DNA from: Candidatus Thorarchaeota archaeon
Lineage (GTDB): Archaea; Asgardarchaeota; Thorarchaeia; Thorarchaeales; Thorarchaeaceae
Length of the DNA stretch: 41,474 nucleotides
Assembly: GCA_020348985.1 (NCBI GenBank)
Contig: CP070761.1
Span: 56,449 to 97,922 of the forward strand
Direction of reading: 5' to 3'
Shown: piece after piece, positions 1-41,474 of the stretch
How the letters are laid out: every line of letters starts with the position of its first letter
Numbering within the stretch: position 1 is the first letter of the stretch
Notes under the pieces: model-generated
What the model was told of the DNA's origin: nothing
The model's database searches: none
Seen by the model: only the letters and a program-made list of their open reading frames with translations
Position numbers and translations under genes: made by a program

Positions 1-1
1 A

Positions 2-325
2 GCGACTCGTGAGATTGTGGTTCAAGTTAGTGAACCTGCGTCACTCACAAGCAACATTGTGATTACAGTGCAAAGCCCAACGCATTACCAGAGATTAACT
101 ACAACAGGCTCAGGAGAAGTAGTATTTGATTTGCCGGACTTGGTTGAAGCTGAGAACATGACTATTACACTCTCTGGAGACGGTTGTATCCCTCTTCAGG
201 TTGAAACCGAGATACCAGCTGGGTCTCGAAACATCGACTATGTGCTCATACTAGGTCCGATAGTCATTGCTGCACTTGTCGTTGTAATAGTGACTTGGTA
301 TAGACTAAGGGTAGCAGGAAAGTGA
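2..325 (+). CDS. C-terminal part of a membrane-anchored surface protein (5' truncated by the window)
   Basis: The frame is open from position 2 (ORF track starts at GTG 17). A beta-rich segment is followed by a hydrophobic helix (VLILGPIVIAALVVVIVTWY) and a short basic tail (RLRVAGK). Confidence 0.7.
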   Translation, partial: ATREIVVQVSEPASLTSNIVITVQSPTHYQRLTTTGSGEVVFDLPDLVEAENMTITLSGDGCIPLQVETEIPAGSRNIDYVLILGPIVIAALVVVIVTWYRLRVAGK

Positions 326-423
326 ATTGGCCCATTTGACCAGATTGAAAAGGGGAAAGACCGTCTTCTCATCAATCGCTTATTCTGCAAGATGAAGAGC
401 TAGGCTCGATAGAGGGTCTAATC

Positions 424-1389
424 ATGGTTGTATCAAATGTGGGAATTCCAGTTGTTGACTCTCATGCTCACTTTGTAACATTTGCCACCGTCAAGATGTG
501 GATGGAGACCTCTCAAGCAACAATGGAGCAAATGGAAAAGCGTGTCTCGAAGTTGACCGACATGGAACACTTCACGATACCTGACGAGGCATGGGACACT
601 GGTCAAATGTGGATTGATGAGATGGAGAAGTACGGCATTTCAGCCGTTGGCATGATGATAAACCGAGAATCGTGGGACGAGTTTAACGATGCCAGAAGGC
701 GCTTCCCAGGCCGCTTTCTTGGCTATGCCATGATTAACCCCGCTGACGATGACGCAGTTGACCAGGTAGAGAGGGCTGGAAGTGACGGATTCCAGGGAAT
801 CAAGCTCTACCCAAGCTCATGGGATTTCCATGCCTATGACAAGAGGGTTTATCCAATCTATGAAGAGGCACTAAGAAACAACCTACTTGTAATCGCTCAC
901 TTTGGAATAACCATCGGCTCACAAGCTAATCTTGTCTATGGCAACCCTCTAGATATCCAAAAACCAGCCCATGATTTCCCCGAATTGAACTTCATGATTG
1001 CACATTTCGGCGCAGGCTTCCTTCGAGAGGTACTGATGCTTATGTATCAAACAAACAACGTCCACATGGACACTAGCGGAAGTAATTCCTGGATGAAGTA
1101 CCTCCCGTATGATCTAACGATTACGAAAGTATTCGAGAAGACGCTTAAAGCAGGAGGGCCCTGTAGAGTTGTCTTTGGAACCGATTCCTCATTTTTCCCA
1201 AGAGGATTCAGATATAACATTCTCGAAGAGCAATATGGGGCAGTGAAGGCGCTCTGTCCCCAGCTTTGCTACTCAGAAGAAGATGTGGACAACATATTCC
1301 GTGGAAACATCCTCAGGCTGACTGGATTCAAGCCCGTCGACATGACTGGAGTAGAGGCTGAAAGCACTCTGAGCTGTGTAGACTACTAG
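424..1389 (+). CDS. Amidohydrolase-superfamily metal-dependent hydrolase (Amidohydro_2-like TIM barrel)
   Basis: N-terminal DSHAH (HxH), GIKLYP, two IAHFG histidines, MDTS and FGTD motifs occur in the expected order. Confidence 0.9.
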   Translation: MVVSNVGIPVVDSHAHFVTFATVKMWMETSQATMEQMEKRVSKLTDMEHFTIPDEAWDTGQMWIDEMEKYGISAVGMMINRESWDEFNDARRRFPGRFLGYAMINPADDDAVDQVERAGSDGFQGIKLYPSSWDFHAYDKRVYPIYEEALRNNLLVIAHFGITIGSQANLVYGNPLDIQKPAHDFPELNFMIAHFGAGFLREVLMLMYQTNNVHMDTSGSNSWMKYLPYDLTITKVFEKTLKAGGPCRVVFGTDSSFFPRGFRYNILEEQYGAVKALCPQLCYSEEDVDNIFRGNILRLTGFKPVDMTGVEAESTLSCVDY

Positions 1390-2651
1390 GCCTTGCGAAT
1401 CTTCTTCTCCAAACCTCGAAGGCGTTTGTTGTCCTCGCCCTCACGATACTTCTCTGCGGCTTCTTGATACTTGGCAAGTGCCTTACGCGATTGGCCAAGC
1501 TTGGCAAGTCCATCTCCCTCATTCTCGATCATCTTACCCCATTCGCCGTAGCACTCACGTACCTTCTCTGAGCACTTGGCCCTCTTTTTCTCCTCTGGAG
1601 TGAACATGAAGATCTCACGGGCCTTCCTAAATTGCACTATGGCCCATTCGAATTGATTTTCCTTTAGGTGCTGTTCTCCTTGGTCAAAATGAGACTGGGC
1701 CATTGTCGTATATCCTTGGTCGATCAGTTTTTCGGCATCTTGGATGGCTTTGGCATTTCCTGATTTTTCAAAGATCAGCTTGGCCTTCTCGAAAGATTCG
1801 ATGGCATCCTCATGTTCATTCTCCTTCATCTTGGCCATGCCATATTCCATTCTAGCACTGCCCATTGCGTCGTAGACGTAAGGTGGATACTCAAACTCGT
1901 CACCTGTAAGTGCGAACCCGCAGCTTGGACAGTTTGGCGACTTTAGTTCATGCATAGGAACGGCAACAGAAATCCTGGAAGGCTTCCCTACAACAGAATC
2001 GATGAAGTCCTTGGAAGTCTCTCCTCTTCCTGACGGAAACAGATGCGTCACAGCTTCTCGTGTCATCACGTCTGGTTCGTGGGGAAAGAGATGATCCATC
2101 ACCTCCGATGGTGCATCCGCAGCAACAGGAGGTTCAACTTCTTTGAAAGGCATGCCCTCTTTGATATCAGATTCGTCGATTTCTAGAGCGGCTTCTTCAT
2201 CCCACGCGAGAGCCTCTGGTTCAATCTCTCGCTCAGGAATCTCTGGCTGTGCTTCAGGAGCGACACTTGGTGAAACCTCATCCAGCGTTGATGGAGGAAG
2301 TGTAGCGTCAGCCTCTGGCTCGGCGGTCACACTCTCTTCCACATCCCATGTTAGCTCCTCTGGTGGTGGAAGTTCCGCCTCAGCTATTTCAGGCTCTGGC
2401 GCGGGAGCAGCCTTGCCACCAAGATCTGATTCATCGAAATCGGGAAGTACAGCTTCTTCCTCGAGGACTTCAGGCGCCTCAGGTTCTGGCTCTTCCACTA
2501 CCGCTGGTTCGGCTGGAGTTTTCTGCACGGGAGCAGCTGGAGGCGATTCTGCTGCAGTGCCTGGAGCTATTCTGGTCCCGCATTTCAAGCAGAAAGTTGA
2601 CCCTTTGGCCAAATGCGCATTACAGCCGGGACATATAACGTGTGTTGACAT
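1386..2651 (-). CDS. Zinc-ribbon + acidic disordered linker + TPR-like helical repeat protein
   Basis: N-terminal CPGC-x10-CLKC, a long E/P/A-rich region, a second CPSCG, then about three TPR-like units (e.g. EHEDAIESFEKAKLIF, QFEWAIVQFRKAREIF). ATG 2651 is preferred over TTG 2660. Confidence 0.75.
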   Translation of the reverse strand: MSTHVICPGCNAHLAKGSTFCLKCGTRIAPGTAAESPPAAPVQKTPAEPAVVEEPEPEAPEVLEEEAVLPDFDESDLGGKAAPAPEPEIAEAELPPPEELTWDVEESVTAEPEADATLPPSTLDEVSPSVAPEAQPEIPEREIEPEALAWDEEAALEIDESDIKEGMPFKEVEPPVAADAPSEVMDHLFPHEPDVMTREAVTHLFPSGRGETSKDFIDSVVGKPSRISVAVPMHELKSPNCPSCGFALTGDEFEYPPYVYDAMGSARMEYGMAKMKENEHEDAIESFEKAKLIFEKSGNAKAIQDAEKLIDQGYTTMAQSHFDQGEQHLKENQFEWAIVQFRKAREIFMFTPEEKKRAKCSEKVRECYGEWGKMIENEGDGLAKLGQSRKALAKYQEAAEKYREGEDNKRLRGLEKKIRKA

Positions 2652-2737
2652 GATATGCAACCGCTTTTTGTGTCGACTAGATCCGATTGTTGTGACTTAG
2701 TGTTCTGAGGTGTTTCATAAGGGTATCTTCGATGTTG

Positions 2738-3367
2738 TCATATGTAGAGCCAAAGGTACGTCAACCAGGTAATCAGAATTGCCAAGACTACTCCTCCAAC
2801 TGTTTGAAGCATCGTATGTTGTCTCAGCTCAGTCCTAGACCACACAACTGCAATCCACACCACGATTATCAGCAATGCCACTGGTCCGTAGACGTATATC
2901 AGCGCAGTTCCTGGCCCTCCCACCCCAGCGCCATGCACGGAGATCTTTGTCACTAGAGTTCCGATGAGAACACCAGAAGTGACAGTGAAGTATGCTGCCG
3001 CCAGTACCCTCATCACGTCACAAAGAGTCCACCAGTAGACGACATACGCAAGAGAGTAACACATCATTGCGAAAAGAAGGAATCTTGGCCGCATTCTCCG
3101 AGCTGATACGTCCAAGTCGATTTTGCCTCTCCAGGCAGAGAACATTATTGGCGCAACTGGCAGAATGACCATAAAGACTATGCAAATCAGAATGCTAGAG
3201 AAGCCATTCAGTACCGGACCCAACGACTTTGGCGGAAGAAAAGACATTATCAATCCTACATAGAGATTGATCAATGGTGCAGGCGTCAGGCGCGAAATGG
3301 CCCTGGCCAATGTCACTCTCGTCCCTTCAAGACCAAGAATCTCGTCGCTGAATCTCATGTGTTCCAT
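2738..3367 (-). CDS. PAP2-superfamily membrane phosphatase-like protein
   Basis: Multiple hydrophobic helices. KISVH and WSRTELRQHTMLQ resemble the PAP2 C2 (SxH) and C3 (SRxxxxxHxxxD/Q) motifs. Confidence 0.7.
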   Translation of the reverse strand: MEHMRFSDEILGLEGTRVTLARAISRLTPAPLINLYVGLIMSFLPPKSLGPVLNGFSSILICIVFMVILPVAPIMFSAWRGKIDLDVSARRMRPRFLLFAMMCYSLAYVVYWWTLCDVMRVLAAAYFTVTSGVLIGTLVTKISVHGAGVGGPGTALIYVYGPVALLIIVVWIAVVWSRTELRQHTMLQTVGGVVLAILITWLTYLWLYI

Positions 3368-3508
3368 TCAGAAGCTGCTCCTTAGTGATTTCCTGCTCAA
3401 ATCTATCGATGTTCGGGGTTCATTTTTCGGGCCAATAATGTCATGACAAAGCTTTTTTTCTGTCTTACCCTCTCCACGGGATACGGGACACACGACAGCA
3501 ATGGAAGT

Positions 3509-3823
3509 ATGCCAATGACCACCATGCCCAAACGCGAGATATTCGAGCAAATAATACAGCGAATCACGAGTCAATTCCCCAACGTATATGCCGCGCTTTT
3601 CATCAGCCCAGAAGGATTCCCCATCAACACATGGGGCCTTTCAATGGAGCGTGCTGAAGAGGTTGCTGCACTTCTGAGTTCTCTCATCGGGAAGACAAAG
3701 GAGGTCATCAAGCAGGTAAAAGAAGGAGGAAGCCTGCATTTCATACAGATTCAGACTGATATGGGCGGAATCAGAATAGCCCCACAAGAAGAATTCATTC
3801 TCGTGACATTGACAAAGACTTGA
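3509..3823 (+). CDS. Roadblock/LC7-domain protein
   Basis: About 100 aa with the pattern VYAALFISPEGFPI...EEVAALLSSL...LHFIQIQTDMGGIRIAP..EFILVTLT, typical of Roadblock/LC7. The start is uncertain (ATGs at 3443, 3509, 3515, 3524). Confidence 0.85.
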   Translation: MPMTTMPKREIFEQIIQRITSQFPNVYAALFISPEGFPINTWGLSMERAEEVAALLSSLIGKTKEVIKQVKEGGSLHFIQIQTDMGGIRIAPQEEFILVTLTKT

Positions 3824-3918
3824 GAGTGTCAGTAAGCACTATACTAACTGTGCAAGAGCTTGCTTTCTTAGCAAGACTAATCTATCTTAAGACAGCAGAT
3901 GCCGTTCGAGGCTGCGCG

Positions 3919-4848
3919 TTGTCAACAGAATCATTTAGCACCCAAGGATTCTCCAAGCTGTATGGTTCCACACTTGCACTTGACAATCTTACCGTAAGTG
4001 CTCCGCGTAGGGCGGTTGGACTTCTAGGTCCAAATGGTGCGGGCAAAACCACACTAATTCGAGCACTCCTTGGCATCATTAGTCATAACCAAGGCAATGG
4101 AACAGTACTTGGGCTTGATATCAAGGACTCAATTGATGAGATCAGAGACCGAGTTGGTTACTCACCTGAGTTTGCACCTTCAATCCCAAGTGTCAGTGCA
4201 ATGAAGTATGTGTCTTTCATGGGCAAGCTGTCTGGCTTGGGGGCCGTGGAGGCCGCCCAACGGGCACATGATACGCTTCACTATGTCGGCCTAGGAGAGG
4301 AGCGATATCGGAAGCTGCGAGAATTCAGCCAAGGGATGATGCAGAAGGCGAAGCTGGCAGCCGCGCTTGTTCATGATCCTGATTTGGTGATTCTCGACGA
4401 ACCAACTGATGGTTTGGATCCCGCGGGTCGTTCGCAGATGCTCGATTTGATTGAACGTCTTTACAAAGAAGAAGGAAAAAGCGTTGTTGTATCATCACAC
4501 CTTCTGTTTGATGTGGAACGTGTTTGCGATTGGGTTCTGGTGTTAGGACGGGGCAGGTTGATTATGTCAGGCGATATGAGTGAGATGCTTGATGACACCG
4601 ATGGCGTGCTGCGACTAAGAGTGGCAGGAAACCCGAAGAATCTCATTGAGAAACTCTCAGCCAGAGGCCTTGAGATAGAGCTGGATGATGGCAACATAGA
4701 CGTTTCAAGGACTGAGGGAGTTGAGATGATGGTTCTGGAAGAGGTTAATGCAGACCCGAATGTTAGCATTAGATATCTCGGCCGAAGAACAAGGACACTG
4801 GAAGATGTGTTCGTTTCCGTCGTCGAAGGGGAGAGTGATCTCGAATGA
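3919..4848 (+). CDS. ABC-2 type transporter ATP-binding subunit
   Basis: Walker A GPNGAGKT, signature-like FSQGMMQK, Walker B VILDEPT, H-loop SSH. TTG 3919 (after GAGG) is a more likely start than 3820. Confidence 0.93.
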   Translation: MSTESFSTQGFSKLYGSTLALDNLTVSAPRRAVGLLGPNGAGKTTLIRALLGIISHNQGNGTVLGLDIKDSIDEIRDRVGYSPEFAPSIPSVSAMKYVSFMGKLSGLGAVEAAQRAHDTLHYVGLGEERYRKLREFSQGMMQKAKLAAALVHDPDLVILDEPTDGLDPAGRSQMLDLIERLYKEEGKSVVVSSHLLFDVERVCDWVLVLGRGRLIMSGDMSEMLDDTDGVLRLRVAGNPKNLIEKLSARGLEIELDDGNIDVSRTEGVEMMVLEEVNADPNVSIRYLGRRTRTLEDVFVSVVEGESDLE

Positions 4849-5816
4849 CTGAAGACGCCTATGTTCGAAGGTTTGGTTTCAGAAGATACGAGGGTATTCG
4901 AAGTAATCGAATAAGCAGAATCATCTCAGTATCTTGGTTCAATCTTGGCGAGGCGATTCGTCGGTCGGGATTCACAAAGATGCTACTTGTCTTTATGATT
5001 ATTGGACTTCTAGTTCAGGATTTGCTTGCGATTCTTATCACTTCACTCGTTCCCAGTTCTATGTGGGGAGACATCACTGTCAACGAGATGTTTAGAGCAA
5101 CATATGCAGATTCTATTATCGGAATGATTTCTCTCACAAATCGAGTGTCTACCATGGATTCTGATATGGCCTTCCTGACTCAGTTCTTGACTATTGGCAG
5201 CAGCTTCATGTTTATCCTTCTTCTTGCTGTTGTAAGCGGGGGCTTGATTTCTGACGACAGGCTGTTTCAGGCAACTGAAGCATACTACTCGAGGATCTCC
5301 CGCTTTGAGTACGTTCTTGGCAAGCTTTTCACGCTCATCATCTTCTCCATGGTGTTTGTCTCTCTTCCTGCAGTTATGCAGTACTTCTTGCTTGCACAGG
5401 GACTCGAAGTCAACATGATAGCTAATCTAGATTTGCTATTGTGGGGCTTAGGAACTACGCTTCTCTCAAGTGTGGTTTTGAGCATAGTCACCCTAGCCTT
5501 CTCGAGTCTGACCAAGAGGAGGAATCTAGCCACACTCTCTTTCTTCATGGCAGCCATGATAATGTCTGCGCTCCCTGCAGCCTTTGGTCTGGTCTTTGCA
5601 ACTGAACCGACAACACTGATTATCGACTTCGTAGGCTGCATTGGACTTCTTGCGGCAATGTTTCTCGGGCGTTCTTCTGTGACAGTAAATGGACAGACAG
5701 TGCGTTTCTACAATGGCCTGGGACTAGAAGGGTACATGGTTGTCGCCACAGTGGCACTTCTCGTTTTTCTGGGCGTTCTGGCGCTAGTCCTGACGCTGTT
5801 CAGGAGGGATAGCTGA
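4845..5816 (+). CDS. ABC-2 type transporter permease
   Basis: About 6-7 TM helices and a SRISRFEYVLGK loop typical of ABC-2 permeases. ATGA overlap with the upstream ATPase. Confidence 0.85.
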   Translation: MTEDAYVRRFGFRRYEGIRSNRISRIISVSWFNLGEAIRRSGFTKMLLVFMIIGLLVQDLLAILITSLVPSSMWGDITVNEMFRATYADSIIGMISLTNRVSTMDSDMAFLTQFLTIGSSFMFILLLAVVSGGLISDDRLFQATEAYYSRISRFEYVLGKLFTLIIFSMVFVSLPAVMQYFLLAQGLEVNMIANLDLLLWGLGTTLLSSVVLSIVTLAFSSLTKRRNLATLSFFMAAMIMSALPAAFGLVFATEPTTLIIDFVGCIGLLAAMFLGRSSVTVNGQTVRFYNGLGLEGYMVVATVALLVFLGVLALVLTLFRRDS

Positions 5817-6766
5817 TGGTCATGGTCAAGATTAGTGAAGTATCGAAACGATACGGAGAGGTAGTGGCTCTAAGCAGATTCGATATGACTGTCAAGCGTG
5901 GATCCATTAGCGGATTTGTCGGGCCTAATGGTGCAGGGAAATCAACAACAATCCGAATAATAACAGGATTGGCCAAGCCCGACGGCGGGTCGGCATGGAT
6001 CTTTGGGAAGAATCCCTATGACAATAGGGAAGTGAAGGAAAGAATCGGATTCGTTTCTGAACACAACGACCTCTACTCCTGGGCGACAGTTTGGGAAACT
6101 GTCAAGATGTTTGCGAGGTTGATGAATCCCGAGAAGAAGGTTGTTGACGATCAAGTCAAAGAGGCAATTGGTTTGGTGGCTATGACCAAGTTTCGGGAGC
6201 GCAAGGTTTCAACGCTTTCGAAGGGAATGAGACAAAGAACGAAGATTGCCACAGCACTAGTCCACAGACCCGAGTTTCTTGTGCTTGATGAACCGTTAGG
6301 AGGTCTTGACCCGCTTGGCCGGAGAACCGTGATGAATCTGTTACGACGACTCAATAAGGAAGATGGCGTGTCTGTCCTAATCTCAAGCCACGTACTTGAG
6401 GAGCTAGAGGAGCTGGTCGATAGGGTGACTTTAATCCATCGTGGTCAGACGCTCGCAGAAGGCAGTCCAAAGAGAATACGGGGCTTGTTGTACCAGTACC
6501 CGCATGAGATTGTGTTCAAGGCTCAGAATGATCATGCCAGAGAGATTGCTAGTGGCCTTATCGAAATTGACGGTTTGGTTCGTGCGCTTCACGTGACAGA
6601 GTCCGAGAAAGAGCTGACGGAGTTCAGGGTTATGACACCCAAACCTGAGGAGTTCTATGACGAGCTTACCAAGATTGCTGTGAAAACGAAATCACCGATC
6701 TTGAGTCTTGATACAATATCAGAGAGTGTCGAGCGACTCTTCGAGTATCTCGTAACAGGAGTGTAG
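5816..6766 (+). CDS. ABC-2 type transporter ATP-binding subunit
   Basis: Walker A GPNGAGKS, LSKGMRQR signature, LVLDEP Walker B, SSH. Confidence 0.93.
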   Translation: MVMVKISEVSKRYGEVVALSRFDMTVKRGSISGFVGPNGAGKSTTIRIITGLAKPDGGSAWIFGKNPYDNREVKERIGFVSEHNDLYSWATVWETVKMFARLMNPEKKVVDDQVKEAIGLVAMTKFRERKVSTLSKGMRQRTKIATALVHRPEFLVLDEPLGGLDPLGRRTVMNLLRRLNKEDGVSVLISSHVLEELEELVDRVTLIHRGQTLAEGSPKRIRGLLYQYPHEIVFKAQNDHAREIASGLIEIDGLVRALHVTESEKELTEFRVMTPKPEEFYDELTKIAVKTKSPILSLDTISESVERLFEYLVTGV

Positions 6767-6768
6767 TA

Positions 6769-7572
6769 TTGATGGAGCAAGTTCAATTATCGGACGAGGC
6801 ATCAACAAGTGCATCATCGTCAGAAATAGCTAGTGCACTGAAAAGAGGCCTGATCATCCTCAGAGCTTTTCTTACGGGATTCGTGAGGGATAGAAAAAGC
6901 TGGGTGCTTGTGTTCTTGGGCATTCTGCCAGTGCTCTTTGCGGCCGGAGCGAATGTCATTCCAACGGTATCATACCCCGCCGGCCTATTCTATGTCGATT
7001 TTACTCGTTCCGTTTACGTTGCTTTGCTTATTCCACTCTATTCACTTCTCCTAGGAACTGCCGCCCTAAATGATGAGATTGAGTCACATACTATCATTCA
7101 GTTCGTAAGTCGCCCAATCAGAAGATTCGAGATTCTGATCTGGCGCTATATTGCAGCATGGATTGCAGGCATTTTTGTTGCGGTGGTAGTGACAGGTGTG
7201 TTCTTTGGGGTGGTCACAGCTAATGCCATAATTGGGCTGGATTTGCTATTTGGTACATGGGGGCTTTGTGCAATCACTGTGGCAGTCTACAGCTCGATTT
7301 TCATCATGCTCGGGATTGCTATCAAGCGTCCACTAATCTGGGGGGTTCTTGTTACCCTCTATGAGCAGCTCTTGGGAATTCTCTTTGTGTTTCTTGGTGG
7401 CGGACCATTCTCGCTATCAGGCCACATCGCCCATGTTGGCTCGACGATTCTGCCGTATTCCTTCACAATCCCAGACTGGGCACCGGTACACTCTGCAGTG
7501 CTGCTGGCTGCCATAGCGCTCAACTGCCTTTTGCTTGCCACAGTCATCTTCCACAATAAGGATCTTGACTGA
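6769..7572 (+). CDS. ABC-2 type transporter permease
   Basis: About 6 TM helices and an EIESHTI..FVSRPIRRFEILIWRY motif typical of ABC-2 permeases. Confidence 0.85.
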   Translation: MMEQVQLSDEASTSASSSEIASALKRGLIILRAFLTGFVRDRKSWVLVFLGILPVLFAAGANVIPTVSYPAGLFYVDFTRSVYVALLIPLYSLLLGTAALNDEIESHTIIQFVSRPIRRFEILIWRYIAAWIAGIFVAVVVTGVFFGVVTANAIIGLDLLFGTWGLCAITVAVYSSIFIMLGIAIKRPLIWGVLVTLYEQLLGILFVFLGGGPFSLSGHIAHVGSTILPYSFTIPDWAPVHSAVLLAAIALNCLLLATVIFHNKDLD

Positions 7573-7651
7573 GCTTGAATGAGCAGCAAGGAGACTCAAG
7601 TCGAAAGAAAATGACATAGAGACTACTCTCTCAGCTTCACCACTAGTGCCA

Positions 7652-7659
7652 TTTTTATA
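7652..7659 (+). promoter_or_regulatory. Possible TATA box of radA
   Basis: TTTTTATA in the intergenic gap, about 80 nt upstream of the proposed radA start. Confidence 0.4.
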
Positions 7660-7738
7660 CTGTCCCAAGTGACTAGTTGTTGGCCTGAGGCAAGGTTCCA
7701 GGATAGTCAGGGACCTGATCATTAGGGAGGTCTTCAAC

Positions 7739-8782
7739 ATTCCATCAAAGAAGGAAGATGTCGATTCGGAGGAATCCGACTACGAGGATTTTGAGAGCAC
7801 AGAAGAAGATGAAGGTATCATCGATGATGATGCGGCCTTGGAAGGTTTCGAGGTCACTGATTTGCCTGGTGTCGGCCCCGCAATAGGTAAACGGTTGGCA
7901 GAGGCAGGATACAAGAGCGTGGAGGCGATTGCTGTTGCTTCACCAGGTGAGCTGGCAGCTGCCGGTTCTATTGGCGAAACCACAGCAACGAAAATCATCA
8001 AGGCAGCAAGAGAAATGCTTGACATTGGTTTTGAGACTGCAGACCTGCTTCTCGAGAGAAGAAGGACTGCAGGAAGGATTACCACTTCATCGCGTGCTCT
8101 TGACGAGTTGTTTGGAGGAGGAATTGAGACTCAAGGCATAACCGAGATGTACGGATCGTTCAGATCAGGGAAGACGCAGATGGCACATCAGCTGGCGGTG
8201 AATATCCAATTGCCTTCAGGGCAAGGGGGTCTCGATGCAACGGCAATATACGTCGACACAGAGGGAACATTCAGACCGGAAAGGCTCGTTGATATGGCCG
8301 AAGCCTTTGGGCTCGATCCTGCAAAGGTACTCAAGAATGTCGTATGGGCAAGAGCGTACAATTCAGACCATCAGATTCTCCTTTGCGACCAAGCTATGGA
8401 GATGGCTTCCGAAAAGAATGCCAAGCTGCTTGTAGTGGACTCGGTCACTAGTCACTTTCGAGCAGAATACACTGGCAGGGGAACATTGGCTGCTAGACAA
8501 CAGAAGCTGAACAAGCACCTTCATCATCTACAAAGAGGTGCAGAGATTAACAACATGGCTGTCTACATAACTAATCAGGTCATGTCCCGACCAGATGCTT
8601 TCTTTGGTGATCCAACTGCCCCTGTTGGAGGTCATGTTCTCGCGCACGTGCCGCAGACCAGGTGTTACCTAAGGAAGTCTAAGGGTGAAAGACGGATATG
8701 CAGACTTGTCGACTCGCCAAACTTGCCGGAAGGTGAGGCCGTCTTCACTGTGACCAAGGCAGGTATTCGCGACGTAGAGTAG
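7739..8782 (+). CDS. radA: DNA repair and recombination protein RadA
   Basis: N-terminal HhH (DLPGVGP), FxxA motif (GFETA), Walker [50 protein letters not shown]. No intein. The ORF track starts at TTG 7838, but the frame is open upstream and an ATT at 7739 follows GGGAGG. Confidence 0.97.
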
Positions 8783-8791
8783 AGTTCATCT

Positions 8792-8818
8792 TGTGGCGGT
8801 CTCACGGTGTCCACCACA
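8792..8818. terminator. Hairpin between convergent radA and the geranylgeranyl reductase gene
   Basis: On the minus strand, UGUGGUGG pairs with CCGCCACA (8 bp including one G-U) in the 43-nt gap between two stop codons. Confidence 0.35.
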
Positions 8819-8825
8819 TCTCATT

Positions 8826-10178
8826 CTATTTGAACACTGCTTCCTCTATTATCTCGCTCACGGACTTTTTCCATGTCTCAAGACCAGATGGTCTCAACGG
8901 ATAAGAGGAGTAGAGTCTGTCGATACTCTTCATCAGACTGGAAGCTTTCTGAATCTTTCTTAGAAGGCCTATCCGACCGGCTCCTCTCCTCAAACGCCTA
9001 GCTTTCTCGAAAGCCCCCATTGAGAATCCGTCACCTCTATTGGCAGCCATTAGGTCTCCGGCTTCTAAGACTCTTCTCTCGAAACCATAGTTCATATCAT
9101 CGTCATCAACATCAACAAGGAGTCGTTTGAAGATTTCAAGTGAGGCTAGCCGTCGACCAAATCCAGCAAGGTATCTAGTATTGTATGACCAAAGTCCCTT
9201 GGCAGAGGTGTCTCTTCTTGCGATGGCTCCATTGGCGACTTCGCCAAGGATTATCCCTGCTCTCATTCCTGCACCCAAACCGCCTCCATGAATCGGGTTT
9301 GTCATGCATGCAGAGTCGCCAACGAATGCAATCCCGTCTGATACTAGACTCCAAATCGGGCGTCTTACGGGAACCGCACCACCCTTGCCATCAATCAGCG
9401 TACTGCCGAAGAGAAGTGCATATCTCTCTTTGAACTTCAAGAAGTGTGACTTTGGGGAGCCACGCCCTTTACCACCCGTAACTCCGACTCCTGCATTTAC
9501 TTCTTGGTCGCCCTTTGGGAATATCCAGGCATAACCGTTGGGAGCATATTCACCTTGCAGAAAGACTCTTGCAACATTTGGTTCGGCAAGTGGAATCTTC
9601 AGGCGGAGTATTTCTCTATAGCATAATGCAATATCCTCTTTGCTAATCTCCTTTTCAACTAGAGGACTATCAATCTTGTTTCTCAGAACTCCCGCAAATC
9701 CGCTTGCATCCACAACAAGCTGGGCATTGACAGTCTTGGTCTCGCCCGAATTGGGATCCTTGTACGCGACTCCCACTACCTGATCTCCACGGAATATAGG
9801 TTCGCTGACATGAGCTTCTGATAGAAACTTAGCTCCACTTCTCCTGGCCTCATCAAGGAGCCGCTGACCGAACGCCTGTCTCTGAACCGTCCATCCATCG
9901 AACTCCTTCCACCCTCTTACACGAAGCTCATTTTTCATGTTCGGCGGAAAGACATCGGCACCCGCGATCTTCGTTGAGATTTCATCGTCTTTCGGGTAGT
10001 CAATCCCTGTATCATCAAAGTGTGACTTGCTGATTTCGTCGCCACAGACCTTGAGACCAATACTCTCCTCTCTTTTCCTATCCATGAGAAGTGTTCTGAG
10101 ACCCATCTCGGCGCATCGTCGAGCAGTCACGCTGCCTGCAGATCCTGCTCCTACAATCACAACGTCGACTTTTCTCAA
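8826..10178 (-). CDS. Geranylgeranyl reductase family FAD-dependent oxidoreductase (digeranylgeranylglycerophospholipid reductase-like)
   Basis: GAGSAG FAD-binding motif, KVCG, VVDASG, YAWIFPK, VGDSA..TNPIHGGG. Confidence 0.9.
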   Translation of the reverse strand: MRKVDVVIVGAGSAGSVTARRCAEMGLRTLLMDRKREESIGLKVCGDEISKSHFDDTGIDYPKDDEISTKIAGADVFPPNMKNELRVRGWKEFDGWTVQRQAFGQRLLDEARRSGAKFLSEAHVSEPIFRGDQVVGVAYKDPNSGETKTVNAQLVVDASGFAGVLRNKIDSPLVEKEISKEDIALCYREILRLKIPLAEPNVARVFLQGEYAPNGYAWIFPKGDQEVNAGVGVTGGKGRGSPKSHFLKFKERYALLFGSTLIDGKGGAVPVRRPIWSLVSDGIAFVGDSACMTNPIHGGGLGAGMRAGIILGEVANGAIARRDTSAKGLWSYNTRYLAGFGRRLASLEIFKRLLVDVDDDDMNYGFERRVLEAGDLMAANRGDGFSMGAFEKARRLRRGAGRIGLLRKIQKASSLMKSIDRLYSSYPLRPSGLETWKKSVSEIIEEAVFK

Positions 10179-10258
10179 GGTCTATCGTGGTTTCAGAATC
10201 TGAATCAGATATAAATCCGGTGCAACAATCGCGCGCTGGCCGAGCAACTGAAAGGAGT

Positions 10259-10795
10259 CTAGCGATGTTTGAACTCCACGATGACAATGGATGCAATTAT
10301 CATTGCTACGATGATTCCCAATATCGGAGGCATCCAGTTCAGGAATATTCCGAAGTACGTCAGGATTACAGACGGATCTAGTACGATTGTGACCAGATGG
10401 GCGAAAATCAAAAGGAACCCATAGACTGCAAAGATCGGATAGAGGATGGGGCCTCCAGTTATGGTCAGTAGGAGTATGAATACAGCCAGCTTGTGCTTTG
10501 TTGGATCTAGAAGTGGGATTGATATGGACTCATCATCACCCAACTGGAAATAGTAGGCAATAAGCAAGGTGGGCATTCGTATTCTAATCAGTTCGAGGAC
10601 TTGGACTCCTAGCTGCACTGATAGAAGAAGGAAAGCGTTAGTCAGCATGTAGGCAAGGACCAATGCATTCAGGATTGGAAGATTCTCGTCGAAGAGCTGA
10701 ATGCTCTCAATGACGCCCACTAGAACGCAGAAGTTCAGAAAGAAGAGTGCCAGGTGACCAACTGCTCCAGTAATTAGACGTCTACTCTGCACCAT
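10259..10795 (-). CDS. Hypothetical integral membrane protein (about 4 TM)
   Basis: 178 aa dominated by hydrophobic helices. It sits in a run with the GTPase and reductase genes. Confidence 0.75.
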   Translation of the reverse strand: MVQSRRLITGAVGHLALFFLNFCVLVGVIESIQLFDENLPILNALVLAYMLTNAFLLLSVQLGVQVLELIRIRMPTLLIAYYFQLGDDESISIPLLDPTKHKLAVFILLLTITGGPILYPIFAVYGFLLIFAHLVTIVLDPSVILTYFGIFLNWMPPILGIIVAMIIASIVIVEFKHR

Positions 10796-10815
10796 CGGTA
10801 CTCGCTCGTCGTCTT

Positions 10816-11412
10816 CTACGGGGTTCTAAATGAAGGCATAGACTCTCCCTCAGGGAGGGTTGCCAATGGACCCATAGACTTGTGTCGCTGTATTGCGCGT
10901 GTTATGAGCTGATTGAATAGATGATTAACGTTTTCCCCCGTCTTCGCAGAGGACTCAAAGTAGAGCACGTCAAGCCAATTCTGAATCATTGCACCAGCTT
11001 CTGCAGGAACCAGACGATCTGGTCTGTCAATCTTGTTGGCTACAACGGCAACCACCGCATTTGGACAGACAGTCACAAACTTTGTGTACCACTCACCGAT
11101 GTCCAGGAAAGTCTGTGGCCTAGTCACATCAAATACTATTATGGCCATGCTCGCACCAGCCATGTATCTTCGCCTGAGCTCATTGTAGGTTGGCTGGCCA
11201 GCCAGATCCCATAACACAATCCTGGCCGAAACATCTGAGCCATCGGGCAGTCGAATCTCTTGATTCTTCAGAGCGAATGTTGTGCCAATTGTCATGATAT
11301 AGTCTTCGCTGAAACTGTCCTCGGTAAAACGCCGTATGCAACTGGTCTTGCCTACTGCTCCATCTCCGAGAGCAACCAGCTTGAACATGTGGCTTATCTG
11401 TTCTGAGGACAC
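10816..11412 (-). CDS. Ras-superfamily (Rab-like) small GTPase
   Basis: G1 GDGAVGKT, G2 TIG, G3 WDLAGQ, G4 NKID, G5 SSAK. No C-terminal Cys prenylation motif. Confidence 0.95.
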   Translation of the reverse strand: MSSEQISHMFKLVALGDGAVGKTSCIRRFTEDSFSEDYIMTIGTTFALKNQEIRLPDGSDVSARIVLWDLAGQPTYNELRRRYMAGASMAIIVFDVTRPQTFLDIGEWYTKFVTVCPNAVVAVVANKIDRPDRLVPAEAGAMIQNWLDVLYFESSAKTGENVNHLFNQLITRAIQRHKSMGPLATLPEGESMPSFRTP

Positions 11413-11460
11413 TCACACTACATCCTGACGTGCACTGATAAGGTGAATTGCGCGCAGCGA

Positions 11461-11494
11461 GCATTTAATGGTTCTTGGCATTTAATGATTCTGG
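11461..11494. repeat. 17-bp imperfect tandem repeat (x2) in a divergent promoter region
   Basis: GCATTTAATGGTTCTTG / GCATTTAATGATTCTGG (15/17 identical). Each copy contains the palindrome CATT-T-AATG. Confidence 0.7.
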
Positions 11495-11602
11495 GAAAAC
11501 CGAGCCATGGTTGAATAATGGCTGAGGGACTCATAAGACAAACCCTTTTCTTGACTTTTTTTCATGGGTTCACTCGAGCCACGGATTAAGAGGTGGATTG
11601 GG

Positions 11603-12337
11603 ATGGCAGAAGAATTCCTGGGCAGACTCACAAAACTCGAAGAACGGCTGGAAAAACTGGATGAATCCCTAAAACGAATGATCACAGTCCTGGGCGAGGT
11701 TACCGAGGTCAAATCTGAGATACGGGTGGCAAAGGACGAAATTATTGAAGCATTAAAGAGTCAGGCCCCTGCAGAGCCGACGACTCCAGCAACCGAGGAG
11801 CTGTTGCAGGCAATCAAGACAGAGATACAGGGCATCCAGGCGGGAGGCGCCTCAGATGAAGCCCTCCAAGCACTCAGTGCCAGATTCGAGGAGTTCAGCA
11901 CACAGGTCACGCAGATGTTTGAAGCAGTAAGAGTAGACCTAACTGCGGCCATGGCAGTGGCACCGCAACCTGCTGCTCCAGTCTCAGCTCCAGCGCCAGC
12001 ACCAACGGAAGCACCTGCGGCAGCGGCTGAAGAACCAGTTGCTGGGTCTCCAGCAGCCGGTCTCTCGTTAGACGTAATGATGAGAATCGCTGAACACCTT
12101 GACGGCATGATTGAGTCGCTCAAGATGGGATGTAAAGCTGGACCAGTTCTTGATATGATGACAGAGTCCAGAGAAGAAATCCTGAAGATTGTACCCAGTG
12201 ATCAGATTACTATTCGGATTGACAAGTGGATTGGTGTGGTAGGCGCATATCCCAAACGTAATGAGCTGCAGGCAAAGGACATTCTGAAACTTAAGAAGGA
12301 AATCAAAGCAGAAATCCCTAAGTATCGTCCTGCCTAG
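11603..12337 (+). CDS. Coiled-coil protein with Ala/Pro linker and C-terminal four-helix domain (Vps28 C-terminal domain-like)
   Basis: Heptad-like N-terminus (LTKLEERLEKLDESLKRM), an AP-rich linker and a helical ~85-aa C-terminal domain. The Vps28 resemblance is by eye. ATG 11603 is preferred over 11564. Confidence 0.6.
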   Translation: MAEEFLGRLTKLEERLEKLDESLKRMITVLGEVTEVKSEIRVAKDEIIEALKSQAPAEPTTPATEELLQAIKTEIQGIQAGGASDEALQALSARFEEFSTQVTQMFEAVRVDLTAAMAVAPQPAAPVSAPAPAPTEAPAAAAEEPVAGSPAAGLSLDVMMRIAEHLDGMIESLKMGCKAGPVLDMMTESREEILKIVPSDQITIRIDKWIGVVGAYPKRNELQAKDILKLKKEIKAEIPKYRPA

Positions 12338-12744
12338 TCTTCGTCATCTGGAACTCCAGCGGCGATTACCTTCATTCTAGCCAGAATCCGAATAACATCA
12401 GCAGCAGTTACTATTCCGATTATGTCGTGACCTTCTATGACTGGAAGGTATTTCTTGCCTGTCGAGTCCATGACAGAAACAGCCTGGCCAAGGTCAGCGT
12501 CTGGTGAAATCGTCACAACTGGACTTGCCATGATGTCTTCCAAGGTGAGAGTACTGTAGACCTCGTCCGAGAGAAGTCTGGCGCAAATGATGTCCCTTTG
12601 TGTGACAATGCCTTCCAACACTTCACCACGAGTCACAATCAGACTTCCTATATCCTCAGCCGCCATCAGCTTTATAGCTTCTGAAACGGGCGTTTCAATC
12701 TCGGCCGTTATGATGACAGAAGTCATGAAGTCCCTGACCCTCAT
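12334..12744 (-). CDS. CBS-domain pair protein
   Basis: Two CBS repeats: VRDFMT..VIT...IGSLIV...GIVTQRDI and LEDIM.SPVVTISPD...LPVI...IGIVTAADV. Confidence 0.92.
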   Translation of the reverse strand: MRVRDFMTSVIITAEIETPVSEAIKLMAAEDIGSLIVTRGEVLEGIVTQRDIICARLLSDEVYSTLTLEDIMASPVVTISPDADLGQAVSVMDSTGKKYLPVIEGHDIIGIVTAADVIRILARMKVIAAGVPDDED

Positions 12745-12776
12745 GGAATCAGTTCTCCCACTCGAGCGGCGCCGCG

Positions 12777-13367
12777 CTACATTGTCGGCCCGCGCCCTTC
12801 CTCCTTCACCTTATCCATTATCATGTGTGCTAGTCGGATAAAGGCTTTCTCTACTTCAACACCCGTTTTTGCAGAAGTCTCGAAGTACTCTGCTTGGAAC
12901 CAGTCTCTGAGCATGTAACCAGGCTCATTTGGAACCATTCTTTGGTCTTCTAAGTCTACCTTGTTGGCGCAAATCACCACAGCTGCGTCTGGACACACCT
13001 CTCTGAAACTTGAGAACCAGGTATTCATTGCCATGTAGGTCTCAGGTCGAGTCACGTCATAGGCAATAATGGCACCCGACGCACCCTTCATGAACTGGCG
13101 ACGAAGTTCTCTGTAGGTGGCTTGCCCGCCCATATCCCAGAGAACCAAACGAACCTTCCTCGAGTGTCCACCCTCATACTCAAGTTCAACATCCTTGGAT
13201 GCAAAGGTTGTGCCAATGGTGGCCTTGTACTCCTCATCAAATGCGTTCTCGGTATACCGTCGAAGTAACGAGGTCTTGCCAACGGCAGCCTCTCCAAGCG
13301 CCACAACGCGGAATTTGAATCCATCAAAGACGTCAGTTTCATTGGGTTGGTTCCGGGCACCACTCAT
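12777..13367 (-). CDS. Ras-superfamily (Rab-like) small GTPase
   Basis: G1 GEAAVGKT, G2 TIG, G3 WDMGGQ, G4 NKVD, G5 TSAK. No C-terminal Cys motif. Confidence 0.95.
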   Translation of the reverse strand: MSGARNQPNETDVFDGFKFRVVALGEAAVGKTSLLRRYTENAFDEEYKATIGTTFASKDVELEYEGGHSRKVRLVLWDMGGQATYRELRRQFMKGASGAIIAYDVTRPETYMAMNTWFSSFREVCPDAAVVICANKVDLEDQRMVPNEPGYMLRDWFQAEYFETSAKTGVEVEKAFIRLAHMIMDKVKEEGRGPTM

Positions 13368-13392
13368 GTGACAATCACCAATGGGTTGTAAG

Positions 13393-13434
13393 CAAGAAGG
13401 GTCTTTTAGTCCATCTTCTTGACCGTTCTTATAA
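13393..13434 (-). promoter_or_regulatory. TATA-like box and inverted repeat upstream of the second GTPase
   Basis: TTATAA at 13429-13434 and the 7-bp inverted repeat CAAGAAG (13393-13399) / CTTCTTG (13415-13421). Confidence 0.35.
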
Positions 13435-13485
13435 CTCTTCTCAGCCTGGCCCTCACTCGCTCAAGTGCAACTGGTTTGAATTGGG

Positions 13486-15153
13486 CTACCACTCGCCACT
13501 CAGCGGCAAGTCCAGTTCGAAAGCGACCACGGGCTTTATGAGTCCGAAATTGACCAGCACCTCAGGTGCAATCTCTCCAAAGTAGCCCAAGGATTCACCA
13601 CCTATTTCGATGGTCCCGCATCGTCCTTCAATGAATGATGAGTCTATTCTTTGCACGAAGTTGAACTTCCCTTCCAAACCGAGATTCCTCAATGCGAATC
13701 CAATTTCAGTCATCAGATGTGTTAGATTGACATTGTTGTCAGTCACGAGTCCGCAGAGCGTGGGTACCTGTCGTGATCGAGTTTCCGATTCTTCGTCAGG
13801 GACCACAACGTACCCAACTTCGAAGATCTTCTGGGGATAGTCTGCATGCTGGTTTCTCGAAATGAGATCCATGAGATTCGGAAGTAGGGAATTCCTCAGA
13901 ACCGAGTAATCTCTGCTTTTCGGATTTGATGTAACCACCGTAGGATTATCACGATTCATTCTCGGATTGAGTGTATCAGGCGAGGTCATGATATAGGACA
14001 TGATTTCTTGGTAACCAATTCCCACCATCAAGTCTCTTGACTTCTCCATTATACGTGTGATGGGGAGAAGCTTTCCTGTCGTCATTGTCTGCGGTATAGA
14101 TGGTTCAATATTGTTGAATCCGTAGCCGATTGCAACATCCTCAATGATATCTACCCCATGGAGAATATCGGCCCGATAGGATGGAACAGAAACAGCTACT
14201 TTGCCGCTCTTCGAAATCCTCGCTCCATATCCCATTTTCTCGAGGGAATCAATGATCTCTTTGTCTTTCAGGTCCAGTCCAGTTAGCTCGGCAATCTCAG
14301 CTTTAGTTAGTGTCGTCTTCCAAGGCGCAAGATTGGGAGTCTCATCTACAGTCCCATCTGGATATCGAACAATCACTGACTCGATTGTCCCACCTCTTTG
14401 TGCAAGTGAGGCAACCATGATGTTGAGAGCTTGACTTATCGTTGGGAGGTGAGTGCCAGTAACCTCAACAAAGATGTCACGAGTCTCAGTACTGACTTGT
14501 CCAAGGGTATTGCTATTGATAACCGGAGGTAGACTCAGAACCTCCCCTCTGGAGTCGACCAGCATAGGCCACTTCTTTTGATGTGCAATGATCGGACCAT
14601 AGATTACACCTTTCTCATGTTCTCGGAGAATTGTTGGCCCATCCATTTCTATCTCATGACCCAGAGGCGCGAATCTTATCGATTCAGGCTTCATCGGCCG
14701 ATAAACAACTGGGTACTTGATTTCGTCGTGAACATAGAGACCAATGCTTGCTTTCTTTCTGTTCCTGCCATGTGTCGAAGTGAGAGCTTCTTGAAGATGC
14801 ATGTAGTCCTTGATGAGTTCATCACTAGTCGTGATTCCACGAACTATCCCACCAACAATGTACTTCCGAATCTTCGAGAGGCCAGGTTTGACTATCACCT
14901 CATGGCCTGACTTCCTGACTTTGTACGCTTTGAGTCCCAATTCGATACTGAGAAACGATCTGATTGCTCTTGCAATTCCTTCTGGAGAGAGCATATCTGG
15001 GCGATCTGGTTTGATATCTATCTCAATGATGTTGCCTTCAATACGCTCGATTTCGGCTTTGATCAGAAACAGGGTCTCTTCCAGTTCTTCAATCGACATC
15101 TTCTTTCCAATCATGACTAGTAAATCGTCAAGTTCGCATTCCACAATCATCAT
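13486..15153 (-). CDS. pheT: Phenylalanine--tRNA ligase beta subunit (archaeal/eukaryotic type)
   Basis: DRPDMLSPEGIAR, RNRKKASIG, LSLPPVINS, YRADILHGVDIIEDVAIGYG, LRNSLLP, KIFEVG. Directly follows pheS, with a GGAGG RBS. Confidence 0.97.
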   Translation of the reverse strand: MMIVECELDDLLVMIGKKMSIEELEETLFLIKAEIERIEGNIIEIDIKPDRPDMLSPEGIARAIRSFLSIELGLKAYKVRKSGHEVIVKPGLSKIRKYIVGGIVRGITTSDELIKDYMHLQEALTSTHGRNRKKASIGLYVHDEIKYPVVYRPMKPESIRFAPLGHEIEMDGPTILREHEKGVIYGPIIAHQKKWPMLVDSRGEVLSLPPVINSNTLGQVSTETRDIFVEVTGTHLPTISQALNIMVASLAQRGGTIESVIVRYPDGTVDETPNLAPWKTTLTKAEIAELTGLDLKDKEIIDSLEKMGYGARISKSGKVAVSVPSYRADILHGVDIIEDVAIGYGFNNIEPSIPQTMTTGKLLPITRIMEKSRDLMVGIGYQEIMSYIMTSPDTLNPRMNRDNPTVVTSNPKSRDYSVLRNSLLPNLMDLISRNQHADYPQKIFEVGYVVVPDEESETRSRQVPTLCGLVTDNNVNLTHLMTEIGFALRNLGLEGKFNFVQRIDSSFIEGRCGTIEIGGESLGYFGEIAPEVLVNFGLIKPVVAFELDLPLSGEW

Positions 15154-15161
15154 GATTCCTC

Positions 15162-16670
15162 CTATGTGATGAAGTATCTCCTTCTTAGCCAGTTGAGGTC
15201 TCGAGAAAACAAGTCCCGGATGTCTTCGATCCCCATAGATGCCATGTAGAGTCTACCGGATCCGATGCCCCACGCGAGAACAGGATCCTTAATGCCAAGT
15301 GGGTATGTGACCTCTGGTCTGAAGATGCCAGACCCTCCTAGTTCGATCCATCCGAGTTGCTCGTGCTTTCCGATTGTCTCCACACTCGGCTCTGTGAATG
15401 GAAACTGATCAGGTTTGAACTTGAGCTTATTGATGCCAACACCTTTGCATATCGCCGTCAAATAACCTAGCAAGTCTCTAAGCGTCAGGCCTTTGTCCAT
15501 GATTATTCCTTCACATTGATTGAACTCCTGAGCGTGTGTTGCGTCGAGTGTTTCCGACCTGAAGTTGCGGTCTATGATGAACATCTTCTGAGGGCTCTCT
15601 CGGTGCTCCCACAAGTACCTCATAGAAACAGGTGTGGTGTGAGGACGAAGACAAAGTCTTGTAGCAACTTCTCTACTGAATGGCCATTCCCACCCTTTCG
15701 ATCCAGTGTCTCCGCCGTCTTCGTGAACGGCCTTGGTTGCCTTGTAATGAGTCTCATCCAAAATCTCGCCGTGGCTGTAGGGTGCTCCGACTCTGAATTG
15801 GTCTTGGATTTCCCTTGAAACGTGGTCCTGAGGAACGAAGAGCGAGTCATGTGCCCAAAACTCGGTTTCCACATACGGTCCGAACCATTCTGTGAACCCG
15901 AGTCCGACCATGATTTCTCTCAACCAATCATTGAATTCAGCATATGGGTGCTTTTTCCCATAATTCACAAAGGCGGGCTCAATCGACACGTTGTAGGGTC
16001 GAAATCGTACGTCTTTCCATGAACCACTGATCAGCATCTCTGAAGTCAGATCCAAAGCACCATCAGCTGTGGTTGAAAGGAGACTTCTCGCTTCCTCTAT
16101 CTTGCCCTCTGCCAATTCAACGTGAACTGCCTTGCTAGTCAGGGCTGTGACATGTTTCCTCTCAAGTGCTTCTTCCATAGCAACTCCAAGCTCTCGTGGT
16201 ACTGACTTCTCTCCATTCATGAGAACAACTAGGAGCTCTAGCAAAACCGAAGTTGCGGCACTTGCTTTCACGTTGAGGACAGTTGCACTGTCTTCTTTCG
16301 TGATTTCTAGCAATCCTTTCTTCTTGGCCCAATTGACTGCTATGCCCTTGGTTTTGGGAGACAGCCCTGCCTGCGTTATTGCTTCATCGAGTTCTGCTTT
16401 TCCTCCAAGCTTCTGAACAGCATCAAATAGCCGAAACTCTGGGAGACCAATTTCTGCATATTCCCTACCTTCCTCGGTCAGATTGTAGGTCTCAGTTTCT
16501 ATGACATCTAGCTTTACAAGGCCTCTTTCGGCAAGCGACTGAAGAATTGATACCACACGTTCAACCCCTTCGCCAAGATCAGTAGCTAGAGTTGTCGCAG
16601 GAACCTTCCTTTCGGTTCTAAGCAAACCTGCCAAGACAGCTGCTTCTCCTTCTGTCAACTGCTCAGTCAT
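15162..16670 (-). CDS. pheS: Phenylalanine--tRNA ligase alpha subunit (long archaeal/eukaryotic form)
   Basis: LTEEGREY..GLPE N-terminal domains, GKKHPY, LFVPQDH, LRPHTT, FRSETLDATH..EFNQ.EG, FPFTEPS, ELGGSGIFRPE, WGIG..RL. Confidence 0.97.
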   Translation of the reverse strand: MTEQLTEGEAAVLAGLLRTERKVPATTLATDLGEGVERVVSILQSLAERGLVKLDVIETETYNLTEEGREYAEIGLPEFRLFDAVQKLGGKAELDEAITQAGLSPKTKGIAVNWAKKKGLLEITKEDSATVLNVKASAATSVLLELLVVLMNGEKSVPRELGVAMEEALERKHVTALTSKAVHVELAEGKIEEARSLLSTTADGALDLTSEMLISGSWKDVRFRPYNVSIEPAFVNYGKKHPYAEFNDWLREIMVGLGFTEWFGPYVETEFWAHDSLFVPQDHVSREIQDQFRVGAPYSHGEILDETHYKATKAVHEDGGDTGSKGWEWPFSREVATRLCLRPHTTPVSMRYLWEHRESPQKMFIIDRNFRSETLDATHAQEFNQCEGIIMDKGLTLRDLLGYLTAICKGVGINKLKFKPDQFPFTEPSVETIGKHEQLGWIELGGSGIFRPEVTYPLGIKDPVLAWGIGSGRLYMASMGIEDIRDLFSRDLNWLRRRYFIT

Positions 16671-16842
16671 TGCTGTTCAAAACTCCTCCACAATTAGGCA
16701 GACGGCATATCCTGTAAAGCAAAATCCCTATGCGGGATAATGAAATTGGCACTGCATCCGTCCGTCACCTTGTTGACTTGTGGAACACTCTGCCCTTTTT
16801 GAAGCTTTCGTGACAACTTCTTCTCAGTAGCAGGTCAGTAGG

Positions 16843-19800
16843 TCATTCCCAATCAGTAGGCAAATCGTCAAGTAACTTCTGTAGTCTTCGTCGAACAAAG
16901 ACCCCCACCAGTGCAACGAGAGCTCCACCACCAATGACAGGCGCTGAGCCAGCATCCATCAGTATCGGTTCAGTTGAGTCAGTCACTATTAGCACAAATT
17001 CGAAGGAACTCATATTGATCACCGGCAAGCCAGAAACGGTTGCAGTTAGGAGGTAGTCGCCTGATAATGGTAGAACAACAAAGAGTGTAATCTCTGAGTC
17101 GATGCCGCATTCTGAGTGAGTCTCTGTTTCGTAGCGATTGGGTCCTGAAATGACTACGCTTAGGTCTCCTGACCACTCCTGTGCAAGCCCTCCGACCTGA
17201 ACCTTGAAAGCGAGTGAACAGTTTTCTCCACGGAACGCATTTTCCACACTAGGAACAAGAACCTCAACACGTGGAGATATGGCGATTATAGAGCGAACGG
17301 AACACCGAGCGAATACGTCAGTGCCAGGAAAGGTCGCATTTAGAGCGATGTGTCCTGCAGGTAGTGAACTAAGGGAAATTATGGCTGAACCTCTCAAGTC
17401 GGTAGTAACATTCCTTCCGGCCACCACCGTCCCATTCCGCGCGAATTCCAGTTCGACGAGCGCTCCCACTATACGACTGTTGCCGCCCGAAAGTACGACT
17501 CTAATTTCGATTGAATCGCCATAGTCAGAGTAATCGTCGACCTCTAGCTCGATCAAAGATTCGAGTCTGGCAAGTATGCTCAAAACAAAGAAGCTTTGGC
17601 TTGTGTAGGCATCTCCAGGATAGCTAACTTCAAGGGAGTAAGTACCTGCTAGGGATGGAATCCATTGTATTGTTACTGTACCGTTCTCAGCAGACAAATC
17701 AACATACGGCCGAAGCGGGCTGCCCAGGATTTCTAATCCCGAGGGATTGTATAGACTAGCTGTGACAATTATGCCGAGGATCCTTTCATTCAGTGAATCA
17801 GAAATCCGTAGAGTGATTGAGTGAAGGTCGCCCACGAGACCAGAAAGAACGGTGCTACTTACGGATATCTTGCTAGATGTGGTGACATTGAATGTGAAGA
17901 ATCCCGAGCAGCCAATCCTGGAGCTTGAATTACGGACTATTGCAGTGAATACGTAGGAGCCAACCGGCAAGGCGTATAGGAGGATAGAGAGATTCGTTGA
18001 GTGCGCCATCAATCTCGACGCAAGACTCACATTTCCAAATGGCCCAATAAGACTGAGCGCCAGGTCGAGGGAAACAGGAGGAATAACGAGACTAACCTCA
18101 TCTAGTATCTCGATTGCGACTGTGGCATTCTCAGATCGTTTCCATGATAGTTGTTCGGGAAAACGGAGTTCGCTTGTTCCTAAAGCAAACAGCACAACCG
18201 CGGCTGTGGAAGAACGATAATGCGTAATCTCATCAAAGAGAAAGACCACGGTGTAGTTTCCCATTCTCGCAAAGACAATCTCCACTGTCTCGGGCAATTG
18301 TCCTGTTTGCGTGAAGCTACCAAGCTTAATCAACCCAGCAGATTCATGGTATACTTCGTATCGAATTGTGAATCCCTCGAGAGGAGTTCCAGCTGAGTCT
18401 TCAAGTAGCACCGAGAAAACGGCCTCGGTGACATTCGCAACTATTTCACCAGATTCCAGGTGTTGGGCACGAAGTACTGTCCCAAACCGTACGTCTACCG
18501 ATCTGCTCACGGTGCTGGGCAGATAAACACCCACTCCGGTGAATGTAGTCCATATTTCCCAAAGACCTTCGGTATCAATCTGAGATACCCATGTGACTAG
18601 TCCACTTGTGTTCGTGGTGAGTGCAACAGGACCTATCCGAAGTGCCCCAGGACCATCAAAGAGGAATTGAATGTCACATCCTACAAGTGGATTTCCGTAG
18701 AAGTCTCGAAGGGAGACCGTGAACTGAAGAGTGTCTCCCACAGATAATTCAGATACTAGTCCGGAGTACTCCAAGATAGAGGGCGAGTGAACGGTGTGTA
18801 GGTCCTCTGAGGTGAATGAATGAACTGTGGGTGACCCAGACGAAACCACAACAAGACGATGAAGACCTGCAGTAGTTGGCGCGAACGAGACGTTGGCTGA
18901 CCCTGCCTGAACAGTCAGCATGACTGAATCAGTCCAAATGCCTAGTCGGATAGGCACATCATATGGATCAAAGAGGGCGACATGGACATCCAGACTATCA
19001 ACGACATAACCAAGCTCATCTGTCAGAATCAAAGAAATCGTGACGGGGCCATCCAGTGAGACAGGTGTTGGACTAAGGACAGTCTGAATATTACATTCAG
19101 TCATAACAGTCATCTGACCTAGTTCATCGCCACCAACAAGGTACTGATCACCCAAAGGTGCCGCTTGAACGACCAGGAGTCCATGATGATGAACGGCCAT
19201 ATAGTTGACAGAGACATGTCCTACCCCGTCAGTCCGGGAGACCGTTGTCCAAAGTGGAACCAAGTCCGGCGCGAGAACCTCGAACAAAATGTCAACGGAA
19301 CAAACAACTCCACCTGCGATCAGTGTGTAGTTCAGTGTAACGCTCTCGAACAAATCCAAGGTCTGACTGCTCAATTGGAGAGATCCATCGACAATCTCGA
19401 GAATGGAAATGGTAGTAAGAGTTGTGTTATACAAGTAGTGAGCGTCTGATGTATGTCTAACTTGGATTGTTGCTAGGCCACGTACAGCTGGGTCCCAGTG
19501 TACCATCTGCAACCCGTTCAATGAAATGAACTGTGAAGTGAAGACAGTGATATCGTTCAATGTTATGGACACATTCACCACCCGTCCAGCAATCGCCACT
19601 CCAAGCGCATCTAACAGTCCGATATCCAACTGCACTGTATTGCCAAGAAGCGAGGTTGGCGGAGAAATCAAGACTATTCTCGGTGTAACGTAGACTCGTT
19701 GGATACGAGTAGCTTCAGCTGACGAATTGAGCGAATCCCCGGAGTAGAAAGCTCTGATGATGTAATCGTCAACTTCGTGAAAATCATGTGCCAACGCAGC

Positions 19801-22800
19801 TCGGCCATCGATCCCTGTCGTAAGGACTGCAATCAGTGCCAATGAACCATTGGATCTATCTATTGTCAAATCAATCGAAGACTCTTCAAGTGGGTTGCCT
19901 TCCCAGTCCATGAGAGTCACAATGATGCTCAGCGTTGTGCCTTGTTCTACGGGCTGTCCGTTTAGACTAAGTTGAAGTCCTGTCAGACCAAGAACATCCT
20001 CACTGGTCTCGCTCCAACAGGCCAGAAGCCATCCCTGCGAAGCCATCTCTATAGCTACAAGAACGGAACCAGGCGCGCTTAGAATTAGGTCGAAGGAGAT
20101 CCTACCGTCATCATCTGTAGTGTTCGCTGTCTCCAGCAAAACCACTGAATCAAGAGTGACAGTCGTGACTAGAGCAACCCCAGAGATCCCGTTCATGGCG
20201 ATATCATAGACAGCAGCAACGAGAGTGCAAATGCTCGGGGCTGTCGGCTGAGTGACCCATTCCATGATGATGATCGGGAGTTCATATACATCAGTGCTGG
20301 TTGAGAACGAATCAGTGTCGTACCAGCCCTGCCTAGGTGCATTCGCATCAATTATGTGTGCACCCCTTCTTGACGGAATCCAAGTTACGTTGAAGACTCC
20401 GTCAACAGTCACTCCGGTTTCGTTGAGAAGCAATTGGCCAGTTTCCAATGACAATTCAATCGACACCATCAGACCAGAAATCGAGGTTCCGCCATGATCT
20501 TGTGCCTCAACAGCCACCCATCCCAATGATGATACCTCATTCAATGAAGAAGTCAGGATTGTCAAGGTCACTGGTACCCTTGTTTCCGAAGTCGTTGTGA
20601 CAGCCGCGGCACCTCGGCTCAGTGTTCCAGCAAATATGGCCTCCAGTCTGTATGTGCCGGGGGAGGTTGCAAACCACTGATATGATACGAATCCGGTAGC
20701 GTTGGTGAGGAGGTCTTCTTCGTACACTATCAGTGAGGGTAGTAGCGTGATTCTAATAGCACTTGTAGAACCTGCTATCGGCATGCCAATCGAGTCCACA
20801 AGCTGCGCTTCAAAGCTGTAGCCGAGACCTACATTTGTATCCTGAGGAATTCCCACTGCTATCAGTTCCGAGTAGCTCCACGACACAACCAAACCCTGTG
20901 ATGATGATGGATTCAGAAGTGAGGAACCAAGAAATGAGGCAGATAGACCGTAAACTCCATTCTGTGCCAGCTGCAATGAGAAAGAAACATACCCACTCGA
21001 GTTTGTCACGAGGACGTCATCGAAGAGAACTGAAGAGGTCGGAGTTGTTATCCTGAGCGAGATTGGGAATCCTTCGAGGGCAGTTTCACTTTCGTCTACA
21101 AGCTCCACACTAATCGTATGGGTGGAATACTGATCGTGAGTGCCGGTATTGTGCCAGATGATTATGGAGTTCTCACTTATGATCAGAATCCCTGAGTGAA
21201 TGCTTGAGTCCAAAGTACCATTTCTGGCAAACTTGATAAGAAACGTGTAGTTCCCGCGGAGGCAGGGATTCCAAACAAACTGAGTAGATTGGTCTTGTGA
21301 TACTTTGCTATCAGTGAATACAGAGTGAGTTGAGTTATTCACATCAAGTGTGACTACCTGCCCCTGTAGTATGGAGTCATTGGATTGAAGATGAAGCGAC
21401 CAATCTATGAGTACATCTAATCCAACATGCCCGCTAATAGATGACTGTGCTAGAATATACGTGGGATGAGGGGCTTCTAACGTGACCTCTCTACCCAGTA
21501 TAAGGGGTCCGCACCACGTCCTAACGAGCTCAACTGTGATATTGTAGCTACCTGGGTCGAAATCAATTGTAGGAACAGACAGAGCAAATGGAGATGTTTC
21601 ATTTGGATAGAGCCATTCCTGGTACGAGATCTCATCACCCAATCTGACACGCAGATCTGTCAGACCTGCGTCTGCGCCTGTTTCAAGTGTCCAAGATACT
21701 GTCCCATTGAGTCTGTCACCTATCAATGCAGGAGGGGCAGTGAGTTCAAGCAATCCTTGTAGGCTTCCTGTGACATTGACTTGAATCCTGGAGAATGCCC
21801 TGACATCACCATAGTGTGAGGTCATGAAACTAAGGCTGCACTCACCCAGCCACTCCTTTTTGCTAGGCAATTGCAAATCAAGCGAATCTACGTTCGTAAC
21901 ATTGTCAAATCGGAACCAAGAATCAAATCCGTTTACATAGACAGTATGCAACTGGTCTGTTGATGTGTTTGCCACACTAACCGAAAGTGTCTGACCAATC
22001 TCCGCCACATCGTTGGCGTTGACGGAGAGAAGAGTTCCTTGAATCTCTCTCATCGGTATCCGGAGTCCCAAGATTGAAGCCATCTCAAGAACATCAGCTG
22101 TAAACACGGGCTGCCAGAGAGATGTTGTGTTGTACCACCCTTCTGTAAAGGAAGAACTGAGCTCTTCGAGAACACGAGTCTCATTGATTGTGCCGAGGGA
22201 GACTGAGAAGGACGAATTCAGCAGAGCAAGAGTAGCAACATCTCTGGATAACAACCAAAGATCATCGTACTGAACCCTTGAGCTAATCTGTGACTCTATC
22301 TCGGAGGCAATTGATTCGTTGATCAAATCAAGTCGAAAGGCGGCTCTAGTGCAGAGCCAGTCGATAGCTTGCTGATGTCCAGCAAATGGACGAAGCGTCC
22401 AAGAAGACATTTCCCAAGTTCCCGATGAATAGTCCACCATTACGACTGATTCTAGCTGATTCCTATAGTTAATCGTGCTGAGTTTGTCGATGATTGAGAG
22501 TGCCTCTACTGCGGCAACTGTATATTGCATGTGCTCAGTACCCATGTACTGAGTGGGTCTGTAGTGTCCTGAAGCGTGCTGAGACACTCCGATATACGAC
22601 GAGGTCTCGCTGACTCTGGCGGCTGAGAGTGTAATGCCTGACCATTTTGCAGTACTTACTGCTAAAAGTTGGGCCCAGGTACTTTGATCATAATACTGCA
22701 TCAATGAATACTCAGGGGGTATGAACGGTGTTGTGTTTGGATACTGCTCCCACCTAGAGAACGATTCGAGATATTTCTCAAGTAGACTCTTGTTTATCTC

Positions 22801-24639
22801 AGGGTGCGAGTAGGAAGCTGACTTTACTGCCCAGCTGGTCCACATGAGACTGGGCACTGGTTCCATATTCTCGAATCCCACATCCGTTTTACAGAGATCG
22901 ACAAAGGAAACCAGGCCGGCAGACACTTCAGACCCTGGGTCGATTCTTGAAAGGCACTGTGCGACCAAGGATGATTCTCTTGTCTTACCTACACCATCAT
23001 TTGCATGCAGACCAAAACCACCAGATGGCAGCTGCGCATCTGAAAGCCAAGCCAGCCCTGAAGTCTGATTCTCGGAATTGAGGGTCCCAAGGATATGCAT
23101 CGTGGATAGCGCATAGCTCGTGGAGAGGACAACTTCAGAAGATGGATATACGGAATCATAGTACGAGCCGTCAGCATTCGCCGTCTCCTCAATTATCCAC
23201 TCTGTGAGCTTGTTTGGATCATTGTGAGTTTCACCCAAGATATCAAGTGAGATAACGAATTGAGCAGCATATGTGTTCTTGGGGAAGAAGCTATAAGGAT
23301 TGACAGCAACGCCTCCCCAGTATGACGAATCGTTTGATTTTGCTCCAGTTACAACACACGAGCGTAGCCAGTTCTCTAAGTCACTTGTGTCTATGGCTCC
23401 CAATGCTGAAGCTGCGTTGAGTGCTTCAATAACAGTATAAGTCGTACTGATATCATTCGCGAACCCTCCATCGACTCCTTGCCGAGCTGCGAGATAGTTC
23501 ACTACTTTCGCCTCATCAAAAGACGAAGAGATGCCCATTGCCTCCATCAGCCATAGTCCACGAGCTGTCGCGCTAAATGTCAATGAGTAGTCTAGAGAAT
23601 TACGGAAACCAGCCTCCGTGTCGGATTCTTCATAGAGAGAAATGAGGATATCCTCAACAAGCTTCTGATTGTAGCTTGTCCATTGTGCTTTCTCAGTGTC
23701 GTTCAAGAGCGAATGGATGGAGCGAACTGAGAAATATGCTGCATCCACTGTGGGCTCGTGGACGTAAGAGAATGCACCTGAGATTGCATCAGATGGGCCT
23801 GACTGCAAGTCAGCAAGGACGGAGGATGTAGGACTCTCGCGTATGCTGGAGGCAAACCCAACTATATTTGCGACAAAATCTACCCCGCGTGTCGTCAGGA
23901 GGGAAGGATCCTCCAACCCTATCAACAGAGCATCAAGAGGCCATGAGTCAAATCGAAGTGAAGATAGTTTCTGAGGATTGGAAGATCCGGTAAGATTGAC
24001 CAATCGGGACTTGGCTGACTGAATCATGTCTACTGGCAGAGGAATTGGTGCCTCATTTGTTAGAAGAGCCCCCTCCTCTATTGAGTTTGGATAGCTGAGA
24101 AAGACTGCATCCTCATATTCTGATGATTTGATTAGCTGATTGTCAGAGAAGGCAGTCTTTGAGGGTGGACTTTGGTCCCTGAGACGATGGAGAATCCATG
24201 AAGCGCGTCCCATTAGAACCAATGGAGCGCTACTGAGAACAAGAGTGTTGATGAATGCTTCATCAACTTCAGTACCGTTGGAGGAGCCTATACTCGCGTC
24301 GAGAATCACAACAGGCACTTTCTCCAACAGATATGGATTCGCCGCAATCTCGTCGCAGTTCAACAGAGTAGCTACAATCCCCTCTTTCGTGAGTAGTTCC
24401 GTCATATCTAGTCCGTGGCCAGGAATTGAAGAACCAAGAAGCTCCACAACAACATACTTGTTCATTTCGACCTCAGTTCCTTGGATTCCTGAGATTACAA
24501 AGCTTGAATCAAGAGCATCAGGTCTCAATCCAATTAGGTGGCTTTGTGCTACCACCGTCTGCGATGAGTGGCTTGGGGGCAAAAACGCTATAACGAGTAA
24601 TAGTGCAAGCAGAGCAAACATTGGATTCCTCGAATTCAA
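16843..24639 (-). CDS. Giant membrane-anchored cell-surface protein: prenyltransferase/squalene-cyclase-like alpha/alpha repeats followed by tandem Ig-like domains
   Basis: Signal-peptide-like N-terminus. Repeats YLAARQGVDGGF, WLSDAQLPSGGFG, ANADGSY, SQHASGHY. Then many ~100-aa beta-rich units with D..G..I/L.G, T...G and G.Y...A.F.G patterns. C-terminal TM plus an RRR tail. GGGAGGG lies 6 nt before TTG. Confidence 0.85.
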   Translation of the reverse strand: MNSRNPMFALLALLLVIAFLPPSHSSQTVVAQSHLIGLRPDALDSSFVISGIQGTEVEMNKYVVVELLGSSIPGHGLDMTELLTKEGIVATLLNCDEIAANPYLLEKVPVVILDASIGSSNGTEVDEAFINTLVLSSAPLVLMGRASWILHRLRDQSPPSKTAFSDNQLIKSSEYEDAVFLSYPNSIEEGALLTNEAPIPLPVDMIQSAKSRLVNLTGSSNPQKLSSLRFDSWPLDALLIGLEDPSLLTTRGVDFVANIVGFASSIRESPTSSVLADLQSGPSDAISGAFSYVHEPTVDAAYFSVRSIHSLLNDTEKAQWTSYNQKLVEDILISLYEESDTEAGFRNSLDYSLTFSATARGLWLMEAMGISSSFDEAKVVNYLAARQGVDGGFANDISTTYTVIEALNAASALGAIDTSDLENWLRSCVVTGAKSNDSSYWGGVAVNPYSFFPKNTYAAQFVISLDILGETHNDPNKLTEWIIEETANADGSYYDSVYPSSEVVLSTSYALSTMHILGTLNSENQTSGLAWLSDAQLPSGGFGLHANDGVGKTRESSLVAQCLSRIDPGSEVSAGLVSFVDLCKTDVGFENMEPVPSLMWTSWAVKSASYSHPEINKSLLEKYLESFSRWEQYPNTTPFIPPEYSLMQYYDQSTWAQLLAVSTAKWSGITLSAARVSETSSYIGVSQHASGHYRPTQYMGTEHMQYTVAAVEALSIIDKLSTINYRNQLESVVMVDYSSGTWEMSSWTLRPFAGHQQAIDWLCTRAAFRLDLINESIASEIESQISSRVQYDDLWLLSRDVATLALLNSSFSVSLGTINETRVLEELSSSFTEGWYNTTSLWQPVFTADVLEMASILGLRIPMREIQGTLLSVNANDVAEIGQTLSVSVANTSTDQLHTVYVNGFDSWFRFDNVTNVDSLDLQLPSKKEWLGECSLSFMTSHYGDVRAFSRIQVNVTGSLQGLLELTAPPALIGDRLNGTVSWTLETGADAGLTDLRVRLGDEISYQEWLYPNETSPFALSVPTIDFDPGSYNITVELVRTWCGPLILGREVTLEAPHPTYILAQSSISGHVGLDVLIDWSLHLQSNDSILQGQVVTLDVNNSTHSVFTDSKVSQDQSTQFVWNPCLRGNYTFLIKFARNGTLDSSIHSGILIISENSIIIWHNTGTHDQYSTHTISVELVDESETALEGFPISLRITTPTSSVLFDDVLVTNSSGYVSFSLQLAQNGVYGLSASFLGSSLLNPSSSQGLVVSWSYSELIAVGIPQDTNVGLGYSFEAQLVDSIGMPIAGSTSAIRITLLPSLIVYEEDLLTNATGFVSYQWFATSPGTYRLEAIFAGTLSRGAAAVTTTSETRVPVTLTILTSSLNEVSSLGWVAVEAQDHGGTSISGLMVSIELSLETGQLLLNETGVTVDGVFNVTWIPSRRGAHIIDANAPRQGWYDTDSFSTSTDVYELPIIIMEWVTQPTAPSICTLVAAVYDIAMNGISGVALVTTVTLDSVVLLETANTTDDDGRISFDLILSAPGSVLVAIEMASQGWLLACWSETSEDVLGLTGLQLSLNGQPVEQGTTLSIIVTLMDWEGNPLEESSIDLTIDRSNGSLALIAVLTTGIDGRAALAHDFHEVDDYIIRAFYSGDSLNSSAEATRIQRVYVTPRIVLISPPTSLLGNTVQLDIGLLDALGVAIAGRVVNVSITLNDITVFTSQFISLNGLQMVHWDPAVRGLATIQVRHTSDAHYLYNTTLTTISILEIVDGSLQLSSQTLDLFESVTLNYTLIAGGVVCSVDILFEVLAPDLVPLWTTVSRTDGVGHVSVNYMAVHHHGLLVVQAAPLGDQYLVGGDELGQMTVMTECNIQTVLSPTPVSLDGPVTISLILTDELGYVVDSLDVHVALFDPYDVPIRLGIWTDSVMLTVQAGSANVSFAPTTAGLHRLVVVSSGSPTVHSFTSEDLHTVHSPSILEYSGLVSELSVGDTLQFTVSLRDFYGNPLVGCDIQFLFDGPGALRIGPVALTTNTSGLVTWVSQIDTEGLWEIWTTFTGVGVYLPSTVSRSVDVRFGTVLRAQHLESGEIVANVTEAVFSVLLEDSAGTPLEGFTIRYEVYHESAGLIKLGSFTQTGQLPETVEIVFARMGNYTVVFLFDEITHYRSSTAAVVLFALGTSELRFPEQLSWKRSENATVAIEILDEVSLVIPPVSLDLALSLIGPFGNVSLASRLMAHSTNLSILLYALPVGSYVFTAIVRNSSSRIGCSGFFTFNVTTSSKISVSSTVLSGLVGDLHSITLRISDSLNERILGIIVTASLYNPSGLEILGSPLRPYVDLSAENGTVTIQWIPSLAGTYSLEVSYPGDAYTSQSFFVLSILARLESLIELEVDDYSDYGDSIEIRVVLSGGNSRIVGALVELEFARNGTVVAGRNVTTDLRGSAIISLSSLPAGHIALNATFPGTDVFARCSVRSIIAISPRVEVLVPSVENAFRGENCSLAFKVQVGGLAQEWSGDLSVVISGPNRYETETHSECGIDSEITLFVVLPLSGDYLLTATVSGLPVINMSSFEFVLIVTDSTEPILMDAGSAPVIGGGALVALVGVFVRRRLQKLLDDLPTDWE

Positions 24640-24668
24640 GGAAAGCCCTCCCAGATTCCGGTAAAGGT

Positions 24669-24806
24669 GCCCCGAAGTCCGAACCCATCCTTACAGACAT
24701 GTAACGCGGATACCTCTGAAGTGGGCAATGTTGAACTCGCTGGTTCACAGACCAGAGGGAAGAATACAGAATTCATTTGGGTGTGGCATTGGGTTCGGAC
24801 CGGGAC
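24669..24806 (-). ncRNA. Putative structured cis-regulatory RNA leader of the giant surface protein gene (family unknown)
   Basis: A perfect 11-bp inverted repeat (24677-24687 / 24790-24800), extended by 6 more pairs past a 2-nt bulge, encloses nested hairpins (24691-24704; 24713-24718/24753-24758; 24732-24747). Confidence 0.55.
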
Positions 24807-24817
24807 TTGCTTGTTCG

Positions 24818-25456
24818 TCAAAGTGGCATCACCATGAGCTGAGTGTATAGCACAGCCAGAAGGGCCAAGCTGACGAGTAGTTCAACTGATCCACTTCTTG
24901 GTCGTCTCTTGAGAGCTGCACCAAGCAAGGATATGTCGCCGCTTCGCAGTGAGGTGTTGAACAGGACACCCAGTGCGACATACCAGCTAAGAAGGGAAGT
25001 CGGAAACTCGAGACTGATTAGACCAGGGAGAATGAGCAAGAAAAGACCCAAGTATGTTGATAATACAACTGTGATGAACATCGACAGGATTATCACGGAA
25101 ACCCTTGGAGGTTTCTCCACGTTTAGGAACAGATTCATCTCGCCATATGTGGTCGATGTCCCGACACTATCAATGTCGATGCCCAAGCTCTTGCTTACTG
25201 CATACCTTAATCCGACATAGATGATTGAGGGAATGAAGAATAGGATTGACAGGAAAGTCATTGCTGGATTTCGCGTCCAATCCTCAAACTCTCTTTTCTG
25301 ACCACTTAGAAGGATAACCCCGCGTAGAACTGTCACGGTACCAAGGACAAGCGGAGCAATCCTCGCTGAGAACAGAAGAATCGCCAGTGCAAGAGTAATC
25401 AGATTGGTGTTCATTTGCAGGTTAGCTCCGTGAGAATCGTGTAACGATTGCATCAA
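24818..25456 (-). CDS. Hypothetical integral membrane protein (possibly a degenerate M50/DUF3267-like fold)
   Basis: About 5 TM helices. The layout resembles membrane metallopeptidases, but there is no HExxH. Confidence 0.65.
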   Translation of the reverse strand: MMQSLHDSHGANLQMNTNLITLALAILLFSARIAPLVLGTVTVLRGVILLSGQKREFEDWTRNPAMTFLSILFFIPSIIYVGLRYAVSKSLGIDIDSVGTSTTYGEMNLFLNVEKPPRVSVIILSMFITVVLSTYLGLFLLILPGLISLEFPTSLLSWYVALGVLFNTSLRSGDISLLGAALKRRPRSGSVELLVSLALLAVLYTQLMVMPL

Positions 25457-25636
25457 CTCTCAATCTATTTCAGCATCGATTATGTCTCATGGAGCAAAGT
25501 CACTTGAGTTTCTTCTCCAACGTTTCAGGATTTCAGGAGATTTAATCCACTATTTTAGATTCTTAAAACCAGTCAAACGTCTATAAAAGGCGTATGAGCC
25601 TAATAAGAAGCGAAATCAGAGACTAGAGAATCTTTA

Positions 25637-26215
25637 TCACAGACGTCCTGTAATAGATTGCAGAACCTCACTAGGCAATTCATCTTCTGTGACGGTCGAT
25701 TCCAGAGTGTAAGTAGGCTGAAGAGTAGTTCCGTTCAGTTTGATACCTCGTCTTCCGCACTCATAAACAATGACCGATGTGGCGGCCCGTGACCAGTCGG
25801 TGATGTCAAGGGATCCGAGCCCTAGCAAAGGACTAACCAGACGGGCAAACGTGCAAGCTCTACGATGAGAAAGAATCCTTGCCACATGGTTCAGTACGAC
25901 CATTCTGTGTTCCAAGTCTTCGCCAATGCACAACTGAAAGAGCTTGTTTATGGCGTCATCAGTTCCGAAGAGTTGCAGTGCCTTAAGGACGACAAACCAG
26001 GCATCCCGACACCCTCCGGCAAGAAGGTTGTTGCATATGTCGAGAACACTCACATCATTCCGACGGGCCAATTCAAAGAGGGCGGGAGCTCTCAATGAAA
26101 GGTGGAGATCACGATTTGAGGCAGAATCCAAAAGCAACGAATGACAAGATGATGAAAAAGGGCGGCACTCTTCTGAGGCCTTTGCACGACGGCAATGCAG
26201 AAGGAGGCTTGTCAT
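25637..26215 (-). CDS. Hypothetical helical (HEAT-repeat-like) protein
   Basis: LRAPALFELARR..VLDICNNLL..AWFVVLKALQLFGTDDAINKLFQL pattern. Divergent from the next gene. The start is uncertain. Confidence 0.55.
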   Translation of the reverse strand: MTSLLLHCRRAKASEECRPFSSSCHSLLLDSASNRDLHLSLRAPALFELARRNDVSVLDICNNLLAGGCRDAWFVVLKALQLFGTDDAINKLFQLCIGEDLEHRMVVLNHVARILSHRRACTFARLVSPLLGLGSLDITDWSRAATSVIVYECGRRGIKLNGTTLQPTYTLESTVTEDELPSEVLQSITGRL

Positions 26216-26321
26216 GTTCCATTGTGATGGTATAGTCTATTAAGCCCATAGACTCGTGAATTGTCTTTCATCACTCGGTGACCTTTTTAGCTCTTTGAGT
26301 GACCTGACTTCTTGGAGAAGA

Positions 26322-28010
26322 ATGGCAAAGGGAACTACCGGTCTTGTCGATCGACTGTGGAAGATGGGAGAATTCTCCAAACAGAGAGTCAGATTCCTTT
26401 CTGACCATGTAGTTCTTCAACCAGCTACAATCTCGTCACATTGGGGGCAATCTGATTCTAAATTGATGCCTAGCCACTTTGAGAAGAGATTCGGACTGAG
26501 GCCAGTAGTTGTAGAGCCAGTCAGCAAAAGAATCGAGAGTTCCTTGTTTGGCGGCAGGATTGTTGAGCAAGAGACTCGTGATCATCTGGCGAGCGCAGAC
26601 TCTCTCCTGGAACAAGTGGACTTTGTGATTCCTGATGAGGATAGCATTGATCCGCTACTAAGACCTCACAGAGAATCTCTCTCTTATGTATTCTCAAGAA
26701 TCGTCATGGGGCGGTTCCCCGAGGATTCGAGCTGGCTCTGGTATACTCCCGGACTTGACCGATTCTCGAACGCACTATTTGCATTGCAGTGGTTTTCAAG
26801 ACTTTCAGGAGTCCACCTTCCTTGGCATGATGCAGTCAACGATCACAGTCAGGGCCTATCTCATCAATCGAAAGAAGCTGTAGTCTCGATGAGACCTGAT
26901 GGAATTCCAGCAAGTGAATGGGAACCCTTTCTTTCAAAACTGCGTAGAGAAATTAGCATTCTCTGCTACAGACCCCTTGTGGCGATCTGTGAGAAACTTG
27001 GAGATGTTTCTAGTCCAAAGAGGATGACTTGGAGAGATGTGGTAGATGTCATGGGTCTGAAGAAGAGAACCGCAGGAATTGCGTTGAACAATATCGAGCT
27101 GACTCTAACAGAGAGGTTTGTAATCGGAGTCTCTAGGCTAGGGCTCAGGTATAGGTATGTTCTCTCACCCAGAGAGAGAGACCCCCCATCGATTTCCGTT
27201 TCGCGCGGTTTGTGCGAGGTAGTCTCTTTCTCCAAGGCTGTCGGCCGTAGACCTCGTCATATGTCTTTGTATGGTCACGTAGAACCAGATTCGTCTCTAG
27301 GCCCTCAGAATCTGCATTCCGGAATGCAGGAGCTAGCAGTGGACGAGGAGACAGTTTCGATGAGAATGGACTTCTTCAATTCCGACAGAAAGGAACAATG
27401 GGAGCTTCCTGTCGATGACCACACCACCGTTACGCCTGGTAGGAATCCATCGTGGATTATTCGTAAGAGTGACCCACCATCAAAGAGACCGTTCAAACCT
27501 ACTCTAAGACAGGCAGAGGTGCTTGCCGCTCTTTGGAGTCATAGAGGATCCGCAAGGTCTCTTGAGATTCTAATGAATGTACTGAGCATTCCCAGGTCTA
27601 CGGCAAAGGTTTCTGTCGACACGCTTCTCAAGAATCGGATTGTGTCAACGCTCTATCATCCAGCGATTGAGCTGTCGGCGCTTCCGGAATTGATAGTTGT
27701 GGGAGTCATTGAATCCAATCAAAGGAGAACGAATGAGTTCGTGAAATTGCTCCTAGCGAGATTTCCTTTCGTTGAACTCAAGAGAGGATCATCGACAGGA
27801 GCCTTCATCGCACACATTAGGGTTCCAGCAAATAGAGGTGTATTCTTTGTTAGTTTCCTCGAAAGCGAACTTGAAGCAATCAGTCTGCCTGAGGAGTCAG
27901 TTTTCGTGGGTCTTGTTGATAGACGAATGACGCATCTCATTGCACTTCCATTCAGACTCTACTCTCCAAGGATTCGCGAATGGCATGATCCTTGGGACGT
28001 TATCGGTTAG
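26322..28010 (+). CDS. Hypothetical protein with two HTH + ferredoxin-like (Lrp/AsnC-like) modules, possible regulator
   Basis: MTWRDVVDVMGLKKRTAGIALNNI..SRLGL and TLRQAEVLAAL..LSIPRSTAKVSVDTLLKNRIV look like helix-turn-helix units followed by alpha/beta domains. ATG 26322 after GGAGA is preferred over GTG 26256. Confidence 0.55.
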   Translation: MAKGTTGLVDRLWKMGEFSKQRVRFLSDHVVLQPATISSHWGQSDSKLMPSHFEKRFGLRPVVVEPVSKRIESSLFGGRIVEQETRDHLASADSLLEQVDFVIPDEDSIDPLLRPHRESLSYVFSRIVMGRFPEDSSWLWYTPGLDRFSNALFALQWFSRLSGVHLPWHDAVNDHSQGLSHQSKEAVVSMRPDGIPASEWEPFLSKLRREISILCYRPLVAICEKLGDVSSPKRMTWRDVVDVMGLKKRTAGIALNNIELTLTERFVIGVSRLGLRYRYVLSPRERDPPSISVSRGLCEVVSFSKAVGRRPRHMSLYGHVEPDSSLGPQNLHSGMQELAVDEETVSMRMDFFNSDRKEQWELPVDDHTTVTPGRNPSWIIRKSDPPSKRPFKPTLRQAEVLAALWSHRGSARSLEILMNVLSIPRSTAKVSVDTLLKNRIVSTLYHPAIELSALPELIVVGVIESNQRRTNEFVKLLLARFPFVELKRGSSTGAFIAHIRVPANRGVFFVSFLESELEAISLPEESVFVGLVDRRMTHLIALPFRLYSPRIREWHDPWDVIG

Positions 28011-28251
28011 ACAAGAACAGGTCCTCGTCTTCTTCAATCATCCTCGTGATCAACGCAAGTTGGTCTTGATACTCCTTCTCTTCAGGTCTCAGGTCTATCG
28101 CCCGAAGAAGAGCCTTACGCGAATCTCGAAAGGCCCCCAACTGAAAAAGCCTGTTTGCGAGGTAGTACCAAACATGTGAATTGGATGGATGTTCATCCTC
28201 GCGGCGCACTGTGGAGGATCCATCCCTGTGCTCAACTCCGTCAACTGCCAT
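28000..28251 (-). CDS. Small single-TPR protein
   Basis: HPSNSHVWYYLANRLFQLGAFRDSRKALLRAIDLRPE matches the TPR consensus. It starts 3 nt after the nuclease stop. Confidence 0.75.
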   Translation of the reverse strand: MAVDGVEHRDGSSTVRREDEHPSNSHVWYYLANRLFQLGAFRDSRKALLRAIDLRPEEKEYQDQLALITRMIEEDEDLFLSNR

Positions 28252-28254
28252 TGT

Positions 28255-29244
28255 CTACACCCATCTCTCCAGTGTTGCTTGTTCCTTACCAAAATCTTTC
28301 CAAGTCGCGACAATCTCTCTGGCTGTGCGGTTCGCATTCTCTTCTCCAATAATCGGAGAAAAGAGCTTCAGCACCCTGGGCACAATTGGAGCGTTGAGTG
28401 ACAAGTCAAGACTATCAGCTCGAATGTCTTCTGCCTCATCAAAGATCTCACGTGCGTTTAGAAACTCGTTCCTTTCTGTTTGGCTGATTCCTTTGCATTT
28501 GAGAATCGATTCGAGATTGCCAAAGCGATTTAGAAGTACAATACCTTTCCGCGGTCCAACTCCTTTCATACCAGGGTGAAAGTCGCATCCACAGATGATA
28601 GCGAGGTCCTTTAGCTGCATTAGGTTGAGACCAAGACACTTCTTCAGAGCGTCCAGTGTTACATTCTCAATCTCTCTGCTTGAGAATCGAATCGACCTCG
28701 TTACATGAGCGCTGCCGAAGAGGAGCGCGTCGGAGTCATTGGAGAGCACTGTCTCAGCTCTGCCCTGAATTACAAGTGCTGCCGCTGTCATCTCAGCCTC
28801 AGACGATGCAGTAACTGAGGGAATCCCCAATGAGACACATAGGTCTCTTATGTGAGAAGCTCTGAAGTACCATTTGAGAGCAGGGTTCTCTATCAGAGCC
28901 TCAGCAATTTCTGTGTCGAACACATCTTGTTCACGCATGAACTGAGCATATAGACTGCGTGCAAGTTGTATGAGTGAAGGATTCGTGGGTCTCTTGCGCG
29001 CTTCTGGCGGACCATCGAATATGAAGATAGGAAGTACGTTGTTCAGAAGAGAGCCGCGGATGAAGCTGTACAGAACATGAACATGTGCAGTTGGAACCCG
29101 CCCGGGGACTTGACAATGGCCATACTCAAAAGAGCTGATTCTTCTCGTCATGTAGTTCGGTGTGTCTACTGCAATTGTTTCAATTGCAGTATCCACTAGG
29201 TTGTCAGTCTGCCAGGGAACGAAACTCCAATTCTTCACTCCCAT
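28255..29244 (-). CDS. Divergent FEN1/XPG-family 5' nuclease with C-terminal PCNA-interaction (PIP) box
   Basis: MGV start, IAVD, PIFIFDG, SEAE, SNDSDALLFG, H3TH motif GCDFHPGMKGVGPRKG, and C-terminal QATLERW. Confidence 0.9.
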   Translation of the reverse strand: MGVKNWSFVPWQTDNLVDTAIETIAVDTPNYMTRRISSFEYGHCQVPGRVPTAHVHVLYSFIRGSLLNNVLPIFIFDGPPEARKRPTNPSLIQLARSLYAQFMREQDVFDTEIAEALIENPALKWYFRASHIRDLCVSLGIPSVTASSEAEMTAAALVIQGRAETVLSNDSDALLFGSAHVTRSIRFSSREIENVTLDALKKCLGLNLMQLKDLAIICGCDFHPGMKGVGPRKGIVLLNRFGNLESILKCKGISQTERNEFLNAREIFDEAEDIRADSLDLSLNAPIVPRVLKLFSPIIGEENANRTAREIVATWKDFGKEQATLERWV

Positions 29245-29254
29245 CTCTAGTCAC

Positions 29255-29983
29255 CTACAATGAACGGATAGACTTCAAGCCGCTACGCTCAAGCTTTAGG
29301 ATGATTGAGGTACCCGATGAGCTTGAGGGACTCCTCTCTATTGAGAATCGCACAATGTCAGTCGTGCTGTTTATCCAGTCAACCCTGACAACAGAATCCA
29401 CATCATGACCAAGTACGTTCCCGCCTATTGGACGTGCCTCACCTGTTCTCCAATCATGTCTGGTGTGACCAGTCAGAGCGAGGTGAATCCCTGACTCATT
29501 CACTGTGGTCCTCATTGATTCTAGTGCACTGAATAGTTCTCTTTGTCTCTTGATTCCTCCAGGCTGTCCGGATAGGTTAAGGATTCCAGCAAGGTTGTCG
29601 ACAACGACCAAGTCGATGCAATCAATCTCATGAATCTTATCGGATACACTCATGAGGTCTGAAAGATCAAGTACCTCTGCAACGTGGATCCTTCGCAACC
29701 AATCGTCAGATTCTGATGGCTTTTTGGAGTACTGTCTGATTAGTCCAGGACTGTAGTTTCGACCTGAATCCACGAACAGAGATCCACCTCCAGATCTAGC
29801 AGCGGCTACGGTAATGATATGTGCCCACGCCGTAAGGGGGGCCTTCTGCGCTCCATGAAAGAGAGAGATCTCCATAGGTGCAAGAAGAGGCCCTATCATA
29901 GAATTAAGCTGGCGAGGGACTAGTCGTATTCTCGATTCGGAAAGCGCATTTATGTTCTCAAGTGGCGTCTCCAGCGGATTCAA
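29255..29983 (-). CDS. RadA/Rad51 paralog with degenerate Walker A
   Basis: LFVDSG..YSP, LRRIHVA, DLVVVDNL, RQREL and PIGGNVLGH align with RadA in this window (PVGGHVLAH). The P-loop position reads GAQKAPLT. Confidence 0.8.
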   Translation of the reverse strand: MNPLETPLENINALSESRIRLVPRQLNSMIGPLLAPMEISLFHGAQKAPLTAWAHIITVAAARSGGGSLFVDSGRNYSPGLIRQYSKKPSESDDWLRRIHVAEVLDLSDLMSVSDKIHEIDCIDLVVVDNLAGILNLSGQPGGIKRQRELFSALESMRTTVNESGIHLALTGHTRHDWRTGEARPIGGNVLGHDVDSVVRVDWINSTTDIVRFSIERSPSSSSGTSIILKLERSGLKSIRSL

Positions 29984-30899
29984 CCCCCATACGCAGAATT
30001 GAAGGGTCCCGACTGAGGAACAGTTTCTTCAGAAACCTGCGCGTCATCACCTCAGCAGGAAGACCTGGAACACTAGTCACAGGTAGTATGGCGATGAGAC
30101 CTTGCAGACTAGGGAACAAGGTCATTCGCTCCGGTCGAATTCTCAGCAACTTGTCGACGACCTCATTATCACTGACAACCCTATATTCGTCCAGAGGAAT
30201 CCCGTGAGCCTGTTCGACAAAGGGGAGACTCAATACAATACTAGCTAGCTGAGCAGAAGCTCTTCTATAACCAGTGATTCTGGCCTCCTCTAGCACTGAT
30301 TCTACTTTTTGCACCCAGGTGGAATCATCAGCAACATTGATTGCCAACAAGTCAAAGTCTAGAAGATAAACAAGTGAGACTGGCAGGATCGGACGCTCCC
30401 TCATAACTTGCACTACTGAGTCGGTTAATGCCTTTGGCAGAATGAGTGCCTTCATGTTGTCAAACGGGAAACTTGGTATACTTGGAAGTAGTTCGGCGCC
30501 ATTCTCGAAGTTGATTGCAGTGGCGATAACATCTGATGTGTGGTTCAATAGACTAGAGAATTGTGATACGAAATCCATGACTCCAGATGGCTCCTGAATC
30601 AATCTGCAGCCAATAACAACGAGCGCACCAGAAAGTAGTGCAATGTGAATGCCAAACGGAATTACAATGATGATGACGGCAAACGTAAAGCAGGCGACTG
30701 ATGCCCATGCGATGACATTCATTATACCGTGGCTTGGACTTACCGGATTGACACTTGCTGAAACTCTGATAAGGAGAAGCGAGCAAGAAGCGAGAAGAAA
30801 GAGAGGAAGAGGGTTACCGAACCTAAACGCAAGAACAACCCCTGTCACTGAAACGACCATCTCTCCGCCAAGAAAGAGCGCGAGACCTCCGACTAGCAC
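29958..30899 (-). CDS. Hypothetical membrane protein (about 4 N-terminal TM helices + soluble domain)
   Basis: The first ~100 aa are hydrophobic, followed by an alpha/beta region. The ORF fills the gap between the two RadA paralogs. Confidence 0.7.
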   Translation of the reverse strand: MLVGGLALFLGGEMVVSVTGVVLAFRFGNPLPLFLLASCSLLLIRVSASVNPVSPSHGIMNVIAWASVACFTFAVIIIVIPFGIHIALLSGALVVIGCRLIQEPSGVMDFVSQFSSLLNHTSDVIATAINFENGAELLPSIPSFPFDNMKALILPKALTDSVVQVMRERPILPVSLVYLLDFDLLAINVADDSTWVQKVESVLEEARITGYRRASAQLASIVLSLPFVEQAHGIPLDEYRVVSDNEVVDKLLRIRPERMTLFPSLQGLIAILPVTSVPGLPAEVMTRRFLKKLFLSRDPSILRMGVESAGDAT

Positions 30900-30907
30900 A
30901 ATTCCTA

Positions 30908-31612
30908 TCAGACGGAAACATGACCCTCCGAGCAGCCTTCTTGCCTCCTGCTGTAACCCATGTCTTTGGACGTAGGATTGACTTCAACTATACCATCATT
31001 TGACAACCTTAGAGCGAGTATTGTTTCCATGGAGTCCATACTCTTGCCCGTCACTAGAATTCGAGATACTCTTCGCCCAGGTTCTCTTTCCACATGCAAG
31101 TCAAAGTCGGCAAACTTCTTGATTGAATCCAAGTGTACTGCTTGGTCCTCAACACCATTTGATCTTGATTCACTAAGAATGACTATCATGATGTTTCGCG
31201 AACGTGCGATACCTGCCAACATCGGAAGTGCCTCCTCGAAAAGGACCCTGGCCCACATGGGCTCACTACGAGGCCCCATGCCCAGAATTCGCGTTATTGT
31301 ATCGACAACAACGAGACTCGTCTCGTTCTTCAAACAAGAGGAAATTCGATCTATGGCACTTCTCGCATCACTGTGACCAAGCACAACAGAAACATTGGCT
31401 CGACTCCCTCCCGCTGAGACAACGTTTTTTCTGAGCAGTCTGATGAATGCTCCCTTCCCATCAGTGTTGACCCAAAGAACATGAGAATGGCAAGCGGCCT
31501 CAGAGGCAATGCGAATCGCCAACAAGGTCTTTCCTGATCCTGCAGAGCCCCATACGTGAACCAGACCTGAGATACCTGAAATTTGAACAATGCCACCATT
31601 ATGCAGCGTCAA
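30908..31612 (-). CDS. RadB-like RadA/Rad51 paralog (RecA-family ATPase)
   Basis: LVHVWGSAGSGKT Walker A, VLWVNTDG, SLVVVDTI Walker B. No N-terminal HhH domain. TTG 31612 after GGAGGAG is preferred over 31702. Confidence 0.85.
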   Translation of the reverse strand: MTLHNGGIVQISGISGLVHVWGSAGSGKTLLAIRIASEAACHSHVLWVNTDGKGAFIRLLRKNVVSAGGSRANVSVVLGHSDARSAIDRISSCLKNETSLVVVDTITRILGMGPRSEPMWARVLFEEALPMLAGIARSRNIMIVILSESRSNGVEDQAVHLDSIKKFADFDLHVEREPGRRVSRILVTGKSMDSMETILALRLSNDGIVEVNPTSKDMGYSRRQEGCSEGHVSV

Positions 31613-33173
31613 ACTCCTCCTCCGACTCAAATACCATCTTACCGTATCCAGTATTGTCCTCGATGTGGCTCCCTTCTTCCTGTAAAGTCCTGCTTGTATC
31701 ATCCCGCCCTGATGATCTCAACTCATTCATTAGCTCGTGATGTTCCTTCAATGAATCGTCTTCCAACGTTTCGAATGACTGGATTTGGTCTTCTGGGCGA
31801 CTCAATTCCTCATCAAAGTAAGCAAGCAGCCTCTCTGTGGATTTCCGTAGGATTAGCTCATCCACAGAATCTCTTGTATCCCTTGGGACAATTCCTGCAT
31901 TGAAGAGTGATAGATTCAGATAGCCGATGAATTCGACGAGTTGCTCAGCGGACACAGGCGACACCATGTGATTTGTTATTGCCGCATATGCAAGTGCCAG
32001 CTCGGCTTCCTCGCTCTCATCTTCCAAGCCCTCAAGGAACCTGAAGAGGTCAAGGAATCGTTCCATTCCCGGGTCACTAGAAAGAGTGTGCCTTGTTTCC
32101 ATTTCTTTAGGTATTAGATTGGATGAGACTCTAACACATTCATCCAGAATAGACGAGCAAAGTAAAACAGACCTTTCAGTTGATCCATCTCTAGCTGCTC
32201 TTGCTGCCGAGCCAATTAGCGGTGAAACCACGAAACCCAGATCATTGATTATCTTGAGAGTCCGTGCGTTCTCGAAGACGGATTTGTCTATTCTTTGTGC
32301 CTCTCCAATCTCGTCAAGAGCATTCCTCTCCAAAGCGAGCTGCTGCTTGAACTCTTGGATGACTCTTCTTGATTGAGTCAGATAGAGAGAAGAAGACGCC
32401 GCACCTAGAATGGTGGCAGCCAGTGGAAGTAACAGATTGCCAGAACCTGAAACGAAAGCGGAAACGAAGGCCAGAGTACCGATAATTGGAAGTCCTAGAA
32501 GAAGTGCCCCATACCATCCCTTCTTGACACCTCTTTCTAGAAGACGCCATTTCTCAGAGTCGACACTTTCGCTTACGTCAGGAAGGATTGATCGTGCATC
32601 ACTTCGACGAGCTAACGAAAACCCCTCGATATCGAGCACTCGCCTAGCCTCTGTCAGCCACGAAAGGTCAATTGTAGGCCTCACGTCCTTGGACACTACG
32701 TAAACGGCTCTTGTTATGTGGAGCAAAGACCTATTCCCTCCATCGCTTGACTTGAGCGTTTGAAGTGGAATCTGTCCCCAGGGAGTCATTACAGATAGCT
32801 CATCCCATCGGTCATCCAAATCGACATCCTTCAAAACAGAAGGCAAACTCCGATTTACTGTCTCGAGGACAGCGGCTTTCATCGCTATTGATGCCTTACC
32901 GAATGTTGCTTCCCTAAGGTCAAGGACGTACACAATCTCCAGATGGACGCCTCTTGCAGACGGTATTCCAGAAGTGCGAACTCCAAGAGTAATCCCGTTT
33001 GAGTAGACATGCGTCCGATGACCAGTCTTGTCTAGTATGTCACTAATGTCATATACGGCGTCTGGAGTGGCACCATCTCTCTGCGGGATTGAGTCCAACG
33101 CATCCGTTCTCGGGACATCATCAACAGAGAAGCTATCTTCATGGGTTCGGGGATAGGTCTTGTCTTCAGTCAC
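31599..33173 (-). CDS. Hypothetical membrane protein (central 2-TM hairpin, coiled coil, acidic C-terminus)
   Basis: YGALLLGLPIIGTLAFVSAFV and LLLPLAATILGAASSSLYL helices are flanked by large soluble regions. GTG 33173 overlaps the helicase stop (track start 33194). Confidence 0.75.
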   Translation of the reverse strand: MTEDKTYPRTHEDSFSVDDVPRTDALDSIPQRDGATPDAVYDISDILDKTGHRTHVYSNGITLGVRTSGIPSARGVHLEIVYVLDLREATFGKASIAMKAAVLETVNRSLPSVLKDVDLDDRWDELSVMTPWGQIPLQTLKSSDGGNRSLLHITRAVYVVSKDVRPTIDLSWLTEARRVLDIEGFSLARRSDARSILPDVSESVDSEKWRLLERGVKKGWYGALLLGLPIIGTLAFVSAFVSGSGNLLLPLAATILGAASSSLYLTQSRRVIQEFKQQLALERNALDEIGEAQRIDKSVFENARTLKIINDLGFVVSPLIGSAARAARDGSTERSVLLCSSILDECVRVSSNLIPKEMETRHTLSSDPGMERFLDLFRFLEGLEDESEEAELALAYAAITNHMVSPVSAEQLVEFIGYLNLSLFNAGIVPRDTRDSVDELILRKSTERLLAYFDEELSRPEDQIQSFETLEDDSLKEHHELMNELRSSGRDDTSRTLQEEGSHIEDNTGYGKMVFESEEEFDAA

Positions 33174-35370
33174 CCGCGACTTCCTCCTCCTCATTGTTGA
33201 GTCTCATCTGTATTCTTGAGAGTAGACTATGAGTCCGTTCAACTAGATCTTCGAGCCCACTGTGTTCTGCAACAACATAGATTGAGAAGAGAATCCAAAG
33301 GGCGTTGTCCAAGAGAGAGTAAACATCTCCAAGTGGCATTTCTAGGCTTCTCGCAATACTACCTATGGAGGACTCTGTGGTCACGAGAGAGCCTATGAGA
33401 TTCTCAAACGAACTGTCTAGATTTCTTCTGAGCTCTATGGACATCAGATGTCTGGTTAGCCATAATAGCCCAGAGTTGTCCTCCGTGAAAGGAGCAAAGG
33501 CGACAAGTTCTCTGAATGTGTTTATCCGTATGTAGAGCTTGTTGACCTTCTTCCCCAGAGAGGTTGGCCTCAATCGCCCATGAGTAGATCCTTCAACCAG
33601 ATTGAGGCGAATCAATGTTCTTGAGGGACTGGTCTCACTTAGCGCCAGAGGAATAACGAAGTTCGCTCCTTCTGGATTCTTTTGTGCAGCTATCATGCCA
33701 AGAGCGACCAAGTGATGACAAAGAATCCCTTCGTGAGAAATAGGTTCACCACAAGAGCATGTTGGGCCTTCAACCGTGCCGCGCGAAGAGCAACTTCTAG
33801 CGGAGAATCTGCATGTCACTCCTCTTCCGCCATTCTCCTCAACCATTCCGCCGATTGTTGAATCCGTGGTCTCTCTGATCTCTACCGTTCCAAGTACGCC
33901 AGCTTTAGCAGCTCGGATGGTCTCTTCCAATCCGTGACACTCAATGGCAGATTCCGCTGATATCTCTCCTAGTTCGAGTGCCCTTTGAGGAGACCTTTGG
34001 TTGCGGGAATGTGAGAACGCAAGAAAGGATTCTTCGAAAATCTCTTCTTGAATCTCCTGAATTGATGCTTCGCCCATGAAGTTTATAGCTATTAGTAATT
34101 GGTCTGTAAGTTCTGAAGGCGCGCCCATTGAACTGGTAACTGGAGAGAACCTCGGCGTCAACGTTGCGTGTCCAGTAACTTCGTCTGTCAACTCCTCGAA
34201 GTACTTCCGTTTTATTTCTCGAGATTCACCACGGCTGCCGCTAAGAATCACCCCGAAGCCTTTCTCGTCCATCCCAGGCCTACCTGCACGGCCAAGCATC
34301 TGATGTACCTGGTTTGTGGGCAGCATCTGAGTGTAGTCTGCTGGTGAACTCGTGCCTGCAATAATGACAACTCGTGCAGGTAGGTCCATGCCTGCAGATA
34401 AGGTGGTTGTCGCGCAGAGGACCCTAAGTAACCCCTTTCTGAACATATTCTCTATTAGCCTACGACTATCAGAACCTAGACCTGCATGGTGGTATGCAAC
34501 TCCGTTGTGGATCAATGGTCTAATCTCAAGAGGGAGACGCGACCCCCAGTGTTCTATTGAGTTAGCTTCGATATCTAACTCAGATCTCTCAATCTGAGTA
34601 AGCTGCCTACCAACATCGGAGCAAAGTCTCTTGGCTTCAGATTCGGCCTCACGCCTCGTGCGTGTGAAGACAATCGCCTGACCGTTTGCCTGGACAGTTG
34701 TCATGACAAGTTCTCGAATAGACTTGGTTCGATCATCAGTGGTGAGAACTCTGCACGAAAGTGGCACTGGTCGTTCGGAGGATTCTATTAGCTTGCATCC
34801 GAGCCAATCTGCCAAATCGTCTGCCGATGCTACAGTTGCTGAAAGAGCCACAATCTGAAGCTCATGCATGATGTGTTTGATTCTGAGAATGACACTCTCA
34901 AGGCGCGCGCCTCTATAGGGGTCAGCTATGTTGTGAACCTCGTCAATGACGAGAACTCCAATTTCGGAGAGGATCTGAGCTCGATGGCGAAGGAGAGAGT
35001 CTGCCCTTTCATACGTGGTGACAATGATATCAAGCTGCTCGAGTTCGGAGCCGTCTTTGTGATAGTCACCTGTTGATTGACCAACTGAGATATTCAGCTT
35101 CTCATAACGCTCCTGTAAGACATCTGCAACTTGGGAAGCAAGAGCTCTCAGGGGCACGACGAAAAGGCCTCTCTTGCCATCCAGAACCGCTCGCAAAAGC
35201 CCCATCTCTCCTACTAGCGTCTTTCCCGAGCCTGTGGGGCTGCATACGAGAATGCTCTCGCCATCCAGAAGCCCAGCCTCAATTGCATCAATCTGAACGC
35301 CTCGCGGAGTCAACCCCAAGTCTCTCAGAATATCTTTGATGTTGGTTGAGGCTGAACTTACAGTAATCAC
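33166..35370 (-). CDS. Ski2/Hel308-like SF2 helicase with inserted SWIM zinc finger
   Basis: SPTGSGKT, VVPLRAL, TGD, TTYE, DEVH, LSAT, RPVPL, HHAGL, ATTTLSAGMDLPA, QMLGRAGRPG. Also CSC-x10-CHH at aa 538-553. Confidence 0.93.
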   Translation of the reverse strand: MITVSSASTNIKDILRDLGLTPRGVQIDAIEAGLLDGESILVCSPTGSGKTLVGEMGLLRAVLDGKRGLFVVPLRALASQVADVLQERYEKLNISVGQSTGDYHKDGSELEQLDIIVTTYERADSLLRHRAQILSEIGVLVIDEVHNIADPYRGARLESVILRIKHIMHELQIVALSATVASADDLADWLGCKLIESSERPVPLSCRVLTTDDRTKSIRELVMTTVQANGQAIVFTRTRREAESEAKRLCSDVGRQLTQIERSELDIEANSIEHWGSRLPLEIRPLIHNGVAYHHAGLGSDSRRLIENMFRKGLLRVLCATTTLSAGMDLPARVVIIAGTSSPADYTQMLPTNQVHQMLGRAGRPGMDEKGFGVILSGSRGESREIKRKYFEELTDEVTGHATLTPRFSPVTSSMGAPSELTDQLLIAINFMGEASIQEIQEEIFEESFLAFSHSRNQRSPQRALELGEISAESAIECHGLEETIRAAKAGVLGTVEIRETTDSTIGGMVEENGGRGVTCRFSARSCSSRGTVEGPTCSCGEPISHEGILCHHLVALGMIAAQKNPEGANFVIPLALSETSPSRTLIRLNLVEGSTHGRLRPTSLGKKVNKLYIRINTFRELVAFAPFTEDNSGLLWLTRHLMSIELRRNLDSSFENLIGSLVTTESSIGSIARSLEMPLGDVYSLLDNALWILFSIYVVAEHSGLEDLVERTHSLLSRIQMRLNNEEEEVAGD

Positions 35371-37691
35371 AGAAAGTCACCTTTGCGAAGAGCTTGCCGC
35401 AGTGCCATTGCTCCTTTGAGAGTCATTCTGAAGTTGGCGTATTTGACACCGCTGTGAACCTCATGCCCCCTCAGAATCATGCTTGCTTCTTCAAGCTGGA
35501 TAAGCACAGTCTGCACATCCTCCTCACTATCACCGCTGGACGATATGAAACGCCTGGCAGCTTCCTCTGTAAGAGGTTCATAACGTTCCAAGAGCTGAAG
35601 TACTTGTACGGCCAGCTTCGTGTTCCGCCCAGACACAGATTCAAGGAGTGTGCGGTGCCTTCCTTTGTGGGAGTCAGTAGGTTCTCCAAGAAGCTGCGCT
35701 CTTCTTTCTGCCATCTGATCATGCGAAAGTGCTTCAAACTCGGGCGGCTTGTCCAGCGTTACTGGGTGTGCAGTCTTTGAAAGACCATCCACCAACAACG
35801 CGTTTCCTTCAGCCATCATTCTCAGATATGCTGATTCTCTTGCAGACAAACGAGCTTTGCTGTGCATCGAACCTACGACCGGGAGTCCGAGCATATCCGA
35901 AACCACTTTGATGTCATGAGAGGCTCTCAATACAAGTGATAAACAAGCTGAAAACGAGTCTGCGATTAGACCAAGATCGGAGGGGTGTCTGAGACCTACA
36001 ATCAGTGGACCTCTTTGCAGGACTTCGTTTGCCAAGTTTCGTGCCCAGAGCAGCCGTCTCTTGTGATGTGTATTGCTCACAATTAGATTCGGTGGATCAT
36101 CCATAAGAACAACAAGATCCGAGTCGGAAGCTATGCCTGCTATCTTGATAGCGGCTAGATCCCATGCCAATAGATCTAGATCTTCCGATCCTGTTTTCAG
36201 AATGATTATCGATAAGGGAATCTCTGCCAATCTGGAGAAGTGTATCGTCTGAGAGCCGTAGAATGCGTGGGCACCTGGACCTTGATGCAAAGCTCGAATC
36301 GCGTCCATTCCCTGCAAAGACGTGTAGGAAGATTCGATCTCAGGCCCCGTCTCGGATGGTTCGTTGGGACGTAGAGTGATGTCTGCTATTGTTGCTCCAG
36401 GGATCGCGACTGCTCTCCCTAGGGCGGTCACAAATTCTGGAGCTGGTGTAAGAGCAACATTTGATACTGATTCCAACGCAATCTTCAGTTTCGAAACATA
36501 CGATGCACCCGGTATACCTTCGGCATCGACAGGGTTGAGAACAAGATCCCTTCCCAAAGTGAATCCGACTGCATTCTCTTCGATCCCGGCCAGTGAGAGA
36601 CAATCCTCATGGCGACTCAGGATTAGGACCCTCTTTCGTCGATTCACGAGCTGTTTGACCAGTATTCTGTAGATGTCATATCGTTCACTTCGATGTCCAC
36701 CACAGACTAGTAGCCCATTTGAGATGTCTCTGCCAGACAGGCCAGCGACAGGACCTGGCAGGAGCGTTTCTGGATTGATGATACGACCGATTCTGAATTC
36801 GGTGTTGGCGGTCCTAATTGGTGCTACAAACTCACTTGGAACATTGCATCCCACTTCAGAAGAGAGCTCACTTGCGAGCTGAACTAGCCAATGTGAGAGA
36901 TCTCTACCTGTTGAGTAAAACGTGTGCCGGATTTCAGGAACACGATATCCGGCAATCTTCTCACCGAGCCTGCCAATTCCGGATTGAATCAGATTCTTGT
37001 CAGGGATTGCCCCCTTTATCGAAGATTGCAGTCTTCGGAGAGAATCGGCCTCACGAGTGTGTCCTAGTATGCAGGTGCTTGTCTTCCATAGACCCCCTCT
37101 GGTAGTAATGTAGGATTCAATTTCGGTGTTGGAAAGGAACTTGTTGAAGTAGTTCTCAAGAGCTTTGGTGACTATCCCTTCATCTAGAAGACGTTTGGGC
37201 CTTTCTCGCCTCATGCCAATCATTATGTAGATTCCATCTTCAGAATTGATTGCGCGCATAAGTCGACCCAGATTGCCTTTCAGCGTGGTAGATGCAGACT
37301 TCATCTGCGCCATTGAGATATGGCGAGATCCACCAGTACCCCTTGACTTCACCGATTCTCTTTGCGTCTCGAAATTCAAGTCGGCCTTTGGGACAATACA
37401 CCAATCATCGCCATAGGGTGCGAGATCCATCTTGTTCCTCTCCATTTGGGAGATTACCAGCAAGTAAACAGACAAACCCAGACAGAAGGCTGAGACAAAT
37501 GACGGTATCCAGAGAATCAGGAGAGTAAGAACACTGGATGCAAAAATGATACGCTGCCATTGAGTCCGCACCTCACGATTGTCCCAATGCAGCTTGTCGC
37601 TCTGTGTGACACTCATGGATGACTCTTGGATTTCTGCCATTGGGTCCTTTAGTGGTTTGGAACCAATTACGTGACCCTTAGTCAGCCACAA
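35367..37691 (-). CDS. Membrane-anchored HerA/VirB4-like ATPase-fold protein with degenerate P-loop and C-terminal winged helix
   Basis: TM hairpin at aa ~48-80. IGRI..PVAGL..DI..GLLVCG..ILVKQL...RVLIL..H...LNPVD follows the DUF87/HerA N-terminal pattern. Walker B-like LVVLMDD. C-terminal wHTH ending in FRMTLKG. Confidence 0.6.
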   Translation of the reverse strand: MWLTKGHVIGSKPLKDPMAEIQESSMSVTQSDKLHWDNREVRTQWQRIIFASSVLTLLILWIPSFVSAFCLGLSVYLLVISQMERNKMDLAPYGDDWCIVPKADLNFETQRESVKSRGTGGSRHISMAQMKSASTTLKGNLGRLMRAINSEDGIYIMIGMRRERPKRLLDEGIVTKALENYFNKFLSNTEIESYITTRGGLWKTSTCILGHTREADSLRRLQSSIKGAIPDKNLIQSGIGRLGEKIAGYRVPEIRHTFYSTGRDLSHWLVQLASELSSEVGCNVPSEFVAPIRTANTEFRIGRIINPETLLPGPVAGLSGRDISNGLLVCGGHRSERYDIYRILVKQLVNRRKRVLILSRHEDCLSLAGIEENAVGFTLGRDLVLNPVDAEGIPGASYVSKLKIALESVSNVALTPAPEFVTALGRAVAIPGATIADITLRPNEPSETGPEIESSYTSLQGMDAIRALHQGPGAHAFYGSQTIHFSRLAEIPLSIIILKTGSEDLDLLAWDLAAIKIAGIASDSDLVVLMDDPPNLIVSNTHHKRRLLWARNLANEVLQRGPLIVGLRHPSDLGLIADSFSACLSLVLRASHDIKVVSDMLGLPVVGSMHSKARLSARESAYLRMMAEGNALLVDGLSKTAHPVTLDKPPEFEALSHDQMAERRAQLLGEPTDSHKGRHRTLLESVSGRNTKLAVQVLQLLERYEPLTEEAARRFISSSGDSEEDVQTVLIQLEEASMILRGHEVHSGVKYANFRMTLKGAMALRQALRKGDFL

Positions 37692-37953
37692 GACCTCCTG
37701 TTCGTTTTGATAGATTTTCTACAACTCGCCTCAGGCGATGATGAGTCTCGGAATCCCCACCCCATATCAGAACTCGTCGGCCGACTATTGTGAGATCAGG
37801 TAGGCTGCACTTGCACGATTGCCCATGGGCAATAGGTTTTGGAGACCGAACAAGAAACTTCCAATCGTACCCGTGACCTGTTTGCATGGCCTGAATTAGG
37901 ATTTCAGCTAGGGAATCATCTTCAAGCTCAATCTGACTGGTGACATTCAACAT
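37678..37953 (-). CDS. Small hypothetical protein
   Basis: It fills the gap within the operon and overlaps both neighbours. ATG 37953 follows GAGGT (track start 37962). Confidence 0.5.
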   Translation of the reverse strand: MLNVTSQIELEDDSLAEILIQAMQTGHGYDWKFLVRSPKPIAHGQSCKCSLPDLTIVGRRVLIWGGDSETHHRLRRVVENLSKRTGGLVAD

Positions 37954-38536
37954 TGACCTCAATTCCTCCGTTCAGTACAATAAGCGCATCCTTCAGCCCA
38001 CCCCGATGCACAGGTGTGTGAGGGTAAGCTGCGCGCATTGCACCTTCAAGCACTTGTGCGTCCTCTGCTACCTTCTCCGTCATTCTCAGAACTCGTGACT
38101 TGCTTTGGATGATTCTTGAAGCCCGACGGGCCACCATCATTCCCACTTTCGTAGGGCGATTTCCCAGAGGCCGGGCCAAGAAGAATCGGAGCTCTCCCCC
38201 TTCCTCCTCCTCAAGTCTGGTGCTCATTGCCGCTAGAACACGACCTGCGGCATGTTTTAGATCGATTCCAATGGGGACACTCGCTATCACACATGTAGCA
38301 CATATTTCTACGCTCCAGGGTCTGAAAACTGCCGCAAGCTTCGATTCGCCATTCCATTGAACTGCCGGAGGCATGCCCAGCCGCAGTATGACATAGACAA
38401 GTAGGCAGAGAGAGAGCATGCCTCCAATTGAGATAGCAGTGTCAGTCACGGATGGAAACAGCACCAATCTTAATGACCACGCAGCTGCGACTGCGCCTAG
38501 CAAGGACAATCTATCCGGATGATCAGTATTTAGCAA
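37928..38536 (-). CDS. Hypothetical membrane protein (2 N-terminal TM helices + alpha/beta domain)
   Basis: Two hydrophobic helices, then a soluble domain. An in-frame TTG at 38536 lies 8 nt after GGAGG, immediately after the XPD stop (track start 38575). Confidence 0.7.
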   Translation of the reverse strand: MLNTDHPDRLSLLGAVAAAWSLRLVLFPSVTDTAISIGGMLSLCLLVYVILRLGMPPAVQWNGESKLAAVFRPWSVEICATCVIASVPIGIDLKHAAGRVLAAMSTRLEEEEGGELRFFLARPLGNRPTKVGMMVARRASRIIQSKSRVLRMTEKVAEDAQVLEGAMRAAYPHTPVHRGGLKDALIVLNGGIEVNVECHQSD

Positions 38537-38537
38537 T

Positions 38538-40514
38538 TCAAGCACCTCCCTTTCTGTTAGCAAGAAACAACTCAATGGCAGAAATCATCTCATGCGGCTC
38601 GGTGAAAGGCCAGATGTCGGACACAATTCCTTCGCCAAAGACATCGATGTGTCTGGTGAATCTTCGATCGAGAAGGACAACAACTCCCCAATCGTCCGGA
38701 GATCTTCTCAATCTACCAATCAGTTGAGCAACCTTCCTGATTGACGGCAAGACTGTAGAGTAGTAGTAGCCTGCACCCTTTCCATACTTCTGCTCGTACC
38801 AGTCCCGTAGAGCACCACTGAAGCTTGTAGGTGGTGTAAACGGAATTCCGACGCCTATGACCAGGTCAATGAGGGAGGATCCTTCGTGAACAAGATCTAT
38901 GCCTTCTCCGAACTTTCCAGAATAGACCCCAAAGATAGCATGTGGAGCTGACTCCACAGCAGCCTTTACGTCTTCGATTCTAGCCCGGGGCTCTTCCACA
39001 ATCAAGCTCCTATGAGAACAATCGATCCCGTATGCTAACACATCATTAAGTATCGAATAGCTTGGGAACGCAATAAGGGCGCTCTTGTTGGCGGGCACTA
39101 TAGCGAGGACTTTCGTGATTCGTTTGGCGATTTCTGACCAAAGTGCAGGCCCTCGTTCTGTGTACTTTGTTGATAACTTTCTGTCAATGAGGACAAGCCT
39201 GCTTCCACTAGGGTAGGAGCCTGCAATGCTCTCAGTCCTAGCCGTTTTGATTCCCAATAGGGACGCGTAGTGGTGTATGGGGTTCAGCGTACCAGACATT
39301 AAAAGAACAGATCTTGCTCCTCTCAGCGTTGGAGCCAGCAGTCCAGCCGCGTTCAAAGGTCTAATCATCAATCTTGCATCGTTAGGAGTGAACTCACCTG
39401 TCCACCTACGCCCAATCTCAAGTGTGCAATGCCATCCTTCATTTTGAGCTGCCACAGCTCCGGCAACAAGGAATCCGATTAGCCTTTCCAAAGGGGTCTC
39501 TGTGCTGGCCTCAACATCCGTGCTGTCAAGTGTGTCGCCCTTGGTACCAGCTAGAAACTGCAAATCCATGTCTTTTATGAATCGCGGGATGACTTCCCAA
39601 GCATGCAGTTCTAGCTCCCTTTTGCTTCTCAATCTGTCTAGCTTTATCATCAGAGTCTCCCATAGAAAAGAAACGACGTCTGGTAGCCAATCCGCACGCG
39701 TGACCCGCTTGAGCTCACTGGCGTTGTTCTTCAGCCACAAGATGTCCCTGCCAGTTATTGATGCGGTCTCAGATTCGAGAATGTGGTCAGCAAGGTTATG
39801 AGCTTCATCAACAAGAATGTCGATCTCGGGCAACGTCAAGGACAGAGTTGTCAGCAACGCATTCCGGACTCTCCAATTGAAAATGTACGAATAGGGACCA
39901 ATGATTATCCTGCTGTTCTTTGCACACCATCGCAAGACCTCGTAAGGACAGAAGTCATGTGTCGCCAAGGTTGACTCAGCATGCTCCCGCGTGACAATAT
40001 CCTCATGCAGGAGACTCTCCACGTGCGCTTTCGCTCGTGCTCTAATCTGCGGCCGGCCGTCTTCACGGGACTTCTGATAGAATCCGTAATAGTAAGTACA
40101 CTGTCCGCTTCGGACCAAGTCGTTGCAGCCCTTTGTGAAGCCAGTAACTGATGTCGCCACTATTCGCTCCTTGATTGGGCACAAGTGGATTCTAGAAATC
40201 AGGCTGGTAGCAGTTAGAGGCTGTGACCCAACTCTGTGCGCCATTACTTGTCGAATCCTTCGTATCTCCTCTTCGAACACATCGGATTGTGAGTGGGTTC
40301 TGGTTAGAATGAATAGCCTAGAGTCAGATTCTTCAATCCGAGCGGCCAGGTATCCCGATAATACAGCGATTGTCTTCCCCACTCCACATGCAGCAGAGAG
40401 GAGACCTACGGTGCCCTGTGAATAGACATCGGCTGCGAATCTGACCGCGTTGTCTTGCTGGGGCCGCGGATCGTAGGGAAACCAAGACATTGCCTCTTGA
40501 TTCCTGATTGTCAT
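38538..40514 (-). CDS. XPD/Rad3/DinG-family Fe-S cluster 5'-3' DNA helicase
   Basis: Q motif FPYDPRPQQ, Walker A CGVGKT, RTHSQ, four Fe-S cysteines (HLCP, KGC, QCTYY, FCPYE), DEAH, SGTL, FPSY, EGID, GIPF, QLIGRLRR..D.G..VLLDRRF. ATG 40514 forms an ATGA overlap with the upstream stop. Confidence 0.93.
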   Translation of the reverse strand: MTIRNQEAMSWFPYDPRPQQDNAVRFAADVYSQGTVGLLSAACGVGKTIAVLSGYLAARIEESDSRLFILTRTHSQSDVFEEEIRRIRQVMAHRVGSQPLTATSLISRIHLCPIKERIVATSVTGFTKGCNDLVRSGQCTYYYGFYQKSREDGRPQIRARAKAHVESLLHEDIVTREHAESTLATHDFCPYEVLRWCAKNSRIIIGPYSYIFNWRVRNALLTTLSLTLPEIDILVDEAHNLADHILESETASITGRDILWLKNNASELKRVTRADWLPDVVSFLWETLMIKLDRLRSKRELELHAWEVIPRFIKDMDLQFLAGTKGDTLDSTDVEASTETPLERLIGFLVAGAVAAQNEGWHCTLEIGRRWTGEFTPNDARLMIRPLNAAGLLAPTLRGARSVLLMSGTLNPIHHYASLLGIKTARTESIAGSYPSGSRLVLIDRKLSTKYTERGPALWSEIAKRITKVLAIVPANKSALIAFPSYSILNDVLAYGIDCSHRSLIVEEPRARIEDVKAAVESAPHAIFGVYSGKFGEGIDLVHEGSSLIDLVIGVGIPFTPPTSFSGALRDWYEQKYGKGAGYYYSTVLPSIRKVAQLIGRLRRSPDDWGVVVLLDRRFTRHIDVFGEGIVSDIWPFTEPHEMISAIELFLANRKGGA

Positions 40515-41131
40515 TCGGCACCCTCCACACGTAGGCATGACTCGGCTGTATATATTCTGAAACGAATTGAGAAGTAACGGTTCAGAAGGTAGTAGTAGCG
40601 ATCCAAGTGTTCCCGCGAATCGAAGTGCTTTACAGAGCAGGCCATACGTTCGACTATTTCAGGACTAAACCCTTTCTGTCGAGCCGCTCTCCAGAACCAC
40701 TCCTCAACTTCCCGCATCGTGGATATGCAATGCGCCACGGTCGACTCAACAATCGAAATGAGAAACTCTAATGCATCCTTCGTTTTGTTAGGGATTGATG
40801 AAACTCGTTCGCCGGTTGGAATATAGGCGACGATGCCTTCGTTACTGTTCAGGTCTATCTCCACAGGGACACCCTTGCCTCCACGAAGGGTTTCCAGTAA
40901 TGAGAGGACACGGGGTATCTGGTGCAGAACCGGCTTGGATTTGTCGGAATGTCGCCAACCAATCCGAGTCACTACGAAGAGTGGCGGATCGCTATCAATG
41001 TTGACATCGATTTGCACAATCCTGATTCGGTGAGCAGTCTCTCTAAGAATGAGGTTGACGAGGTTGAGGACTGATTCCTGATGTGTCCCGCGTCTGAAGA
41101 CTTGAGTGCGTCCTCCGGCTTCAATGCTCAT
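40511..41131 (-). CDS. Hypothetical soluble protein
   Basis: 206-aa ORF with ATGA overlaps at both ends. No motif recognised. Confidence 0.75.
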   Translation of the reverse strand: MSIEAGGRTQVFRRGTHQESVLNLVNLILRETAHRIRIVQIDVNIDSDPPLFVVTRIGWRHSDKSKPVLHQIPRVLSLLETLRGGKGVPVEIDLNSNEGIVAYIPTGERVSSIPNKTKDALEFLISIVESTVAHCISTMREVEEWFWRAARQKGFSPEIVERMACSVKHFDSREHLDRYYYLLNRYFSIRFRIYTAESCLRVEGAE

Positions 41132-41472
41132 GAGTGCTCATCCTCATGCCCAATTGTAACTCCGTCTTCAATCTCGATTACTGCGCCAGAATCGATAAGG
41201 TCATACAAGACTCGGCTTGTTTTGGAAAGCGTTATCCCTGCTTCCGCGGCTTCCTGAATCACCTTGACTATTGCCACTGGCCTGCCGCGATTCAAGTCTA
41301 CTAGCGCGTCTATGATATTGATGATGCGACGTCTGACCCCCAGGCCTCTCTGTGGTTTCTTGCTCTTGCTCCGGCTTTTTGATTCAAGCGCCAGCTTTCT
41401 TACATATTCCTCTGCTTCCAGAACCGTTGACGCATAGACAATTTCGTTTTCACTTGCCTGCAAAGTCCCGCA
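41128..41472 (-). CDS. C-terminal fragment of a winged-helix-terminated protein, MCM C-terminus-like (5' end outside the window)
   Basis: The frame is open to the window edge. IINIIDAL...VAIVKVIQEAAEAGI...SRVLYDLIDSGAVIEIEDG resembles the archaeal MCM C-terminal winged helix. Confidence 0.5.
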   Translation of the reverse strand, partial: CGTLQASENEIVYASTVLEAEEYVRKLALESKSRSKSKKPQRGLGVRRRIINIIDALVDLNRGRPVAIVKVIQEAAEAGITLSKTSRVLYDLIDSGAVIEIEDGVTIGHEDEHS

Positions 41473-41474
41473 TA

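What the first reader, a model, noticed from the sequence alone, without database searches (positions are those of the whole stretch)
11603..12337. Possible cryptic ESCRT-I component: Vps28 C-terminal-domain-like protein
Seen: coiled coil, AP-rich tether, then LDGMIESLKMGCKAG..VLDMMTE..EEILKI..RIDKWIGVVGAYPKRNELQAKDILKLKKEI. From my memory of the family, the Vps28 C-terminal four-helix bundle reads roughly FITLMDALKLNM.A..QLHPLL.DL..SL..KV..WL..LN.M.ASDEL...Q.RQL.FDL. The LK-hydrophobic..A, Trp and EL positions line up with the same spacing. Known: the Vps28 CTD is a flexibly tethered domain linking ESCRT-I to ESCRT-II/III. A divergent copy outside an ESCRT cluster, between two Rab-like GTPases, would be notable, especially if this lineage is scored as lacking ESCRT-I (to be verified).
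Basis: inference. Interest (0 to 1): 0.7.

Follow-up and report, generated by a model that had tools for sequence, protein, structure and literature searches.

The report
Coiled-coil protein with Vps28-like tail domain
This Thorarchaeota gene encodes a small coiled-coil protein whose flexibly tethered end domain is a very divergent copy of the C-terminal domain of the ESCRT-I protein Vps28, but it is not Vps28 itself, and a role in ESCRT membrane remodelling remains unproven.

Summary
The gene is real: 11603-12337 (+), 244 aa, with a GAGGTG ribosome-binding site 7 nt upstream. It was found in 42 of 43 sampled genomes of its family and 1 of 1 of the sister family, and in essentially no other Asgard genome.

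- **Sequence:** this family alone gives no significant Vps28 signal. It is clearly related to three sister families with the same architecture, two in this genome and one in Odin-lineage archaea. The merged C-domain profile matches Asgard Vps28 C-domains end to end (hhalign 94-95%, E about 1e-7, more than 6 SD above shuffles).
- **Not a Vps28 orthologue:** the N-terminus shows no similarity to the Vps28 core. In this lineage that core is fused to Vps22, which is already published. ESCRT-I is not missing here.
- **Function:** an ESCRT or Rab-like GTPase link is inferred only.

First readers of this scan flagged the same family in other genomes. Verdict: a new member of the known class of Asgard Vps28_C-domain proteins.

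The parts
11590..11595 (+). Shine-Dalgarno-like GAGGTG, 7 nt before the ATG at 11603
   Evidence: Sequence read directly. It supports 11603 rather than 11564 as the start, as does the conserved MAE start of all homologues.
11603..12337 (+). Whole gene: 244-aa coiled-coil / linker / Vps28_C-like protein, stop codon included
   Evidence: ORF. More than 238 homologues in Thorarchaeota. Present in 42/43 family genomes and 1/1 of the sister family.
11603..11761 (+). N-terminal conserved heptad coiled-coil helix (residues 1-53)
   Evidence: AF2 helix 2-53, pLDDT 87-91. Near-invariant columns. Heptad register with 81% hydrophobic a/d positions. The motif is shared with the sister families. No similarity to the Vps28 N-domain.
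11783..11953 (+). Variable helical middle region (residues 61-117)
   Evidence: AF2 helices 62-79 and 85-117, pLDDT 59-77. Poorly conserved, with indels.
11954..12067 (+). Ala/Pro-rich disordered tether (residues 118-155)
   Evidence: pLDDT 40-47 with no secondary structure. Length and sequence vary among homologues.
12068..12325 (+). C-terminal four-helix bundle, Vps28_C-like (residues 156-241)
12311..12334 (+). Conserved extreme C-terminal motif EIPKYRPA (residues 237-244)
   Evidence: Invariant or near-invariant columns E237, I238, P239, K240, Y241, P243, A244. Role unknown.
10816..11412 (-). Divergently transcribed Ras/Rab-like GTPase (198 aa)
   Evidence: Pfam Ras E 2.7e-39. The adjacency is kept in every locus not cut by a contig end, and in the most divergent homologue.
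10259..10795 (-). 178-aa protein downstream of that GTPase, no Pfam family; hydrophobic, apparently multi-pass membrane
   Evidence: Hydrophobic translation. No Pfam hit. Conserved neighbour.
12334..12744 (-). Convergent CBS-pair protein gene; its stop codon overlaps the stop codon of the gene under study
   Evidence: Pfam CBS E 2.6e-25. Conserved neighbour in most Thorarchaeota loci.
12777..13367 (-). Second Ras/Rab-like GTPase (196 aa)
   Evidence: Pfam Ras E 3.6e-44. Conserved neighbour.

Best explanation
The gene encodes a Thorarchaeales-specific protein with three parts. An N-terminal heptad helix of about 50 residues probably oligomerises as a coiled coil. It is followed by a variable helical stretch and an Ala/Pro-rich disordered tether. 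The protein ends in a compact four-helix bundle that is a highly divergent homologue of the Vps28 C-terminal domain (Vps28_C). It is one of at least three paralogous 'coiled coil - tether - Vps28_C-like' families in this genome; a fourth occurs in Odin-lineage archaea. It is not Vps28, because it lacks the Vps28 core domain, which in this lineage is fused to Vps22.

Inferred mechanism: the coiled coil fixes the protein as an oligomer at some cellular site, and the tethered bundles act as docking modules. By analogy with Vps28_C, which binds ESCRT-II, the bundle would recruit the Thorarchaeal ESCRT-I/II assembly (the Zn-ribbon/PH/steadiness-box protein and the Vps28N-Vps22 fusion) without a canonical ESCRT-I. 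The neighbouring Rab-like GTPase and membrane protein are candidate determinants of the site.

Shown here: gene reality, architecture, fold, family relationships and the profile link to Vps28_C. Inferred only: oligomerisation, any ESCRT binding and any GTPase link.
For: - **Architecture and fold:** AF2 models, (CTD pLDDT 91, pTM 0.81).
- **Structure searches:** Vps28 CTDs rank first in each.
  - Foldseek PDB: 2j9w, TM 0.63-0.68.
  - ESM Atlas: eukaryotic VPS28 clusters at TM 0.70, rmsd 2.7 over 89 residues, plus Lokiarchaeial PCI/UFL1/DDRGK proteins of about 790 aa, the size class in which Pfam finds a Vps28 C-terminal match.
- **Sister families:** this family against the 172-aa paralogue gives hhalign 97.5%, against the Odin family 92%, and against the 317-aa family 89%. 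All share the N-terminal helix motif.
- **Link to Vps28_C:** the merged C-domain profile against Asgard Vps28 CTD gives 88% (E 3e-6). With a wider Vps28 set it gives 94% (E 1e-7) over 93 columns. The tool's hhalign on an independently built Vps28 CTD alignment gives 94.7% (E 6e-8).
- **Controls:** the reversed profile scores 13 and 7-column block shuffles 17.3 +/- 4.2 (max 30.1), against 44.3 observed. Cross-domain negative controls score 11-17.
- **Direct HMM link:** a plain Vps28-CTD HMM finds the 317-aa sister protein as its best hit in this genome (E 0.015).
- **Lineage background:** canonical Vps28 (PF03997) passes its cut-off in 134 of 201 sampled Asgard genomes. In this family only sub-threshold hits were seen, in 12 of 43. 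The Vps28 N-domain is instead fused to Vps22 (hhalign 97.3%, E 2e-11).
- **Literature:** Vps28_C is described as a mobile module in Asgard proteins, proposed to reach ESCRT-II without core ESCRT-I (PMC11188069).
Against: - This family's own profile against Vps28 CTD is at noise level (3.8-5.4%, E 0.007-0.011). The link is therefore transitive, through sister families.
- Pfam and PDB sequence searches give no Vps28 hit.
- The gene lies about 250 kb from the ESCRT cluster, taking the single contig as circular.
- None of the sister families sits beside ESCRT genes.
- The neighbourhood is a frozen block that also holds RadA, geranylgeranyl reductase and PheRS, so adjacency to the GTPases may be inherited order only.
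Confidence: 0.5

Rival explanations
1. It is a component of a small-GTPase module. In this reading it is a coiled-coil effector, tether or regulator of the two flanking Rab-like GTPases, together with the membrane protein and the CBS protein. Its four-helix bundle resembles Vps28_C by common descent or simple fold, but has no ESCRT role.
For: - The order membrane protein - GTPase (divergent) | this gene | CBS - GTPase is kept in 20 of 20 sampled Thorarchaeota loci, apart from cuts at contig ends.
- The most divergent homologue (30% identity) and the sister-family genome keep the divergent GTPase plus membrane-protein pair although the other side is rearranged.
- The gene is not near ESCRT genes.
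Against: - The conserved block also contains unrelated housekeeping genes (RadA, GGR, PheRS), so synteny may be inertia.
- The sister families share both the N-terminal helix and the C-domain but have no GTPase neighbours.
- No binding test was run.
Confidence: 0.28
2. It is the lineage's true, cryptic Vps28 orthologue: an ESCRT-I core subunit that joins the steadiness-box headpiece through its N-terminal helices.
For: - The length (244 aa) and the order helical N-part - flexible linker - four-helix C-domain mimic Vps28.
- No canonical Vps28 passes the Pfam cut-off in this family.
Against: - The N-terminal profile against the Vps28 N-domain scores 8.8, which is noise.
- The Vps28 N-domain is present elsewhere, fused to Vps22.
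- The Odin-lineage genome G039 has both a canonical Vps28 and a sister-family member.
- Three paralogous families coexist in this genome.
Confidence: 0.05
3. It is a generic helical protein with no relation to Vps28, for example a scaffold, or a membrane- or lipid-associated amphipathic protein. In this reading the profile link arises from shared helical periodicity and composition.
For: - Weak hits to apolipoprotein and other coiled-coil families.
- The family's own profile is not significant against Vps28.
Against: - Periodicity-preserving block shuffles and reversed profiles score far lower.
- The alignment runs end to end and in register, pairing the helix-3 Trp and, in the sister families, the helix-4 Trp 28 residues later.
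- Vps28 CTDs rank first in four searches spanning three libraries.
Confidence: 0.15

Closest known systems
Vps28 C-terminal domain (ESCRT-I; PDB 2J9U, 2J9V, 2G3K yeast, 2J9W Xenopus; C-terminal half of Pfam PF03997)
   Different: Sequence identity is only 8-13%. The family's own profile is not significant. The helix-4 Trp of Asgard Vps28 is Glu here, although the sister families keep it. Partner binding is untested.
Asgard proteins carrying a Vps28_C domain outside canonical Vps28, including separately encoded Vps28_C genes (Makarova et al. 2024, PMC11188069)
   Same: A Vps28_C-like module without the steadiness-box or core domain, encoded away from the ESCRT cluster. That paper proposes such proteins reach ESCRT-II without core ESCRT-I.
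   Different: The text of that paper names partners such as adaptin appendage, longin, TPR, Ig-like and PCI domains. Here the partner is a conserved short coiled coil plus an Ala/Pro tether. I could not check the paper's figures or tables to see whether this family is listed.
Thorarchaeal Vps22 with an N-terminal Vps28-core/steadiness-box domain (asCOG cog.002769; ThorAB25_09030 in PMC9192718)
   Same: It belongs to the same lineage-specific rearrangement of Vps28 parts. It holds the half of Vps28 that the protein studied here lacks.
   Different: It is a different gene (genome position 2,969,431-2,970,195), with no C-terminal bundle, and it lies inside the ESCRT cluster.
Coiled-coil Rab/Arl effectors of eukaryotes (golgin-type tethers)
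   Same: A coiled coil plus a small C-terminal helical domain, encoded here next to Rab-like GTPases.
   Different: No sequence or fold match to GRIP, GAT or Rab-binding domains was seen. The protein is far shorter. The analogy rests on gene neighbourhood only.

Membership tests
Vps28 (ESCRT-I subunit, Pfam PF03997) | N-terminal core (steadiness-box-type helical hairpin) that joins the ESCRT-I headpiece | tested here: not met
   The N-terminal profile of this and the sister families against the Asgard Vps28 N-domain gives hhalign score 8.8, probability 0.1%. The same Vps28 N-domain profile finds Vps22 residues 11-89 in this genome at 97.3%, E 2e-11.
Vps28 (ESCRT-I subunit, Pfam PF03997) | Match to the Pfam VPS28 model above its gathering score | tested here: not met
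   No PF03997 hit at E <= 1. The whole-genome scan with PF03997 does not report this ORF at E <= 10.
Vps28 (ESCRT-I subunit, Pfam PF03997) | C-terminal four-helix bundle with the Vps28_C fold | tested here: met
Vps28 (ESCRT-I subunit, Pfam PF03997) | Sequence-profile homology of the C-domain to Vps28_C | tested here: inconclusive
   This family alone: 3.8-5.4%, E 0.007-0.011. Merged with three sister families: 94-95%, E 6e-8 to 1e-7, full length, more than 6 SD above block shuffles. The link for this family is transitive.
Vps28 (ESCRT-I subunit, Pfam PF03997) | Binding of the C-domain to ESCRT-II (or ESCRT-III Vps20) | not testable with these tools
   It needs pull-down, two-hybrid or a solved complex. 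No usable computational verdict was obtained.
Vps28 (ESCRT-I subunit, Pfam PF03997) | Gene placed with other ESCRT genes, as is usual for Asgard vps28 | tested here: not met
   The ESCRT cluster is at 2.969-2.975 Mb of the single contig. This gene is at about 68 kb.
Asgard accessory proteins with a Vps28_C module (PMC11188069) | A Vps28_C-like domain present without the Vps28 core, combined with other modules | tested here: met
   C-domain as above. The N-terminal module is a conserved coiled coil. Three such families occur in this genome.
Small-GTPase effector or regulator | Conserved gene neighbourhood with a small GTPase | tested here: met
   20 of 20 sampled loci, plus the divergent homologue. 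However, the block also holds housekeeping genes.
Small-GTPase effector or regulator | Nucleotide-state-dependent binding to the GTPase | not tested

The most novel reading that the evidence does not exclude
In Thorarchaeales the ancestral Vps28 was taken apart. Its core domain was welded to Vps22. The ESCRT-docking C-domain now lives on a set of short coiled-coil adaptors, three families per genome, that bring ESCRT to different sites. This one would be positioned by the adjacent Rab-like GTPase and its membrane partner. That would be a prokaryotic coupling of a Rab-type switch to ESCRT recruitment.
Probability: 0.12. Interest if true: 0.75.

Novelty: new member of a known kind. Interest (0 to 1): 0.45.

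Why it matters
[quoted passage not shown] Thorarchaeota in particular show no canonical Vps28 and no ubiquitin.

This work shows that every sampled Thorarchaeales genome keeps a Vps28_C-like domain on small coiled-coil proteins that standard annotation calls 'hypothetical'. That gives concrete, testable candidates for how ESCRT is recruited in this lineage. It also adds an unannotated architecture to the published picture of Vps28_C as a mobile docking module.

If the neighbouring Rab-like GTPases prove to be partners, it would link two eukaryote-like trafficking systems in an archaeon.

Tried and rejected
- **Pfam scan of the protein:** only sub-threshold coiled-coil noise.
- **PDB sequence searches:** HMM profiles of the full family, the C-domain and the merged C-domain found no Vps28, only apolipoproteins, eL22 and designed helical proteins.
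- **hhalign of this family alone against Asgard Vps28:** not significant.
- **ESM Atlas search by language-model features:** best hit 0.81, an unnamed Asgard cluster. Uninformative.
- **Complex prediction:** the C-domain as partner with the steadiness-box protein and the Vps28N-Vps22 fusion, all given as alignments. No verdict: score 0.16 against a mark of 0.32, and controls were not run. This is neither for nor against binding.
- **The 412-aa protein as the 'real' Thorarchaeal Vps28:** it has the only Pfam VPS28 hit in this genome (E 0.005-0.012) and may be the 'BAR-Vps28 fusion' of PMC10307638. Rejected as a Vps28 homologue, because a 24-sequence profile gives 0.3% against Vps28.
- **Eukaryotic Vps28 sequences for an independent profile:** not obtained. 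The last homologue search returned only Asgard proteins.
- **Similarity to other ESCRT proteins:** the N-terminal helix and the C-domain against the steadiness-box protein and the Vps22 fusion gave noise.

Full report
**The gene**

The window comes from a single-contig 3.16-Mb Thorarchaeota genome. A longer frame from 11564 is possible. Three things favour 11603:
- every homologue begins at the MAE encoded at 11603;
- a GAGGTG box lies 7 nt upstream;
- the collection's record of the window's own protein is the 244-aa form.

The family has more than 238 members at E <= 0.001, all labelled hypothetical and almost all Thorarchaeota. An exhaustive HMMER search of 1.8 billion cluster representatives found only 25 clusters, so the family is narrow. 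A survey of 201 Asgard genomes with the C-domain profile found it in 42/43 genomes of the window's own family and 1/1 of the sister family. Elsewhere only three weak hits appeared.

**Anatomy**

The alignment shows a near-invariant N-terminal block of about 50 residues, a variable middle, an Ala/Pro-rich stretch of variable length, and a very conserved C-terminal 90 residues ending in EIPKYRPA.

AlphaFold2 with this alignment gives:
- one long helix, residues 2-53 (pLDDT about 88-91);
- two less confident helices, 62-79 and 85-117;
- disorder across roughly residues 118-155;
- four helices, 156-241, at pLDDT about 97.

The C-domain folded alone has pLDDT 91 and pTM 0.81. The N-terminal helix has an unbroken 3-4 heptad pattern, with 81% hydrophobic a/d positions.

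**Is the C-domain Vps28-like? Structure**

- Foldseek against 350,542 PDB chains ranks Xenopus Vps28 CTD (2j9w) first, both for the whole model and for the domain model. E-values are only 0.07-0.3 and TM 0.63-0.69.
- In the ESM Atlas the nearest clusters include two eukaryotic VPS28 clusters (TM 0.70, rmsd 2.7 over 89 residues). They also include a Lokiarchaeial PCI/UFL1/DDRGK family of about 790 aa, the size class in which Pfam finds a Vps28 C-terminal match.

**Is the C-domain Vps28-like? Sequence**

Pfam VPS28 does not hit the protein. Profile-versus-PDB sequence searches do not either. I built an Asgard Vps28 alignment from 18 genomes whose genes pass the Pfam cut-off. This family alone against it gives hhalign 0.15-3.8% (E 0.011-0.4). 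The only alignment produced is C-domain to C-domain, in register. That is at the level of my cross-domain negative controls, which score 11-17.

The picture changed when the C-domain profile picked up relatives:
- a paralogue of about 172 aa in several Thorarchaeota, including this genome at 803,398-803,655;
- a family of about 317 aa, found in 42 of 46 Thorarchaeales genomes, here at 2,338,177-2,339,127;
- a family of about 200 aa in Odin-lineage genomes.

All have the same plan: a conserved N-terminal helix with a shared motif, a low-complexity linker and a C-terminal bundle.

| Comparison (hhalign) | Probability |
|---|---|
| this family vs 172-aa paralogue | 97.5% |
| this family vs Odin family | 92% |
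| this family vs 317-aa family | 89% |
| sister families among themselves | 89-96% |
| Odin family vs wider Vps28 CTD set | 93% |
| 317-aa family vs wider Vps28 CTD set | 78% |
| 172-aa paralogue vs wider Vps28 CTD set | 74% |
| merged profile vs wider Vps28 CTD set | 94% (E 1e-7, 93 columns) |
| merged (A4) vs independently built Vps28 CTD alignment (A7) | 94.7% (E 6e-8, 92 columns) |

The wider Vps28 set holds 39 sequences. Controls support the link. Reversed Vps28 columns score 13. One hundred full column shuffles score 11.1 +/- 2.2. Block shuffles that keep helical periodicity score 16-17 +/- 3-4 (max 30), against observed scores of 37-44.

The sister families also keep a second Trp exactly 28 residues after the helix-3 Trp, as Asgard Vps28 does (direct reading). 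A plain HMM of Vps28 CTDs finds the 317-aa sister protein as its best hit in this genome (E 0.015).

I rate homology of this superfamily's C-domain with Vps28_C at about 0.8. The protein studied here is its most diverged branch.

**Why it is not Vps28**

- The N-terminal helix profile shows nothing against the Vps28 N-domain, the steadiness-box protein or Vps22.
- The Vps28 N-domain does exist in this genome, at residues 11-89 of the 254-aa Vps22 protein inside the ESCRT cluster (97.3%, E 2e-11).
- The sister-family genome's version even passes the Pfam VPS28 cut-off together with EAP30.
- This fusion is published: Vps22 fused to a steadiness box, cog.002769 (PMC11188069). An earlier follow-up of this scan reached the same view.
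- The cluster also holds Vps25, Vps4, an ESCRT-III gene and the 521-aa Zn-ribbon/PH-like/steadiness-box protein.

So ESCRT-I is not missing in this lineage. What is missing is a canonical Vps28: PF03997 passes its cut-off in 134 of 201 sampled Asgard genomes, but in the window's family only sub-threshold hits appear, in 12 of 43. Those hits fall on a universal 412-aa coiled-coil protein. As a 24-sequence profile it shows no similarity to Vps28 (0.3%).

The Odin-lineage genome G039 has both a canonical Vps28 and a sister-family member. The coiled-coil/Vps28_C-like architecture is therefore older than the Thorarchaeal rearrangement and is a paralogue line, not a replacement orthologue.

**Context**

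In 20 of 20 sampled Thorarchaeota loci from many genera the order is: RadA, geranylgeranyl reductase, membrane protein and GTPase on one side (divergent), this gene, then CBS protein, second GTPase and PheRS beta (convergent). The only departures are cuts at contig ends and the absence of CBS in two loci.

The most divergent homologue and the sister-family genome keep only the membrane protein plus GTPase pair beside the gene. That is mild support for a functional link. However, the block is frozen together with housekeeping genes, and the sister families sit in unrelated contexts without GTPase or ESCRT genes. The ESCRT cluster lies about 250 kb away if the contig is circular.

**Mechanism**

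Shown:
- a conserved oligomerisation-type helix;
- a flexible tether;
- a compact bundle with near-invariant surface and core positions.

Inferred, by analogy with Vps28_C (which docks on the Vps36 zinc finger or on ESCRT-II) and with the proposal in PMC11188069 for Asgard Vps28_C proteins: the bundle docks on the Thorarchaeal ESCRT-I/II assembly, and the coiled coil determines where. One complex-prediction job with the steadiness-box protein and the Vps22 fusion gave no verdict and counts for nothing either way. The alternative, that the protein serves the flanking Rab-like GTPases, is about half as likely in my estimate and is not exclusive of the ESCRT reading.

**Novelty and score**

Vps28_C as a mobile Asgard module, sometimes encoded on its own, is published (PMC11188069). 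This particular coiled-coil architecture is Pfam-invisible and universal in Thorarchaeales with three families per genome. It is not mentioned in the text I could read, and I could not see that paper's figures or tables. I file it as a new member of a known kind, with interest 0.45.

First readers of this scan flagged the same family, and the two sister proteins of this genome, independently on other windows. I tested the sister proteins here.

Noticed in passing
L096:814-1767 (+) = genome 2,338,177-2,339,127; L001:1489-2727 (+): A 317-aa coiled-coil protein with a Vps28_C-like end was found in 42 of 46 Thorarchaeales genomes. Wherever both positions were listed it lies 1-2 kb from a 412-aa coiled-coil protein found in 44 of 46 genomes, with a D-aminoacyl-tRNA deacylase gene between them in this genome. 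The 412-aa protein carries the genome's only (sub-threshold) Pfam VPS28 hit, but as a profile it shows no similarity to Vps28.
   Followed up: partly
L095:1492-2010 (-) = genome about 803,389-803,907: A 172-aa paralogue with the same N-terminal helix motif and C-domain. In several genomes it is followed by a conserved protein of about 112-131 aa (motif ...FP.PY...I...W..WL) that, in this genome's copy, ends in a hydrophobic stretch. A cupin gene and a HAD-like gene lie upstream.
   Followed up: partly
L063:940-1539 (+); P0144-P0150: Odin-lineage genomes have a family of about 200 aa with the same architecture, beside an RDD-family membrane protein gene. Of the four families it is the closest to canonical Vps28_C (93%).
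   Followed up: partly
L003:1207-1971 (+); L065:1607-2401 (+): The Vps22 of this genome and of the sister family carries the Vps28 N-terminal domain at its N-terminus. The sister-family version passes both the Pfam VPS28 and EAP30 cut-offs. This is already published as Vps22 fused to a steadiness box.
   Followed up: yes
L007:1453-3018 (-): The 521-aa steadiness-box protein has several invariant Cys pairs near its N-terminus and weak GRAM/PH hits at residues 270-315. This fits the published Znr_PH_CC_SB architecture. Yeast Vps28_C binds a zinc finger set in a PH-type domain, which makes this protein a candidate partner.
   Followed up: partly
window 11461-11487: In the divergent intergenic region the 10-mer GCATTTAATG occurs twice, 17 bp apart (11461-11470 and 11478-11487). 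Each copy holds a TATA-like TTTAAT. They may be the two divergent promoters or a regulator site.
   Followed up: no
window 12311-12334: The extreme C-terminus EIPKYRPA is almost invariant across the family, beyond the last helix of the bundle. It may be a short linear binding motif.
   Followed up: no
genomes of family f9 (e.g. G165:C17:630243-630536): Lokiarchaeial proteins of about 790-820 aa show a Pfam VPS28 match restricted to the C-terminal half of the model. An Atlas cluster of that size (788-aa representative) carries PCI, UFL1-like and DDRGK domains. Together these hint at a UFM1-type ligase scaffold joined to an ESCRT docking module.
   Followed up: no
window 3443-3823 (+): A Roadblock/LC7 gene lies 7 kb upstream in the same conserved block as the two Rab-like GTPases.
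   Followed up: no

Follow-up and report, generated by a model that had tools for sequence, protein, structure and literature searches.

The gap between two co-oriented genes of a Thorarchaeota genome, one coding for a membrane protein and the other for a giant surface protein, very probably contains a functional RNA element of the operon to which both genes belong, formed by the coding strand and conserved in relatives. The genome comparisons on which this conclusion is based indicate a new RNA motif, restricted to one family of Thorarchaeota, that accompanies the two-gene arrangement. We think that this motif is more likely to be a cutting or insulating signal within a two-gene mRNA than a riboswitch. 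Its base resembles the acceptor end of a tRNA, and we propose tentatively, as something possible rather than probable, that it is a processing signal of the RNase P type which separates the two cistrons. A sequence-only reading of this DNA had already suggested that the gap holds either a novel archaeal cis-regulatory RNA or an RNA-processing element. A conserved coding-strand RNA element is indeed there, and processing is the branch of that suggestion which we prefer, but the riboswitch flavour that came with it has to be given up, since nothing supports a riboswitch.

The junction and the fold of its sequence

The window is the whole stretch of DNA that was analysed (41,474 nt), and the features discussed below are located within it in Table 1. 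The element fills the gap from the stop codon of the upstream cistron to the start codon of the giant gene. Its closing stem is as the sequence-only reading had it, with 17 pairs (one of them U.G), a 2-nt bulge and an end 16 nt before the GGGAGGG; we find this stem in both the minimum free energy (MFE) and the centroid folds. We accept the TTG as the probable start of the giant gene and the GGGAGGG as its probable ribosome-binding site, since a protein that begins at this TTG carries a signal peptide with a basic n-region, as in the orthologues, and since the Shine-Dalgarno (SD) spacing is 6 nt.

Table 1. Location of the element, its parts and the two flanking genes in the window
Feature	Position	Strand	Remarks
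Whole gap, 178 nt	24640-24817	minus	From the stop of the upstream ORF to the TTG of the giant gene
Upstream cistron, ORF of 212 aa	24818-25456	minus	Several hydrophobic segments; without Pfam family
Stop codon TGA of the upstream cistron	24818-24820	minus
A-rich linker, 11 nt	24807-24817	minus	From stop codon to stem; base at -1 is A
Closing stem, 5' arm, 17 nt	24790-24806	minus	Starts with the conserved G-U-C-C
Enclosed loop domain, 102 nt	24688-24789	minus	Holds the three small arms described earlier
C/A-rich motif in the loop	24779-24786	minus	Partly conserved
Closing stem, 3' arm, 19 nt	24669-24687	minus	2-nt bulge at 24675-24676
Unpaired A-C-C	24666-24668	minus	Adjoins the last base pair; form of a tRNA discriminator plus CC; pyrimidine-rich tract next
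SD-like GGGAGGG	24646-24652	minus	6 nt 5' of the TTG
Start codon TTG of the giant gene, probable	24637-24639	minus	Alternative: ATG at 24619-24621
Downstream cistron, surface protein of ~2,598 aa	16843-24639	minus	Big_1, Big_3_5, prenyltransferase-like alpha/alpha toroid

Taken as a single sequence, the element exceeds chance only weakly, and to call it "highly structured", as had been done, would be an overstatement. The MFE of the whole 178 nt is -56.4 kcal/mol, against -51.1 +/- 4.65 kcal/mol in dinucleotide shuffles (z-score -1.15), and 26 out of 200 shuffled sequences fold as well or better. The closing helix fares better within its own stretch, where its score is reached by only 5 out of 1000 first-order Markov simulations, but it is ordinary at the scale of the genome, which contains 134 perfect inverted repeats of at least 11 bp with loops of 30-200 nt, compared with 128 seed hits in a shuffled genome. 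A genome scan for long-range hairpins of the form "G-helix-ACC" gave 79 matches, about the level expected by chance, and none of these is like the element. The three inner arms described earlier do exist as complementary stretches; however, two of them are formed in the MFE structure while the middle one is folded in another way, and they are not conserved even in G002, a genome of the same genus.

The element belongs to no RNA family that we could recognise, in agreement with the sequence-only reading. Rfam gave no match in the whole window at gathering scores, none in the region 24300-25200 at E-values up to 10, and none in eight orthologous loci at E-values up to 1, and ARAGORN detected no tRNA anywhere in the window. 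The element is also single-copy in its own 3.16-Mb genome, so it is not a multicopy repeat of the MITE type. In the literature, at the level of titles and abstracts, we found no description of it.

Distribution and conservation in the family

A blastn search with positions 24600-24860 against 40 relatives returned only chance matches of about 20 nt, and homologues were therefore sought through the flanking proteins. Relatives of the first 400 amino acids of the giant protein are present in 32 of the 41 family genomes searched in this way, and relatives of the upstream membrane protein in 31, where the gene always adjoins the giant gene, directly upstream and in the same orientation (the pair is thus syntenic in 31/41). 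In 19 of these 31 genomes the two genes are separated by 121-196 nt (a count that includes G006, whose start codon was not placed), and in 18 of the 31 a stem at the same relative position closes the spacer, 17 of them being long spacers recognised by their long-range helix and the last one, G006, by a match to the covariance model described below. The spacer of G014, 142 nt long, has no recognisable stem. The element is absent from 11 of the 31 genomes, in which the gap is -4 (eight genomes), -1 (one) or +2 nt (two); these close or overlapping pairs, an arrangement that fits termination-reinitiation coupling, represent the alternative state of this junction (eight at -4, three from -1 to +2 nt), and a 4-nt gene overlap is what is usually seen where the element is missing. 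One more syntenic genome has a gap of 50 nt.

In G001, which belongs to the genus of the window, the membrane gene is lacking, and the giant gene is preceded by about 470 nt of AT-rich non-coding DNA without the element. This case, together with the 11 close or overlapping pairs, indicates that the element accompanies the two-gene arrangement and not the giant gene as such. The earlier idea that it is tied to the giant gene is correct in the sense that it sits before that gene, but it is the bicistronic arrangement that it appears to follow.

Whole spacers were poorly aligned by MAFFT, and a subset of 11 spacers was used as the seed of a covariance model (R1), whose RNAalifold consensus consists of 4 bp, a 1x3 internal loop and then 9 bp. 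This model recovered three genomes that were all outside the seed (G020, G005 and G006). In large genome searches, run under the stricter filters of Infernal, it matches 33 of 86 genomes of the family at E <= 0.01, nearly always with one copy per genome, and none of 124 genomes from 26 other families of the phylum. Of its 37 hits that were placed on their loci, 34 are located in the gap from the membrane gene to the giant gene, in the orientation of both. The divergent-arm versions of genera g5 and g8 were missed by the model and found by their position and helix; with these forms added to the model matches, the element is present in 8 of the 16 genera of the family.

The three remaining matches are of different kinds. 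One, which falls within a ribosomal-protein gene but antisense to it, we take as a chance match; another, in G062, is partial. The third, on contig C43 of G002, is a convincing second copy with arms like those of the window, located upstream of a gene for a TPR protein, of which we found no orthologue when other genomes of the family were searched.

In a tree of the N-terminal part of the giant protein, the element is found on both sides of the midpoint root (the deep nodes being poorly supported), and the presence of the element requires at least four changes of state, that of the overlap at least six. This suggests an old element that would have been replaced repeatedly by gene overlap.

The relatives also show covariation, for which the sequence-only reading had proposed to test. 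In the model-fitted alignment of the 37 hits, standard pairs occupy 93.2% of the cells, 9 of the 13 pairs have changes on both sides (43 cells), and none of 500 column shuffles reaches any of these measures, a statistic that overstates independence, given the relatedness of the sequences and an alignment that follows the structure. When the partner is slid by one to three columns, pairing drops to 24-59%. Compensatory changes thus keep the helix paired in eight or more genera, all from a single Thorarchaeota family.

We also have to ask on which strand, and in which molecule, this helix is formed. The core stems of 38 instances comprise 470 Watson-Crick pairs, 37 G.U and 8 A.C pairs when read on the coding strand, in a count for which the helix finder treated G.U and A.C alike. 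In most instances the stem has an irregularity 4-8 bp above its base, with the extra bases nearly always on the 3' strand. The excess of G.U over A.C and this one-sided bulge favour a helix formed by the coding-strand RNA over a symmetric site in double-stranded DNA. The folding energy of the whole element is better for the antisense strand in 37 of the 38 instances, but this is due to the G-poor composition of the loop and not to the stem, and we replaced this measure by the count of G.U and A.C pairs for that reason.

The rival idea, that the arms are inverted repeats acting at the DNA level (an invertible promoter, a site like the attC of integrons, a MITE remnant or paired operator sites), can call upon the near-palindromic form, with CCCGGG at its centre, that each arm takes in some genera, and upon the bulged imperfect repeats of attC sites themselves. 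Besides the strand bias just described, it has to face the observations that the two arms can still pair with one another in cases where neither is itself palindromic, that there is one copy per genome without flanking direct repeats or arrays, and that no promoter-like AT-rich box is seen by eye in the loop. No inverted joint is present in the contigs of four DNA runs, whose depth is so low that this weighs little. We consider the whole idea very improbable. More specifically, a MITE or transposon remnant was rejected on copy number (nearly always one per genome) and on the lack of direct repeats flanking the stem, and an attC site was rejected as well, the element falling outside the definition of such sites. 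One of the four DNA runs carries a single SNP in the loop.

The base of the stem is kept in sequence as well as in structure. Among 34 aligned sequences, the first four columns of the helix are G (31), U (34), C (33) and C (33), and the columns of its 3' end are G (34), G (32), A (32) and C (32). The helix is preceded, in an A-rich 5' flank, by U (18), A (14) or G (2), never by C, and it is followed by A (30), C (34), C (34), a pyrimidine (33) and U (29). Two of the four divergent-arm versions (G046 and G021) have a different tail. The helix is 8-9 bp long in genus g10 and 13-19 bp long in the others.

These almost invariant positions are a difficulty for another explanation, a passive hairpin that stabilises or insulates, by blocking exonucleases or by compacting the spacer, without any specific endonuclease signal (in variants of this explanation, it would provide a 3' end for the upstream message or a 5' end for the downstream one). 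In its favour one can cite a conserved and GC-rich helix of considerable length that separates two cistrons, its absence where the genes overlap, and the analogy with the REP-type and similar hairpins that serve as intercistronic stabilisers in bacterial operons. Like these, the element is a stable stem located between genes that are transcribed together, and could allow the two parts of an operon to meet different fates. Unlike REP-type hairpins, however, the element is single-copy and orthologous, its loop is much larger, and its stem base and tail are sequence-specific. A hairpin with a passive role could vary freely in sequence, yet the first four pairs and the A-C-C are nearly invariant across genera, in spite of flanking proteins that are only 35-55% identical to those of the window, and the loop is constrained too. 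We consider this explanation quite unlikely.

The loop is 50-100 nt long, rich in C (0.34, pooled) and poor in G (0.145), whereas each of these bases makes up about 0.24 of the genome. A C/A-rich heptamer is found near its 5' side, at a similar offset, in three or four of the eight genera; beyond this there is no loop core common to all genera and no multi-arm junction, only the stem base and its flanks being kept across genera. Within lineages the situation is different: in close pairs of genomes, identity is higher in the spacer than at third codon positions of the flanking genes (0.92/0.78, 0.80/0.62, 0.66/0.40 and 0.64/0.38, the lower values being inflated by gapped alignment), so that the loop is under constraint inside each lineage, in spite of its divergence from one lineage to another.

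Such a loop is difficult to reconcile with a riboswitch, i.e. with a ligand-binding aptamer that would control the giant gene. The location upstream of a costly gene and the alternative pairings that are possible for the ribosome-binding site speak for this idea, and the element shares with riboswitches and with SD-sequestering leaders a structured RNA before the start codon and an anti-SD-like tract near the SD. On the other hand, it has no conserved aptamer core, neither junction nor core nucleotides of the loop being shared by the genera, the inner arms are not kept either, Rfam is silent on both the window and the eight orthologous loci, and the z-score of the whole element is the modest one given above. 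We find a riboswitch scarcely credible, and the label "riboswitch-like" should be dropped.

The G-poor, C-rich loop with its repeated C-rich motifs speaks for another reading, in which the element is a small RNA gene whose product of about 110-160 nt would be released from the operon transcript and would act in trans (it might pair with ribosome-binding sites rich in G, for instance, or serve as a sponge for a C-binding protein). The slower evolution of the loop relative to synonymous-like sites in close pairs and the second copy at an unrelated locus, before the TPR-protein gene of G002, also speak for this. However, the loop sequence is not kept between genera, and 34 of 37 hits occupy one and the same gene junction. 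We consider a dedicated small RNA gene improbable.

Among known small RNAs, the Y RNAs bound by Ro60/Rsr are reminiscent of the element: their two ends pair in a conserved stem with a bulge, the loop enclosed by this stem is pyrimidine-rich, and they are about 100-150 nt long. Unlike them, the element is embedded in an operon. We rejected a Y RNA, since no TROVE/Ro protein (PF05731) was found in the genome (86% complete) and there was no Rfam Y RNA hit.

Likeness to a tRNA acceptor end

We think that the conserved base of the hairpin can be understood as an imitation of the acceptor end of a tRNA: it combines a G at +1, a U or A at -1, a helix of at least 12 bp, an unpaired A-C-C and a pyrimidine-rich trailer, and it may mark a site at which the tRNA-processing machinery, RNase P in the first place, cuts the transcript. 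If this cut fell 5' of the G, it would separate a short upstream message from a downstream message of 7.8 kb; the latter would then start with a base-paired hairpin resistant to exonucleases and would be translated from its own SD site. In lineages without the element, the two genes would instead be expressed jointly, through the 4-nt overlap that couples their translation. The loop would probably add a second function, either as a platform for a binding protein or as part of a released RNA of about 150 nt; a plain cutting signal would leave the constraint on the loop unaccounted for.

The tRNA genes of the same genome can be compared with the element. All 21 tRNA genes found by ARAGORN encode N-C-C-A and are followed by pyrimidine-rich trailers; the base at -1 is T in 10 of them, A in 7, G in 2 and C in 2. 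The end of the 3' arm of the window element, with its tail, is identical over 9 nt to the 3' end of a tRNA-Glu gene. An archaeal RNase P RNA is encoded in the genome (RF00373, 160 bits), with a GGGUA in the region of the P15/16 internal loop, which we take to be the stretch that binds the CC of the substrate.

Several precedents can be cited. A review from 2024 (PMC11143913) describes the cleavage by RNase P of model substrates reduced to an acceptor/T-stem hairpin and the reliance of the enzyme on contact with the RCCA, and mentions the precursor of 4.5S RNA and some mRNAs as further substrates; a paper on Haloferax (PMC4326828) describes tRNA-like "t-elements" of archaea cut by RNase P and tRNase Z. 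Our element shares with the t-elements of Haloferax volcanii and with the 4.5S RNA precursor a helix whose first base is G, with U or A at -1, an unpaired discriminator-like A and then C-C after the helix, a position between two functional RNAs of a single transcript, and a host with an RNA-based RNase P. It differs from them in having neither T-arm nor cloverleaf, in a tail without the final A, in a helix that bears a 3'-strand bulge and closes the large loop, in its location between protein-coding cistrons, and in that its cleavage is a prediction.

This likeness should not be pushed too far. There is no T-loop, and neither ARAGORN nor the tRNA and tRNA-like families of Rfam (E-values up to 10) match the element. 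The fourth base of the tail is C or U in 33 of 34 sequences, which gives A-C-C-Y rather than a full RCCA. The bulge on the 3' strand is not located where a tRNA departs from a continuous helix, and the variable length of the helix is also at odds with tRNA geometry. Indeed, instead of some 12 bp stacked coaxially under a cap that resembles a T-loop, we see helices of 8-19 bp that close a loop of 50-100 nt. Furthermore, the conservation of the A-C-C-Y-Y tail has a second possible cause, since it resembles the anti-SD end of 16S rRNA and is paired with the SD in many of the predicted structures.

Two other types of signal that could end or cut a transcript at this place were rejected. The element is no bulge-helix-bulge motif, in which a 4-bp helix lies between two 3-nt bulges on opposite strands: its single irregularity is usually of 2 nt and is located on the 3' strand, at 4-8 bp above the base, and an outer helix is lacking. 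It is no intrinsic terminator either: a scan limited to bacterial-type sites gave no terminator-like site at the element, and there is no conserved T run after the stem.

A bolder version of the RNase P proposal can be formulated, namely a "tRNA punctuation" of a protein-coding operon in Thorarchaeota, by which a C-rich stem-loop of about 150 nt would be set free as an RNA with its own function. This RNA may be a trans-acting regulator or a protein sponge, and perhaps a nuclease also cuts on its 3' side. We offer this version as a speculation with rather long odds against it.

The interest of such proposals comes from the organisms concerned. Asgard archaea are the closest prokaryotic relatives of eukaryotes, and to our knowledge only a small number of RNAs that act in cis or undergo processing have been described in them. 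Should the acceptor-like base prove to be a true RNase P signal, tRNA-processing enzymes would shape a protein-coding operon in this lineage, a theme that is otherwise familiar from mitochondria, long non-coding RNAs of eukaryotes and a small set of bacterial operons. Moreover, "tRNA punctuation", if true, would be an Asgard parallel to the mascRNA-type processing of eukaryotes.

Translation of the giant gene

The proximity of the element to the ribosome-binding site of the giant gene leads to another explanation, in which it is a cis-acting translational operator: the hairpin base and its pyrimidine-rich tail would bind a protein or mask the SD, and would thus tune the output of the giant protein separately. 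The conservation of the stem base and tail in sequence, beyond what structure requires, suggests a specific reader. The anti-SD-like tail pairs with the SD in many predicted folds, and the stem is followed by a strong SD (an exact GGAGG upstream of the start) in 23 of the 38 instances.

The predicted probability that the SD is paired reaches 0.94 in the window copy and up to 0.99 in others, which at first sight is in line with the alternative pairing of the ribosome-binding site considered in the sequence-only reading. Nevertheless, the mean for the full element is 0.61, compared with 0.58 for 98 ordinary SD-led genes of the genome, folded in a shorter window of -60 to +15. When the element is folded in that short window its value rises to 0.77, but this figure is too high, since the shortened sequence leaves the 3' arm without its partner. 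The predicted sequestration of the SD is thus no greater than in ordinary genes of the genome, and this comparison does not support a masked ribosome-binding site. The distance from stem to start is also variable (13-52 nt in all but one instance), and no candidate binding protein was found. All in all, we regard an operator as unlikely, and as less likely than the RNase P-type signal that we prefer.

Finally, the element bears on how translation of the two genes is linked. Even without the RNase P mechanism, the locus is a clean natural experiment, in which a 4-nt overlap can be compared with a structured spacer of about 150 nt that has its own ribosome-binding site. Huber et al. (2023; PMC10666635) report that even about 20 nt between two genes nearly abolishes termination-reinitiation coupling. 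Set against this limit, a spacing of 121-196 nt suggests that the element marks an uncoupled arrangement in which the giant gene relies on its own SD. We rejected the possibility that the stem rescues coupling, in the manner of a ribosome shunt, on the distances that would still separate it from both genes (10-32 nt from stop to stem and 13-52 nt from stem to start, which when added up are far over the limit of about 20 nt), and the presence of a strong SD also speaks against it.

The giant protein and the small membrane protein

Besides its Ig-like and toroid domains (see the table), the giant surface protein gives weak matches to MG2 and invasin-D3, a domain make-up reminiscent of that of alpha-2-macroglobulin-like proteins. 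It is always partnered by the small membrane protein, the two genes often overlapping by 4 nt, and this constant pairing suggests that the two proteins work together. We think that translation of the giant gene probably begins at a TTG rather than at the first ATG: the TTG start yields an n-region with arginine, and the Shine-Dalgarno sequence (GGGAGGG) is located 6 nt upstream of it. TTG or GTG starts appear to be used in several orthologues of the giant gene too.

Features of the element and of the giant gene, with strand where assigned
Feature	Location	Position	Strand
Giant protein: Big_1 and Big_3_5 Ig-like domains, prenyltransferase-type alpha/alpha toroid	window	16843-24639	-
First ATG of giant gene	window	24619-24621	
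TTG, probable start (first base 24639)	window	24637-24639	
Shine-Dalgarno sequence	window	24646-24652	
A>G variant, run X4	window	24751	+
C/A-rich loop heptamer	window	24779-24786	-
Extra element copy	G002, contig C43 (L098)	793-906	-

The junction in relatives and an extra copy of the element

In the same-genus relative G001 (locus L031, contig C63), the membrane gene was not found, and upstream of the giant gene lie about 470 nt of AT-rich, non-coding sequence together with a divergent gene; this locus is therefore rearranged. Another member of the family, G014 (locus L026), retains a long spacer of 142 nt between the membrane and giant genes, in which neither a closing stem nor a conserved motif at the base can be recognised. 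This spacer may represent a decayed or replaced element.

The same-genus relative G002 carries an extra copy of the hairpin element at an unrelated locus, with arms and tail resembling those of the window element. A gene encoding a 159-aa TPR-repeat protein lies about 100 nt downstream of this copy, and no orthologue of it was found among the other 40 family genomes searched. The origin of contig C43 is uncertain, because G002 is rated 7% contaminated.

Assembly and tRNA genes

The genome that contains the window is represented by a single "contig", actually a scaffold interrupted by 131 runs of N that add up to 13,100 N. ARAGORN reports only 21 tRNA genes in it, all with an encoded CCA; those missing from this set may contain introns or lie within the gaps.

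The loop of the element

The C/A-rich heptamer of the loop occurs at the same offset in two other genera (g5 and g6), and it repeats the sequence made by the last bases of the stem together with the unpaired tail. This hints at a single recognition or pairing motif present in two copies, one in the loop and one at the stem end and tail. Elsewhere in the loop, one DNA sequencing run (X4) shows an A>G change; this variant within the population does not fall in the stem.

Follow-up and report, generated by a model that had tools for sequence, protein, structure and literature searches.

The closest described systems are Ced, from the Sulfolobales, and Ted, from the Thermoproteales, two DNA-import systems that represent domesticated type IV secretion systems (PMC9905601; PMC11868833). 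The genes for HerA and Rad50 lie together with Ted import loci, setting a precedent for a link between import and recombination (PMC9905601). In the Asgard archaea, a second RadA clade has been described in Heimdall-, Njord-, Gerd- and, less robustly, Lokiarchaea; the study does not deal with operon context, and neither "Thor" nor "operon" occurs as a word in it (PMC12722695). The operon analysed here, for which no published description was found in the literature, points to an undescribed machine handling DNA at the cell membrane, possibly for exchange between cells.

The window, the whole stretch of 41,474 nt that was analysed, is one entire contig of a MAG made up of 132 contigs with 100-N spacers between them, and its larger ORFs include PheRS, GGR and ABC transporters (Pfam). 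As originally noted, 13 ORFs form a close-packed array on the minus strand, spanning positions 41474 down to 28000 and tightly abutting or overlapping. Junctions consist of overlaps of 4-38 nt (104 nt if the longest start of g09 is used) or gaps of 3-10 nt, with start/stop overlaps at most of them. The contig end cuts the operon, and an N spacer lies directly beyond the end of the window. In relatives, a 15-gene operon comprises u251 and u155, two genes without an assignment, and a full-length RadA paralog, followed by g01-g12. The order u251-u155-RadA paralog is found 5' of g01 in about 30 loci, and in the source genome u251, the first gene of the operon, is located at the end of a different contig (genome 1252639-1253229). 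By this comparison, the window carries genes 4-15 of a 15-gene Thorarchaeota operon. The host is an Asgard archaeon, and the relatives are Candidatus Thorarchaeota. The operon stands in an ordinary chromosomal setting beside PheRS, and RadA is encoded on the same contig. Pfam scans covering the larger ORFs of the window detected no mobile-element hallmark, in agreement with the lack noted originally of integrase, transposase, relaxase or capsid genes.

The three enzymes predicted as XPD-family helicase, Hel308-SWIM helicase and FEN1-family nuclease were all recovered in profile searches. The XPD/Rad3-family paralog g03 (38538..40538, minus) matches DEAD_2 (78 bits) and Helicase_C_2 (83 bits), retains the Walker A motif, the DEAH box and four Cys in alignments, and scores 174 bits against TIGR00604, under its cut-off of 247; its closest PDB matches are archaeal XPD. 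The Hel308/Ski2-like paralog g07 (33166..35370, minus; Pfam DEAD and Helicase_C) presents conserved motifs I, II and VI, PDB matches to Hjm/Hel308 and Brr2 cassettes, and scores of 282-349 bits against Hel308 models, all far under their cut-offs (349 bits to PRK02362). An insertion of about 125 aa (33631..34008, minus) carries a CxC...CxH SWIM-type zinc motif (C538, C540, C551 and H553), the residues of which are invariant in the alignment of relatives. This insertion is absent from the canonical Hel308 of the source genome, and six further Asgard lineages carry it in their linked Hel308 paralogs. The FEN1-family paralog g12 (28255..29244, minus) matches XPG_I with 63 bits and fen_arch with 110 bits (cut-off 352), and its acidic active-site residues are conserved. 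Its C-terminal tail, Q-x-T-L-E-x-W/F, is conserved across the family and resembles a PCNA-interaction motif; such a PIP-like tail would fit chromosomal replication or repair at least as well as the processing of imported DNA.

Two RadA paralogs had also been proposed, and both proved to be RadB-like, core-only RecA-fold proteins by TIGR02237. The first, g09 (30908..31702, minus; 44 bits), conserves a GxxGSGKT Walker A motif and probably starts downstream of 31702; in the second, g11 (29255..29983, minus; 41 bits), this motif has been lost (HGxERAPLT). The canonical radA lies apart from the operon, at 7838-8782 of the window (468 bits), as had been noted. Relatives carry both this RadA (89-95% identity) and the operon RadA paralog (34-40%), which is the first enzyme of the operon there and combines a Rad51 Pfam domain (179 bits) with an HhH domain. 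Separate housekeeping copies, a check put forward with the original prediction, were located for the remaining enzymes elsewhere in the genome: XPD (337 bits), Hel308 (619 bits) and two FEN1 (421 and 406 bits). Together with RadA, these exceed the family cut-offs or come far nearer to them than the operon copies, and canonical NurA and HerA are encoded elsewhere as well. The sequence comparisons hence show the XPD-, SWIM-Hel308- and FEN1-type enzymes and one RadB-like protein to be divergent extra paralogs that keep their catalytic motifs.

The membrane proteins said to be interleaved with these enzymes were confirmed by hydropathy analysis, which placed TM hairpins in g04, g06, g08 and g10. 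The operon TM segments are bare hairpins. The 774-aa g06 (35367..37691, minus) encompasses an N-terminal TM hairpin, an N-domain, a RecA-like core devoid of a P-loop and a C-terminal winged helix. Its AF2 model (pLDDT 74.8) returned TrwK/VirB4 as the top Foldseek match (E 3.6e-13), together with HerA, TrwB and DndH-C, and its Atlas look-alikes are DUF87/TrwB clusters. The fold and TM anchor of the HerA/VirB4-like protein originally described are thus upheld, with the qualification that the P-loop is missing across the family members examined: an invariant Arg replaces Lys in the degenerate Walker A (CGGxxxER; 36678..36716, minus), and this Lys is also lost in all 20 of the 20 distant family members examined. 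Since the g06 family lacks the Walker A lysine, it cannot be a translocation motor in the way that CedB, TedB and VirB4 are. The protein g04 (37928..38575, minus; 215 aa) couples an N-terminal TM hairpin to a conserved cytoplasmic domain, and a PDB-sequence search with it returned no match. In the case of g08 (31599..33194, minus), the TM hairpin of the predicted "2-TM protein" is present (residues 230-272), within a 531-aa protein in which it is flanked by large cytoplasmic domains, namely an alpha/beta N-domain and a helical C-domain with an acidic tail. Its AF2 model (pLDDT 78.8) yielded no Foldseek match in the PDB at E<1e-3, and its VIA matches are at the level of helical bundles only. 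The least conserved operon member, g10 (29958..30899, minus; 313 aa), has about four N-terminal TM helices and a cytoplasmic domain, and gave no lead in PDB and Atlas searches.

Among the remaining ORFs, g02 (40511..41131, minus; 206 aa), which overlaps the start of g03, is the best conserved of those lacking an assignment (57% mean column identity); Pfam, PADLOC, NCBIfam and PDB-sequence searches returned no match, and the Atlas no usable lead. An HMM search detected the 94-aa soluble protein g05 (37678..37962, minus) at this position in almost every related locus. The frame of g01 (41128..41474, minus) is open to the contig end and nearly complete when compared to orthologs of 83-142 aa located at the same position in relatives. 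No Pfam match was obtained for g01, and its reading as an MCM-like C-terminus, with MCM as part of the enzymatic toolkit, was in error: relatives encode a stand-alone winged-helix protein of about 100-140 aa here, and the gene upstream is the RadA paralog. At the opposite end, 3 nt after g12, the predicted terminal TPR gene is present as an 83-aa ORF (g13; 28000..28251, minus) with Pfam TPR matches under cut-offs, yet tblastn found no match to it in 16 related loci.

The gene order is kept across the family. The order g01-g12 was recovered in 13 genomes representing 12 genera as well as in 50 publicly available Thorarchaeota contigs; no locus showed an alternative order, and one lacks g08-g10. 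The membrane genes co-occur with the enzymes, as anticipated; three genomes of 91-93% completeness lack all of g02, g06 and g08. Matches were obtained in 53 of the 85 family genomes, about a third having none; these absences are in part due to MAG incompleteness, but the operon is probably non-essential. Across genera, identity of the Hel308 paralog is 51-54%, versus 57-67% for the canonical Hel308, and the ranking of genomes is nearly the same for both (the two lowest swap). Because its divergence tracks that of the canonical copy and catalytic motifs are conserved, the operon is, on the evidence of sequence comparison, under purifying selection and vertically inherited. A reduced core, encompassing SWIM-Hel308, a g06-like protein and RadA-family proteins, with or without a FEN1-like nuclease, is found adjacent in other Asgard families, in two of which the in-cluster RadA scores better as canonical RadA.

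Synteny continues downstream of the operon. A convergent 584-aa protein (26256..28010, plus), without Pfam match, lies beside the operon in other genera, with homologs immediately following g12 in 10 loci of the first set and in four further genomes. It is followed by a 212-aa protein with five TM helices (24818..25456, minus; 37-51% identity in Thor genomes and 32% in L021), which directly follows g08 in the sister family, and by a 2598-aa surface protein (16843..24639, minus). Pfam and hydropathy analyses of the latter indicate a signal peptide, a prenyltransferase-like toroid, Ig-like repeats and a C-terminal TM anchor. Full-length homologs (36-42% identity) occupy the same position and strand in four other genera (G005, G031, G021 and G011), and synteny stops beyond them. 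The conservation of this giant protein is the one new item favouring cell-cell exchange.

The operon resembles Ced and Ted in being chromosomal, vertically inherited and archaeal, and in combining a VirB4/HerA-fold membrane protein with small 2-TM proteins (PMC9905601; PMC11868833); Ted loci, moreover, lie beside recombination genes (PMC9905601). In the Sulfolobales, Ups pili are a separate cell-contact structure, a part that the giant surface protein might play here. In contrast, CedB and TedB have been described as AAA+ ATPases apparently powering translocation (PMC9905601), while the g06 family members examined have no P-loop. Among the operon proteins, no counterpart of CedA/TedA (VirB6-like polytopic channels with 6-7 TM) or CedA1/TedC (VirB2-like pilins) was recognised, nor any extracytoplasmic domain of appreciable size; helicases, a flap nuclease and RadA paralogs are, in turn, not encoded by Ced/Ted operons. 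Membership in Ced/Ted was rejected because an active ATPase is absent and neither a pilin nor a VirB6-like protein was found. The archaeal HerA-NurA-Mre11-Rad50 end-resection operon likewise unites a HerA-fold ring, a nuclease and recombination proteins, with 3' ssDNA for RadA as presumed output, but the ring of the present operon is anchored in the membrane and inactive, with a nuclease of FEN1 rather than NurA type and motors of XPD and Hel308 type. By analogy only, two helicases of opposite polarity and a nuclease coupled to recombinase loading recall RecBCD/AddAB; the protein families are unrelated, homology is not claimed, and RecBCD has neither membrane anchoring nor dedicated recombinase paralogs. 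A Hel308-family helicase genetically linked to RAD51/RadA paralogs, one of them ATPase-dead, is reminiscent of metazoan HELQ and RAD51 paralog complexes, and a SWIM-type zinc motif alongside RAD51/RadA-family paralogs of Shu/SWS1, although here SWIM is an insertion within the helicase rather than a separate Shu2/SWS1-like protein; in both comparisons the association is one of gene neighbourhood only. Operon-bearing relatives also resemble the Asgard genomes with a second RadA clade (PMC12722695) in having two RadA-type recombinases.

All three checks by which the original prediction could have failed came out in its favour: the order is conserved, the enzymes are extra copies and the membrane genes co-occur with them. 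Comparative genomics thus supports the proposal that this Asgard archaeon has a membrane-tethered machine dedicated to recombination. DNA import or exchange, the other half of the original prediction, was weakened by the lack of a P-loop in g06 and of a recognisable channel or pilin; it remains a plausible candidate function. We tentatively favour, at somewhat short of an even chance, a single membrane-anchored machine acting on DNA from neighbouring cells, in which Ced/Ted-like exchange would be coupled directly to recombination. The dead VirB4/HerA-like g06 would form, with g04, g08 and g10, a ring or platform at the inner membrane face, where the XPD-type (5'-3') and SWIM-Hel308-type (3'-5') helicases, of opposite polarity, would unwind arriving DNA. 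The FEN1 paralog would cut the 5' strand or flaps, and the RadA paralog encoded in the operon would receive the 3' strand, the active/inactive RadB-like pair serving as mediators. The DNA would most likely come from an adjacent cell that the giant surface protein holds.

A rather unlikely alternative is that the machine maintains the cell's own, possibly polyploid, chromosome at the membrane, dealing with fork repair or restart, intermediates and linked chromosomes and making use of PCNA, so that foreign DNA is not involved and the surface protein is a mere neighbour. The conserved PIP-like tail, the FtsK-like layout of g06 (TM anchor, RecA-like core, C-terminal winged helix), vertical inheritance in an ordinary chromosomal setting, an evolutionary rate near that of housekeeping Hel308 and the canonical-like RadA inside the cluster of two other families all agree with it. 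This alternative must nonetheless contend with the full housekeeping set already present (RadA, Hel308, XPD, two FEN1, NurA and HerA), with several fairly complete relatives that lack the operon, and with the conserved linkage to the 2600-aa surface protein, which it leaves unexplained.

Anti-mobile-element defence, in which a membrane-sited helicase-nuclease complex would recognise viral or plasmid DNA as it enters and destroy or neutralise it in a HerA-partnered or Hachiman-type manner, appears improbable. PADLOC matched g07 to HamB and g03 to type IV DinG models, but these are generic helicase-core matches, and six of the 10 proteins scanned (g01-g10) had no model match, with g09 marginal (E about 0.004). 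The fold matches of g06 do include nuclease-partnered HerA-fold systems (SIR2-HerA, DUF4297-HerA, TdpAB and DndH), and presence within the family is patchy; yet gene order and chromosomal position are stable family-wide, with no island or mobile-element context seen, and divergence tracks housekeeping Hel308. A toxin or abortive-infection effector is absent, and known defence systems do not feature a full-length recombinase of their own, a pair of RadB-like mediators or a PCNA-type tail. That the cluster merely co-transcribes repair paralogs acting independently of one another and membrane proteins unrelated to them is highly improbable, even though g04, g08 and g10, three of its four membrane proteins, have no recognisable family, given the start/stop overlaps at most junctions, an interleaved order maintained at 25-55% protein identity over more than 12 genera, the joint absence of members and the recurrence of the SWIM-Hel308, g06-like and RadA-family core in distant Asgard families.

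The operon occupies the minus strand of the window from position 41474 down to 28000 and comprises 13 ORFs, designated g01 to g13 in order of transcription, whose junctions consist of overlaps of 4-38 nt or gaps of 3-10 nt. Between g08 and g09 the overlap reaches 104 nt if the most distant g09 start is taken; that start probably lies too far upstream. Family searches and hydropathy analysis essentially bore out the gene inventory of the original prediction, with the exception of its first gene: instead of the MCM-like product proposed, g01 encodes a small winged-helix protein (83-142 aa in relatives), and in the loci of these relatives the operon has no linked MCM-like gene. The products of g01, g02, g04, g05, g06, g08 and g10 returned no match in Pfam, NCBIfam or PADLOC. 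Hydropathy assigned two transmembrane (TM) segments each to g04, g06 and g08 (mid-protein in the latter) and approximately four to g10, with very short loops between them, and g13 presents a TPR motif.

The genome containing the window (G000), presented as a single 3.16-Mb contig, consists of 132 contigs joined by 131 runs of 100 N, and the window corresponds exactly to one of these contigs. The g01 frame is hence truly open at the window edge, and distances from the operon to genes on other contigs (Hel308, HerA, NurA) are meaningless. An FtsX/ABC transporter, a DUF166 protein and an asparaginase were rejected as operon neighbors, being located beyond the N spacer. N gaps were also observed within the stretch retrieved from a second genome likewise presented as one contig (G385).

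In relatives, the gene immediately upstream of g01 on the same strand encodes a 354-391-aa, full-length RadA/Rad51-type recombinase paralog, matching Pfam Rad51 at 179 bits, with an additional HHH_5 match, and P. furiosus RadA at 198 bits. This paralog shows 34-40% identity to canonical RadA, and the relatives encoding it also carry a canonical RadA with 89-95% identity to that of the window. Approximately 30 loci have two further coupled genes without recognized family, u251 and u155, ahead of the RadA paralog, and the operon in relatives extends over 15 genes. In G000, the N-terminal 197 residues of u251 were located right at the edge of a different contig (genome positions 1252639-1253229, minus strand), reading outward, indicating that the operon has been split by an assembly break. 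That contig should join the right end of the window, and approximately 1.7 kb including u155 and the RadA paralog is unassembled in G000.

Sampling of 36 genomes of the same family recovered g06 (774 aa) in 27, and a larger sample of 85 recovered it in 53; tblastn searches identified g01 to g12 in exactly the order of the window, at 21-62% identity, in 13 genomes from 12 genera. HMMs derived from orthologs were run over 51 loci on public contigs, 50 of them of Thorarchaeaceae type and one (L078) on a contig of G037, a genome of the sister family; these loci had been recovered by an alignment-based scan, a single-protein scan having recovered none. All 51 loci present the same gene order as far as each contig extends, and the full gene set is found in approximately 24. 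The conservation of gene order on which the original prediction depended is hence seen in both the 13 genomes and the 51 public loci, and the membrane genes likewise co-occur with the enzymes. In three genomes, 91-93% complete, g02 and g08 are missing together with g06. Two other apparent absences are due to assembly breaks. A candidate fusion of g04, g05 and g06 in G006 was rejected, since a stop codon separates them. In one locus (L016, from G034), tblastn splits both the XPD and the Hel308 paralog into two fragments that differ in frame (3141-5103 and 8327-10505), reflecting either frameshifts or long-read assembly errors.

The TPR-containing ORF g13 was not found in relatives. Beyond g12, four other genera share the arrangement of the window, in both order and orientation: a convergent gene encoding a 584-aa protein, a gene for a 212-aa five-TM protein and a gene for a 2598-aa surface protein. 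In the sister family a homolog of the 212-aa protein lies directly after g08. The surface protein encompasses a signal peptide, a prenyltransferase-like toroid, Ig-like repeats and a C-terminal anchor, and its homologs show 36-42% identity over their full length. A 178-nt gap lies upstream of its gene (window 24640-24817). No synteny was detected among the further genes of the window beyond the surface protein, and the contig is otherwise chromosomal DNA of ordinary content, encoding canonical RadA, ABC transporters, geranylgeranyl reductase and both PheRS subunits (alpha and beta). The scanned window ORFs contain no mobile-element genes, in agreement with the earlier report that no integrase, transposase, relaxase or capsid gene is visible.

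The enzymes of the operon are extra copies that keep their catalytic signatures throughout the family, with the exception of the g11 Walker A motif; housekeeping FEN1 (two copies), Hel308 and XPD, whose separate presence the original prediction proposed to check, are encoded elsewhere in G000, as are RadA (468 bits) and canonical NurA and HerA. The XPD/Rad3-type helicase g03 matches Pfam DEAD_2 (78 bits) and Helicase_C_2 (83 bits) over their cut-offs, and its Walker A motif, DEAH box and four cysteines of the FeS-cluster type are conserved in 13 sequences. It scores 170-174 bits against TIGR00604, below the cut-off of 247, and a second XPD gene in G000 scores above it (337 bits); g03 is thus not the housekeeping XPD ortholog. 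At G000:C1:2748094-2751399, another RadB-like gene lies less than 1 kb after the housekeeping XPD gene, an adjacency outside the operon that may hint at the operon's origin.

The Hel308/Ski2-type helicase g07 matches Pfam DEAD and Helicase_C above cut-offs and domain 4 weakly, its motifs I, II and VI are invariant in the g07 alignment, and it matches Hel308/Hjm structures at 349-389 bits. Its scores against Hel308 models (282-349 bits) fall far below the equivalog cut-offs (887-1216), indicating a family member rather than the housekeeping Hel308 ortholog, and canonical Hel308 of G000 reaches 619 bits versus 295 for g07. The two proteins are 51-54% (paralog) and 57-67% (canonical) identical between genera and rank the genomes almost identically, only the two lowest (G011 and G021) being swapped, which points to vertical descent under purifying selection. 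A SWIM-type CxC...CxH zinc motif (C538, C540, C551 and H553, all invariant) lies within an insertion of approximately 125 aa in g07, and this insertion is absent from canonical Hel308 of G000.

The FEN1-family protein g12 matches XPG_I at 63 bits, with conserved acidic nuclease motifs, and its score against fen_arch (109-110 bits, cut-off 352) marks it as a divergent paralog. It ends in a PIP-box-like tail, Q-x-T-L-E-x-W/F, putatively of PCNA type by sequence, and canonical FEN1 copies end in QSSLSDFF. G000 encodes three FEN1-family genes, g12 and two exceeding the equivalog cut-off (G000:C1:1811647-1812666, 421 bits; 1279855-1280877, 406 bits). Both g09 and g11 match TIGR02237 only weakly (41-44 bits, cut-off 172) and are RecA-fold relatives of RadB-like type; g09 keeps a GxxGSGKT Walker A motif and g11 has lost it.

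The VirB4/HerA-like, membrane-anchored protein of the original prediction was recovered in the fold and TM hairpin of g06. Its AlphaFold2 (AF2) model (pLDDT 74.8) matched TrwK/VirB4 of the R388 type IV secretion system in Foldseek with an E-value of 3.6e-13 over 770 aligned columns, including the N-domain, and also T. pseudethanolicus VirB4 (TM score 0.67), HerA, TrwB and the DndH C-domain; its look-alikes in the Atlas are DUF87/TrwB-type clusters. From the TM hairpin the protein continues into an N-domain and then a RecA-like core, and it ends in a C-terminal winged helix. Its P-loop position reads CGGxxxER, with an invariant Arg in place of Lys in 14 of 14 Thorarchaeota sequences, and no conserved catalytic Glu follows Walker B. 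A search of 1.84 billion cluster representatives yielded 202 matches to the g06 family at E<=1e-3. Since GK[ST] is absent from all 20 distant members examined, g06 belongs to an old family of inactivated ring-ATPase homologs. The possibility that g04 is a split-off VirB4 N-domain, like CedD, was rejected (hhalign probability against g06, 0.45%).

Profiles of g02, g04, g08 and g10 against PDB sequences returned nothing meaningful, and Atlas searches with g02 and g10 were uninformative. The model of g08, a 531-aa protein with a TM hairpin, is confident (pLDDT 78.8), with no Foldseek PDB match at E<1e-3 and Atlas TM scores of at most 0.25 by query. In VIA, g08 gave only helical-bundle-level Z scores of 8-10, including HEPN-like and coiled-coil rows; the nucleotidyltransferase-fold rows (NF90, PAP, OAS, LinB) are few and weak, and may be taken as a lead from the model, not a finding.

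Outside the Thorarchaeaceae, g06 homologs of approximately 530-570 aa or 1250-1400 aa are present in several other Asgard families, including 6 of 6 genomes in one and 47 of 135 in another. In seven of the eight loci inspected, the g06 homolog adjoins a Hel308 paralog (G037, G043, G166, G177, G275 and L107) and/or a RadA-family gene (G349), and a FEN1-like gene was found in G177 and, separately, in G042. All six linked Hel308 paralogs, from six other Asgard lineages, carry the insertion of approximately 125 aa and the CxC...CxH SWIM-type motif. Given the recurrence of this core in other Asgard families, the Thorarchaeota operon is the most elaborate version of a module shared across Asgard archaea.

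This comparative evidence supports the part of the original prediction in which the operon would encode a single, dedicated membrane-associated recombination machine; its other part, DNA import/exchange, would be plausible. The two helicases, expected to differ in polarity, could together with a flap nuclease, the recombinase paralog and an active/inactive RadB-like pair form a processing line for DNA ends and strand exchange, docked on an inactive VirB4/HerA-type platform and analogous in logic to RecBCD plus RecA. We favor the reading that such a machine would process DNA received from another cell, because the platform has the fold of conjugation and Ced/Ted ATPases, the one other neighbor that is conserved is the giant surface protein, and Ted import loci also adjoin recombination genes (PMC9905601). 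Against this reading, a competent ATPase of Ced/Ted type would carry Walker A (GxxGxGK[ST]) and Walker B, whereas g06, which shares its membrane association and fold (AF2 model and Foldseek), lacks both Walker A and the catalytic Glu, so that the platform cannot be a motor. The channel (VirB6/CedA/TedA-like) has 6-7 TM segments, whereas the operon reaches approximately four in g10, whose profile found no meaningful match among PDB sequences, and the neighboring 212-aa protein has five. No small 2-TM ORF resembling a VirB2/CedA1/TedC-like pilin was recognized and the g04 profile gave no meaningful match among PDB sequences, although pilins are too divergent for this test; the lack of recognized channel and pilin homologs also counts against received DNA.

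The PCNA-type tail of the FEN1 paralog likewise counts against reception of DNA from another cell, fitting repair internal to the chromosome. The stable vertical inheritance, ordinary chromosomal context, housekeeping-like divergence and presence of a recombinase make defense against mobile elements less likely. A PADLOC-DB scan of g01-g10 matched no defense set, with strong matches to the two helicase cores only (g07 to HamB, g03 to type IV DinG) and two marginal ones for g09 (E ~0.004).

Reception of DNA from another cell remains the favored reading. We consider it improbable that the operon and its neighbor constitute an Asgard-specific, sex-like apparatus for chromosomal DNA exchange, in which a giant adhesin would hold partner cells, a conduit or dock based on a dead VirB4/HerA ring would receive DNA, and the specialized recombinase paralog would integrate it with HELQ-like, XPD-like, FEN1/EXO1-like and RAD51-paralog-like helpers. 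If true, a split between general and specialized recombination, reminiscent of Rad51/Dmc1 and their helpers, would already exist in Asgard archaea, and a simpler core of the exchange system would be spread across the phylum. The SWIM motif of g07 recalls Shu/SWS1-type complexes, its putative link to RadA paralogs being one of gene neighborhood. A 2025 paper (PMC12722695) reports that some Asgard groups possess a second RadA clade; it gives no gene context and does not include Thorarchaeota. Full-text searches of the literature turned up neither the operon nor a SWIM-bearing Hel308, and no account of VirB4-like pseudo-ATPases in Asgard archaea. The 15-gene, family-wide operon holds a second dedicated recombination set (RadA paralog, RadB-like pair, SWIM-Hel308, XPD and FEN1 paralogs) and ties it firmly to membrane proteins and to a giant surface protein, with a core recurring across the Asgard phylum. 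Were DNA exchange its role, it would be a new kind of gene-transfer machine, bearing on the origin of specialized recombination machinery and ultimately of sex; a membrane-sited repair or defense complex would still be a new architecture, and would give a function to the inactivated VirB4/HerA-type family (approximately 200 representatives among 1.8 billion clusters). The parts are now defined well enough for expression and testing.

Several loci depart from the common arrangement. In L038 (JBHLOX010000044.1), of Thorarchaeota type, g01-g07 are followed directly by g11-g12, with no matches to g08-g10, and this locus may be a natural deletion variant that lacks the active RadB-like gene along with two membrane proteins. 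L107 and L113 belong to an Asgard family with g06 homologs of approximately 1270 aa, and in both the g06 homolog comes after an HHH_5-domain protein of approximately 680 aa and two small proteins (L107:5449-7485, L113:4040-6181), indicating a different partner set in that family. The eighth of the inspected loci, on a metagenome contig (L105:5058-14240), contains only VirB4/HerA-like paralogs, three in tandem (850, 873 and 831 aa) after small membrane proteins; the middle one alone has a Walker A motif (GGTNMGKS), between two members of the dead family, and L105 is a different system, in which dead-ATPase-family members are paired with an active paralog.

Follow-up and report, generated by a model that had tools for sequence, protein, structure and literature searches.

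Helicases of the Hel308/HELQ type govern recombination, and their domain 5, an HhH domain, also aids strand annealing. To our knowledge, the eukaryotic Shu complex was the only previous case of a SWIM domain co-encoded with recombinase paralogs. The winged helix of Hel308 helps to bind and unwind DNA, and domain 5 is both a brake and a sensor of ssDNA (PMC13623763). The Shu2 family is marked by an extended motif, CxC..CxHxxA, in which the alanine is invariant (PMC6316741), and the spacer of the motif is 59 residues long in yeast Shu2 (PMC5727457).

The locus described here was found on contig CP070761.1 of Candidatus Thorarchaeota archaeon (GCA_020348985.1). The window, meaning the whole stretch of DNA that was analysed, is 41,474 nt long and all coordinates are positions within it (Table 1). 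A sequence-only reading had pointed to a Hel308-type open reading frame, P0001, and this is borne out by a translation free of stops and by intact motor motifs. Motifs I, Ia, II (DExH), III, V and VI of an SF2 helicase are all intact. SPTGSGKT, DEVH, SAT and QMLGRAGRPG are invariant in an alignment of 18 orthologs, residues P45-T51, D143 and E144 are likewise invariant and W692 of the ratchet domain is nearly so. Pfam returned DEAD and Helicase_C, and the NCBIfam Hel308 models cover residues 8-450 at scores below their equivalog cut-offs (NF002654, 348.7 against 887 bits; NF040935, 299.6 against 1200 bits). The top PDB matches, by sequence and by fold, were Hel308/Hjm and Brr2. P0001 is confirmed as a Ski2/Hel308-type helicase with four domains, namely RecA1, RecA2, winged helix and ratchet.

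Table 1. Features of the SWIM-insert helicase gene and its neighbours in the window.
Feature	Position	Strand	Basis
P0001, SWIM-insert Hel308-like helicase gene, 734 aa	33166..35370	-	stop-free translation, family and fold matches
P0001 RecA1, residues ~1-200	34771..35370	-	motifs, Pfam, conservation
P0001 Walker A SPTGSGKT, residues 44-51	35218-35241	-	
P0001 DEVH, residues 143-146	34933-34944	-	
P0001 RecA2, residues ~201-400, motifs V and VI (TTTLSAGMDLPA, QMLGRAGRPG)	34171..34770	-	
P0001 winged helix, N-terminal part, helices, residues ~415-455	34006..34128	-	AlphaFold2 model, profile alignment
P0001 SWIM-type insert, residues 462-582 (~120 aa)	33625..33987	-	models, insert alignment, Pfam, fold matches
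P0001 CxC-x10-CxH, putative zinc ligands C538, C540, C551, H553	33712..33759	-	invariant in homologs
P0001 winged helix, C-terminal part, helix and wing hairpin, residues ~583-603	33562..33624	-	model, alignment
P0001 ratchet domain 4, residues ~604-733, chain end	33172..33561	-	Helicase_dom4_arc 22 bits, model, alignment
P0002, 531 aa, downstream of helicase, hydrophobic central segment	31599..33194	-	Thorarchaeota-only
P0003, HerA/DUF87-like, 774 aa, upstream of helicase	35367..37691	-	profile similarity, recurrence in other Asgard
P0004, RadA/RadB-family paralog 1, Walker A GSAGSGKT intact	30908..31702	-	
RadA-family paralog 2, 242 aa, Walker A degenerate (HGAQKAPLT)	29255..29983	-	
Divergent FEN1/XPG-like nuclease paralog	28255..29244	-	110 bits against FEN1 cut-off of 352
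Divergent XPD/Rad3-like helicase paralog	38538..40538	-	

A canonical Hel308, P0081, is encoded in the same genome about 8 kb beyond the window. It matches the family models over its full length including domain 5 (847.8 bits with NF002654 and 619 bits with NF040935), and P0001 is a separate paralog. When the two proteins were aligned as profiles, the stretch from 'ESFLAFS' to 'SPSRTLIRLNLVEG' was longer in P0001 by about 120 residues. The HhH domain 5 of P0081, its final ~100 aa, found no counterpart in P0001, the alignment stopping at residue 651/751 of P0081, and Pfam gave no HHH domain match in P0001 either. The sequence-only reading had also described a winged helix that begins, is interrupted and then resumes, and no evident HhH domain. 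Both descriptions were upheld: the segments QLLIAI..GEASIQEI..ESFLAFS, the insert and LIRLNLVE..LRPTSLGKKVNKLYI all follow one another in the protein, and the HhH domain is missing from both the P0081 alignment and the Pfam matches. Across Thor orthologs the SWIM insert has been gained and domain 5 lost together. A distant homolog, P0078, retains an HhH-like C-terminal extension.

The insertion point lies between helix 3 of the winged helix and the wing, according to both the alignment with P0081 and the AlphaFold2 model. The proposed check by structure modelling gave a topology that agrees with the profile alignment. In the model, the winged-helix helices at 418-454 run into a low-confidence linker and then into the insert, which is rich in beta structure and has a helix at 552-564; after the insert the wing hairpin at 592-602 leads to the helical ratchet domain, which extends to residue 733. 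The pLDDT of the linker (residues 447-470) is below 50, so the model does not fix how the insert faces the path of the DNA. The insert itself is laid out as a pair of short helices, a beta-sheet of four strands, a zinc knuckle and a further pair of helices, and when modelled alone it reached a pLDDT of 90.5 and a pTM of 0.85.

The CSC-x10-CHH motif was located exactly where it had been read, at 33759-33712, with C538-S-C540 encoded at 33759-33751 and C551-H-H553 at 33720-33712. Conservation of these residues in homologs had been named as a check, and C538, C540, C551 and H553 make up four of the only seven invariant columns among 21 inserts having 21-68% identity to P0001; the motif is no chance occurrence. 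In each of the alignments A1, A2 and A3 the same ligands stay unchanged, even at ~21% identity. Against the Pfam SWIM family (PF04434) P0001 itself scored 9.8-10.6 bits, under the gathering cut-off of 19.6, but two homologs have inserts that attained it, P0067 with 22.0 bits and P0082 with 19.6 bits, and 11 of the 21 inserts were matched at E<=1. Because the score of P0001 itself is under the cut-off, its SWIM assignment is owed to the homologs and the motif. An apparent run of four SWIM-like stretches in P0077 was dismissed as a low-complexity repeat artefact.

Fold comparison of the insert with VIA gave one standout match, ZSWIM8 (PDB 9rwz, residues 83-291), with a Z of 6.4 against 3.7 for the next. 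The match is modest, with 99 residues aligned at an rmsd of 3.9. Foldseek also gave ZSWIM8 the highest probability (0.72), with nothing at E<=0.001. Shu2 was absent from both lists of fold matches, which does not imply that the folds differ. A profile of the insert searched against PDB sequences returned an L31 zinc knuckle (E 0.24) and nothing meaningful. The inserts of Thor orthologs are acidic to neutral, with a net charge of -7 to +2 and mostly a pI of 5-6, and those of some non-Thor homologs are basic, with a pI of up to 9.5. Two conserved arginines, R521 and R525, are lost from distant homologs in the insert alignment. Taken from sequence and model, these results support the insert being a genuine, conserved SWIM-type module and a putative zinc binder.

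Upstream, the GTG start of P0001 overlaps the TGA stop of P0003 (GTGA), whose family has weak similarity to HerA/DUF87 (E 7e-5). P0002, downstream, had no family match in a profile search, and several ORFs of the operon are hydrophobic. Elsewhere in the same genome there are canonical genes for RadA and XPD and two copies of FEN1, and hence the operon partners are divergent duplicates. As a yardstick for the short RadA paralogs seen near the helicase outside Thorarchaeota, the A6 profile of the RadA/RadB family gave three matches across 3.16 Mb of its own genome. The helicase had been placed beside RadA paralogs; two are indeed present and their linkage to it is found throughout Thorarchaeota, but the 531-aa ORF separates them from the helicase gene and there is no direct adjacency. 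A complex prediction for the C-terminal half of the helicase with RadA paralog 1 returned a score of 0.00; run without controls, this score is uninformative either way.

The SWIM insert was found in 203 of 400 sampled Asgard genomes, and the helicase carrying it in 83 of the 85 Thor-family genomes. Operon order is kept at every Thorarchaeota locus with sufficient flank. Outside Thorarchaeota, the survey of neighbours that had been proposed recovered a short RadA paralog no more than 10 kb from the helicase in at least eight loci from several Asgard families, but none within that distance in three of the four sampled genomes of family f22 or in the single f30 genome. The genomic linkage between the helicase and RadA paralogs is real. 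Its absence from most of the f22 and f30 samples means that the function of the helicase is not strictly dependent on the operon. HerA-like relatives lie within 10 kb at the non-Thor loci L011, L012, L014, L096, L107 and L108. Two kinds of candidate RadA paralog were discarded: a downstream 197-aa ORF at L009 is a membrane protein and was dropped from the alignment, and weak A6 matches to ~300-aa ORFs at L014 and L108 are ArsA/ParA-type ATPases and were left uncounted. A motor-dead paralog of the SWIM helicase, P0082, retains the SWIM domain as a separate gene at a distant locus, and no RadA paralog was seen among the six scanned ORFs flanking it.

We consider it likely that P0001 is an active 3'-5' Hel308-family motor which has lost domain 5, carries in its winged helix a SWIM docking or regulatory module and belongs to a recombination/repair operon. 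The protein belongs to an Asgard-specific paralog subfamily and would be an active DNA helicase, its activity and polarity being predicted. An autonomous SWIM-type domain of ~120 aa, probably zinc-binding, sits in the winged helix, and the HhH domain 5 that serves Hel308 and HELQ as brake and annealing aid has been deleted. P0001 would then be the DNA-unwinding motor of a conserved, translationally coupled operon whose divergent duplicates are the XPD-like, HerA-like and FEN1-like proteins and the two RadA paralogs, of which one has a dead P-loop; the operon also includes membrane proteins. The SWIM domain may link the motor to a further part of the machine, taking the place of control by domain 5.

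Which component this might be can be read in several ways. Specific docking onto the RadA paralogs of the operon, as Shu2/SWS1 docks onto Rad51 paralogs, would combine a HELQ-like and a Shu-like mediator, and we regard this as possible though not probable. It has behind it the fact that one or two RadA paralogs are kept near the helicase in Thorarchaeota and several other Asgard families, the degenerate Walker A of one of these, a common feature among mediator paralogs, and the precedents of the Shu2 SWIM touching the Rad51-like Shu1 (PMC5727457) and of HELQ binding BCDX2 (PMC3778836, PMC13623763). However, the alanine of the Shu2-family CxHxxA motif varies in the helicase family, the linkage is missing in most sampled f22 and f30 genomes, and the dead paralog P0082 has its SWIM domain with no RadA paralog in the six flanking ORFs scanned. 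The HerA-like and 531-aa proteins are also closer neighbours and equally plausible partners. Docking onto such a non-RadA component, foremost the translationally coupled P0003, which would tether the helicase to a ring translocase or a membrane complex, and otherwise the membrane proteins of the operon, is rather unlikely in our estimation. The overlap of P0003 with the helicase start, its family's HerA/DUF87 similarity, the HerA-like relatives within 10 kb at the six non-Thor loci and the hydrophobic ORFs all suit it, but the HerA assignment is weak and, beyond Thorarchaeota, the HerA-like gene keeps neither a constant distance nor a constant orientation.

The charge of the insert bears on a further reading, in which the SWIM domain works in cis or on DNA, as a sensor of branched or ssDNA or as an intramolecular substitute for domain 5, and has no dedicated protein partner. 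Acidic to neutral Thor inserts (-7 to +2) are atypical of a DNA-binding module, which favours RadA-paralog docking, and most of them, at pI 5-6, count against action on DNA, as does the failure of distant homologs to keep R521 and R525. The basic inserts of some non-Thor homologs point the other way. Gain of the SWIM domain coincides with loss of domain 5 in Thor orthologs, with the distant P0078 keeping its HhH-like extension, and the exchange would fit the parts played in Hel308 by the winged helix in DNA binding and unwinding and by domain 5 as brake and ssDNA sensor (PMC13623763). SWIM was first predicted to bind DNA or proteins, as cited in PMC5727457. This cis or DNA-directed role is possible though not probable. 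A role in defence against phages, with P0001 as a helicase like HamB of Hachiman or similar, was suggested by matches of the PADLOC HamB and PDC-M23B models to the helicase core, with E down to 2e-45. These matches span generic RecA domains only and are weaker than those of the Hel308 models (349 bits). In the neighbouring genes PADLOC recovered neither HamA nor any other defence partner, its matches there being limited to generic DinG ones on the XPD-like protein. The gene is near-universal in the family (83/85) and its synteny is fixed, whereas defence islands are patchy. Given the generic-domain matches, the lack of a HamA neighbour and the fixed synteny, the defence identity was ruled out as most improbable.

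Returning to the Hel308-family motor with a docking or regulatory module, its fullest form would have the SWIM adaptor plug a brake-less motor into a dedicated and perhaps membrane-tethered Asgard machine made of the RadA-paralog pair (one live, one ATPase-dead), the HerA-like ring and the XPD-like and FEN1-like proteins, as an analogue of HELQ-BCDX2/Shu by convergence or possibly descent. We hold this fullest form to be doubtful. No description of a SWIM-insert Hel308 subfamily was found in a full-text literature search or in a 2026 review of Hel308/HELQ, and searches for SWIM with archaeal Hel308 or Asgard helicases returned only irrelevant papers. An Asgard-wide paralog that trades domain 5 for a SWIM domain in the winged helix is a natural experiment on the regulation and recruitment of a motor. 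Tied in many lineages to RadA paralogs, the subfamily also makes the pairing of SWIM with recombinase paralogs open to test in archaea.

Compared with SWIM domains of PF04434 and ZSWIM8, the insert has the same CxC-x10-CxH motif with a spacer in the usual range and, as modelled, appears to follow a similar order of beta-sheet, zinc knuckle and helix. It differs in being placed inside the winged helix of a helicase, not terminal or stand-alone, and in its own sub-cut-off score. With Shu2/SWS1 it shares a SWIM-type motif co-encoded with RecA/Rad51-family paralogs, one of them here ATPase-degenerate, which suggests a possible functional analogy. P0001 is, however, a large helicase and not a small stand-alone protein. 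The specific tie to Shu2/SWS1 that had been drawn was not supported: the spacer is 10 residues in P0001 against 59, the alanine of CxHxxA is A556 in P0001 but the column holds A, T, N, S, K or R across the family, ZSWIM8 is the one solved SWIM structure resembling the insert and no sequence or fold match of the insert to Shu2 was recovered. The idea of an analogue of Shu/HELQ is a reasonable hypothesis, and that of an antecedent is speculation.

Profile matches of P0001 to Brr2/ASCC3/Slh1 (E 2e-102) equal in strength its matches to Hel308, and the pairing in Thorarchaeota of a presumably active P0001 with the motor-dead P0082 recalls, as an analogy only, the tandem Hel308-like cassettes of those proteins, one active and one inactive. 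P0001 and P0082 are, in contrast, separate and distant genes that lack a Sec63 module and any RNA context. From Hel308/Hjm the helicase differs in having a SWIM domain in the winged helix and no HhH domain 5, in scoring far under the equivalog cut-off (349 against 887 bits) and in sharing its genome with a canonical Hel308. It is nevertheless the archaeal Hel308/Hjm proteins (PDB 2p6r, 2va8, 2zj2/2zj8), together with HELQ/POLQ, that P0001 resembles in its Ski2-like SF2 core, winged helix and ratchet. Hel308/Hjm gave the best fold matches over the whole chain (Foldseek E ~1e-32, TM 0.65-0.73), and the recombination-related genomic context of P0001 is a further likeness to them.

The 734-aa SWIM-helicase P0001 starts at a GTG that overlaps the stop codon TGA of the upstream gene (GTGA). 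All of the sequence strings quoted in the sequence-only reading were found in its translation, with CSC...CHH mapping exactly to 33759-33712. Pfam recognised DEAD, Helicase_C and, weakly, archaeal helicase domain 4, while the NCBIfam Hel308 models matched residues 8-450 with 286-349 bits, far under their equivalog cut-offs. Comparison of the whole chain with solved structures gave Hjm/Hel308 as the best match (Foldseek E ~1e-32, TM 0.65-0.73), followed by POLQ and Brr2. The motor motifs are intact in distant SWIM-helicase homologs and W692 of the ratchet domain is nearly invariant. Given intact motifs and the presence of a ratchet domain, P0001 is predicted from its sequence to be, most likely, an active 3'-5' translocase/helicase.

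The AlphaFold2 model of P0001, built from 18 orthologs (pLDDT 81), comprises from the N-terminus RecA1, RecA2, the winged-helix helices (418-454) and a low-confidence linker, then a beta-rich module leading into a helix from C551, a wing hairpin (592-602) and a helical ratchet domain extending to residue 733. A profile alignment with P0081, the canonical Hel308 of the same genome, covered the motor together with the first helices of the winged helix, broke off for ~120 residues, picked up again at 'SPSRTLIRLNLVEG..LGKKVNKLY' and stopped at residue 651 of the 751 in P0081. The HhH domain 5 therefore has no counterpart in P0001, as had been suspected from the short C-terminus. The proposed insertion point of the SWIM finger within the winged helix is confirmed by both the alignment and the model.

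Against the curated Pfam SWIM cut-off of 19.6 bits, P0001 itself scores only ~10 bits. The same model matches 11 of 21 homologous inserts, and the cut-off is reached by those of the homolog P0067 (22.0 bits) and of P0082, a second SWIM-bearing paralog (19.6 bits). Residues C538, C540, C551 and H553 do not vary among 18 Thorarchaeota orthologs or in ten distant homologs, and they supply four of the only seven invariant columns in an alignment of 21 inserts with 21%-68% identity to P0001; the CxC..CxH motif picked out in the sequence-only reading is thus conserved even at the lowest identity. Modelled alone, the insert folds into two helices, four strands, a knuckle and a helix (pLDDT 90.5, pTM 0.85). 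An all-against-all structure search gave a sole standout, the SWIM region of ZSWIM8 (Z 6.4 over 99 aligned residues; runner-up 3.7), and the same chain had the highest Foldseek probability. Because the ligands are invariant, the homologous inserts match Pfam SWIM, the insert folds alone and its fold matches ZSWIM8, the insert is accepted, from sequence and model, as a SWIM domain with putative zinc binding.

Coordinates of the features discussed (window positions unless a contig is named; G000 is the genome of origin).
Feature	Position	Strand	Remarks
SWIM-helicase P0001	33166-35370	minus	ORF open, 734 codons
Operon of divergent repair-protein duplicates	28255-41463	minus	Hel308, XPD, FEN1, RadA/RadB, HerA-like; membrane proteins interleaved
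Window-edge ORF (locus L094)	41128-41463	minus	Divergent plus-strand gene upstream
Canonical RadA recombinase	7838-8782	plus	NF003301, 478 bits against cut-off 259; ~25 kb from helicase
Giant surface protein, ~2600 aa	16843-24639	minus	Prenyltransferase-like repeats and Big/Ig domains
P0082, second SWIM-bearing Hel308-like paralog, 767 aa	G000:C1 about 2162512-2164815 (L004:1378-3681)		Outside window
Canonical XPD with the RadB-like paralog beside it	G000:C1:2748094-2751414		Outside window; XPD 337 bits

All Thorarchaeota loci with sufficient flanking sequence share one gene order. A 206-aa protein comes first, followed by XPD-like, a 215-aa protein and HerA-like (774 aa), then the SWIM-helicase itself and behind it a 531-aa protein, RadA paralog 1, a membrane protein of 313 aa, RadA paralog 2 and finally FEN1-like. 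In profile comparisons the family of RadA paralog 1 matched RadB 2cvf (E 7e-31) and that of RadA paralog 2, with a degenerate Walker A, matched P. furiosus Rad51 (E 8e-15), so both RadA paralogs claimed to accompany the helicase are indeed co-encoded with it. The HerA assignment of the 774-aa protein is weak (E 7e-5). The operon members are all divergent duplicates with canonical copies elsewhere in the genome, among them two FEN1 genes and one XPD.

Three Thorarchaeota loci (L007, L008, L009) carry a ~350-aa RadA-like gene with an HHH_5 domain at the operon head, unlike the present genome, where the upstream neighbour is a 925-aa plus-strand gene. The window-edge ORF is by synteny the counterpart of a ~150-aa protein in other Thorarchaeota loci; the gene is short (~111 aa) and does not run on into a large MCM-like gene. 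The giant surface protein is syntenic with the recombination operon in L007, L008, L009 and L014, distant homologs included; it lies two genes past the helicase in L009, and a 1326-aa version is directly upstream of the RadA paralog in L014. Within ~1 kb after the canonical XPD there is another RadB-like paralog (RadA/RadB-family profile A6, E 1.6e-37), a second helicase/RadA-paralog pairing in this genome.

The genome, a single 3.16-Mb contig, encodes three relevant helicases, P0001 among them. P0081 (751 aa), ~8 kb beyond the window edge, matches the Hel308 models over its full length, domain 5 included (848 bits). P0082 has degenerate Walker A, DExH and SAT motifs and a classical CxC-x12-CxH; none of the six flanking ORFs scanned was a recombination gene, some of them coding for PRC-barrel and PAC2-family proteins and for succinyl-CoA ligase subunits. 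Of 400 Asgard genomes, the insert profile hit 203, spread over 51 of 85 genera. In the Thorarchaeota family itself it hit 83 of 85 genomes, mostly twice, which fits a pair of copies, one active, the other dead. With the C-terminal half of P0001 as query, only 20 representatives were found among 1.84 billion proteins; relatives outside Asgard, found by the motor core only, were canonical Hel308 of Thermoplasmata and other archaea.

Beyond Thorarchaeota, the helicase has a short RadA paralog no more than 10 kb away at L011, L012/L095, L013, L014, L096, L097/L104, L058/L109 and L101, often with a FEN1-like or HerA-like gene also close by. None of these three genes was near the helicase in three of four loci of Asgard family f22 or in the f30 locus. 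The f22 SWIM-helicases (L099, L100, L101; genomes G277, G149, G170) are longer than the Thorarchaeota type, at 845-876 aa. Since profile A6, made from RadA paralog 1, has only three hits in the 3.16 Mb of the present genome (RadA paralog 2 not among them), the recurrence of RadA paralogs beside the helicase is well above chance, among loci that are kin to one another.

In Hel308/HELQ, domain 5 brakes the enzyme, senses ssDNA and serves in annealing (2026 review, PMC13623763). With this domain gone, an unbraked and poorly annealing motor would be predicted, its control having shifted elsewhere, and the SWIM insert would be the obvious candidate for that relocated control. The Thorarchaeota inserts are acidic to neutral in charge, which weakly favours a protein over DNA as the partner. 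The two RadA paralogs are a candidate docking partner of the insert, as Shu2-Shu1 (PMC5727457) and HELQ-BCDX2 (PMC3778836) would suggest by analogy. Docking on the HerA-like protein, which is translationally coupled, is another candidate, as is action of the insert in cis.

A full-text literature search found no description of a SWIM-bearing Hel308, and the 2026 Hel308/HELQ review (PMC13623763) mentions neither SWIM nor zinc. The architecture of the SWIM-helicase is well supported; its function is described here by candidate readings. A kinship with Shu was suggested as possible; membership of the Shu2/SWS1 family is not supported. That family is marked by CxC..CxHxxA (PMC6316741). P0001 on its own fits this motif, but the position of the alanine is variable across the SWIM-helicases, and the spacer is 10 residues in P0001 compared with 59 in Shu2.
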